A stretch of DNA of 64,000 nucleotides from Tubulanus polymorphus (taxonomy: Eukaryota; Animalia; Nemertea), in assembly GCF_964204645.1 (NCBI RefSeq), contig NC_134035.1, positions 9,952,451 through 10,016,450 of the forward strand. The letters are read 5' to 3'. Shown piece after piece: positions 1 through 64,000 of this stretch. Below the pieces are notes generated by a model. The model was not told the origin of the DNA and ran no database searches. It saw only the letters and a list, made by a program, of their open reading frames with translations. Position numbers and translations under genes: made by a program. Positions within the stretch are counted from its first letter, which is position 1. Each line of letters starts with the position of its first letter.

Positions 1-1505
1 AGGACAAATAAGGACCTAAGGGCCTGTTTGGATTCACTTTTCGTTTTTTTTCAAAATCTAATTTCTAAATTCCAGACTTTTTAAAAGACACATTCGAATA
101 GTGAGGGGAGTGGAGCAGTCCACCCAGTCCACTCCCCTAATTCCGCCGACTGGAATATGTTTTACAATGATTCTTATCTATTTTTTCTGCTAGGAATGAA
201 GATCTCGTGGCATTGTAGAACAAAAAGACTGACTTGAGAACATTTTTGTGGGTAAGCGAAACCGCTGTTAGCGGTTTTATACCGAACAGCATTTCAAAAA
301 ACTTGAATACTGTATTCAATGCGATAATATGGTTGGCCCATTTTTTTTCTTTTTTATTACACGTTCATTCCCTGAAGCTATGATCAGCGGTTTCCACTTA
401 AATCGAGTGAGATTAAACATAATGAGATCTGGAAGGCGATCCTTTACTGTGGTTTCATTCACTTATATATTCATTCATCGTGTAAAAATACACGCATACT
501 TATGAACATAATCAGCGCCATTCGCCATACAAGTCTCTGATAATAAGGTGACGAGGTATAGACAACATGATTTGGACATCGATGAAAGAAATTAGTTCTA
601 AAAAAGCCCTCGATATGAAACCATTCATGTTCACAATCGAGAACACGCCACTAACTAGAAAGTTCAAATTAACGATTCTCCGAATTGGCTGGCAATCTTT
701 CAGATTTATACTCATTAGCCGTTTTATTCTTCGCTCTAAATTCCGTACGTACGATTTATTTGAACAAGGAACTCGAGAAAACACGTATCGTTATTGTCGA
801 AGAAAGGCGTTTTTTTCGGTACGCTCCACCTTTGATGGGATTGACCTATAACCCAGTGATTAAACTTCAAAGAATCGAAACACAATTTTCTTTTATCAAA
901 TTATGATTTACGTTTACTTTGAGTTTGTCTCTTTGCGTCTATATTTAAGTACGTACACGGAGGCTTTCATGTAAGATTCTATTCTTTTATAATTTCAGCA
1001 TTTTTCAAGCGAAGCAATAAACTGCGGAGGACTGTGAGGGGCGTACTAACACATCACCGCGCGTTATAGCTAGAATACGGATTCGGAAGAGAATATTTCA
1101 TTTTCCGAAATAAATCCATCATTTTCATTTTCATGTGGATGCCGGGAAATTCCGATTGGCCGAAAAATGAATAAACTTCGCAGAAATGTGGAGATCATTT
1201 TTACTGGAAGAAATCGATTTTTCTTTCGCTTTCGAACAAAACAAGTCGGATATTAGTGAAAAGCAAATAGTTGGGACGGGACTTCCACCACTGTTTCATG
1301 AAGAAGAATGTTTGAGCTTGAAAAAGTTATGTAGATATAAACTATGAAGTTTTTACGTTTGACTTTTTATTAATTTTCGAAAATTCTTTTGGGAAATAGA
1401 CCGCTTCTATTTCCTATCTGGAATAAACATATAGGAAGCGTGACATGGAATGCGTTTATTTGGGTTGATTTCTAGTAGAAACCCCTTTATGTAACAATAT
1501 CGTCG

Positions 1506-1693
<188 letters not shown>

Positions 1694-2221
1694 CATTATA
1701 TGGGTATATTATGTATGTATCATGTATCATTATTGTTAATAAAAAATGGACCATCGAGAGGTTCGTCGTGTCTTATCTTGAAAATACAGAATCATATAAT
1801 CATAAAAATGCAAGAGGAGTGTTCGCTTTAGTCATAAAAGACCCCCGCGCGTCTTAAATTGGTGCCACAAGTTAGGATGTTAGATTAGTGTCCATATGCA
1901 AAACAAAACATGTGGTCTTGGCCGCGGAGGATACGAGCGTCCTACAGATGTGAACAAGATCGGATGTCGTTTGATTTTTTAATTTCATCATGTTTAATAT
2001 CGCTTTTTGTTTGAATAGCTGACGATCGCAAACACGCTCGCGTGTCGTGCCGCGTGTCTATAATTTATAATTTCTACTGATGAAAAGATAAAATGTAGAC
2101 GAATAAGAAATGAAGAATATGATGAATCTTGTTTGATATCATGACATCTTTCGTTGATCATCTTTGACCGTTTCATATTTTCAAAATAGTATAGAAGAAA
2201 TAACAACTAGGTTATGTACTA

Positions 2222-2390
2222 CAGTAGAACCTCGTTGATATAAGAATTTTGTGGGCAAAAGTGAAATTGTCGTGTTTAACGGGTTTCGCATTATCGAAAG
2301 CTTGATTGATATAAATATATTAGCTGGTAAATGCTGGAAATAATCTTAATAAACGGGTTTCGACCTAAACAGAATCGCGTTAACCAGGTG
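2222..2390. mobile_element. Degenerate Tc1/mariner-pogo-type MITE remnant
   Basis: Starts TA|CAGTAGAACCTCGTT. The reverse complement of this end occurs at the right end of the 54617-54790 element. The right end here is poorly conserved. Confidence 0.4.
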
Positions 2391-2762
2391 CAAATGCATA
2401 ATCATCGAACACTTGAACTTCGTCTAACAGTCTAACGGTCTTTGAATTTTGATGGCGGGGATTTTTATTATTCCTTTTTAAATGATCGTTGTATTTCAGA
2501 TGTCGGGTATCACGGGCCAGCTGCATTTGATGTGTTGAACATTATTTTTTTTTGCTACGAAGATCAATTTTTCTCATTTGAGTAGTCACGCAAAATCTAA
2601 CGGCGAAATATAATGCTCGTCAAATATCACTCCTTTTGTCCGCATATGTTTTGTTTCTGCGGAGAAATCGATCATCGTTTTTACGCGATTACGTGATGAT
2701 AAAACCATGATTTGTCTCATTAATCTCCGAACCGATCAGGCGAACTCATTCGATTCAGAAGA

Positions 2763-4327
2763 ATGGCCGCGTCGTTTTTACTGAGCTCTCTGACCATCGT
2801 CTTGTGCACGTTTTATTTCGCGAATGGATACGTTTACATTTTAGACAAAAGTAAGTAGTTTCAAATTTAAGATTTGATAAAATGCGTAAACTTATCACGA
2901 TTGAAGATATTCGTTCGGAAATCATTGTGCCGTATAGATTTTCAATAGGAAAGCGATGATCTCATTGCGTAGCTTTAATGCGATTTCTAGTTATCCATAC
3001 ACTAAGAGACGCCTGATAGAACCCTATTTGAGGGCCGGGGCATCTCTGTCTCAATGCTTCCTATATAGGCTAGCGTCGTATCATGAACATAAATCCGTGT
3101 TCCTGTGTACTATACAAATTAACTTGGCATCAAATAGAAACACGATCAGTCAATGAGGTATTATTCAATTGCCAAATCGTTTGATTAGGCAATTAATAAA
3201 TGATACCTTTGTTCTGCTAATCTACCGCGTCATTTTATGAATCGCGATATGAATTTGTGATCAGTTCATTTCTATAGCTGCCGGGTCTGTTATTGTTAGC
3301 TTTAATATTTTAGAAGAAGGTAATGTACGCAGGGTAGATAGGTGGCCGGCCGGGTCAACTTTAAGCTCAGCTGAAATGAGAAACAAGGTATCAATGTTTC
3401 TAGCCTAAGACTAAAAAACGTATATTCTATTTGCATTTTTGTAGAGGGTTGCAAATCCATTTTCCCGGATGAAACGCACCGAAAACGAAATGAATACAGT
3501 AGGTTTGTCAACGAGAATTGTGAAGATTGTACCTGTGAGCTAGATAGAAAATCCGGTCAATGCGCTGGGTAAGTTTCTTCTTGCTTTTCTACAAACTCAG
3601 ATATCAGTCGCTTGTCGGTTTAGTCTAGTTAGTTGGAAGATTGCGTTTACACGAACCGGAACAAACGTGATTTCAATTTATGTACCGCTACTTCAATAAA
3701 GGAAAAAGTGTATATATGTTAAATGTATATATGTATATATATTACTTCAAAATCACTGGATTTATTTCAAAATCAAACCCCTGCTTGGTTCTCGGCAGGT
3801 GTAGTGTGTTTGTACGGGACAGAATTAATCAATGAATCATGCGAGGAATAATTTCTTATTTCAACATCAAAACGTTCCCTGCACCCTGACCATTATTGTC
3901 TTCCATCTTCGCATTTTAAAATATGACGAATCCTTTTACAAAATCAACCGTGAAGATAGCGACACTCAGGAATGCGCATACCACTGAGAGAGATGCGATT
4001 CACAATCGAGTGTATTCTAACGGTTAATCATTTGAATCGATTCTATTTAGATGTTCCGCCTTCGCAATGGACATGGGCCATCCGTGCCTCGTCGCAGCAA
4101 CACTTAAGAAAAACCAGAAGAATCACTGCCACAAGGTCGACTCGTTCGTCATCAAAGAATCTTACGAATCGTGTTGTCAACCGCAGGTCGTCTGCAAGAA
4201 AAGCGGCAAATACAGAAAATATTTCGACGAGAAATCGTACGGAAAAGATAGTTCGAGATTGGAAAGTGCGAAGCGAATGTGCCAAGAATTCATATCCATG
4301 TCAAAAAAGCACAAGAAACACGACTAG
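2763..4327 (+). CDS. Secreted cysteine-rich protein, 162 aa, single-domain VWC / beta-microseminoprotein-like
   Basis: Exons 2763-2850, 3445-3568, 4051-4327 have GT-AG junctions and matching phases (1, 2), totalling 489 nt. Signal peptide MAASFLLSSLTIVLCTFYFANG. The mature part has 12 Cys, including NCEDCTC and YESCCQPQVVC. The family label comes from Cys spacing only. Confidence 0.8.
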
Positions 4328-4691
4328 TCGTGGTTGAAATATAAGCGTTAAATCGTCAGTTTTGCAACTTTCGATTGAAATTCCAATGAAATTTTGTCGT
4401 CGTTGTTCAATCATTTATCGTAATATTCATTCCGTTACGTTATGAGAGAGGGTGGTGAGAGTAGAATAGCGCGTACTACCGTCGATAGAACAGATGCATA
4501 AATACGGCAGTGCAAACCCTCTTTGCCTCTACACACAAAATTTCTTCAAAACTCGTTTATGATTATGCGTGAGTTGCACTATTAGGGTTGAAACTGATTC
4601 CGATCGTTAATGGCTATTTTTGCTATTTTTGCCTGATTTCCACAACAATCTCTCAGGAGATATCATTGAACGAGCAACAGTTGGTTTCGTG

Positions 4692-4733
4692 CAGTCTGCA
4701 CAGATTGGGACTCCTCCGATAATTTACAAAACG
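4692..4733 (+). promoter_or_regulatory. Putative non-coding leader exon of FMO copy 1; equivalents end at 8748, 11896, 15006, 21723 and 25470
   Basis: A conserved GTGCAGTCT...AAACG|GTAAG donor motif lies upstream of all six FMO copies. A pyrimidine-rich acceptor lies about 20 nt before each ATG. Confidence 0.6.
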
Positions 4734-5265
4734 GTAAGACAATTGAACGTACACACACTTTTCATATACAAGTTATAGATTCATCGACATCACTCACGAA
4801 TACTGATTTGAGAAGAATGCATGTAATGCTATGACATGATTGAGGGTTTGCAGTGAATCTGCTCTGTTCCTGATTACGATATGTAATGCCTAAATGCAAG
4901 ATTTCCAATAATTTTTGATAGCACATCTGCATGATGTGCAAGAACTAGTTTCTAGGCTTATATTAGGCCTAACCCATCAGAAATCCAATATTTTTTTCTG
5001 CCGACTTTTGTCGCCACTTCAAAATCGTTTTTGGCAGAATTTAGGGGAGCTGGATTGTGTTCCGAGTATTCAAAAGGAGGGGCTTCAATGCGATAACCTA
5101 CATTTGCTTGTTCCTATAAGCGTTGATATAAGTACAAGAAAACTAGTTTTTATCGAAGTCTAGCAATTACAACGGCTATTCGCGCTTCAATCCATTGCGT
5201 GTTCGACAAAGGGTTCTTTTGAATCGTATGTTTCCATTCTATACAGACAGTCGTATTACAGTAAT

Positions 5266-7628
5266 ATGAGCTCCTCGAAGAAACGAGTTTGCGTCATCGG
5301 CGCTGGACCTTCTGGAATGAGTTTTCTGTGCCATTTGGAGAAACCTCGTCTTGAAGGAGTCGATGTACCCGATGTAGTTTGCATTGAGAAACAAAGTAAC
5401 TGGGGTGGATTGTGGAACACTACCACTTGGAGAACAGGTCGGTGAATTATCTTGATGATGAATTATAATATTGTTCAACAGAATGCATGAATTAACACAA
5501 TGACTGGAGGTATGATCTATCTATCAGGTCTCGATGAGAACGGTGAAAACGTCCACAGTCCGATGTACAAGCAGCTTATCACAAACAGCCCAAAAGAAGT
5601 TTCGTGTGAATTTCACGATTACTCATTCGAAGAACATTTCGGTAAACCAGTTCCATCATTCGTACCCAGGGAATTAATGTTCGACTATTTGAACGGTAAG
5701 AAGATATTGCAGATATTCGGCTTGTTTTCCAATTATACAGCCTAACTATCAGAATAGAATAGTCAGCTGATTAGCTTCTGGGTTTATTACGTCAACTGAT
5801 TTTCCAATTAATACCTATTGGTTTTCATTAAGTCACTAATTAGATGCAGTTCTTTTCAATAAAATTCAAGTACATCCTATTTATCTTTGTGTACATTAAA
5901 TATATGAAATACATTTTGTATGAATTATTTATATATGGACCTTCATGATATGAAGCAAATAGATAAATGAATCAATACATTACAGAACTTTCTATTGTAG
6001 GTCGATGGAGCATGAAAAACGTGCGTCGTTTCATCAAATTTGAAACAGTTGCTCACACGGTTACATACAATCCGAACTCAGATGATTTTACGGTTGTGAT
6101 GAGAGATGTGTCCAATGATTTATTGTTACCCGCTCAAACATTCGACTTCGTCATCAACGCCACCGGTCATTTTTCATATCCAAATATACCTCATTACGAA
6201 GGATTCGAAACTTTCCCTGGTAAAGCTATACCATTGTTTGCTTACTTCAATTTCTTCAGTTATATACTAGAGATTTACCCATCCTCTAGGCGAATAGTGG
6301 TATCAATACACGAGAAATTGAAGCAAATGAAGCTGTGATAACGAGGATTGGCACTGTCTACTAAACGCTTGTTACAACATCGCATTGGGTAGTCTTACAA
6401 CCGACTCATGTGCGGCAGCGAACCCAAAGCTTTAAAAATCATTTCTACCAAACAAAGCTTAGATGCCGTTCAAACCTACAATTGGACCATTCAGAGTTTC
6501 AACGTTAAATGTTTTGAGTCGCTTGTAAAGTATATCCGCGGTGGCACCGGCGACCAATAAATGTTTTCAGTGTATATATGTTGTACATTGCAGCGACAAC
6601 TCACCTGCGTTTCACCATATTTTCATTAGGTCGCATTATACACACAGTTGAAATGCGTGATATGACACACTTCAAGGACCAAAACGTCCTCATAGTCGGA
6701 AACAGTCGATCGGCTGTTGACACTTCTCTGCAGTTGTACAAGTACGGAGCAAACAGTATTATCATTTCCTATCGTCATTACAAAAAAGATCTGATATTGC
6801 CTGAAAATATTACTACAAGACCAATTCGGACTAAAGTCGTCGGGAAAACTGTTCATTTCAAAGATGGAACAACCGCTGATGTAGGTGTTATGTCTAACTG
6901 TCTCGATGCGAGTTATAATGTATGATTCTCAAAATCTAAATGCATTCGATCCTGGCTAAATTCATTTTCTTGTAGGTCGACACGATTATTCTAGCAACTG
7001 GGTACAAACACCACTACCCTTATATGGATAATGATCTGAAATTAAAAAGCGCAAATCTGTATTATCCTGATAATTTGTACAAGGGTATTTTGTGGATGAA
7101 AAGTGCCAATAATAGGCTGTTCTATATCGGTGCCCAAGATCAGATGTACACATTTACGATGTTCGACGCCCAAGCATTGTGGGCTCTACGAGTTATCATT
7201 GGCGACGTCAAATTACCTTCACGCGAAGCCATGCAAGCGGACATTAAATATTGGCGAGACAGGTTAATTTATCGCTGCATCTTCTGATATTTGAATGATT
7301 AGTTTTTGGATGATAATGTTTTTTCCTTGGTTTGTTATGTTGCAGAATGGAAGCGGGATTGTCACCGCCGAACTGTACATTTTACAGCATTCTCGAGTTC
7401 CAAACGGAATACACACTTGATGTAGCAGATGAAGCTAAATACGGCTATAATCTGGACGGCAGGGGAATTATGTTGAAATATCTACCACATTTGCTAGAAA
7501 AGCCATTCACTGACTCGAAGGACTTTCAGGCCCGTAGCAATGTAACTGGGAGAATAGCACCTCCACATCACACTCATTTCTTACAGAACTTCGATCTATC
7601 ATTGCAATCATACCTTAATTCTAAATAA
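5266..7628 (+). CDS. Flavin-containing monooxygenase, bacterial trimethylamine monooxygenase (Tmm/mFMO)-like, copy 1, 459 aa
   Basis: Exons 5266-5437, 5528-5695, 6001-6219, 6630-6880, 6976-7262, 7346-7628 give 1380 nt, all GT-AG and in phase. Motifs: GAGPSG FAD site, [30 protein letters not shown] fingerprint, [20 protein letters not shown]. Confidence 0.95.
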
Positions 7629-8097
7629 CAAAATGTACGTACGTATCTAAAAATAGTGAGAGTTACCCTTCTTTTCAGTATGAATGAATTAGTTTTTATG
7701 TAGTAGAAGTAGATTACGGTTAGTGGATATTTCTCGTTGCTGTATCGTGGTCTGTAAGTAAATCCTTTTCAGTTTAATCATCGCGTTTTTCATATTTCAT
7801 AAGTTATGATATAATGGACGCTGCGCGTCGGCGAATGGTGTAGAAACAGACATGAATTTACGGCTAATAAACAAACGATGAAGTCGAGTTTACAGTGTCA
7901 ACCGGCGACGATACCAGTCTGATAAATCCTTGATCTATGAAATTGGTCCGAAATGAAAAAATGTACAAACTGATAAAAAAGTAGATGAATACTATATAAC
8001 GCAGTACAAGGATCGCAATCTATCGCATACCCCTGAGAGATGCGATTCACAATCGACTGTATTTCAACGGTTAATCATTTGAATCGATTCTATTTAG

Positions 8098-8374
8098 ATG
8101 TCCCGCCTTCGCAATGGACATGGACCATCCGTGTAACGTCGCAGCAACACTTAAGAAAAACCAGAAGAATCACTGTCACATGGTCGACTCGTTCATCATC
8201 AAAGAATCTTACCAATCGTGTTGTCAACCGCAGGTCGTCTGCAAGAAAAGCGGCAAATACAGAAACTATTTCGACGAGAAATCGTACGGAAAAGATAGTT
8301 CGAGATTGGAATGTGCCAAGCGGAATTCACATCCATGTCAAAAAAGCACAAGAAACACGACTAGTCGTGGTTGA
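8098..8374 (+). pseudogene. Orphan duplicate of exon 3 of the secreted Cys-rich gene, with a net 10-nt deletion (frameshift) near the 3' end
   Basis: Homology to 3974-4800 starts at about 8024. The acceptor TTCTATTTAG is intact. No copies of exons 1-2 lie upstream. Confidence 0.75.
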
Positions 8375-9012
8375 AATATAAGCGTTAAATCGTCAGTTTT
8401 GCAACTTTCGATTGAAATTCAAATCTAATTTTGTCATCGTTGTTCAATCATTTATTATAATATTCGTTCCGTTACATTAGGAGAGAGGGTGGTAAGAATA
8501 GAATAGCGCCTTGATAACCGATAAATAGACTAATAGATACATAAGTACGGCTGTACAAACACTCTTTGCCTACAGACAGATTTCTGCAAAGTTCGTTTGT
8601 TACTTTGCGTGTCTTATGAAACTGATGCCGATCGTTTAAAGCTAGTTTTACCATTTTTGCCTGATTTCCACAACAAATGATTGAACGAGTAACAGTTGAT
8701 TTCGTGCAGTCTGCACAGATTGGGACTCCTCCGATAATTTCCAAAACGGTAAGACATTTGTATGAAATTACCTTACACACTTTCCATACAAAATTGTAGA
8801 TTCGGCCTCGCAATCATGAATGCGATAACCTACATTTGCTTGTTCCTATAAGTGTTGATATGAGTACAAGAACTAGTTTTTATCGAGGCTTAGATCACGA
8901 ATCCTATCACGAATAATATCTACGGCTATTCGCGCTTCAATCCAATGCGTGTTCATCATAGAGTTCTTTTGAATCGGTTTCCATCCTTTAGAGACAGTCC
9001 TTTTGCAGTATT

Positions 9013-11125
9013 ATGAGCTCCTCGAAGAAACGAGTTTGCGTCATCGGCGCTGGACCTTCTGGAATGAGTTTTCTGTGTCATTTGGAGAAACTTCGTCGTC
9101 TTGAAGGAGTCGATGTACCCGATGTAGTTTGCATTGAGAAACAAAGTAACTGGGGTGGATTGTGGAACACTACCACTTGGAGAACAGGTCCGTGAATTAT
9201 CTTTTCGATATCCTTTTTGGTCGAATACGTACCTCTTACATAGAGGAACTAGTTCTAAAATATTGCAGAGTCTCCTTCCATATTTGAGAGCAGGAAGTTG
9301 TCCCCTGATTATTGTTTAATTCAGATAAAATAACCTGAGTGACTTGCGTAAACTATTTTATCGATCTGCTTTTTATCAGGTCTTGATGAGAATGGTGAAA
9401 ATGTCCACAGTCCGATGTACAAACAGCTTATAACAAACATTCCGAAAGAATGTACATGTGAATTCCATGATTATTCATTTGAAGGACATTTCGGTAAACC
9501 AGTTCCATCATTCGTACCCAGGGAATTGATGTTCGACTATTTGAACGGTGAGAAAATGGTTGAATATCGGTTTACCATCTAAGTATAATCAGTTGATAAT
9601 CTACTTCGTGAATAGTCTGAAAGAAAATGAAAGATTGGAAGCAAATTCACTGGTAAAAATTACCGATAGGATTGGATTAGTTAAAAAAGAATCGGGACCG
9701 ACTTTTCTGAAAATAAATATCTTTATATCGCGTTTCCTTCTCAAAAAAGTATTTTCCTATAAGAAAATTGTTCAATATTATACTGTAGATTATACGTGAG
9801 TATGTCTATAATGTATATATGTTTAATTGTAGGTCGATGGAGCATGAAAAACGTGCGTCGTTTCATTAAATTTGAAACGGTAGCTCACACGGTTACATAC
9901 AATCCGAACTCAGATGATTTTACGGTTGTGATGAGAGATGTGTCCAATGATTTATTGTTACGCGTTCAAACATTTGATTTCGTCATCAACGCGACCGGTC
10001 ATTATTCATATCCAAATATACCTCATTACGAAGGATTTGAAACTTTCCCTGGTAAAGCTACCATTATTCGCTTACTTCAATTATTTCAGTTGTTTGAAGC
10101 GATACCTGCTGAGAGATGATTTTTATCGTCTTTTTATTAGGTCGTATTCTACACACAGTTGAAATGCGTGATATGACACACTTTAAAGGCCAAAACGTCC
10201 TTATTATTGGAGGCAGTGCATCGGCAGATGACACTTCTCTGCAGCTGCACAAGTACGGAGCGAATAGTATCATCATTTCCTATCGTCATTACAAACAAGA
10301 ACTGATAGTACCTGAAAATATTACTACAAAACCTATTCTGACTAAAGTCATTGGGAAAACTGTTCATTTCAAAGATGGAACGACCGCTGATGTAGGTGTG
10401 ATGTCTAACTCTCTCGAGTTATAATGTATGATTCTGTCAATCTAAATGTATTCAATATAGACTAAATTCCTTTTCAGGTCGACACGATCATTCTAGCAAC
10501 TGGCTACAAACACCATTACCCTTATATGGACAACGATCTGAAATTGAAAAGCGCAAATCTGTTTTATCCTGATAATTTGTACAAGGGTATTTTGTGGATG
10601 AAAAGTGCCAATAATAGGCTGTTCTATATCGGTGCCCAAGATCAGATGTACACATTTACGATGTTCGACGCCCAAGCTTTGTGGGCTCTACGAGTTATCA
10701 GTGGTGACGTCAAATTACCTTCACGCGAAGCCATGCAAGCGGACATTAAACATTGGCGAGATAGGTAAATTTTCGGTGCATCTACGATTTGAATGATTAG
10801 TTTTGGATGACAACGTTTTTTCCTCGGTTTGTTATATTGCAGAATGGAAGCGGAATTGTCACCGCCGAAATGTTCATTATACAACGTCCTTGAATTCCAA
10901 ACGGAATATATACTTGATGTAGCAGATGAAGCTAAATACGGCTATAATCTGGACGGCCGAGAAATGTTATTGAAATATCTACCACATTTGCTAGAAAAGC
11001 CATACACTGACTCGAAGGACTTCCAGGCCCGTAGTATTGTAACTGGGAAAATAACACCCCCCCATCACACTCATTTCTTACAGAACTTCGACCTATCGTT
11101 GCAATCATACCTCAATTCTAAATAA
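9013..11125 (+). CDS. Tmm/mFMO-like flavin monooxygenase, copy 2, 460 aa
   Basis: Exons 9013-9187, 9380-9547, 9833-10051, 10141-10391, 10478-10764, 10843-11125. One extra Arg codon in exon 1. Reading frame intact. Confidence 0.95.
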
Positions 11126-12214
11126 CAAAAACATCCAGAAATACATAGTCGGAGTGACCCTTCTTAGTATCGATCGGTTAGATTTTATCGCGAAGTAGAT
11201 TACATGATGAAATATGATCGATATTATCATTTACAAATAAATTATTCAGTTTATCTCTTGCGTTTCTCATATTCAATGCGTTGTGACATAATGGATGCTG
11301 CTTAGAAATAGTTAGAGTTACTTCTTTTCAGTATGGATGAATTCGTTTTTTATGTAGAAGTAGATTACGGGTTGTTAGTTGATATTTTTTGTTACTGTAT
11401 CGTGGTCTGTAAATAGATCATATTCAGTTATTTCATGCATTTTTCATATTTCATCATAAGTCATAAATTAAATATAATGGATGCTGCTGCTTGTTGGTGA
11501 ATGAGAAACAGACACGAATTTATGGCTAATAAACAAACGATGATGTCGAGTTTATTGCGTCTACCGGTGACGATACAAGTAAGATAAGTTCTTGATCTAT
11601 GAAATTGCACCGAAATAAAATAATGTACATACTGATAAAACGTAGATAAATACTATATAGGGCAGTGCAAGGATTGGAATCTATCTAAAAAATTGGCATG
11701 TAATAAAACCAGACAGATTTCCTCGAAGCTCAATTCACGCATTCTATGGTGAGGGCAGTACTATTCTTTCGAAATTGATATAAATCAACTTTTTGTCAAC
11801 CTATTTTTGCTCATTTTATGCCTAGTTTATATGACATAATATAGCACCGAATCGTGTTCGTGCAGTCTACAGGAGATCTCTGATACTTTCCAAACGGTAA
11901 GAGAATTGAAGCAAGCTTACTTTAATTTTTCAGTAAAAATTAAACTTTGTATATGTGAACCCAATTTTGACCGAAGGCCTTTTTTCAATTGGAGTACGGA
12001 CCTTTGGAGAAAAAAATGGAGAAGGGAATGAATTGAAAAATCTGAAGAAAAAAAATCCTATTGTAGGTTTTGAAATTGGAAGGGAAAAAGGGGAAAATAA
12101 GGAGATTTTTTTCCTGCTTTCGAGGTTTTCGTGCTTCAATCCATTACGTGTTCGTCAAAGGGTTCTTTTGAATCGTATGTTTCCATTCTATAGAGACAGT
12201 CGTATTACAGTAAT

Positions 12215-14361
12215 ATGAGCTCCTCGAAGAAACGAGTTTGCGTCATCGGCGCTGGACCTTCTGGAATGTGTTTTCTGTGTCAATTGGAGAAACTTCGTCT
12301 TGAAGGAGTCGATGTACCCGATGTAGTTTGCATTGAGAAACAAAGTAACTGGGGTGGATTGTGGAACTCTACCACTTGGAGAACAGGTCGGTGAATTATC
12401 GTTTTCATATCCTCTATTGGTCGAATACCTTATTGTTTATCTGTTTCATCATACATCCGACCTGTGGAACTCTGACCTGATTGAGAATCATTTGAATTCC
12501 CCTTCATCTGTAACGTGTCTAAACTAATTCAGGTCTCGATGAGAACGGCGAAAATGTCCACAGTCCGATGTACAAGCAGCTTGTTGCAAACAGCCCGAAA
12601 GAACTTTCGTTTGAGTTCCATGATTATTCTTTTGAAGAACATTTTGGTAAACCAGTTCCATCGTTTCTACCCAGAGAAGTAGTCTTCGACTATTTGAACG
12701 GTAAGAAACTGGTTGAAATTAGGTTTAGCACCTAAGTATAATCAGTTGATTAACTTCTGGGTTGCTGATGATTTACTCCGTGAATTGAATACAAGAAAAT
12801 GAAAGATTTTAGGAAAATTCACCGCTTAAAGTAACTGATAGGATTGAATTAGTTAAAAAAGAATCGGGTCGAACGTAACTGGAAATAAAAGAGTTAGCGT
12901 AATCTTAATTTGAGGTGTCCTGGGAATACAATTCAAAAGGTTTGGGCGACTTTGTTACGAATGTCCTTCTCACAAAAAAAAGTAATTTCCTATTAGAAAA
13001 TTGTTCAATATTATACTGTAGATTACACGTGAATATGTCTATAATGTATGTATATTTAATTGTAGGTCGATGGAACATGAAAAACGTGCGTCGTTTCATT
13101 AAATTTGAAACGGTAGCTCACACAGTTACATACAATCCGAACTCAGATGATTTTACGGTTGTGATGAGAGATGTGTCCATTGATTTATTGTTACCCGCTC
13201 AAACATTTGATTTCGTCATCAACGCCACCGGTCATTATTCATATCCAAATATACCTCATTACGAAGGATTCGAAACTTTCCCTGGTAAAGCTATACCATT
13301 GCTTCAATTATTTCAGTTGTTTGAAGCGACACCTGCTTAAAGATGTTTCATTATTTTTCTATTAGGTCGAATTCTGCATACAGTTGAAATGCGTGATATG
13401 ACACACTTTAAAGACCAAAACGTTCTTATTATTGGGGGTAATTTCTCAGCAGATGATACTTCTCTGCAGTTGTACAAGTACGGAGCGAAAGATATCATCA
13501 TATCCTATCGTCATTACAAACTAGAACTGATAGTACCTGAAAATATTACTACGAAACCTATTCCGACTAAAGTCGTCGGGAAAACTGTTCATTTCAAAGA
13601 TGGAACAACCGCTGATGTAGGTGTAATGTCTAACTGTCTCGATGCGAGTTATAATGTATGATTCTGTTAATCTAAATGTATTCAATATTGACTAAATTGG
13701 TTTTCTTATAGGTCGACACGATTATTCTAGCAACTGGGTACAAACACCATTACCCTTATATGGATAATGATCTCAAATTGAAAAGCGCGAATCTGTTTTA
13801 TCCTGATAATTTATACAAGGGTATTTTGTGGATGAAAAGTGCCAATAATAGGCTGTTCTATATCGGCGCTCAAGATATTCTGTATTCGTTTACGATGTTC
13901 GACGCCCAAGCTTTGTGGGCTCTACGAGTTATAATTGGTGACGTCAAATTACCTTCACGCGAAGCCATGCAAGCGGATATTAAACATTGGCGAGATAGGT
14001 AAATTTTCAGTGAATCTTCTAAGATTTAAATGTTTAGTTTTTGGACGATACTAATTTTCTTGGGCTCATATATTGCAGAATGGAAGCGGAATTGTCACCG
14101 CCGAAGCGTTCATTTTACAGCATTCTCGAGTTCCAAACGGAATACACACTTGATGTAGCAGATGAAGCTAAATACGGCTATAATCTGGACGGCCGAGAAA
14201 TGATGTTGGAATATCTACCACATTTTCTAGAAAAGCCATACACGGGCTCGAAAGACTTCCAGGCCCGTAGTATCGTAACTGGGAAAATAGCACCCCTGCA
14301 TCACACCGATTTCCTACAGAACTACGACCTATCGTTGCAATCATACCTCAATTCTAAATAA
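12215..14361 (+). CDS. Tmm/mFMO-like flavin monooxygenase, copy 3, 459 aa
   Basis: Exons 12215-12386, 12533-12700, 13066-13284, 13366-13616, 13712-13998, 14079-14361. Exon lengths are the same as in copy 1. Confidence 0.95.
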
Positions 14362-15527
14362 CAAAAATGTCAAGAAATAGTTGAAGTTGCCCTTCTTTTG
14401 ACAATGGATGAATTCGTCTTTATGTAGAAGTAGAAGTAGATTACGGTTAGCGAAATTCTCTCGTACTGTACGATGGTCGTTGCTATCCTTTAGAAAAAAA
14501 TACTAATGTATAATGTCATTACATGTATTCAGTTTATTAATTGAATTTACCATATTTCATAAGTTATGATATAATGGATGACACTGCTTGTTGATGAATG
14601 ATGTAAAAACAGACATGAATTTACGGATAATTAACAAACGATGATATCGAGTTTGATAGTGTCAGCCGGCGGTGATCTCAGTCTGTTTAATCCTTAAACC
14701 ATGACACGGGGCTAACATAGAATAATGTACATTCCGATAAAAAGTAGATAAATACAATATACGGCATATGTATATATCATATATATACAAATATCGGAAT
14801 CTCTTTATCTGACATATTGGCTTATAATAAAACAAGACAGATTTCCTCGAAGCTCAGTTCACGCATTTCATTTTCGCTGTTCCATTGAAATTGATATTGA
14901 ATCAACTTTTGTCCACCTATTTGTGCTATTTTTATGCCTGATATTGAAGAAGTAACTCGTATTCGTGCAATCTACACTGGATCTTCTCTGTGATACTTTC
15001 CAAACGGTAAGACGATTGAAGTATGCTTATATTGAACATTCTGTAGAAATCAAACTTTATGTTAATTGAAGTGGGAGAAGGCCTTTTTTGCATTGGAGTA
15101 TGGACCTTTCGAAAAAAAGGATAAGGGATTTAACTTAAAAGTTCAAAGAAATTCCTACTGTACGGTTTTAAATGGAAGGGAACGACGGAAAAATGGAAAG
15201 GATTATTTTTGTGCGCGTATTTTCGATAAGTATTAGATAAATAAAGGAGTAAACCTTCTGTTGGATTGAATTCAAATGATAAGAGAAATTAAGAAAACTA
15301 ACTTGTTGCTAATAGTTATATCGGAAATTTAAACAAAAACACAACGAACAAATTTTCGTGAAAATCTATCCAATTAACCTACATAAGCTGAAAACAGTAG
15401 CTCGGTTCAAGGCCTAGTTCATGGATAATTAGGACAGCTATTCGCGCTTCGATCCAATGCGTGTTCATCATAGAGTTCTCTTGAATCGTATGTTTCCATC
15501 CTATAGAGACAGTCCTATTACAGTAAT

Positions 15528-17846
15528 ATGAGCTCCTCGAAGAAACGAGTTTGCGTCATCGGCGCTGGACCTTCTGGAATGAGTTTTCTGTGTCATTTGG
15601 AGAAACTTCGTCTTGAAGGAGTTGATGTACCCGATGTAGTTTGCATTGAGAAACAAAGTAACTGGGGTGGATTGTGGAACACTACCACTTGGAGAACAGG
15701 TCGGTGAATTATCTTTTCATATCCTCTAATGGTCGAACCCCTCATCAAGAGGAACCAATTCCATAATTTAATGGGTGTCTTCGTCCTTAATTAACGCTTA
15801 CTTTATCGACAAACTTAAGTTCATAGTGTTGACATTCAAGAGCGGTATATCGAACCTTTTCCACAGTTTTCACAAATCCACAGTAGGATTTGACCTAAAT
15901 TTGAACTTAAGTGAAATCAAACCATACAATATACAACTGGTTCCATGGTGAATGATTCAATCTGAGATAAATCATTGATTAAATGAACTGTCTGACTCGA
16001 AATATAATATCTATCCGTCTATTTCATCATACCTTCGACCAATGGAACTATGGCTTGATGATTATCCAGTTGAAAATCAACGAATTGCTCTTCATTTGTA
16101 TCACGTTTCCACTCAGGTCTCGATGAGAACGGTGAAAATGTCCACAGTCCGATGTACAAACAGCTTGTTGCAAACAGCCCGAAAGAACTTTCGTTTGAAT
16201 TCCACGATTATTCTTTTGAAGAACATTTCGGTAAACCAGTTCCATCATTTCTACCTAGGGACGCAATCTTTGACTATTTGAACGGTAAGGAAATCCAGTT
16301 TTACACCAACTTAGCATACCTATTAATTCTGGTTATTAATAATTTACTTCGTGAATTATACACGAGAAAATTCCGCTGGTAAAAATTACCGATAGGTTTG
16401 GATTTAATGAGAAAATCGGGACATTCGCATAATAGAAATTTTGAAGTGGCCGGGGCATATTGAGTTGAAAAGTTCCGCCAACTTTGTTGCGTATTTCCTT
16501 CTCACAAAAAAGTAATTTCCTATCAGTTTGTTGTTCAATATAATGTCTTTAATTGTAGGTCGATGGAACATGAAAAGCGTGCGTCGTTTCATTAAATTCG
16601 AAACGGTAGCTCACACAGTTACATACAATCCGAACTCAGATGATTTTACGGTTGTGATGAGAGATGTGTCCAATGATTTATTGTTACCCGTTCAAACATT
16701 TGATTTCGTCATCAACGCCACCGGTCATTTTTCATATCCAAATATACCTCATTACGAAGGATTCGAAACTTTTCCTGGTAAAGCTATACCATTGATTCCA
16801 TGCTTCAATTATTTCAGTTGTTTGAAGCGATTCCTGCTTAAAGATGGTTTCTATCGTCTTCATATTAGGTCGAATTCTGCATACTGTTGAAATGCGTGAT
16901 ATGACACACCTTAAAGACCAAAACGTCCTCATTGTCGGAGGCAATCTGTCGGCAGATGACACTTCTCTGCAGCTGCACAAGTACGGAGCGAGCAGTATCA
17001 TCATTTCCTATCGTCATTACAAACAAGAACTGATAGTGCCTGAAAATATTACTACAAGACCTATTCTGACTAAAGTCGTCGGGAAAACTGTTCATTTCAA
17101 AGATGGAACAACCGCTGATGTAGGTGTTATGTCTAACTCTCTCCATGCGAGTTAGGTTTCTGCCAATCTAAATGTATTCAATATAGACTAAATTCATTTT
17201 CAGGTCGACACGATTATTCTAGCAACTGGCTACAAACACCATTACCCTTATATGGATAATGATCTAAAATTGAAAAGCGCGAATCTGTTTTATCCTGATA
17301 ATCTATACAAGGGAACTTTGTGGATGAAAAGTGCCAATAATAGGCTGTTCTATATCGGTGCTCAAGATCAGCTGTACTCATTTACGATGTTTGACGCCCA
17401 AGCTTTGTGGGCTCTACGAGTTATCATTGGCGACATCAAATTACCTACACGCGAAGCCATGCAAGCGGACATTAAACATTGGCGAGATAGGTAAATTTTC
17501 GGTGCATTTTCTAAGATTTGAGTGAATAAGTTTTGGATGATAATATGTTTCCTTGTATTGCAGAATGGAAGCGGAATTGTCACCGCCGAAGTGTACATTT
17601 TACAGCGTCCTTGAATTCCAAACGGAATATATACTCGACATTGCAGATGAAGCTAAATACGGCTATAATCTGGACGGCAGGGGAATTATGTTGAAATATC
17701 TACCACATTTTCTAGAAAAGCCATACACGGGCTCGAAAGACTACCAGGCTCGTAGCAATGTTACTGGGAAAATAGCACCTCCACATCACACTGATTTCTT
17801 ACAGAACTTCGATCTATCGTTACAATCATACCTCAATTCTAGATAA
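15528..17846 (+). CDS. Tmm/mFMO-like flavin monooxygenase, copy 4, 459 aa
   Basis: Exons 15528-15699, 16117-16284, 16559-16777, 16869-17119, 17204-17490, 17564-17846. Confidence 0.95.
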
Positions 17847-18073
17847 CACAATTATTAAGAAATAGTTGGAGTTACCCTTCTTTTCAATATGGATTACCTC
17901 GTTTCTATGTACAAGTACATTACGGTTAGAGAATATTTCTCGTACTGTACCATGGTTGTTATTATTATTTAGAATAAATACAAACACATTATAGATCATA
18001 TTCAGTTTATCATTGCATTTTTTCATATTACATGAGTTGTTATATTTTAGTGCGATGATATTTTGAGTAAATC

Positions 18074-18297
18074 ACTGCGTGACCTGGAAATCCAATAGCA
18101 CAACAAGAATGAATCGTAGGCCTAAGTTGTAGATTTAGTTTATCAGGTGAAAACCACCGAAGACAAACTGACTCATCTAGGCCTAAGCTGGACCTTGACG
18201 ACTCTAGTTCCACCTATAAATCCAGCTAGGAGAATGTGATTGGAGGATCCAGGCGCACTAGGGCTCTGACAAGGGAAGCGATGATGACGATGATGAT
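18074..18297 (+). mobile_element. Degenerate 3' end of an RTE/L2-type non-LTR retrotransposon
   Basis: Broken reading-frame fragments TWK..RRPK..KTTEDKLTHLGLSW resemble the RTE ORF C-terminus (WxP..GRPK..W....GLxW). A (GAT)n tail follows. Confidence 0.45.
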
Positions 18298-18533
18298 ATA
18301 TATATATGAGGAATTTTAACATTTTGAACCAAATAATTCTTCGGATTTACGCAGGGAGTTTAGTGTTATGATTATCGCTAGTTGATGATCGATATAAATT
18401 TTAATGATGTAAGAAATATTTCTACCGGGGAAAATGAGGATCATATTTAACGAGAGGAGATCTCTTTCCGATTTAATGAGGAATAATATTCATAACTACT
18501 GCAGCAGTTTTCAGACGTCACTCACAGTTAGAG

Positions 18534-19613
18534 ATGAACGCGACTTTCAGTGTGAATTGGACCGCAGTCGCTACGACAACCATCAAAGGATTCAGACCGC
18601 ATTCTAGATGCAAATTCATCCATCATTCCGACTACAAACCGTTTAACTTGAACCTGTTTTACCAGATCAAGAACTGGGTCGTCGCTAGCGTCGCTGTGTT
18701 CGGCGTTATCGGAAACATTTTGTCGTTCGTGATTCTGCGCAAGGAAAAACGGAAAAATACGAGTATTTTTTATCTGAAATATCTGGCTATTCTTGACGTG
18801 TGTATGTGTGCGTCTTATCTTGTATTTGATTTCCAGAATGAATTGTACAGTCACACGTTATTACTCGACCATACCTTACAATTCAACCACTTTATGAAGA
18901 GACTCTACCCGTACACGCAACAAGTAAGGTTCCGTTTTTCTGGTGTGGCTGATTTGTTAATTCTGGTGATTGCTGTGGACAGATTGATCGTAGTTCGGTG
19001 GCCTCTGAAAGCCAGCACACTGATTTCAATGAAACGAGCTTGTATCAATGTAGTAGCTATAACTTTATTTATTGCCTTGATGTCGGTGCAGTCGTTTTTT
19101 CTTAAATGGACTCGTAGGTCTATCAATCCGTGCACTGGACACGAAAGATGGGCAATGAAGATAACTGCTTTCAGTAAAAACACTTACTATCGTTATTACA
19201 TGTTATTCGTTTATGCACCAATTTTTCATATAATTCCATCCGTCACCATTTTCATTATTACCATAAATATAATTGTAATTCTGAAATGTACAAGATTAGC
19301 CAGAGAACACATTACGTCATCAACAGTTCCTTCTAGGAATAAACACGATCGAAGTTTGACGATTTCTTTAGTTATTATTTGCTATATACATTTGATAAAA
19401 CGCTCTCTACTTTTGTCCGGTGCGATTAACAACTTCTTAGTGTTTATATACGGCAAGAACGTTCTGCTGTTACCCGATACTGGGCCTTATTTGGACGGCG
19501 TAAAAGACTTGATGAGGAAAATTTCAGCATCCGCGAATTTATTTATTTATGTCGCGATGAGAAAAAGTTTTCGTCACCGACTTCGCGAAATGTTTTGTAA
19601 TCAGAAGAAATGA
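18534..19613 (+). CDS. Class A (rhodopsin-type) GPCR, FMRFamide/sex-peptide-receptor-like or chemoreceptor-like, 359 aa, intronless
   Basis: Seven hydrophobic segments. N-terminal N-glycosylation sequons NAT and NWT. GN in TM1, LAILD in TM2, DRL..VRWPLK after TM3, ANLFIY..RKSFR at TM7/helix 8. Confidence 0.9.
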   Translation: MNATFSVNWTAVATTTIKGFRPHSRCKFIHHSDYKPFNLNLFYQIKNWVVASVAVFGVIGNILSFVILRKEKRKNTSIFYLKYLAILDVCMCASYLVFDFQNELYSHTLLLDHTLQFNHFMKRLYPYTQQVRFRFSGVADLLILVIAVDRLIVVRWPLKASTLISMKRACINVVAITLFIALMSVQSFFLKWTRRSINPCTGHERWAMKITAFSKNTYYRYYMLFVYAPIFHIIPSVTIFIITINIIVILKCTRLAREHITSSTVPSRNKHDRSLTISLVIICYIHLIKRSLLLSGAINNFLVFIYGKNVLLLPDTGPYLDGVKDLMRKISASANLFIYVAMRKSFRHRLREMFCNQKK

Positions 19614-20427
19614 CAGCAATTAGCGGAAATACTGAAAATGCTTCATTACTTAGAGAGTTACTGGGGGGTGGCGTGCTGGAATAGCAACCCTGAAACTCAG
19701 TGACCAGCTGGGGGAGCCAATTGAGTCAGAGAAAGGTCAATTTTCAAAAGAAAAAGCTCAAATTAGTTGGATCTAATGGGAACAAAGGTTTTGCACGAAG
19801 ATCGTCAATCGCTCTATTCATTCTCATCAGGAAGATGAGTCTGCTTGATGTGACAGGAAAATCGACAGTGTTTAAAAGTAGTAGCTGGAAATGCAGATGT
19901 GACCTGCATCACTATTCAAGAGTAGTTACTATTCTTTTAAGAGCTCAGTTACGACCAATGTTATCAACATGCTCACGAAGTCAGGGTCATTTCTAGTTAA
20001 TTTTCAATTCAGCTTCGATTTTCGATGTCTCAATGTGGTGAAAACTAAACACATAAATTTGCGTAGTTGCATAAATTTGTGCAGTGAATTGCAGAGGAAA
20101 CGTGAAGCCTTAATGGTCGTTTATAAAAAAACTATAGCAATCAGAATATCTATACTATAAGCGGCTAGGCGTCTTAACTTTGTAACGCGTAATTTCTGTT
20201 TGTGTGGCTTCGATTACGCGTTGAGTGGTATGAATTGAAAGAGGTTGGTCTGATCTGTGTTTTAGGATCGATTTCGTGCCGATACGATAAAGTTTAGGTA
20301 CACTTTTGGACCATTTAAGTTTGGACGCTCCGCGTAACGTCACTGCGCGCGCTGATCGAAACAAACATTTGAGCGTCGGTTTTTGTATAGTGTGCTTGAC
20401 TACAGAGACGCGGGTGACCTCAATTCT

Positions 20428-21532
<1,105 letters not shown>

Positions 21533-22104
21533 CGGTAATACCCGAAATTCAGTTCACGCATTTTATGGTGACGGCAGTGCTATTCTTCTGAAATTGATAT
21601 AAATCCACCTTTTTCCCAACCTATGTTCACTTCCTTTTATGCCTGGCTGGTTTATATGACACAATAGCAGTACTGACTCGTATTCGTGCAGTCTACACAA
21701 TCTTCTCTGATACTTTCCAAACGGTAAGAGGATTGAAGCAATCATACCTAAAATATTCAGTATAGATTGAACTATATATATTCAAATAACATTAGTGAAG
21801 GCGGCGAAGGCCTATAACTTGCAGTGCGGGAAGCAGAATCCGTACACTAACCATTTGAAAATGGGCTTTCGGTTGGTTTGCAGTGAATGCGATATGTTCA
21901 ATTAACCTACATAAGCTTGTTCTTTTAAGTGTTGATATCATACATTTTATATATACGCTACAAGAACTGTTGCTCGTTTCAAGGCCTAAGGGCACGAATA
22001 ATTGCTACGGCTATTCGTGCTTCAATCCATTGCATGTTCATCATAATAGGGTAATTTTAAAATCGTATGTTTCCATCCTTTAGAGACAGTCGTATTACAG
22101 TAAT

Positions 22105-24849
22105 ATGAGCTCCTCGAAGAAACGAGTTTGCGTCATCGGCGCTGGACCTTCTGGAATGAGTTTTCTGTGTCATTTGGAGAAACTTCGTCTAGAAGGAGTC
22201 GATGTACCCGATGTAGTTTGCATTGAGAAACAAAGTAACTGGGGTGGATTGTGGAACACTACCACTTGGAGAACAGGCCGGTGAATTATCTTATATCCTT
22301 GATTGGTCGAATCCCTTCTCAAGAAGAATCAAATGACATATTTTGAGGGGGTCTCCATCCTTAGACTTAAAATTCTAACTACTACTTTATTGACAAAATC
22401 AAATTCGCAGTGATGACAATCAAGTGCGGTGTAATGAACCTCTTCAAAAGTTTTGAGTAAGATTTGACGTAATTAAGCAAAGTAAAATGGAAACAGGAAA
22501 TATAGAGCTGGCCCTTAATGGATGATTGACACTGGTGGTAAATCACATCCTCCCACGGCAGGGATTCGAACCTAATGACATCGCTACACCCAGCCACGGC
22601 ACAAACCCCTGCCACAGTAGACCGGGTGCGCAGGTACATACCCAGTTTTGCTGCTCGAAAACGTGCGGCACCAATCAGTTTGCTCGTTGTATAATCGCCG
22701 AGGTAAATTTTACGGAAGAACTATGAATAGGAAAACCCGGGCTAAAATAAAACGGGATTATCTGATTGGCTGATAATGACATCTAAGTCTAAGCTGCGCG
22801 TGTAGCTTAGCTGCGCACTCGGTCTAGTGTGGCAGGGTTTCGTCCCGTGGCAATCTTGATGCCATCAGGTTCGAATCCCAGCCGGGGGAGGATGGGTAAA
22901 TCATTGATTAAATCAATTTCGTCATACATCCGACCTGAAATAGGACTCAATTATCCAATTGAAAATCAACAAAATTCCCTTCACCTGTATCATGGTTCGA
23001 CTTATCCAGGTCTCGATGAGAACGGTGAAAATGTCCACAGTCCGATGTACAAGCAACTGATAACAAACAGCCCGAAAGAACTTTCAGTTGAATTCCGGGA
23101 TTATTCTTTTGAAGAACATTTTGGTAAACCAGTTCCATCGTTGGTACCCAGGGAATTAATCTTCGACTATTTGAACGGTAAGAAACTGGTTGAAATTAGG
23201 TTTGAAACCATCCGAGCATACCTGTATCATCAGTTGATTAACTTCTGGGTTGCTGTTGATTTACTCCGTGAATTATACACGCGAAAATGAAACATTGTCA
23301 GATAATTCGTAGCAAAAACTACCGATATAATTGGATTAGTTAAAAATGAATCGGATCTGACTTATCTGTGAATAAAAGAGTTAGCATAATCTTAATTTGA
23401 GGTGTCCTGGGCATAAAATTTATAAGGTTTGGGCAACTTTGTTGCGAGTGTCCTTCTCACAAAAAAAATGTCCTAGTGTGTAGAAAAGTGTTCAATATTA
23501 TACTGTTGATTAAACGTGAATATGTCCATAATGTATTGTAATGCAATGTCTGCAATTGTAGTTCGATGGAACATGAAAAATGTGCGTCGATTCATCAAAT
23601 TTGAAACGGTAGTTCACACAGTTACATACAATCCGAACTCAGATGATTTTACGGTTGTGATGAGAGATGTGTCCAATGATTTGTTGTTACCCGCTCAAAC
23701 ATTTGATTTCGTCATCAACGCCACCGGTCATTATTCATATCCAAATATACCTCATTACGAAGGATTCGAAACTTTCCCTGGTAAAGCTACCATTGCTTCA
23801 ATTATTTCAGTTGTTTGAAGCGACACCTGCTTAAAGATGTTTCATTATCTTCCTGTTAGGTCGAATTCTACATACAGTTGAAATGCGTGATATGACACAC
23901 TTTAAAGACCAAAACGTCCTTATTATCGGAGGCAGTCTCTCGGCAGATGACACTTCTCTGCAGTTGTACAAGCACGGAGCGAAAAATATCATCATTTCCT
24001 ATCGTCATTACAAACAAGAACTGATAGTACCTGAAAATATTACTACAAGACCTATTCTGACTAAAGTCGTCGGGAAGACTGTTCATTTCAAAGATGGAAC
24101 AACCGCTGATGTAGGTGTATTGTCTAACTCTCTCGATGCGAGTTATAATGTATGATTCTGTCAATCTAAATGTATTCAATATAGACTAAATTCGTTTTAT
24201 TATAGGTCGACACGATCATTCTAGCAACTGGGTACAAACACCACTACCCTTATATGGATAATGATCTGAAATTGAAAAGCGCAAATCTGTTTTATCCTGA
24301 TAATTTGTACAAAGGAACTTTGTGGATGAAAAGTGCCAATAATAGGCTGTTCTATATCGGCGCTCATGATCAGATGTATTCATTTACGATGTTCGACGCC
24401 CAAGCTTTGTGGGCTCTACGAGTTATAATTGGCGACGTCAAATTACCTTCACGCGAAGCCATGCAAGCGGACATTAAACATTGGCGAGATAGGTAAATTT
24501 TCGCTGCAATTTGAACGATTATTTGTTTGGATGAATATATGTTTTCCTTGATCTATTATATTGCAGAATGGAAGCGGAATTGTCACCGCCGAAGTGTACA
24601 TTATTCAACATTCTCGAATTCCAAACAGAATACATACTCGACGTAGCAGATGAGGCTAAATACGGTTATAATCTGGACGGCAGGGGAATTATGTCAGAAT
24701 ATCTACATCATGTACTTGAAAACCCATTCACAGAGTCGAAAGACTTTCAGGCCCGTAGCAATGTAACTGGGAACATAGCACCTCCACATCACACTCATTT
24801 CTTACAAAACTTTGACCTATCGTTGCAATCATACCTCAATTCTAAATAG
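22105..24849 (+). CDS. Tmm/mFMO-like flavin monooxygenase, copy 5, 459 aa; intron 1 has a GC donor
   Basis: Exons 22105-22276, 23010-23177, 23562-23780, 23860-24110, 24206-24492, 24567-24849. The donor reads AG|GCCGGT where other copies have AG|GTCG/CGT. Otherwise the frame is open. Confidence 0.85.
22546..22894. mobile_element. 349-bp MITE with ~85-bp imperfect TIRs and a 9-bp TSD (GGTAAATCA), Mutator-like
   Basis: TSD at 22537-22545 and 22895-22903. Ends CATCCTCCC...GGGGAGGATG are inverted. The element is absent at the homologous intron position of copies 4 and 6. Confidence 0.85.
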
Positions 24850-26562
24850 CAAAACAAAATAATATCTAGAAATAGTTGGAGTTACTCTTCTTTTCAGTAT
24901 CGATAAATTAGGTTATATCTAGAAGTAGATTACTGTTAGTGGATATTTTTAGTTTCTGTACGGTCGGTATTATTATTTACAAATAGATCAGTTTATTATA
25001 TTTATTGCGTTTCTCATATTTCATTAGTAATTATATAATGGATACTGCTTCTTGGTGAATGACGTAGAAACGGACACGAATTTATGCGGCTAAACAAAAT
25101 ATGACGTCGAGTTTAATAGTCAACTGGCGGCGATCGCAGTCTGATAAATCCTTAAACTATTACACTGGGCTAAAAAAAGATAATGTACATTCTGTTAAAA
25201 AAAATAGATTAATACAATATATGGCAGTTTTACACAAAGATTTGACTCTCATTATCTGACCTATTCGCTTAAAATAAAACAGATTTCCTCGAAGCTTGGT
25301 TCACGCATTTTTCGGTGTAGGTAGTGCTATTCTTTTGAAATTGATATAAATCAACTTTGAGTCAACATATTTTTGACCTTTTCTACGCCTGTTTCATGCG
25401 ACACATATAGTAGCAGTGACTCGCGTTCGTCCAGTATACACAGTGGATCTTCTCTGATCATTTTCAAACGGTAAGAGGATTGCAGAGCGCATACATGTAC
25501 TTAGATTATTCAGTAGAAAAAGGGGGAAAAATTAAAAGGATTTTATTTTACTATTCGAGAGTTTTTCACATAAAAAATCTTAGATAATAAAAAGGGTGAA
25601 CATTGGATTTAATTCAAATTAAAAGAAAAACGTAGAAATATAACTTGTTGCTAATAATTAAACGAATGAAAATTGAAACGATAATATCAAGACAATAAAA
25701 AATATGATGAAAACGCGACAGAAGACTAAAAAACCCTTTTGTTTTATATTATGTATTTGGTAGAATTCAGTGGAAGTTTGAATCGTGCTCCGAATATTGA
25801 AAAAGGGCCTTGATTTGGTGTGCAGTGAATGCGATATAATCAATTAACCTACATAAGCTTGTTCTTATAAGTTTTGATTCTATTTAAAGTGTAAGTTTAG
25901 GTTTATTGAGACTTGAACTGAAACAGTACAAGGAATGTAGCTTGTATCAAGGCCTAGGCCACCGATAATGGGGTACCGGCACACACCAGATGGCGTCATT
26001 TCAATCAGTTATACGTACTGACAATTTATCTCATTTTCGATTAATTTTGAACTGGTCTTTAAAGCTCCCAAATAGCCGTCAAACAAGTCATCAAATAGAT
26101 ATAAGATTGATGTTCCGAAAGAGTGTCTGGTATAGTTTTACTGGAAATTGATTTCGGTATGGTCGATAACTTTTCTGATGAAAGCAACATATTATTGTGT
26201 TAGCCGAAACATGTCGACATTATTTTTTTATGTATGTAAATATAACAGAAAAAGGGTCTAAAATGTTCGCCTGGGCGTTTGTTTTAATTATTGACACTCA
26301 AGACTTTTTCATTACCGGAAATTAAGGTTGATTCGAACTTAAAAATTGAAATGTAGAAGCAATTGAAGCGCAGTAAACGAGTAACCACTAGCGAGCCTGG
26401 CGGATCATCGCCTGCCATATACGGGGAATCCTCGATTGCCACAGTAGCGGTGCCGGTATTCCATTAATACAGCAATTCGTGCTTCAATCCATTGCGTGTT
26501 CGTCAAAGGGTTCTTTTGAATCGTATGTTTCCATCCTATAGAGACAGTCGTATTACAGTAAT

Positions 26563-28744
26563 ATGAGCTCCTCGAAGAAACGAGTTTGCGTCATCGGCGC
26601 TGGACCTTCTGGAATGAGTTTTCTTTGCCATTTGGAGAAACTTCGTCTTGAAGGAGTCGATGTACCCGATGTAGTTTGCATTGAGAAACAAAGTAACTGG
26701 GGTGGATTGTGGAACACTACCACTTGGAGAACAGGTCGGTGAATTATCTTTTCGATATCCTTCATTGGTCGAATGAATCCCTCATCAGGAGATACCGTTC
26801 TACAATATCGTGCCATCACCTTCCTTAAACCATAACTTTAATTCAAACATTATTGATTGACAAATCCTAGTTCACAATGTTGAAAATCATGAGCGGTATA
26901 GCGAACCTCTTCAAATGTTTTGCATAAGATTTGACATGATTGAACTAGTGTAAAATCAAACCATTGAATATATGAAATAAACCATATAATATACAACTGG
27001 CATTTAATGAATGATTGACTCTAGTGTTAAATCCATGATTAAATGAAATGTTTGACTCAAAATAAAAAATGTCTGTATATTTTCATCATAATTTCCGACC
27101 AGTAGATCGACCACCTGATTATGCAATTGAGAATCAACAAATTCCCCTGTATCTGTATCATGTTTAAACTAATTCAGGTCTCGATGAGAACGGTGAAAGT
27201 GTTCAGAGTCCGATGTACAAACAGCTTATAACAAACAGCCCGAAAGAACTTTCGTGTGAATTCCACGATTATTCATTTGAAGAACATTTCGGTAAACCAG
27301 TTCCATCATTCGTGCCCAGGGAATTAATGTTCGACTATTTGAACGGTAAGAAACCGGTTGCTTTACAATCTTACTATACCTGTGTCAGTTGATTGACTTC
27401 TGGGTGAACGTGAATATGTCTATAATATTGTATGTTTAATAATTGTAGGTCGATGGAGCATGAAAAACGTGCGTCGTTTCATCAAATTTGAAACGGTAGC
27501 TCACACGGTTACATACAATCCGAACTCAGATGATTTTACGGTTGTGATGAGAGATGTGTCCAATGATTTATTGTTACCCGCTCAAACATTTGACTTCGTC
27601 ATCAACGCCACCGGTCATTTTTCATATCCAAATATACCTCATTACGAAGGATTCGAAACTTTCCCTGGTAAGCCTACCATTGTTTGTTTGCTTTAATCAT
27701 TTCAGTTGTTTGAAGCGACACCTGCTAAAAGATGTTTCATTATCTTCCTATTAGGTCGAATTCTGCATACAGTTGAAATGCGTGATATGACACACTTTAA
27801 AGACCAAAACGTCCTTATTATCGGAGGCAATCTCTCAGCAGATGACACTTCACTGCAGTTGTACAAGTACGGAGCGAAAAATATCATCATTTCCTATCGT
27901 CATTACAAACAAGAACTGATAGTACCTGAAAATATTACTACAAAACCTATTCTGACTAAAGTCGTCGGGAAAACTGTTCATTTCAAAGATGGAACAACCG
28001 CTGATGTAGGTGTAATGTATAGCTTTCTCGATATGAGTTATGATTCTGCCAATTTAAAATTCAATTTTAGCTAAATTCATTTTCTTATTAGGTCGAAACG
28101 ATTATTCTAGCAACTGGGTACAAACACCATTACCCTTTTATGGATAATGATCTCAAATTGAAAAGCGCGAATCTGTTTTATCCTGATAATTTGTACAAGG
28201 GTATTTTGTGGATGAAAAGTGCCAACAATAGGCTGTTCTATATCGGCGCTCAAGATCTGATGTACTCATTTACGATGTTCGACGCCCAAGCTTTGTGGGC
28301 TCTTCGAGTTATCATTGGTGACGTCAAATTACCTTCACGCGAAGCCATGCAAGCGGATATTAAACATTGGCGAGATAGGTAAATTCTCGGTCCTTCTTTC
28401 AAAAAGATTTGAAAGATTACTTTTTGATAATTCTCTTCTGCCTTGGTCTAATATATTGCAGAATGGAAGCGGAGTTGACACCGCCGAAGTGTACATTTTA
28501 CAGCGTCCTTGAATTCCAAACGGAATATATACTCGACGTAGCAGATGAAGCTAAATACGGCTATGATCTGGACGGCAGGGGAATCATGCTGAAATATCTA
28601 CCTCATATACTTGAAAAGTCATACACGGGCTCGAAAGACTTCCAGGCCCGTAGCAATGTAACTGGGAAAATAGCACCTCCACATCACACTCATTTTTTAC
28701 AGAACTTCGATCTATCGTTGCAATCATACCTCCATTCTAAATAA
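26563..28744 (+). CDS. Tmm/mFMO-like flavin monooxygenase, copy 6, 459 aa
   Basis: Exons 26563-26734, 27178-27345, 27449-27667, 27755-28005, 28092-28378, 28462-28744. Confidence 0.95.
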
Positions 28745-29520
28745 TAATAATTCGTTTTATTTACGAATCAAATTACAATTAGTACAAAATATTGTAAAAT
28801 AGCAAAGAATATTAATAAAGATACATAGTCGGAGTCACCTTTCATCTCAGTATGGATAAATTCTTTATCATTTAGGAATAGATGACGGGTTTTGTGGCTA
28901 TTTTTATTACTGTATGATGGTGTGTTTTATTGTTTAGATGGAATAAATACAAATATATAATCGATTTTTATTGAGTTGTATTCATTGCTGATTTCATCAG
29001 TTGTAATATACTGGATGCTGCTCTTGGTGAATGACGTAGAAACGGACACGAATTTATACGGCTAAACGAAATATGACGTCGAGTTTAATAGTGTCAACTG
29101 GCGGCGATCGCAGTCTGATAAATCCTTAAACTATTAGCCTAAGTAGGATTTAATCCAGTTCATGAATACATAATTAAATACTTATGCATCAGTGACCTCT
29201 CGGCAATTTGGTATTACGGGTCTGGAAACGTATAGGTCATATAAAGAGTAAGTATATGCTAGGCATATTATGATAATATATGCAATGTTTTGAAGGCGCT
29301 TGAACGAATGTTCGCACTTTGTCAATAGTATTCAATATACCATTTGAGGACCGAGGGAGTCATCATCTTGGAGAAAGTTTTATAGCAAAACCTGTTCAGA
29401 AAAAGGTATCAAATCAACTGCGGTTCTCACAATAGTACTATAATTATAACTATTTTATTCTATATGATTTACGCAACTTCTAGGCCTATTGGTTAATTAT
29501 TCTTATAACGAATAGGCAAA

Positions 29521-30442
29521 ATGGATAAATTGATGCGGGAAACACTAATGCCAAAAGACGAGGTAAAACAGTGGTCCAAAGATATTCGACAACGTCAAAA
29601 AGCGCTTGTCAAGGCAGAAAAACGACTAGTTAAACGAAGGTAACTAAACGACACTCCGCATGTATTGAGAGAATAACGGTTGATTGAATGCTTGATAATT
29701 GTTTCTCTTTATAAGGACGCAGTTTGCCGAGAAAAGGGCCGAATTGCGAAAACGCCAGGAGGCGATTCTAAATTGCCGAGGCGCGCTCATTCACAACGTG
29801 AATTCCAAGGGAAACGGCGCTTCGAGTGAAATCGTTTCCAAGACATCAACTACCACGGCTGAATTTCCAACCGTAAGCGCGAATAGCACGAGAAGCGAAA
29901 ACCTGTCATCCTCTCATTATTCGGATAACAGTATCACTGCAGGAATAGACCAAACACACTCTTTATCTGCAAGTTCATCCAGCCAGGACTCCAGAAAAGA
30001 TTCTCGACGTGAAAGCAGTTCAGACGCATCGATTACAAAATGCCGTAGTGCCGATGAAGGTATTGTACTCGTGACGGCTACGATTGAACTTGGCGAAGAA
30101 CTTCTGCCGCCGGTAAAACCGATGACAGCGCATTTCGATACGGAATGCGTTACTTACGCGCTACCACTTGCGGCCACGATAGAACAGGGCGTCGAAATCA
30201 TCGGTCCCGTTTCGCGAGCACCGAATACCGATGATGTAGACGGCATAGAACAGAACGATACGGACAAAAATCACCCGGCAATTGCCGATCCCGATCGTAC
30301 GGCCGAGGAATATGGTTCAGATATGTTGAAAATTGACAATGTCGATGGTGGCGATACAGGTCAGATCGATGGTAAAATAAGTGGCCAGCTGGTTGACTCA
30401 ACTGGTTCCGATAATGAAATCGAATCAGTTGAAAAACAGTGA
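29521..30442 (+). CDS. Uncharacterised protein with a basic coiled-coil N-part and a Ser/Asp-rich low-complexity tail; possibly 5'-incomplete
   Basis: Exon 29521-29639 (MDKLMRETLMPKDEVKQWSKDIRQRQKALVKAEKRLVKRR) splices in phase 2 into 29716-30442. An acceptor AG lies just upstream of the ATG. Confidence 0.55.
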
Positions 30443-31488
30443 AATAACAGATATCCGTCTAATATCAAAACTGTAACATGTTTAATCGAAATATTCTTTC
30501 TTAATAAAAAAAAGCAACGATTATTGTCTGACTAATGAATACGAAGTATTCGGCTAGAAGTTGTATTCGAAATTGTTATACACGAGGCTTTGAAATACAT
30601 TTACAATATTCAATAGTCAATTCTTGACTATCATATCTATAGTCATATCTAGTTGGTTGATGTACAAATCTAGGCAACGATTGAATCATATGTTTGAATC
30701 CGAATCTGACGTCATATCCCAAAGGCCAGCCGATACATTCCTCGATGCAACAAGGCAATTAAACTAATGAGCGGTTAACATTTTGAAAAAACGATCCACG
30801 AGTGCGTCACAAGTGAAAACATAACCACTACATCTATTCGGACTATGAGAAAGCGATGAGCAAGTCTACCATGTTTGAACAACAGAAGTGAGCACTTTCA
30901 GTGAACACGGGGTAAGTCTTTAGAATTTTTATCTTTGATCTCATTACACCAAATTGTTACCCGAGTTTTATAGGGGTATTTGCCCGACTTTTATTGCAGT
31001 ATTTGCCCGGTTGGTAGGTCGAGTAGATTTGTTCGGAATCTGTAGGCCTTCTCAAACACAATAACGGCCGAGTCCTTCATTCGATCTTAAAGGTTTCAAA
31101 CCCCATTCGAAGATCATCCTCGAAGAGGTTTTAGTAGATGGAAAATTATGGATATACTTAAAAACAGTATACCTTTGTAACCATGGGAATGTAGAGGGTT
31201 TTGGGGAAAATCACATAAATATCGAGAAATAACTATTAGGTTTCTTTTCATTCGAGTTTCTCTACTTTTATCTTAATCGACTTTTATGAAAAATTCAAAT
31301 ACAATATTCTTCAATTCCATAAGATAGAAATGAAATGATGGAATGTTAATGGCCAATTAGTATACATATTTGTTTAAAGTGCAGCTGTTTCCAAATTTGA
31401 ATATCTGTTCTGAATTGATTTTTTTAACGACACCATTTTATTTTGCATAGAAATTTTCAATTTCAAATTTCATTTCTTTTTTCTAGTA

Positions 31489-32172
31489 ATGGAATCGGAC
31501 CGTACCGCTATCACCACCGAATCGGTGTCTTCGCGAAAGAGTTTGTCTTACTCAAATAAAGGCTACCAGGACAACCTGTACGATGATTCGATCAACCGAC
31601 GCGGCACCGCTGAGCCGGTCATCATCAAACCAGCTTCGTACGGCAAACCATCACCAGCCACACGTCAATGCCGGCCCAACATCAACTCAAGGGCCTTCAG
31701 CGCCTTGGGCATCATTTCTATATTGATCGCTGTCATCCTTTTCATCATCGCCGTCACAGAAATCGGCATGCGCGTACCAAACATGTTCTTGTACGGGTTT
31801 TGGGGCAGCGTTTTCTTCTTGGTGGCCGGCATTCTGGCGCTGTGCGTGGCTAGATACCGTAACGACGCTACGCTCATCGCTTGTCTGGTTTTCAGCATCG
31901 TGTCCGCCATATTAGCCTTCATAGCAGGCTGTATGGCCGGACTGGCGACGGCTGCATTCGGCGAACTGACAGCCGTCTGCTCACAAGCAACCGGGGCCGC
32001 GGCCGCTCAGTACTCTATCAACTGCGGAACTATGTTTCGAAGTGTTAAACCCATCATGATGTTTGCTTTGTTCTGCGTAGATATAGTCTGCATAGTTGTC
32101 GAATTTGTGGCGATGGTCGTCCTCAGCACCCTATCGGCCAGTGGGGCGTGCAGACCTCGACGAAGGCGTTAA
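31489..32172 (+). CDS. MS4A/CD20-like four-transmembrane protein, 227 aa
   Basis: LGIISILIA TM1; YGFWGSVFFLVAGILA matches the MS4A TM2 pattern; CLVFSIVSAILA TM3; Cys pair in the second loop. Single coding exon. Probable 5' UTR intron from the donor at about 30912 to the acceptor at 31486. Confidence 0.8.
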   Translation: MESDRTAITTESVSSRKSLSYSNKGYQDNLYDDSINRRGTAEPVIIKPASYGKPSPATRQCRPNINSRAFSALGIISILIAVILFIIAVTEIGMRVPNMFLYGFWGSVFFLVAGILALCVARYRNDATLIACLVFSIVSAILAFIAGCMAGLATAAFGELTAVCSQATGAAAAQYSINCGTMFRSVKPIMMFALFCVDIVCIVVEFVAMVVLSTLSASGACRPRRRR

Positions 32173-33309
32173 ACAATTCGGGTTTTTTTTAGATACCAGC
32201 ACACACAAACTATTTCACGGACATGACCGCTTCTTATACTTAGCAGACACGGAACTGTAGAGAAATCAAATATATGAATATCAAACTTTTCTATTCTTAA
32301 GTGTTAAACGTGATGTATATAAAACGCTTTGCTGCTCGGAGTTTTTGTGTCTTTTCCTTTATTTTACATTTTGAAAAAAATCATTGTGTCTTTATACTCA
32401 CGAGTATAATGTATTATGTCGAGTGACAAATTGAATGCACATCGGTGGCTTATGGCGAATTTGTCCAACCAATTGCAACGGGCCTGAATGGTTTGGACTA
32501 TCCGTTATTTGACGTTCATTTTATTTCATATTATATTTGAAGTCAATAATTGAATTATTTACTGTGTATGAAATATCTATGTAATTAATATCTTCAATGT
32601 CGAATTAAAACTTATCAAAAAATAAGTATAAACCATTCATCATGAGATGAATATGGACGAATCAATGTTTCAAGTATATATTCTATTTTCATTATTCTGT
32701 GCTACTATATGATTCAACCAATGAAGCTTCGTTTTTGTTCAATGTTCTATGGATTGTTTGTGTTATAACGAAAATGACTGAATTGTACATGAACGAAAAC
32801 TATCTACGGATTCAAAAACAATACATAAGATATATATATATATAAATGCTACAAGACTGAAATTGTTTATTCTTTTCTCAATGGATAAAGGCTCGCATCA
32901 TTTTCTGCACTGGGTGAACTTCGAAATGGAAACATAATTAGCAAGATATACATTTTCGGAACCATCTGCCGTTTCTGCTTCACTTGACTCAATTATGAAG
33001 TTGACGCTAAACAAAATGACGCGTATCATTTTGTTCAGCGGTGTCTTGTGAAAAGGAAGATTGATTGGATTAAAATAATCTAATGCAACAATAATTTTGA
33101 AAGTAACGTTTTTGACGTAATACAATTCGAATATAATACATCCTCTATATCAAATTTCATAGCACGACTTTTATTTCATGTATACTATAGGTTAAGTACA
33201 ATATCAATTACATACATAAATTCAATGATTGCATATCGCATTTTTGTTTCATGCAGGCTCAATATTATTATCGTTCAGATTTCCATCAGAAAAGTACCCG
33301 TTTCTAGTT

Positions 33310-33954
33310 CTAAGACGAGTCTTTAGGTGACACGGAGTAACAGCAGAAGCAGCACAAACTCGCTTGAATCGTCACCACGATTCCCGATATGAAATAGATC
33401 GCAGCCTGCGCTATGCTGATCAGATACAGATCTCTGGAATTTTGTACGTTCAAACCGGTTAACAGGGTTGAATCGGGAGGTATAGGTACGTCGGGATTCA
33501 GAAACTCGGCGATACCGGCCGCGAAGAAAAATGCCATGCAATCGACGACCATAGCGAACGCTGAAACGAACATGCACAACATGATGAAACAGCGAGCACG
33601 AGTTCGAAACGATTTGATGCCGCAAAATCCGGCCACGAAATGCCCGAACGCGGCCCAAAAACCCGTATAGAATAATCCTTCGGCGTATAAAGTAATCGAT
33701 AGCGTTCCGATAGCGGCCGAGAGAACTCCGAATATGATTTGCGCGATGCCAGTCGCTAGTAGGAAATGTGCGCGAACCCTCAAAACTCTGATTCTCGGCG
33801 GCGCGTCGTCGTAATAAGTCGTCGGCGGTAAAGTGGTAACGATCGTCGAAGCCGATGTCGACGGTAACGACGAAGCGACCGCCACGGATTTCTTGCTGCT
33901 GCTGATGTCGTCGGTTTCATTCTCGCTGGAAAAGCCCTGGTTCACATGGGCCAT
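33310..33954 (-). CDS. MS4A/CD20-like four-transmembrane protein, 214 aa
   Basis: TGIAQIIFG TM1, YTGFWAAFGHFVAGFCG TM2, two further TM segments and a Cys-rich juxtamembrane tail (LCCFCC). Confidence 0.8.
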   Translation of the reverse strand: MAHVNQGFSSENETDDISSSKKSVAVASSLPSTSASTIVTTLPPTTYYDDAPPRIRVLRVRAHFLLATGIAQIIFGVLSAAIGTLSITLYAEGLFYTGFWAAFGHFVAGFCGIKSFRTRARCFIMLCMFVSAFAMVVDCMAFFFAAGIAEFLNPDVPIPPDSTLLTGLNVQNSRDLYLISIAQAAIYFISGIVVTIQASLCCFCCYSVSPKDSS

Positions 33955-35441
33955 CTGGAAGCGCTGAAATGGAATGAAGTGACCGATATATTAACCGTAT
34001 AATGACGCGCTGATAAATTTGCGATATGTATATAGTGCGCGAGTTGCCATTTGTAAATGATATCCGGGGTGATGCATTTAGAGCAGGAATATGAAATAGA
34101 ATCATAAAATTCCCGAAACATACATAATTCATAACAAAAGTGTCATAAAGACCGTCGCTATATTCTCATAAAATAACAAAATGGTTTGTTTTAGGATTTT
34201 TATTCCAAATGCCACAGAATACGAATGAAATAGAATCTACTCACATGAAACACGAAAAACGACGGTTCCAGTCGACCACGCGTATTGTAGTAGAGCCGGG
34301 CGGCGATTTTTCAGTTTATACCGAGCGGATTCCGATCGTGCGCAGCAGCGCAGTGGTATCAAATTGGAAGCGAAACGATAACGAATTAAACCCGATACAG
34401 CGCGGGAATATCGCGTGCGTAACGTGAACGTATGCGACGCCGCATTCTGCCTATGCGTGACACCTGTTCACGTCAACGATGTGCACAGGATGATTATATC
34501 ATCATCGCTAAAAAAACGATGGCGTTTATACGTGTCCATATATAATTCGAAAAACCGTTAATTATTTAAAATCGAGACGAACCGCCATCGTCGTCGTAGT
34601 CGCCGTCGTATTCTGGACTCCTAGTTTAACGACCCGGTGTGACTACCTGTCAGCGCAATGACCCGGCCACACGTTAGTCATAGTACACCACCGCGCCACA
34701 AAAAAAAAACTTACAGTGATGATGTAAATTATCGCAGTATTGAAAGTCATCTAACAATCGTCGAAAACTGATAACTCCTATTCTCTCCATTCCTCTGCAC
34801 GCTCTAATATCCTATGTACATATTTCGCCTCTACAAAGTTTTCCGCAAATAAACAGGTTGTCGCTTGTCTCTCCGTACGAAGACCCCGATTTGAAATTAT
34901 TTGTCAGATTGTCCGACGATTAAATGGGCTCAACGACGGCGTTGGCGCTTCTCCAAATACTTACTATTCGATATGATATGATATGCAAAGCGAGACACAT
35001 TTATATAGAAAATAAAAAGATAATTTTTCAGTTTCTATTTCATTTCATGATTCAAACGTCATTCGTACTGCATGGCCCATGTAACGCGCCCGCCCTCATA
35101 ACTAGTTGTACAGCTGATAAAACCGCTAAAGCCCAGTCTTATGGGGCCGGTTCCATAGTGGTGGCTTTATGTCCATAAGGCGGTCTTAAACTTAAGACTG
35201 GTCTTACTTTGTCGGATTGTTTCAAGAACTAAGATTCGATTCAGTTCAATATTTATTTCACGAAAAAGCAGAACAATAAAATCAGAGGAAAGCTAAGCAA
35301 TTTTAAAGATAGAAAAAAACAAATTTACAAAGCTTTGACGATCTTAGACTGGTCTAAACCGTGGGAGCCGGCTTCAGATTTCAAAACCAATTTACGAATT
35401 TGAAACCGGATGGTCTTAGACTGGTCCCAAGTCCCAGATGT

Positions 35442-39366
<3,925 letters not shown>

Positions 39367-42300
39367 CGCGCGGATATAAAGATACAAAAGGGCGAAATGA
39401 TAGAAAGATGTTTCAAGAACCACTACGAGAACGACCGCGCAGAGAAGAGATCACAATCGGCGAGGTGGTTGGGGCGATACTGACTCGATTGACTCTAGTT
39501 GCGTATTCCTAATTAAGGCATCTATATCGCATAAACATACGTTATATCCGTATATTATGGTTAATACTCATCAATGATATATCGACATATAAAATCGATG
39601 TTTACAGATACGTGATCAACTAATGAATGAATTTCCTTATGACGTCTTGACGCCATTGGATTATATACATTTTAATGAAGCTCGCTTCACTAGAAACACA
39701 ATTTGCATAATGATGACATTTAAGTTAGATATCGCCAGTTTGAAAGGCCGGAGTCCAGAAGAAAAGAAAATGCGTTTTTCAGATAAAGTAGCCATGTCAC
39801 AGTATAGGCTACAATCGGGTCGCACCCTCGTTGATAGGTATATATGAAGAAATACGTCCGAAAAATATGCAATTTCCGAAAGTATGATTGTCAAAATTGC
39901 AGTTTTCGACGATCTTTGGCTTGATGAAAAGGGCAACCTCAATAGGAAGAATGTTACGTTGAATAAGAAACAGAATTTTCACATCATACGCGCCGGGGGG
40001 GGGGGGCATTTTCTCATTTTGGGTGCGATGCCGAGTCCTCGCTAATGACAGCAAAGAAACGACCGTATGACCTCAAATAAAAACTACAATTGAATTCATC
40101 GGTGAACGGAAAAATGGCCAACGAAAATGACTCCCATCTCCTTAATTCAAACAAATTAAATGCATAGATCTTTGACACGTCATTTTTAGATGATTGGGCC
40201 AATTCCTAAATTAGTATAGGTAAATTAGTTTGCTTTGGGAAGAGCTGGGAACGCATACAAGTTCTTCCACTCGGCCAGCTAAACGAATGTTAAAGGACAT
40301 TGATCGATGCCGACGAACGATTACAAAATCTATGTAAAAACTGAATGTGACGCTGGTAATCGTGATATGGATGATCTCCTTCGTGGTGTTGCACATAACA
40401 TCCATTCCTTTTGAACACGATGGTTTATAGAGTACCGTAACTCAGCTTGATCTGTATTGTGTATAGTGTCCAAATTTACCGTGTTATTCCGAATGCATTG
40501 TATGTAATCTACGTCTTGTTTAACTTAGAGACTATATATTATTATGATAACCTCGCGAAAAATAAGTTGATGTCATTAGATATCATAAAGATCAACGTTG
40601 ATATCAAATGAATGTCGATATGAATTTTCCTTGGCCTTTTTTACCTTCGTCGTTTTTCCCTACATTCGAATACACTATGAATTTGCACGCGGAAGTAAAT
40701 CTTAACTTCCTCTTCCAAAATGATAGACCATAAAATGAATTAGACAATATAGGATATATAAACCTTAAACAATAGGATATGTATTTGCTAAAGTCTTTAT
40801 TCGGACAAAATCATAACTCGTGAACATAGGTCTCTTCATGCGTTTACGTTACAGCTGCTGCAATTATTAAAAACACAACGCATTCAATGTATTGTATTAT
40901 TCGTAATTTACATTTATGTGTACTTGGAAAACACTGGATGATGAAAGACAAATAAATGATATGACGAATAGCGAGTTACTAGTTTGATAGAGAGATGTTT
41001 TGTCTGATATAATCAACATTTTTATCGAGCTGGAACTAGCATTATAGCGGCGATTAATGCGATATTGTTGAGAGCGGATTATTCTAACGGACACATTGCT
41101 ATGTGGCAGCTGTAAATTGTGGGCTATTATAATTGACGACGATTATGTCACATAAATTAGTGTGTAACGTTAGCAACACACTCGTCGCATCGCCGGTGTA
41201 GTGTAGGTAGATGTTATATTTGTCGGCGCTAAAATCATGATGTTGCTCACAATGCGCGCGTACTCTTGCACGTGCTATTAGAATGCGGAACTATTGTTCC
41301 GACAGAACAATGCACCGGGAATAAAAAGACATCCTGCCGGGGTATTTAGACAAGAGCCGCGCCTAAATTGGGTCATAGTTTCCATGGTGAAAGACACGAG
41401 CCATTATGAGCTCTTTTATTGTCGATCGCTGTGAATAGCTGCATGATTTCACTCGCTTCGCTCGGTGTTTTTCTAGCACGCGTTGAGAGCAATCTTTTCG
41501 CTCATCTCCCCGTGGCGGCCTGAGGGTTCTCATCGAACTAACACAAAGAACACAAAGCCTTTTTGCCAGGAAGTTGACAAGACAAAGGGGACTTTGCGGA
41601 AAATACGACAGGTTGTGGCACGCTCGCAGAGTTGTAAACCTATGCAAAATTGGCCCATAGCGCTAGAAATCAAAAATAGACAGTGGTCTATTGAAAATCA
41701 TTATACATACATTGGACATTTTAAGTCCTTTTTCAATCATTCATAACAATGAACTCCTACCAGAGAATTAACCTTTTATTCTTACTGTAGCATGTAGTAT
41801 GATAAACTCCAGTTTGGTAAAAAGAGGTTACTAATATTTAGGAAGGGATTGATTAGCTTTTCATTGACTTGTGGTTAGTGAGTTTTACCGGCACCAAAAC
41901 GTTTTTGACTCCATGATCCAGTTCCACTGTACAGTTGTGAGTTAGTCGAAGTAGAAATGAGTTCATTTTCGATGAGTTAATTCTAGAGTCAAATCAACTG
42001 TGGCACTGGGGCCATTGTTCACGCGGTCGGTTTGTTTTGTCAGCGGAAATGGATAAATTTCACGGTTTTTCTTCTGATATACATGTACTATCAACTATTT
42101 CCTCGATTCTCGACTAGGAACGCAAACTGTGGTCAATTTGTATACAGTGTTTATTACAACACGTTTCCGTGCTACTGCCAGTCAACTTCTCAGTCACTAA
42201 TTGGGTGTGGGTGTTTGTATCGCATGTAAATACCATTCGTCTGAATGTGCAAATAAATTCCGAATAAGCCATGAAACCATATTTGGTACCTGAAATCCTC

Positions 42301-44098
42301 GTACCGAATTCATAGAGTCATTTGAACTGCCACAAAACTCCTCGTTTAAGAAAGGCTGATAAAAAAAGAACGAACACGTTTGCGTTTATATTATAGATCC
42401 TCTACAAATTGGACATTTTTATTGCGAAAAAATGTATTTCTACACATGTTTTTTTTTATAAATGCAAAAAATGCCATTGGAGTAAAGGCCAAAAATAGCT
42501 TCTTTCAATATCATCAATAATATTTCATGTATATTTTATATAATATGATACACTTTGCACAATAACCTAGTGAAATGTACAGATACGTTTAAAAACCTGC
42601 GTTTCAAGTCAAGTTTCGGTATAGTCACACCTAAAATACTATCTTATATATATATATTATACAAATAAAACTGAAATTTACATTCTGAAAGTTTAAGTTT
42701 AGTTATGTATATTACATGACTAAAAAGAGCGTATTTCATATACATATCACCGCGGCCGGAAGGATATTGCACCGAACTATTTTTGACAATAGATTCTCTG
42801 ATATCATTGTTATCCCCTTCAAACCTTTTTACATTTACAACTCGATAATATGCATACATACATACATATATATATATATAATATACTACATCGACAAATA
42901 AAATCTAGGAGATCCATGGTCCCGGTTACACACTCGATGAATGAATGGAAATTAAGAATACGTTTCATTCAAAGAACAAGAATGTGCACGTTACTCGTCA
43001 TTTACATGTCGACAAATCTAGAAAATTCAGCAAATCTGTGATGAGATCAATTCTATCATATGATTATGTGTGATATTAAACGATCGATACTTTAATAATA
43101 AAGTGATTTCATCCGAGGAAAAGTGCTCCCTAAAATACGTAATAAATAAATATATTCTTCACTCTGTTGTCCATTTTCGTTTGTTTTTTTTTTGGTAGTT
43201 AAGTTATGCAAAATTATTTCATTAGAGATACAAGTTAACCAAAAGGAAAAAAAATATTTTCTTATTTTATAAATATATAGATTTTCAATCGAGATTATTA
43301 GCAAGGCGTTGCAAAATAATAAAACAGTAATGTAAATATCAAATTTAAAAAAAAAAAAAAAACGAAGTTCAACTTTAATCTGCAGTTTTTTTTTATCGGT
43401 GAAATGAAAAAGCACATTCAAAAACAAACGCAATCATCCGGAACGGAAAAACAAGTTCCGGGCTTAGTCATCACAGTTTATCACATATTCGTTCGTTCGT
43501 TCGTTCGTTCGTCAAAGGAGGCTTCGCAGTACCTGCCTGTTTATTTATGTAGATCGTTCATGCGAACACCAACTCGCGCACGTATACATTCACGTTGACC
43601 TTGGCACTACATTGTGCGTTGTTGTTATTCGTCTGTACATGATATATCGATTGAATCACTACTCTCTCACACACACACAGGTAGGGGAGCTATTTTCTCC
43701 CCCAATTTGCTGCCTATGTTTGCGTCACTATCTAAAACAAGTTCACGCTAGTCTTCTTGGTTAGTCGTCGAAACAAAGAAGACTCTTTCTCACACAAACA
43801 ATCCATTTAACCAGCTAGAAATTGAAATTAATCACACGATTTGTCCCGCATATGCGTTCTTCTATAGCACCGATATTTGTAATCAACTGCAAACGTTCAG
43901 TCACTCGAAATCATTATGGTTCTGAAAGTTAGGTATTTCTTTCACAACAACAAAAACTGATCACAATATAGGTAGACACTTTGAGCTTTTCCGAAACGAA
44001 AGAATTGAAATGCCGCAGAAATGTTAAATATTGAAGTTTGAACACATGTAAAGGTCGATCTAGGAAAACATGGCGAATATGCTTCTTGTCGGAGCAGA

Positions 44099-44632
44099 TC
44101 AACTAGATACGAAAGCTGCCAACTGTCGGATGTTGATATTATGATGATGGTGGTCAGAGCTATTGTAGAACTGTTGATTACAGGATCTGGAAGTTGTGGT
44201 ATTTGATGCGCTCGTTTGATTTCGGTTCGTTTTCTCCGCTACCGGAGCCGTTTCGTTGCCGTTCTTCTTGTCCAGTTCGTCCTCACCCGAATACAACACG
44301 CCAATGCTTCCATCTTCACCAATTCGATACGATACCTCTTTAGGGTCGACCCAAATCGTCAGCTCGTTCGGTAAATTGTTCAGAAAGTTTACGCCGAGCC
44401 CGCTCTCGTCTGCGGCTCGCTTCAGAAGCGGTTCGACGCTATGATTAATACGAATACATCTATAACCACTACCTCTAAATGGACGTTCTGGAAACCAATG
44501 ATTTTGATACCTCTCGGTTAGAATTCTCTGTAGACATCTATCGAAATTGTCGACATCGACCAGTTCTCCTCTGCTACAGCGTTTCAGCAAATTACAGAGA
44601 AATCCAGTCGCAGCATTTATTTCTTTGTTCAT
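44099..44632 (-). CDS. BTG: BTG/Tob family antiproliferative protein, 177 aa
   Basis: EI.AA..FL N-terminus; box A YQNHWFPERPFRGSGYRCIRIN; box B LPNELTIWVDPKEVSYRIGEDG; Kozak context ACCACCATG. Confidence 0.95.
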   Translation of the reverse strand: MNKEINAATGFLCNLLKRCSRGELVDVDNFDRCLQRILTERYQNHWFPERPFRGSGYRCIRINHSVEPLLKRAADESGLGVNFLNNLPNELTIWVDPKEVSYRIGEDGSIGVLYSGEDELDKKNGNETAPVAEKTNRNQTSASNTTTSRSCNQQFYNSSDHHHHNINIRQLAAFVSS

Positions 44633-44902
44633 GGTGGTTTACTTGTAAACAACAACACTACCGTTCATTAACGCCCAAAGTATGAGTCAGATTCAAGCTT
44701 CTGCTGACTAAAAGTATAGCTTACACTATCGGTATATATCTGCCGAGGTAGTTGAGACCCAGTTGGTATCACAGTTCGTTTTATAATGATTAATATCGCC
44801 CAGATATCAGCACTTTTTGGCAATTCCTGCTCGCTCGATCACAGAAGCGCTTCTCTCAGCAAAAACCTTTGTGCATAATTTATTTACATGAGCCATACGC
44901 CC

Positions 44903-44973
44903 TGACGTCACGATGATAGCGTCATATCGCACCAATCAACGCTGCCGGCACGATCGCCGTGTTCCAAATATGG
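44903..44973 (-). promoter_or_regulatory. BTG proximal promoter: CRE (TGACGTCA 44903-44910), CCAAT (44932-44936) and CArG box (CCAAATATGG 44964-44973)
   Basis: Three perfect consensus sites within 71 bp, 270-340 bp upstream of the BTG ATG. Confidence 0.65.
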
Positions 44974-46050
44974 GTGATTCGCCATTGTGTCTTTCTTCGG
45001 AATTAACTGCGGTACTAGAAACGAGTGCACAATGGATCATGATGTACCCGATGAATCAAATTATTCGATATGATTTAACATATTTTCTTGCTTTCAAACC
45101 TAACCTCAATCCGTATGATAAAAATATTGAATTTTCGATCTGAAATACCATATTTTCTACGCAGATTGGTTTTTCCTTTTAAATGTTGTCTACGCTAGAT
45201 GCGTTGGTACATCATGCTTGTTATTGTGTGGGTTTCCCTAGCAGTGACGTCAAGCCATTTCCCCTACCGTCCTCCATCAATGGTTCCAGAAATAACTGTA
45301 GGCCACACAGAGAGCAATTATACTAGAGCGTGTGTATCAAAGCAGGTGTGCCCTATATCATCCTCTGAGAGATGGCCATACTCATGGCATACTGTAGAAA
45401 AAGAGGAAATATTGTCGCACATTAGTATATTCAGAAAAGTATATTCATCACACTTCCCTGGTATATTGTATCGTCGTGTACAGCGACAGATATTTTCGAA
45501 TGGAAATTTACAAGTCGTTGAGATCAGGCATTCATTATGCATACATGTAGTTTATTTATTCTAGAACACACGGCATAGTCATGTGCGCATAGGAACATGA
45601 GCTGAGGGTTTTTTTCTTATCGTGACAATGATAATTTATTACGTGTACTTGATCTCGTCGAGGCACTTGAAATTTTGTTGACATCGTTATCGTAATATAA
45701 TTAAAACTTGAATATCGGAGTTCAGGTCGCTGCTTGTTCCAGAAAAACAAACTGATAACGCACAAAGCGCAGACATTTCGCAATATATGTATATATTTAT
45801 TTATAAGTTTACCGTACTCAGTTTACACTTGGTTGATTCACATGTAAACACTTACTTAGAACATAACTACACAAACACCTCAGAATAAAGCGATCGAACC
45901 TAATTCGACCTTTAATTAAATACTCTCGGGAATAATGGAGTGAAAATAGTTTCCACTTTTGACACGTATACAAAGAAATTTGGTCTTTAAGTATAGTTTG
46001 AACAATATACGATAAAATAATCTTAGATGAACTTGTAACATCCATACGGT

Positions 46051-46309
46051 TAATAAGATAAAATCCCACTATTTACAGATTAAAAGAATTTAAAAACCAG
46101 AATTTATTTATTCAATCAAAAATATATAAGAGACACGACGTTTCGATCACACCTGACGATGATCTCTAGGGTGAGATCGAAACGTCGTGTCTGTTATATA
46201 TTTTTGATTGAATAAATAAATTCTGGTTTTTAAATTCTTTTAATCTGTTAATAGTGGGATTTTATCTTATTATCCGTTCACCATGTTTGAGTGTGGTTAT
46301 CGTTCTACA
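46051..46309 (+). mobile_element. Penelope-like element remnant (inverted pLTR palindrome plus tail) with an 8-bp TSD CATACGGT
   Basis: Near-perfect inverted arms of ~100 bp. Unpaired tail ending ..TTTGAGTGTGGTTATCGTT. TSD at 46043-46050 and 46310-46317. Hammerhead core at the centre. Confidence 0.75.
46149..46190 (+). ncRNA. Minimal type I hammerhead ribozyme motif
   Basis: ACAC-CTGACGA-T-GATCTC(TAGGGT)GAGATC-GAAA-CG-TC-GTGT: stem I, core, 6-bp stem II, GAAA, palindromic ACGT stem III and a GUC cleavage triplet. Confidence 0.75.
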
Positions 46310-47634
46310 CATACGGTACTTGTAGTATTTCTTCGCACCTGCAGGTTTGTACATGTTTTTCATACTTGAGCGCTGAACTAGAAATGTATTGTCTCACAGT
46401 CGCGCTATCGTAGATTTTTAACGAAACGAACTCCCGTATCTAAACGAATGGCTTATTGCTATTCCTGGATGGTATTAATAGATGATAAAATACTTGTGAT
46501 TATGAATATGATGTAGACGAGTGAGTCGATGATGATTGCGATATAAAACCAGGCAACCGGTGTTAAGTGCCTCGCGTCTAACTCTCGATCCGATACTTTT
46601 CTTTTTTCCATAATATCTTTAAGGTAATCATTAATTTTCCCTCCGGTTATTTTCCCTACAGTCAATTTCCCTCAAGTCATTATCCAACTGATCGTTTTCC
46701 CTCCTAAAATGATCGTTTTCCCTCCAAAAAAATATAATGTAATAAAAAGAAGCGACTTTTGTAGAACGTTCACTTTTCTAAACTTGACAGAAGAACGAAT
46801 AGTTTACGAGTCCAATATAGATAAATTCTATGCATATAACAAATGACAGTGATTCCATCTGCAAGCCCTCGCTATGTCGTTTTTAGTCTGCAGAACATGT
46901 GATTTCTGCGACCAAAAACCTAAGAGCAGAGCCGTTTAAAACAACTAATGAGTAATGGATTTTGTCACCGTCTATCTAGTTTATACGTCCATGGTCTAAC
47001 TAAGTAGGCTGTTAGTAGTTGAATAAAACACTCTGATCCGTGTCAACTGAAGACGTTCCGCAATAGAATTTTATGATAAATTCTATTAAAACGAAATAAC
47101 TTTTCACCGTGGGCCTACACAGGGCCTACATATTACAAGTTTACCGCAATAAGTTTAAACCTGTGGTTTCGTTTTGATAAATTCTAAAATATGAAATTCT
47201 ACTGTGGGACTTCTTCATCCATCTAAGTCGGCTATGCATTCTTAAAATAGAATGATACGATATTCCATATAAACCCGTTTTCATACGCACCCATATTATA
47301 ATCAGTAGGCCATATGTTTCAATCATTTTATTCTAAAACTGACCAATAATACCGTTTGTGATGCCGCATATACTAGCCACGATACGTATGATATGACACA
47401 AGGGACTATTATATACAAAGTGCAGAAACCATGGCGCTTTAAAACGCATTCTTGTAGTACATTCGTGGACAAAAAACTGCCACAAAGACTAGTCGCTAGG
47501 GGATCAATCACATACTGCAGCGCAACATACGTATACGTAGGAGCGTTTTACGACGTACAAGGCGTAGCGCACACGTGATCTCGGAACTATCATTCTAGTT
47601 CTTCCATTACCGCAATTAGTAGAATATCACCACT

Positions 47635-49390
47635 ATGGATGTAATGGCTTTGACACTGCTTGTTCTGGTAGCATCGTGTTTACTCGGTAAGTTTACCAAC
47701 CGATCATATTATCATCGATTAAAATTGATTTTAAGCACTGATCCTCGTCCTTCATTTAACCGTTCATTACGTTGAGTCCCCTTGGACCGGATTCCAATAT
47801 CTGGGAAGGTTATTTATCATACGTGGAATTTTTGGAGTATCGATTCTAAACGGGTATTTGTGGATATACGTATCGATCATTTTGTGTCCGCTGTCTCGCG
47901 CTGTCTGGTAGATACCAACAACACGATGTCTCTGGACTGCAAAATGGTTGCAATACACTCTCCTCTCGTTTATCGATCGCAGTTTCCGTGATATCCATAT
48001 TCCGAAGTTTCCGTGCAAATAAAAACGTATTACTATTTTTGGAATGCCAACTTGTCTACAAATTGTTGGTGATTTTCTTTCGGATAAAAATGTTTGCAAG
48101 GCACGTCATATTGCACTACGGAGCCCCGGGATATGAACACATAATCCCCAAGCATTCATGCACGTAATGAATTTGAATAAGCTAAACATTCGTTCAAAAG
48201 CGCGATCGAAATTTTCATATTCTATTTTGTTCATTCATTTTCCTGCATGAATTACGCCATTCATCCACCATCTAAACTGATACACACATTAATGTTTTAC
48301 ATTCGTGTTAACTAATTCAGTATTTGTATAATGATAGAAACTCTATCGTCAAACTTTTATGCCGAAATTACATAACAATATTTAGAACAAAGATGAGACG
48401 GTTAACCGTATACGAAGATGATAGTATGGGTGTTAGCACGGATAGCATATAGCTCAAAGAGTTCTTTCTACTATCCTGGAATAGTATCAGTAGAGTTATA
48501 AATGAACAGACTCACGTGCTGAAGGATGTTACATGAATTACTTAAAAAATCTGACGCATTTGAAAATGGATTACCGCGTACATTTCTCGGAATGAATTTC
48601 TTCCGCTCTTCTCTGTAGAAAAGGCAGCTTAAAAATACGTGAAATTCGTCTTTTCGTTTACATTCATGTTACAATAACTGGCAAAATCTATCATTTGCGG
48701 AATTGTGGAGGGGGCTGGGGGCGTGTTTTGTTTCGACAGAAAAGGTATGACTTGAACATCCAAATCAGCACATGAAATCATCATATCATACTTTTATACA
48801 TAAAAGATACCATACCTATTCAGTTTTTATTTCTTTTTAGAACATCATACGATATATTAAGTAATTGGAGCTATATTTCAACGGACAAATATATCATTTC
48901 ACAATTTTCTTTTCACAGGAACATCGCGGGCATTTGAGTGTTACTCGTGTTCGTCTGAAACTGATTCTAAATGCGGCAACGTAGTTGGAGTGCTGATGTC
49001 AAAAAAGGAAACATGCGGAAATCTTGTTAACACTTGCGAGGTGAGACCTAAGCACTAGGCTTTTTTTCTAGATAAGTACCGCTTTTCAAATTGCAATAAC
49101 CTCACGAAGGAATTTTCGTGTGTGTGTGTGTGTACTCATAGGTTTTCAAATGGAAAAATCCCGCTGGAACTGAGATCATCGAAAGAAGATGCAGCGCGAT
49201 CGCCATAGGTATTAACCAAGGCACGTGTGAAGCCGGTTTGCTGATGGAGAAAGCTAAACGCAGCAGTTCATGGGTGAGCGGTGCTTGCTGCTCGAGCAGT
49301 AGTCTCTGTAACAGCGCCAGATCGCTCGCATTCTCCTCGTCCGCGTTTCTCATAACTGCTGTTCTTATGGCAAAACTAAGCCTTTTCTAA
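47635..49390 (+). CDS. Ly6/uPAR three-finger protein A, GPI-anchored, 140 aa
   Basis: Exons 47635-47686, 48919-49040, 49142-49390. Signal peptide, FECYSC start, 10 Cys, CCSSSLCN end and a hydrophobic GPI tail. Confidence 0.9.
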
Positions 49391-50749
49391 TTTTGATAAG
49401 TTTGGCTCAATTCGTGACCTAGGATTTAGTTTTTTGGTAACGGATACACATGTTCATTGTAAACATATGCTATCAACCATATAGTTAAACGATTAACATT
49501 CATATAATACATATTATAAGCAAAACCATATATTGATGTTGCGATTGTTTCGGCTTCGAAACACAAACGCCACTTATTAAGCACCAGCTATCAATGCGCG
49601 AATTCCTTATGATGAAACTTCCAACTCATTTTCTTAGGTTGCTATTGATATCGCGTCGATCTCGTTCAGTGAAGGCGAACAGACCGCGCGGGATATAAAA
49701 ATACGGATAAACAAATCATTAACTAATATCTTAGTCGTCTCTTTCCCCCTCTTTCTTGAGTCCGAATCAAGTCCAATCTTTTCTGATTTTTTTTTTCTTT
49801 GCCATATGACATCTACGATGTATTAGGAACATTTCCGTTATGAATAAATTCAAATTGTATATTATCCAGCCAACCTATTTTTAAGTACAGGATGCGCTAC
49901 AAAAATCGATGTAAAACAATAATTATCGTTGCAATAATCGCGGTCATCGCCGCTATTCGTGCCGACACTATTAGCCAATCGGGAGCGAGGTTTTCCATAT
50001 TGCAAAAATCCTCGTCGCAACAGTAGATGCATTCCGATGGCGTCGTTTTGCAAATGCGAACGTCATTTAACCCCGCGAGTGCTTTACAATAAGCCGAAGC
50101 AACGCAACCCTACAAAATAAGATTATCATATAAATCGGCGTTCATCTCGTTGGTAACGGACTATTCCAGATACTGAAAATAAATGTGTTATCAAAAATAC
50201 CCTTTTATGTATTTTTGAAGTTACGCGTATGTATCTTTTTTCTAAACGTTCATTCTTGTTTTTCAAATTAACCGAAGACTTGTTGGACGATTTATAATCT
50301 GTAAATATGTATTTCGCGTGACTCCGTGTTAAAAATGTTGTATAACACGACTGATGCGTTGTAGCGAGTGACTTTTCAATTCTTTTCGTTTATGTTTGTA
50401 AACTATAAATAAAATTTCTATTGGATAGGTAAATGTGTTCATAACGTTCATTTTTGATTCGGTTGTTTTATCGATAGGTCGGGAAAATCAGGGAAACTTC
50501 TCAGCGAGAAAATTTGAGTTACATGGATTTTGAACTGGATCCTGCAGATCAAATTGAGGAATTGATTTTGAGATGCTTTAAAGGTATCGTAGATAGAATT
50601 GAAACTGTCTCACAGTCGCGCTTACTTCTAGCGAGACGTGTGAGCTACGAATGGCGATTTTCATATTCACATCTATTCAACAGGCTTATGACAATGCCGA
50701 GAAAAGGTAAGGCAGAGGACAAGAGGAACGGTAAACCAAGTGAATCGTA

Positions 50750-51040
50750 AGATCATAATCCACAATCTACAAATTAGAAGAATTTAAAAATAAGAAATTC
50801 ATTTATTCGAACAATCTAAAATATATAAAATACACGATGTTTCGATCTTACCCTATAGATCATCGTCAGGTGTCAGGTGTGATGCTGACGATCTCTATAG
50901 GGTGAGATCGAAACGTCGTGTATTTTATATATTTTAGATTGTTCGAATGAATAAATTTCTAGTTTTTAAATACTTTTAATTTGTAGATAGTGGGTTTTTA
51001 TCTTACCATCCGTTCCTCACGTTTGAGTGTGGTTATCGTT
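50750..51040 (+). mobile_element. Second Penelope-like inverted-repeat remnant with a 13-bp TSD CAAGTGAATCGTA
   Basis: Same architecture and tail as 46051-46309. TSD at 50737-50749 and 51041-51053. Confidence 0.75.
50832..50873 (-). ncRNA. Minimal type I hammerhead ribozyme motif; a damaged mirror copy lies on the + strand at 50885-50921
   Basis: Minus strand reads ACAC-CTGACGA-T-GATCT(ATAGGGTA)AGATC-GAAA-CA-TC-GTGT. Confidence 0.6.
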
Positions 51041-51218
51041 CAAGTGAATCGTATTTCAGTTCATGCTCAAAGACTTTGCGACAGCTCACGGGCAAAAATC
51101 GTCGCAAACAAAGACGCGTCAACGAAAGGATCAGGCCACATGTTGCTGCGCAACAAAGGCAGGCGGAGCTCGCGGATGATCTTGATCTTTTAGTTGAAAT
51201 ACTACCATTATCGATATC

Positions 51219-52489
51219 ATGTTTTTGACACTGATTGTTATAATAGCATCGTGTATACTCGGTAAGTTTATCATCGCCCAGCCCTTCGCACTATCTCTTT
51301 GAGTTTGATTAAATCTCATTTGAAAGGGGTGGTTTATGCACAGTATGCGCACAGTTGCTGAAACGTTTGTAAATTTTCGAACGTTGTTCAAAAGATAACG
51401 AACTTCAAAGTATAGAGAAGCCTAAATTTGTACTTAAGTGGCCAAAGTTTTGTATGTCGCTTTCGTGTCGCGTTATTGTATATTTGTGAAATACATTTTG
51501 CATATATAACTAAAAACTAAAAACTAGAGATTTATTCTATATGGTTAGAAGTTGTCAAAATCCATCTCAGGACCAGTGAAATATAAAACATGCATCGCAA
51601 ATAGTTTTTAGTAAAGGGAAAAACGATCAAACAGTACCCCAACAAAATGGCGGCTTCATTCATATTTTTCTTATTTTCATAGGACCGTCGCAGGCACTGC
51701 AATGTTATACATGTTCATCTGAGATTGATCCCAATTGTGGCAAGCCGAATGCAGTGCTGATGGCACATAAAACAGACTGCGAGAAGACAGTTGAAACATG
51801 CGAGGTGAGCAAGCATCAAAATAACAGAGTAGTTGTGTAGACGCCATCCTAGCAAAAACTCCAACATCGCATTTTAACAACGTACTCGCAATCTTACAAC
51901 AAACTCGCAATCTTACGACCAGCTCCCAATCTTAAAACCAACGTTGGATTTCTTACAACCAACTCGCAATCTTACAACCAAACGCGTATCGTTGATTTTA
52001 CGACAATTTGTAGGTCAGCGCCACGTGGTGCACGATGACGGCATACTAAAAGAACTACAGCGCCACCTGGTGTACGATGATGGCATACTGTAAGAAATAC
52101 AACGCTGGTTGTAAGATTGCGAGATGGTTGTATGAGATTGCGATTACGTTGTTAAAATGCGATGTAGAGTATTTGCTAGGATGGCGTTCCATACGCGCCC
52201 ATTGCTTTCTAGAAAGACTTTCTTACCGATCGTTGATTCCCTATAGATGTTCAAATGGAAAAACGACGCTGGAACTGAGATCACAGAAAGGAAGTGTACT
52301 GCTGTGGCCACGGGTACGACCAAAAAGGCGTGTGAAACCAGTTTATCGCTGGCAAAAATTGAGCATGGCAGTCAATGGGTCAGCGGTTCTTGTTGTTCGG
52401 GAAAGAGTCTTTGTAACAGCGCTACGTCGCTTAAACTCCCCACGTCCATCTTCATTTTAATGGCAACACTAACCCTTTTTATGTCTTAG
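51219..52489 (+). CDS. Ly6/uPAR three-finger protein B, GPI-anchored, 135 aa
   Basis: Exons 51219-51261, 51683-51804, 52247-52489. LQCYTC start, 10 Cys, CCSGKSLCN end and a hydrophobic tail. Same intron phases as paralog A. Confidence 0.9.
51841..52187. mobile_element. Foldback/MITE with long TIRs and internal ~18-bp tandem subrepeats
   Basis: Ends ACGCCATCCTAGCAAA...TTTGCTAGGATGGCGT. Subrepeat ACTCGCAATCTTACAACC and its complement. Absent from the matching intron of paralog A. Confidence 0.75.
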
Positions 52490-54616
52490 AATAACGTATA
52501 TACCGGTACTCATTTTAACAACAGAGTCTGTAACACGACAAATATGTTTATTAAGTTAGTTATATCTCAAAAGCAACGATTTACATAATATGCAGAGGGT
52601 AATTTTCTTCAGATACTGTATTACATGCAAATGTAATGTTGGTGCTTTTTTCATTAGGGATATTAATTTTCTATTATAGAATATTCATACTTTTTCAAAA
52701 CTGATTGACTATCTGCAAATTTCATACATTCCTCTCATAACTCATCACTTTCATGCCAGGGCCATGTTTTATGGTTACGAGTTTTTAACTTCTCCTGGTA
52801 TCCATCGACTTATATTACATTACCATATTATCATCTGTAATTTTCTAATGTAATTTAATTCGTAAATACAGAATGATAATAATAAATGATGATAATATAA
52901 TAATCAACCTATTACGTTACGTTACGTTACGTTGTATAATCAGTGCTTTCAATGGGTGAAAAGGGTTTCAGTTGTTTTTTTGTTGAGAGCTTTGTTATTT
53001 ATAAATGTCTATTAAAGAAGTTCATGTATAGTATGTGTTTGAATTATATCGATGTTTGATAACCAGATAGCGGATCTTCTAATGTCTATCGTCTTTAACA
53101 CGTGTGATCTGTTCATCCCATGATCCTATATCATACGTACCTTTTCAAAACGAATTCCGTAGACTGGCGAACGGGAAATCGAAGTGTAACATCCATGATC
53201 GGAACTGTTACAGGAAACCGTCCAGCTCTCGTTGTTGCAACGTTCGTTCGTAAGGCCAGATTTACAGAAATAGCACCGCAAACAGTTAACACCTGAAAAG
53301 TTTATGATCTAAAAATGTGAAATTTTTTTTCACGCGGTATTCAGATGAATCCATCTATCGCAAAATCTATCTACCTGTTACGAGAAAGACGATCAGTATT
53401 GTACCGTACATCATAGAATTCATCTTGTCTCGCGAGTAATGGCATTCATGAAAACATTTCAGTTCGGGCATTTACCAGTTTGTTGAAACTGTGCGTTTGA
53501 TATTGTTTAATGTAGACATTTCATATTAATATTGACGCAATGCGCTTTATACGCGGCATTTTATTATAGGCTATAGTCAGCCAGCCAACCTTAAAATAGA
53601 AATTTCATATAATACTATATCACGAACAGATTACGGCGATTTTTCGGTATTTCTTCTCTGTATAAGCAGCGCCTATGTTTTTAAGAAAAGCTTTATCCGC
53701 AGAAAAGCCGGCTGTTACACTATTAAGAGCGAACACTGACACAATCACTGCATTGTCAGTGAAAAAAAATCCATTCCAATATTGCATATGCGTTATAATG
53801 CACAGTGTGAATGAAGTTCCAAGATTTTCCTAAGTAGCAGATTGAGAGAAATTACCTCGCACCTCATTGATTGCTGATGACGTTAATGTGTGTCTGTTGT
53901 ATTCTAGAAATTCGCATTTCGATTCAGTCCTCCCAAATACGAACAATTCAATGAATCCGATTCTTGAAAGGCAGCTGTATTGTGAGATTTTGGTGCAAGA
54001 TATGTCGAACAAAACGCCTGTTTTAGAGATTAAGCAATTTTATTTGCAACTGAATTCACATTTTTTTTTACGATATTACATAAGTATCTCGTCAATTATA
54101 CTACTCAATCGTTATGCTTTTACACCACACGATTGAGTAAAATGATTGTGCAACGGTAATTTCGTAAAATAGGAAAAATCTGAGACAAAAAATCTGTTCA
54201 TTTTTCTTTCAATAACGATAATAATATAACTCTTTGAACATTCGCGGTTCTCAAAGAATACAGAAATTCGAAACTTGCTGATGACATGGCCGGCACTTGA
54301 ACAAGGATTCCTTAATGGTTTTGTGGTTTTTCTCAATTCTCGGTCATAAGTTTGAAAGTATAGAAGCACGTTCTCCGGTTGAATATATAATTATATACAA
54401 ATACACTACTAACAGTCGTCAAATTTCCGCATTTTCTGTTGTGCATTTCCTGCAAAGTAGAATACGTACATCGTATAAAGAAAAGGACTTTCCGATTTAA
54501 ACGATATATTTCTACAGTAGACTCCTTCTCGCTATAGGGCCACCGCCAACCCCGAAAACCATCTCAATTCGGTGAATCAGAAACGAATAAAATTTTTAGA
54601 ATTACTTTCGAAAATA

Positions 54617-54790
54617 CTGCGGAATCTCGTTACAGCGCACTTGACAGGACCAGAAGTTATGTTCGTTATAACCGATAGTTCATTATATCCAGTATGAAAT
54701 TAATCAAATCGTCTTACTTTGGACGAAATTCTATATTATTTGTATCCGATGAATCGTTGTATCTGAGTTCGTTATAACGAGGTTCTACTG
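54617..54790. mobile_element. pogo/Tigger-like MITE with TA flanks
   Basis: Right end GTTATAACGAGGTTCTACTG|TA; degenerate left end TA|CTGCGGAATCTCGTTAC. Confidence 0.5.
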
Positions 54791-54877
54791 TATTTCAGTC
54801 ACCAGTAAGTTTTGAGAATGCGTTAGTTGAGGATTGAGACGGCATTTAATAGACGATGCATAAAATGAACTTACAGT

Positions 54878-57800
54878 TTATTCGGCGGCTTCTCGTGCTG
54901 CTTCCTCGGCCGCTGCCTCCTTAGCTGCTTCTTCGAAAGGATTCGGCAAGCCTTCTTTTTCCCAGGACGGTAAAATTCGCGCCGTTTCTTCGGCGAATAT
55001 TGGGCCTGTAAAAACGTCTTTTCGTTCGCCGTAATTTCGTCTATCCGTGTGCCGTTCGTATTTGCTGCATAATTGGATCTTCGGCTTTAAATGGATCGGG
55101 TTTTACATACATTATCATGACGTATACTCGAGGAAGAATTAGATCGAGTAAAAATAACCGAAAAATGCACTTTTGTCTTCGTTCGTATTTCTGGAGCTAT
55201 GTATTTCATTATGGAAGTTTGATTCGAAAAATCGAACTTGAAAATCGACATCAGTATCAAAAGTTGATTACTTACTGGAGCTCCGGCAAATCTTTGAGAC
55301 ATTGGATCCTCACTGGAGTGAAAAGAAATGTTGTTTGATATATGACAAAATTCTGTGAGTTAGTAAAACTACAACTTTTATATCATTTTCGAGAAGCGAA
55401 CTTGTACTTACTCGTCGCCTCCTTCACCGCCAACGACCTTTTGTTTTTGTCTGAAAAAGACAAAGATGATTATTTAAAAAACCGCCATGCTCATATGGAA
55501 TATATCGATCGATAAGGCTGGTGTGTTGGTCTAACAAACGTGTGTACTGGGACGAATTCTCAACCTGTTGTTCGCTTTGTCTCTTTGTCAGTAAAGCCCG
55601 TTACTGCTGCAAAGACGGGCGCCGAATATAACCACGACTCGAAACTTACCCTTTGTTCATCTGTCTAGCGCGTTCGGCAAGTTCCGACATCTAAAAAGTA
55701 GATTGCGTACTCATTTCATATTCACTAAAGTCCATTTCAAACAAAATGCGCTTCGGGTCGAGCCCCGAAAGATTCGATGCTAACAGAAGTAGGCTAGCAG
55801 TAGAAGACATAATAAGGAAAGCCCCTTCCAATATTAATATTAAGGAACATCACCCCTGGAAATAAGAAGGGAGTCACACATTCTGAAGACCTGATCGAAC
55901 AACAGCACTAACAACTCACCTCGACATTCTTCGTCTTACACTGGTTCTCCAAATCGTATTTGTCACCGACCAAAGCAATCAACCGGTCGTGCAGTTCCTT
56001 GGCTTTCTCTTTCAACTGATCTACTCCTAAACCAGAGATATCCAATGGCTGCACTCTCTGGGCCAGGATGGCTTGTTTCTCGGCTTCCAACTGTTCTTTT
56101 GATTTAGTGACCTCCTCCTTTGAAACGTCAGCCTGTATCGAACAAAGCAGAGATGAAAATCAATATAAGCATCTCATGGATGAAGCGTTCATATTTTTGT
56201 CTTTGCTCCTCAAACATTTTGTCACACGACCTAGATGATAATAATGTCGCGGAAAGAGATATTCGTGACAATTTGTATGAATCCTGGAATAAAAAGAGAA
56301 TTTTTATGAACACAAAGCGCTTGGAGCAAGGCGCGTAGCATAGCGTGGAGATATCGAGAGGGCACGAATATTGTTTCAGAGAGTTTGAATTAACGGTTTT
56401 TGTTCTATCGATGTTAGAAGAGCTAATAGAGACATTAATTATTAGGACACTTAGTTGTTTAACTGAATCTTTAAAAACAACGAACTGGATCGAAACAGTT
56501 GGGTATAATGAACTACGTAACAACTCATCCGAAACGAAATAAATCACGGACTTTCCACAGAAATTGTACAAAATTATGGATAGAACACAAAGATAATCAA
56601 TTCGCTAATACAAACATTTTACGATTTTAGTTTTAAATTGAAAATGTTCTTCAACATTTTCTGATATTTCTGATGATACTTTATCGCTCTCCCGTCGAAG
56701 CGGTTGTTTTCAACTTATTGAAATATGAAAGGAAAACAACTAAAATTCTCGATTATTTAGAAAGACTAAAGGCGCATATTGCCAACGCAGCGCTGCGTGG
56801 GATGATCCCAGGTACTCAAATACTATCACTGAAATAAAACGGAAATGAAACTCAGTCGGTTTACACCGGGTAGGATGTATATGGAACAACAACTGAATTA
56901 CAGAGGGCGAAACATGGTCACTTCTATGTCTATGGTTCAGCTATACTGGTCATGCATTGATCTTTGGAAATTCAGCCCAAGAATCTTCTACGATCGACTT
57001 TTCCGTTAGATTAGATATAAAGGTTCCGTATACTAAAACGTTAAACAGAACAGCGGTGCCACCAAGTGCTAATCAATAAATTCTTGGACTGAGTTTCGCT
57101 GCTATGGATTTTTCACCTGATAGTCATCATATGACCGGTTTGCTACCTGAATCAACTCGCTGGAATATTTCGGATCGTCCTGTAAGAGAGATTATCGAAA
57201 TATCCGGCTCATTTCTAGCGACTATACACGCAGACGATGGTCTGAACTCAGCGGCGCTATCAGAGGCGACAGCAGATTAAAGCGCAGCGATTACAAGCAA
57301 TAAAGCACATGCTAAAGCACATATTATTATAATTTTCTTTAAATACATATCCAACTACATATCCATTTCTAGATTACGTTTTCGTAAAGATTTGATGATT
57401 AATCATAACCACGACGTATCCAGACAAAGATTTTCACTTACATCTTGAGCCCCACTTCCAGATTTCTTTGTGATTGAGAAGTTCCTCTTGCCAAGATTTT
57501 TTGTACGTTCTTCGGCTTCCATGCGTTGCTGTTCTCGGGCAGCCCATTTGGCTGCTTCTTTCTCCGCCTTTACCCTCTGTCGCTCTTCCTTTTAAAAACA
57601 TAGCATAATTTTTTCTTGTGAAGGACATGCTTTTTGAATATTGTAAATTTGTGTAATATCTTCGCTGTGTATTATTGTGATTTTAAGAGCCGCGAATCGG
57701 AACTGACGGTTATGGTTTTTCAGATTTACTATTTACCTCCTCGGCACGTCTTTTCTGATCATCGGCTTGACGCTTCTCGGCCAGAAGACGCTCCTCTTCC

Positions 57801-60800
57801 AGACGTTCTTGCTTGCGAACCTCCTAGTTAACAGAACATGAACAATTTGTTTATGAACATGCCGCGTCGAATCAAAGCTAGCAAAGAACGAACTTTGTAC
57901 AATCATGATTGGCTTGATTATTTAATCTTTTTCTATGATATCATGAAATAAAAACGTGGCCTAGTCATTCCAAATTAAGAAACGCATTACCCTTTTCTCC
58001 CTTAATTCAGCGATCTCTCGTTCCATAGTTTCTCTTTCTTCTTTTCTCATTTCTTCATATTCACGGATTTCTTCCTCCATCTTAGCCTTGTCTTTTTCCT
58101 TCTTTTCCTAGGATGACAAAGCAATGAAAATTTTGTATCAAAACCGTAGCATTTCTTTGATATCGTTTGAATTATCCTAGTTATCTGTATCTACAATAGC
58201 ATAGAAGAGTATACACAAAAAGAGAGAATTTCTAAAATAATCCAACTTACGTCCATCATCATCTGTGCCTCAGAACGTCCACTATCATCAGCCTGAGGTC
58301 TGAAAATCAACAGTTAAATGTTGTTTTATGAATATAACACGAATTGATGATTTTCACTGTCGAGGATCGATGTTATATTATAAAGCGTGTATTCATACTT
58401 TTATATTACTTGGGTTGTCTATCAGTTACTTTGATTTAACTGTTTTATCTATTTTCATTGATCAAACGTGAACTAAACTATATAAACTAAACTAAAGTTA
58501 AACTTATTATTTTCATAGAATCTTTAGTGAACTATAAGGGGCCAGTCGACGGTTGTTGTTGTTTTTTCTTTTTTCTTTTAGAACTGAATTGTTTTTTCAA
58601 GCGAAGTAAATTCATCCTATTTTTTCGAGATATGATGTTAGATACCACGAACACAAATATTAGAATCCTTAATGAAGGTTTTAGGGATTTTATAGAACTA
58701 TTCTACAATCTAGAAACCTACACTAAAAGCTTTGCCAACTATAGCATTAATATCATTTGAACAAGATGAATTAAGACATCAACACGCAAGATGTTTTGTT
58801 TATCCAATTAGGAATCCATTAATGTTTCGTGTAAACGCTTTTAGCATTTTCATAGAAAGAAACATGTCTTTATGTTTATAATAAGTTTCATTTAATTCTA
58901 TAACGTTTTAAAACTCTTTTGTAAATACTCTTGTACAATAACGTCATTCCATTCCGTGGTTTCGTGGAATTTGTTTTAGAAATACACATGATATGCAAAC
59001 CGACAAGTAGAGAAAATAGAAAAAGAAAACATGCCCAGGCATTTTACAGTTAAATGCAATCAATGCCTGATACAGAACATCTATGGCTGGACTCATCAAC
59101 GAGCGGTTCACGTCGGTTTTGAGTCCACGGGATTCTAAATAGTTCGCTATATCTTTCAACAAGTATTCGACCTTGCGATGTGGGTCATTCGAAGTCTTCG
59201 AAAACGAAGTTTGTCCAAAGGGCTACATGTATTTATTTAGAGAATGACTCTCCGCTAGGTTTTTATCATTCGGAACCTGATAAGGTAGGCCTACAATTTA
59301 CGACGTTTTTCCTCAATAGAGGTCTCGTATAGTATGCTTGTCAATCAGTGCTGGAGACTTTCCAGATCAGGGAGTTTACAGATTTCGAGCGTCCGTCATC
59401 GTAAATCACCTATTGGGTTTGACCACCAATATGGCGTTTGTCATTTGGAAAAAAGCGCATGTCCGCAAAGGCTGACTGCAAGAGCTTTATAACGGGGTGT
59501 ATCCCAGACTCATGAACGGACGAAGACCCGCTCGCTTTATAAGCATTGATGAAGAACATGACGTAAATGCGAGTGGACGAGTAGCCAATCAGCGACAGCC
59601 GGCTCACCGGAAACGGCGGATGCTAAACGAAAATGAAAAAAAAGAAAATAACGGGGAGAGACACATCTTCTGAAAAGCATTTGATTAATCGAAAGTAGTT
59701 ATTGAAGCGATCGAAACCCAGTTCATACGAAGTCGCAAGTGGTGTTTCCGAAGCGTGACGATTTGACCATCGCTGGTTTGAAGTGGGTTTCTTGACATGC
59801 GCGTGAAGAGATGAATAGAATGTATTATAGCTGTCATTATTCTGTCTCTCAGATTTTATGTTTGCTCAGATGAATACAGTGGTAAATAGAAATTTTGAAA
59901 CCACCACAGTCGACCTAAAAGTAAAGATAGCGTTTCACCTGCCTAAGACGAGACAAGCTGCTCATATTGTAATTCGTCGAAACATAACCGTATATGAATT
60001 GGCGTCGAATTTCCAGGGAGAATTAATTCCATTTATTGATTATATGACGGACAATGTTTCATGCATTTTTGATGCATTTGTTTGAACGATACGTTATTGT
60101 TCGTGTTAGTTTTTTTTTTTGAATGAACTCCATTACAGAAATGCTCCATGCATAAAACGGTGTCAAGAATCTCCCGCATCGTCATGTGAATCGTCCGTCA
60201 TTTAATGAAAATAATAAATGTAATTTTAAAGAAGGAAATAGTTCTGCATTAATGGTCATTCGTGAAACGATAGAGAAAAGAAGGTTTGCACTGACATCAT
60301 GACGTTTTGATCCATTATGGCCGGTCGTCAGTTATGACTTTCTAATTTCAGTGACTTTCTAACCTATTTGGACATACGGACGAGACCTCCATAAGCCCAA
60401 CGACCGTGGGAAGATTTTTTTCCGATCTAAGCTCGCGAATTGTTCGCGATAGTGAAGCACGATGATTTGAGCAACGGATCCTGGTGTCGTATGTCAAGTT
60501 AGTGGAAAGCGAAAAAAAATCTTCCCAAAGCGTATAGCGTATAGAACGTCAGTAGATGAAACGTGGAAGGTCTCTCTTCAATGTGACGAAACGATGACAA
60601 GCCTGGTGTAAGTAATGACGGAGGTCGGCGCGTACGACACAAAATGATAGCGCAGCAGCTGTTGTGGTTGTTGTTGTTGTAATGTTTGCTGGAGAATGCT
60701 CGCAGTAAGGAAACAATGACATGATAAAAACTATTATAGCGTGCATTCAACTGTTTTTGAGTTTCACTGGAATAGCCAGTTTGACATTCCGACAAGCAAG

Positions 60801-62328
60801 CCTACATATCTACCAGTCGTATTTCAATTGAAAACTTTTTAGCTGTTAGCCAGGAAGCTCATTGAGAATTTTCAGATTCTACGATTTATGATCGGGATTG
60901 AGCGACTATTCGTTGTACTGGTAGACACGTAGCGGATTGGTTTTATTAATACGAAGAGAAAGAATATATGAACGAGGCTCCATCATCCGCAGTCAGAATG
61001 AACCCTTACATTGGCTTAGGTCGTGGCGGCTCCCTGAAAGGTAGATGAAATAAAGAATTAATTAAAATCACTTCAAAATAATCATTTTCACGAAAACGTT
61101 GGAAAATGTCGTGTGTCACTTCGGTAAAAAGTTGTCAATTTCAGTATTATACGATAGTTATCGTATTGTACGGTTTTGGTTACCGCAATCCATTTTCTTT
61201 TTTAATCTTATTATCATCATCATCTCTTAATTAGATTTAAATTAGACTCAATACAAAGCGCGCTGTTTTTTAAGGCTGGTTTTATTCGATGAAATGCCAC
61301 AAGCGACGACATGACGAAACAGTTTATTACAAGCGGAGTTGTGTGCATTCCCGTGAAAACGTACGATAAAAAAAGAACGATTTATTTCGATTTGTGGAAC
61401 AACGTGATTCGTGTCCGCAATGCGTCGTGGACTTTATCAAATATTCTGATTTCGTAGACCAAATTCAAGCTATTTAAGTAAAACAATATTTTTGACGACG
61501 AAATCTGTGAATTTGAAAACTATGAAAAGATTAGTTTTTGTGTTTAAATCCCCTTACATTTCGTTCATGGAATCGTAAAAATTTGAAACGTTTAAAGAAC
61601 TATGAAAAGATTAGTTTTTGTGTTTAAATCCCCTCAAATTTCATTCATAGAATCGTAGAAATTTGAAGTATTTGAGAATTCTAAGATTTGGATGAATTAT
61701 ATATTATATCGAGTTAATTGAATCAAATACTGACAAAATATCGTTAAATATCTAAACCAAAACAAATCATTTGAGACTTTTTCTTTGTTGTTCCGCGCCG
61801 AGTGAGTTGAAAATGATGATTATTTATAAACATACACGTAAGAATGGAAATGCAACCTGACAACACAATTTTTTTACATGATTTTCAACGCGTGATTAGA
61901 GAATTGTCAATGGACGTATATTACGTGAACGCGTACTGATAAGCTGAGAATGCGGCGACGTAAGGCACATGAAATACACCACGAAAAGATGCTGAAATAT
62001 TACGAAGAGTTTTTTACGTGTAAAGTAATAAGCGACTAAGGAAAAGCATGCGCAACTCGGAGTAGTATTTTCCTCCCGTAGATAAAGCGACGAACAGTAT
62101 TTGATCTAGAAATCATGATTATACGGCAATTGGAATCAGATATGGATATTTAATTCATCAAAAAGATCTTCAAAATTTTCCTTGGCCTAAATTACGATAC
62201 AACATTCGTATTCTAACGATACATTTTCCATATCTTCTTCTCAAAGTGCCGTTCGTGTTAGGTGCAAAGAGCCAACGGACAAATAAATGCCTTACTTCTT
62301 CGGTGGTGGGGTCGGTTCCCTCTGCTCG
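54878..62328 (-). CDS. TNNT: Troponin T, invertebrate type; start exon not identified and probably outside the window
   Basis: In-phase exons 62328-62296, 61033-61010, 59622-59608, 58299-58251, 58107-57991, 57823-57737, 57588-57442, 57179-57147, 56132-55920, 55690-55650, 55450-55412, 55312-55276, 55084-54878. Motifs KSKEQLEAEKQAILAQRVQPLDI, DKYDLE, ELAERARQMNK and PKIQLCSKYERHTDRRNYGER. Confidence 0.9.
61512..61667. repeat. Tandem duplication of an ~80-bp unit in a troponin T intron
   Basis: AACTATGAAAAGATTAGTTTTTGTGTTTAAATCCCC occurs twice, 80 bp apart. Confidence 0.9.
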
Positions 62329-64000
62329 CTGTTTCGAATAAAACAAATGGTAAGCGTCTAGTTCACAAAATATGGTGAAAATCGATCGGATCCACACTCA
62401 AAATAAGCAAACGAAATATAAGGCAAGAATATATTGCTGCTAACTATGTTTCAATTTAAAATATAAGATTAAATAGATATATCTCCTTCAAGTGCCAAAT
62501 ATAATAGCTGACCAAAAACACAAATATAGTGAGTTTTTAGTACTAGAATAGAAGTTTATAGCTAGTGCTAGATGCCTAGACCGTCTACAAGCTTCGCTAC
62601 TCTAATTTCCACGGAGCTCAGATTCTCTTTCGCTTAGTAATTATCTAAAATTTTAAACCAGATTTCGGGTGTTTTTTAATCGAGTTTAAGGTTGAAAATT
62701 TGGAAAAAAAAACAATATAACCACACGCTGGGGAATGAAAAATAAATGTTTTCTGGAGCTGTGCACTGTGTTAAAAAGTGCGTACGCGAATGATCTTTGG
62801 GGTTCCTTTTCTTACTACTATTATTTCGGTATGAAATTCAAGGGTCACCACACACACCACGCACACAATATTATTATTATGAACAGGATTGGAAAAAAAC
62901 GATGTGCAAAAAAAAACACTCACGGTGTAGGATCCCGAACTGGCGAATCGTCCCTATACGCAGCGACGCGAAAGAAGTAAAGAAAGAAGAAGACAGAAGA
63001 AACGAGATAAGATTCAAGATAAGACACAAGGCAACGATATAAACTAAGACGCCATTACGTAATCGGCAGCCAATGCGAGAAACAAGAAGTCAAAATGTTG
63101 CATTTTTTGTCTTGAAATAAAAATGTTAAAGAAACTGCTACGAATTGGCCACCGATGAAAATGGCACCAGTGAATAGAGCGATAGATTGACAAAGGGATA
63201 GATAGCTAGATTTCAATATTTTTGAATAGCTTACAAGTAGAATAACAACAATATTGCAAGAAAGATTTTGTCAACACATGTGCACAATATCTAGGCAACT
63301 GATGCATTTTACTCATATCTATATTTATATTTTTACGAGGCAGTATAGCTCAGAACACATACTTTTAATGATATACAACAAACCTTTTGCTGTTTATAAT
63401 AAAAAAAAGCACAAAAAGACACAGTTTTCGTTTCAGAATATAAAAGTTACAGGTATCACACAGCATTGCGTTGTAATGCGTGTTTTCAACAAATCCGGAT
63501 TCGAACCCACTACGCTTGACTGACGTAACGTGTCTAGATTCGAATCGCGGACTTGTAAGGACAGATATAGGTAAATATTTCTTTTATAGAAATACATTTC
63601 CATAAAGTTCAAAGCGAGCGGCGTTCGTTTACAAAGCTCACAGCAAAGATCACTCACATATATGACACATAAGACATGCATTTATCGTGAGATAGAAAAT
63701 AATATGTGACGTAATATTGATATGGGATGAGTTGTGATTTGCTGTTTGGGTTTCTTTAGATTTACAGAAGTAAATTCGTAGTGCGGGTTGTTTAATGTGT
63801 TTGGGGGTGTTTCATATGTGATAAATAGATTATCAAATTGAGCGAACACTCATTTGACGTTTTACATTGTGCTGGGTTTGCATCTAAAATTATGCATTGA
63901 ATTATTGGAAATCTATGTTTAAGAAGGTATTAGTAACAGAGGTTGAGGTGATTTTAATCGTGAGGTTTTTACGAGGTAAGAAATATACATAAATTTTAAT

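Follow-up and report, generated by a model that had tools for sequence, protein, structure and literature searches.

Genome analysis of the ribbon worm Tubulanus polymorphus led to six tandem genes for a bacterial-type flavin monooxygenase (FMO) within a window of 64,000 nucleotides (the whole stretch of DNA analysed, to which all positions refer), all on the + strand, each with six exons and an open frame of 459-460 aa. The six make up a genuine, lineage-specific subfamily of FMOs whose cavity has been both remodelled and diversified. On balance, it is probable that they form an array of six soluble FAD/NADPH-dependent mFMO/Tmm-type FMOs, restricted to this lineage, with a rebuilt cavity and with copies differing in their predicted preferences.

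The array and its gene models

The array extends from 5266 to 28744, slightly wider than the 5528-28378 of the initial annotation. Tblastn of the copy-1 exon peptides against the window returned six full sets of six exons, all in + orientation, and no further exon matches elsewhere in the window. The gene structures are read directly from splice-aware models, which gave six ORFs of 459/460 aa, open over 1380-1383 nt, with GT at 29 of the 30 donors and AG at all acceptors. Copy 1 is located at 5266..7628 (+; exons 5266-5437, 5528-5695, 6001-6219, 6630-6880, 6976-7262, 7346-7628) and encodes a 459 aa protein, with GT-AG borders at 5/5 introns. Its residues 1-453 are the first half of RefSeq XP_074660596 (P0151), a fusion of copies 1 and 2. 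Copy 2, at 9013..11125 (+; exons 9013-9187, 9380-9547, 9833-10051, 10141-10391, 10478-10764, 10843-11125), encodes 460 aa, with one extra Arg after residue 27, and is identical to residues 461-920 of the same entry. Copy 3 at 12215..14361 (+; 459 aa; exons 12215-12386, 12533-12700, 13066-13284, 13366-13616, 13712-13998, 14079-14361) and copy 4 at 15528..17846 (+; 459 aa; exons 15528-15699, 16117-16284, 16559-16777, 16869-17119, 17204-17490, 17564-17846) are the two models that match exactly RefSeq “trimethylamine monooxygenase-like” proteins of this species, XP_074660366 (P0153) and XP_074660925 (P0001), respectively.

Copy 5, at 22105..24849 (+; exons 22105-22276, 23010-23177, 23562-23780, 23860-24110, 24206-24492, 24567-24849), encodes 459 aa if a GC donor is used. 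Its first donor reads G/GCCGG and not G/GTCGG, and because GC replaces GT the full-length product may not be made. The RefSeq protein (XP_074660742, P0152, 445 aa) relies on a cryptic donor between 22234 and 22235 and lacks 14 residues, the W-G-G-L-W segment among them. Intron 1 of this copy contains a high-copy repeat. Copy 6, at 26563..28744 (+; 459 aa; exons 26563-26734, 27178-27345, 27449-27667, 27755-28005, 28092-28378, 28462-28744), has intact exons 1-3 and GT-AG introns; RefSeq holds only its C-terminal 262 aa (P0154), identical to model residues 198-459. Only two public sequence runs contain array DNA. Both cover introns and spacers like the exons, which marks them as DNA and not RNA; no splice joints were found in them at exon borders, and the search for transcripts came back empty. 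Independent DNA contigs also span the region. A biosynthetic or detoxification gene neighbourhood was sought around the array, and the neighbours, a chemoreceptor-type GPCR, a BTG gene and a tubulin fragment, form no such cluster.

Gene conversion has turned the copies into mosaics. The four-gamete test was failed by 1572 of 2556 informative site pairs, a PHI-like test gave p=0.0002, and tree topologies differ among exons. Mean dS rises from 0.04 in exon 1 and 0.12 in exon 3 to 0.35 in exon 6 and 0.44 in exon 2, and the copies diverge by 6-9% in their coding sequence and by 14-34% in their introns.

Family, fold and origin

The array proteins are class B flavin-containing monooxygenases of clade II, of the mFMO/Tmm structural type. 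The Pfam FMO-like profile (PF00743) scored 137 bits (cutoff 22), phmmer against the PDB matched mFMO across residues 6-458 (E=3.9e-126), and each exon separately matched the same PDB chains. An AlphaFold2 model of copy 4 built on a 99-sequence alignment (pLDDT 92.7) has the paired-Rossmann fold, the short NADP-domain insertion and the large C-terminal helical domain of the type; a single-sequence model was discarded (pLDDT 33). Foldseek superposed the retained model on 2XVE/2VQ7/8B2D with TM 0.93-0.96, rmsd 1.5-1.8 A and 44% identity, compared with TM 0.6-0.7 for mammalian-type FMOs. All six copies carry G-A-G-P-S-G as the FAD-binding GxGxxG, and their second nucleotide-binding loop, the counterpart of GxSxSA in mFMO, is G-(N/G)-(S/N)-x-S-A throughout. 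In place of the FMO-identifying motif FxGxxxHxxx(Y/F) the array has F-P-G-R-I-(I/L)-H-T-V-E-M, in which F, G and H are kept and the last position, Phe/Tyr in 93 of 97 homologs, is Met in 6/6 copies. Given the fold and the Pfam match, this is a departure inside the family and no reason for exclusion. The catalytic or cofactor-binding residues W47, N73, H185, S208, R229, Y274, N291 and D317 are invariant across the copies, Arg229 being the 2'-phosphate residue.

In the tree the array forms a clade (SH-aLRT 100) whose sister is a canonical single-copy paralog on chromosome 1, P0155 (SH-aLRT 95), and the long stem branch of the array is directly observed (0.70 vs 0.25, about three times longer). 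Relative-rate tests with the three nearest outgroups counted 89-98 unique changes against 35-44, with p between 1.5e-5 and 5e-7. Of 135 columns conserved in the family, 26 have been replaced in every array copy; P0155 retains 24 of them. The array residues at 71, 187, 188, 189, 237, 400, 404 and 438 were found in none of 97 homologs, and the residues replaced include the otherwise near-invariant W71, H187, D188, Y207, W400 and D438. The nicotinamide/substrate cradle W71, Y207, Y/W319, F397, W400 and R412 (roles in PMC6940849, PMC8498191) has become I/V, R/A/F/L, M/L, M/L, Y and K, respectively. The conserved cradle of a functional Tmm is thus absent from the array, while P0155 keeps every residue of it, so the label “trimethylamine monooxygenase-like” given in RefSeq should not be taken for a statement of function. 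Because the nicotinamide-holding residues of Tmm are altered (W71 to I/V, R412 to K; PMC8498191), coupling or even oxygenase activity could be impaired. Array-type relatives were searched for with exon 5 against 1.84-billion representatives, where only one cluster lay above E=1e-30, and a full-length search returned no sequence between 51% and 100% identity to the array, whose 90% cluster holds RefSeq entries only.

Variable sites and selection

Equivalences to mFMO were taken from exon-by-exon phmmer alignments to PDB 2XVE/8B2D and from a 44-sequence family alignment. The loop after the catalytic Asn73 (mFMO 71-81 plus one inserted residue) is located at 5578..5613 (+) in copy 1 and at 9430-9465, 12583-12618, 16167-16202, 23060-23095 and 27228-27263 in copies 2-6; variation falls on 71, 72, 74, 78, 79 and the insert, and N73, P75, K76 and E77 are invariant. 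The NADPH-motif or gate loop (mFMO 204-210), at 6698..6718 (+) in copy 1 and 10209-10229, 13434-13454, 16937-16957, 23928-23948 and 27823-27843 in the others, includes the Tyr207 site, which is R/A/F/L/L/L in copies 1-6. The gatekeeper loop (mFMO 315-321), at 7132..7152 (+) and then 10634-10654, 13868-13888, 17360-17380, 24362-24382 and 28248-28268, keeps D317 and varies at 316, 318, 319 and 321; W319 (W324 in 2VQ7 numbering) has been described as a 'clade II blockade residue' (PMC10682829). Facing this loop is a C-terminal helix (mFMO about 394-404) at 7461..7493 (+), 10958-10990, 14194-14226, 17679-17711, 24682-24714 and 28577-28609, in which 7 of 11 columns vary, with an alignment register uncertain by one residue.

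The initial annotation had quoted five sets of peptides from these regions (post-Asn73, G-x-x-x-S-A, Q-D-x-x-Y-x, TGH(F/Y)S and the exon-6 helix), all of which were reproduced exactly. Its equation of them with mFMO Asn73-Cys78, Phe165, Tyr207 and Asp317-Trp319 was borne out by both the phmmer and the family alignments. Its mapping of Phe397/Trp400 differs by one residue of register between the pairwise and the family alignment; in either register, a single copy departs from the others at the 397 site, and all six agree at the 400 site. At mFMO 74/78/79/165/207/318/319 the copies carry S/V/C/F/R/Q/M (copy 1), I/C/C/Y/A/Q/M (copy 2), S/L/F/Y/F/I/L (copy 3), S/L/F/F/L/Q/L (copy 4), S/L/V/Y/L/Q/M (copy 5) and S/L/C/F/L/L/M (copy 6), a combination unique to each. 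Even the closest pair in every exon differs at 78, 165, 206, 207, 223, 318 or 319.

Overall, 89 of 460 columns vary. Sites were mapped with published residue lists. Of the a priori cavity residues (PMC6940849 Table 1), 5/7 vary (p=0.0037 by the hypergeometric test, p=0.009 by permutation within exons). Once the residues that PMC10991670 assigns to pocket, tunnel and loops are added, which gives the positions targeted in these two engineering studies, the count is 11/21 (p=5e-4 and 6.5e-4, respectively). The concentration of differences at cavity, tunnel and gate positions that the initial annotation had noticed is thus beyond chance, also with permutation inside exons. Pairwise dN/dS of 0.15-0.22 indicates purifying selection overall, and private changes have a low N/S in every copy, copy 5 included. 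By codon likelihood, omega at the seven cavity sites is 1.0-1.25 (support 0.6-2.0), compared with 0.2 elsewhere (2dlnL 17.6-19.1), a contrast that persists when each exon is given its own tree and branch lengths (2dlnL 19.0). Minimum-change N:S counts are 8:1 at cavity sites vs 96:128 elsewhere (Fisher p=0.0075). The site pattern and the rate heterogeneity are therefore plain observations: the replacement rate is raised specifically at a priori functional sites. Among single codons the signal is strongest at the Tyr207-equivalent (omega about 7, 2dlnL 8.6 against omega=1), the only one nominally above omega 1.

Site models were run in our own codon-model implementation under three schemes (a single tree, a tree for each of three segments, a tree for each of six exons), at low power (six sequences, tree length ~0.76 per codon). 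M1a vs M2a found no class of omega >1 (LRT 0.01, 0.35 and 0.0, respectively), and M7 vs M8 was non-significant (LRT 0.53, 1.79 and 1.62). The claim that selection has produced the pocket variants is consequently not upheld, the cavity omega of ~1 being a value that neutral drift also gives. What stands of the paralog battery first proposed is the intact copies, the purifying selection and the cavity-biased differences. The amine, sulfur, indole or alkaloid substrates and the roles in detoxification or in pigment or toxin synthesis that came with that proposal are hypothetical. Adaptive diversification is plausible, and on these data it is inseparable from relaxed constraint.

From these patterns we infer enzymatic activity, differing substrate scopes, and selection rather than drift behind the differences. 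A canonical Tmm-like gene, surviving as a single copy on another chromosome, would have given rise to the array ancestor. Along the stem branch the cavity common to the NADP+ nicotinamide and the substrate would have been rebuilt, with the aromatic W71, Y207, Y/W319, F397 and W400 giving way to smaller aliphatic residues, and the gene would have multiplied afterwards. Purifying selection would then hold the catalytic machinery, the lining of cavity, tunnel and gate would become each copy's own, and gene conversion would reshuffle segments between copies. The products would most likely perform N- or S-oxygenation via C4a-hydroperoxyflavin on small nucleophiles other than trimethylamine, with somewhat copy-specific preferences.

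It is possible, though rather unlikely, that a trimethylamine-type function was simply lost on the stem and that the cavity has since drifted neutrally under a constrained fold and constrained cofactor sites, the six copies being functionally redundant and kept for dosage or awaiting loss. A cavity omega statistically indistinguishable from 1 (0.6-2.0), the equal fit of M1a and M2a with 15-20% of sites in the neutral class, and the many variable surface sites of exon 6 outside the cavity all agree with such drift. However, the replacements draw on few, largely hydrophobic residue types and not on all of them (the Arg of copy 1 at 207 is the exception), the Tyr207 site has taken at least four states in six copies, the adjoining catalytic residues are fully conserved, and all copies are open at an omega of ~0.2 despite dS of up to 0.44. 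It is improbable that the clustering arises only because exons that escaped conversion, where differences collect, also contain the loops by coincidence. The per-exon dS range, the discordant topologies and the four-gamete and PHI-like results are what uneven conversion would leave, and conversion does account for part of the exon-level clustering; it is not enough for the site-level pattern, because the within-exon permutation and the per-exon omega contrast both hold.

Decaying pseudogenes or assembly duplicates are highly improbable. Such a reading could draw on the mutated donor and intron 1 repeat of copy 5, and on RefSeq models that are partial for copy 6 and fused for copies 1 and 2, but intact frames, with six open ORFs and one non-GT donor in 30, and a low dN/dS (~0.2) already go far towards refuting it, while the coding and intron divergence among copies and the independent contigs speak against duplication in the assembly. 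Beyond the preferred reading of a rebuilt and diversified array, a more specific one is doubtful: a tubulanid-specific chemical-handling battery, in which a Tmm-type enzyme without its trimethylamine cage was multiplied into cavity variants, with conversion shuffling the loops and selection keeping them different. By oxygenating pigments or small molecules of a defensive or dietary kind, its variants may activate, store or neutralise them.

Significance and known systems

Soluble Tmm/mFMO-type FMOs are structurally the best understood FMOs and are used as biocatalysts; to our knowledge, their animal roles are essentially unstudied. The array offers six natural close variants and a canonical in-genome control, differing where engineers mutate for substrate scope and enantioselectivity. 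It is a ready panel for asking which cavity residues set specificity and what follows when the conserved nicotinamide cradle (W71, Y207, R412) is removed. It also points to unexplored small-molecule metabolism in a nemertean, a chemically defended animal. If the copies are redundant, the case shows that neutral drift at a disused pocket can resemble a designed library.

The closest known systems are the bacterial mFMO (Methylophaga) and Tmm (Roseovarius, Pelagibacter HTCC7211, Myroides; 2XVE, 2VQ7, 8B2D, 5GSN, 7D4K, 6KBW). The array resembles them in length, domain order and fold (TM 0.93-0.96, 41-44% identity) and shares the FAD GxGxxG, the NADPH G-x-x-x-S-A loop, Asn73, His185, Ser208, Arg229, Asn291 and Asp317. 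Unlike them, it has H187V, D188E, F189M and the cradle replacements in all copies, one residue inserted after position 78, and a eukaryotic organisation with five introns in a six-copy array. Canonical animal Tmm-like FMOs (P0155 and cnidarian, scallop and copepod homologs) belong to the same tree clade, and P0155 has 5/5 intron positions in common with the array at an identity of 51% or less. They retain the bacterial-type cavity W71, G74, C78, Y207, Y319, F397 and W400, which the array does not. Scallop isoform P0169 has, independently, Leu at the 207 site. Lineage-specific FMO duplicates have been recruited to new small-molecule substrates elsewhere (PMC3282741, PMC2862711, PMC10682829), and by analogy the array may follow the duplication-then-recruitment logic of the insect pyrrolizidine-alkaloid N-oxygenases (Zonocerus PNO, 5NMW; Tyria SNO) and plant GS-OX. 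The insect enzymes, whose substrates are known, are only 26-27% identical to the array (TM 0.72-0.77), which descends from the Tmm-like branch and not from theirs. Finally, engineered mFMO variants include C78I/V/L, Y207W, W319A/F, S206N, Q318L, K223R and D317S (PMC6940849, PMC10991670, PMC11313838), and substitutions at 78, 207 and 319 alter kinetics and enantioselectivity (PMC6940849, PMC11313838). The array varies at the same positions and has reached the same residues for Val/Leu at 78, Asn at 206 and Leu at 318, all of them substitutions with measured effects in mFMO (PMC6940849, PMC10991670). However, the engineered variants keep the wild-type aromatic cavity while the paralogs add their changes onto one already remodelled, and the engineered effects are therefore not transferable to them one to one.

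Gene models and surroundings of the array

Six complete sets of six exons were located on the + strand at 5266-28744 by tblastn of the window with the exon peptides of copy 1, and this search returned no further FMO exon sets in the rest of the window. The codon phase of the splice junctions is identical across all six copies, the acceptors are all AG and the donors are GT in 29 of 30 cases. The joined frames are open in every copy and encode 459 aa (460 aa in copy 2). Database searches were run exon by exon, while full-length searches were performed with the public proteins P0001 (XP_074660925, copy 4) and P0153 (XP_074660366, copy 3). The models of copies 3 and 4 agree exactly with these two RefSeq proteins of the palaeonemertean Tubulanus polymorphus, which are named “trimethylamine monooxygenase-like.” Copy 6 is represented in RefSeq by its last 262 aa only. 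Copies 1 and 2 are merged into one 920-aa model (XP_074660596, window 5266-11125), and this fusion looks like an annotation artefact, because no GT is present in copy 1 at the implied junction (after ...TTGCAA, ~7609). In five of the six copies, a stop in frame with the ATG lies 21 nt ahead of it, together with a near-identical upstream frame of seven residues. The upstream stop of copy 2 is a TAG at 8989-8991 that forms an acceptor-like site (tttag/AGACAG), the very point where RefSeq connects copy 1 with copy 2. The sequence suggests that each gene begins with a non-coding exon that escaped detection, followed by an intron in the 5′ UTR.

Concerning copy 5, donor 1 (22276/22277) is GC in place of GT, and RefSeq therefore splices 42 nt farther upstream, using a cryptic GT donor that preserves the frame (22234/22235), at the cost of 14 residues, the W-G-G-L-W segment among them. 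Copy 5 may be mis-spliced. Its intron 1 is long (733 nt vs. 90-443 nt in the other copies) because of a very high-copy repeat at ~22500-22900, with a summed contig word depth of 18,000-55,000. A second very high-copy repeat is found upstream of copy 6 at ~26300-26500 (summed depth ~2,300); the word depth around both is 10-200, and repeat-type joints are many. The array is interrupted between copies 4 and 5 by a single-exon GPCR ORF of 359 aa at 18534-19613 (+), matching the Srw-type chemoreceptors (9.8e-12) and the rhodopsin family (4e-11) of Pfam. The copy 4-5 spacer also harbors a long TA-rich microsatellite (~21350-21560) and two similar short ORF-bearing segments (20466-20656 and 21078-21215) that look like a local duplication. 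Downstream of the array, we detected a weak CD20-like match under the Pfam cutoff at 31489-32169 (+), a piece of a tubulin GTPase domain at 36510-37013 (-, 3e-08) and a BTG-family domain at 44102-44632 (-, 3.7e-37). Among these gene fragments in the window, Pfam gave no sign of a metabolic gene cluster.

Origin of the array and its remodelled cradle

Pfam, sequence comparison, fold and catalytic residues all place the array in the clade II FMO family. The model of copy 4 (pLDDT 92.7) superposes on mFMO with a TM of 0.93-0.96 and an rmsd of 1.5-1.8 Å at 44% identity, and the FAD and NADPH motifs, Asn73, Asp317 and Arg229 are kept throughout the array. The array lacks the residue signature of trimethylamine monooxygenases, and its RefSeq name is therefore no guide to function. 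A search of the whole genome (268 Mb, 77 contigs) revealed two relatives besides the six copies, namely a distant FMO on contig 4 and a canonical Tmm-like paralog on contig 1 (P0155, RefSeq, 450 aa), located at ~7003190-7005330 on the - strand of G000:C1 (L010, G000:C1:7000000-7009999). P0155 is 51% identical to the array, has five introns at matching positions and bears an intact, bacterial-type cavity (W71, G74, C78, Y207, Y319, F397, W400), which makes it a natural in-genome control for assays. A tree of 44 sequences recovers the six copies as one clade (support 100) with P0155 as its sister (95), and places both among the animal Tmm-like proteins of cnidarians, scallops and copepods, apart from the bacterial clade.

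The stem branch of the array measures 0.70 substitutions per site vs. 0.25 for P0155. Against the three closest outgroups, relative-rate tests counted 89-98 vs. 35-44 unique changes (p 1.5e-5 to 5e-7); the effect was weaker with scallop and bacterial outgroups (p = 0.03 to 0.0009) and not significant with Exaiptasia. All six copies have replaced the family residue in 26 of the 135 columns that are at least 90% conserved, and P0155 retains 24 of these 26 residues. Specifically, the array residues at 71, 187, 188, 189, 237, 400, 404 and 438 are shared by none of 97 homologs in a 99-sequence alignment. The equivalents of W71 and R412 hydrogen-bond the nicotinamide of NADP+ (PMC8498191), Y207 serves in nicotinamide positioning and as a tunnel bottleneck (PMC6940849, PMC10991670), and W319, known as the “blockade” residue of clade II, belongs to a gatekeeper loop that rests on the long C-terminal helix (PMC10682829). 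Replacements at these nicotinamide, tunnel and gate residues therefore indicate that the array rebuilt the meeting site of NADP+ and substrate. Elsewhere in the animal Tmm-like family, the scallop homolog P0169 (Argopecten irradians isoform X2) likewise has a Leu in place of Tyr207; many paralogs are present in scallops. Parallel cavity remodelling may have taken place in other marine invertebrate expansions.

Cavity variation, mosaicism and tests of selection among the copies

The initial annotation had proposed that the paralogs differ at pocket positions, and all the peptide strings that it quoted were found in the six copies. Exon-wise alignments to solved mFMO chains (2XVE numbering) bore out its mFMO equivalences for four segments. 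The loop that follows the catalytic Asn aligns with 71-81 and has a one-residue insertion after 78; the variable residue of TGH(F/Y)S falls on Phe165, position four of the G-x-x-x-S-A loop on Tyr207, and Q-D-x-x-Y-x on 316-321. For the exon-6 helix, the pairwise and family alignments are offset by one residue and the register is ambiguous; in either register the 397 site is variable and the 400 site invariant. Cys78, Tyr207 and Trp319 are indeed engineering targets, as it had stated (PMC6940849, PMC11313838).

Amino-acid differences occur in 89 of 460 aligned columns. Using residue lists fixed by other authors (PMC6940849, PMC10991670), we found that the proposed clustering at the pocket exceeds chance, as five of the seven cavity residues of PMC6940849 vary (p = 0.0037; within-exon permutation p = 0.009). 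The same holds for four of the seven tunnel residues of PMC10991670 (S205, S206, Y274, N291, D317, Q318, W319; within-exon p = 0.01) and for 11 of the 21 pocket, tunnel and loop residues of both papers joined (p = 5e-4; within-exon 6.5e-4). Among the listed positions, the catalytic and cofactor residues W47, M66, N73, S208, Y274, N291 and D317 are invariant, as is R229. Such a contrast with a variable cavity would be expected from a change of cavity shape with unaltered chemistry. The six copies present six different cavity combinations, and within each exon even the two closest copies are distinguished at 78, 165, 206, 207, 223, 318 or 319. These later differences lie on both sides of the contact between gatekeeper loop and helix and around the tunnel mouth.

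The recombination screen that had been proposed showed the copies to be mosaics. Four-gamete tests failed for 1572 of 2556 site pairs, a PHI-like permutation gave p = 0.0002, and 81 informative sites back 25 different splits. Segment trees conflict as well, joining copies 3 and 4 in exons 1-3, 3 and 6 in exons 4-5, and 2 and 3 in exon 6, and exon means of dS range from 0.04 in exon 1 up to 0.44 in exon 2. Gene conversion has thus been common and uneven, which calls for caution with site tests based on trees. Divergence between copies is 14-34% in introns and 34-42% in flanks.

Pairwise dN/dS is 0.15-0.22 (dS 0.17-0.29), denoting purifying selection on the proteins overall, and the private changes of every copy, copy 5 included, are mostly synonymous. 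Codon likelihoods were computed with our own Goldman-Yang implementation on the six sequences, with site models run under one tree, three segment trees and six exon trees. M1a was far better than M0, assigning an omega of 0.05-0.1 to ~80-85% of sites and an omega of 1 to 15-20%. The view that selection has made the variants gained no significant support from the PAML-type comparison of M8 with M7 (LRT 0.53, 1.79, 1.62 under the three tree schemes), and M2a showed no gain over M1a (LRT 0.01, 0.35, 0.0). When the synonymous rate is fixed from the complete alignment, omega is 1.0-1.25 (support 0.6-2.0) at the seven cavity codons chosen a priori vs. 0.2 for the rest, so that replacement in the cavity proceeds at five to six times the rate elsewhere; the background rate is rejected (2dlnL 17.6-19.1) and omega = 1 is not. 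A tree-free minimum-change count gave replacement:silent ratios of 8:1 at cavity codons and 96:128 elsewhere (Fisher p = 0.0075). The Tyr207-equivalent codon (R/A/F/L/L/L in copies 1-6) reaches an omega of ~7 (2dlnL 8.6 vs. omega = 1; nominal p ~0.003, ~0.02 corrected for seven candidate sites). Strictly speaking, these data do not demonstrate positive selection.

Proposed chemistry and relation to known FMOs

Given the retained fold, the cofactor motifs and Asn73/Asp317/Arg229, the NADPH-reduced flavin is expected to form the C4a-hydroperoxide, which would oxygenate soft nucleophiles. Compared with that of Tmm, the cavity is probably wider and more aliphatic, and it would vary between copies. 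We predict that the preference for trimethylamine has been lost and that substrate size, affinity and stereoselectivity vary by degrees from copy to copy, as they do across C78, Y207 and W319 mutants of mFMO (PMC6940849, PMC11313838). Loss of W71/Y207/R412, together with the presence of Met as the last residue of the FMO motif, could bring weaker NADP+ retention and more uncoupling; Asn at 207 is reported to lead to high hydrogen-peroxide formation (PMC6940849).

In the protein databases searched, no subfamily of the array type was found outside T. polymorphus. Tandem detoxification genes are familiar examples of diversification at sites of substrate contact, and lineage-specific duplication followed by substrate change is already known for insect FMOs (PMC3282741, PMC2862711). 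The new element is an animal subfamily that derives from Tmm, carries a nicotinamide/substrate cradle remodelled in a unique way, comprises six variants of the cavity and is mosaic through gene conversion.
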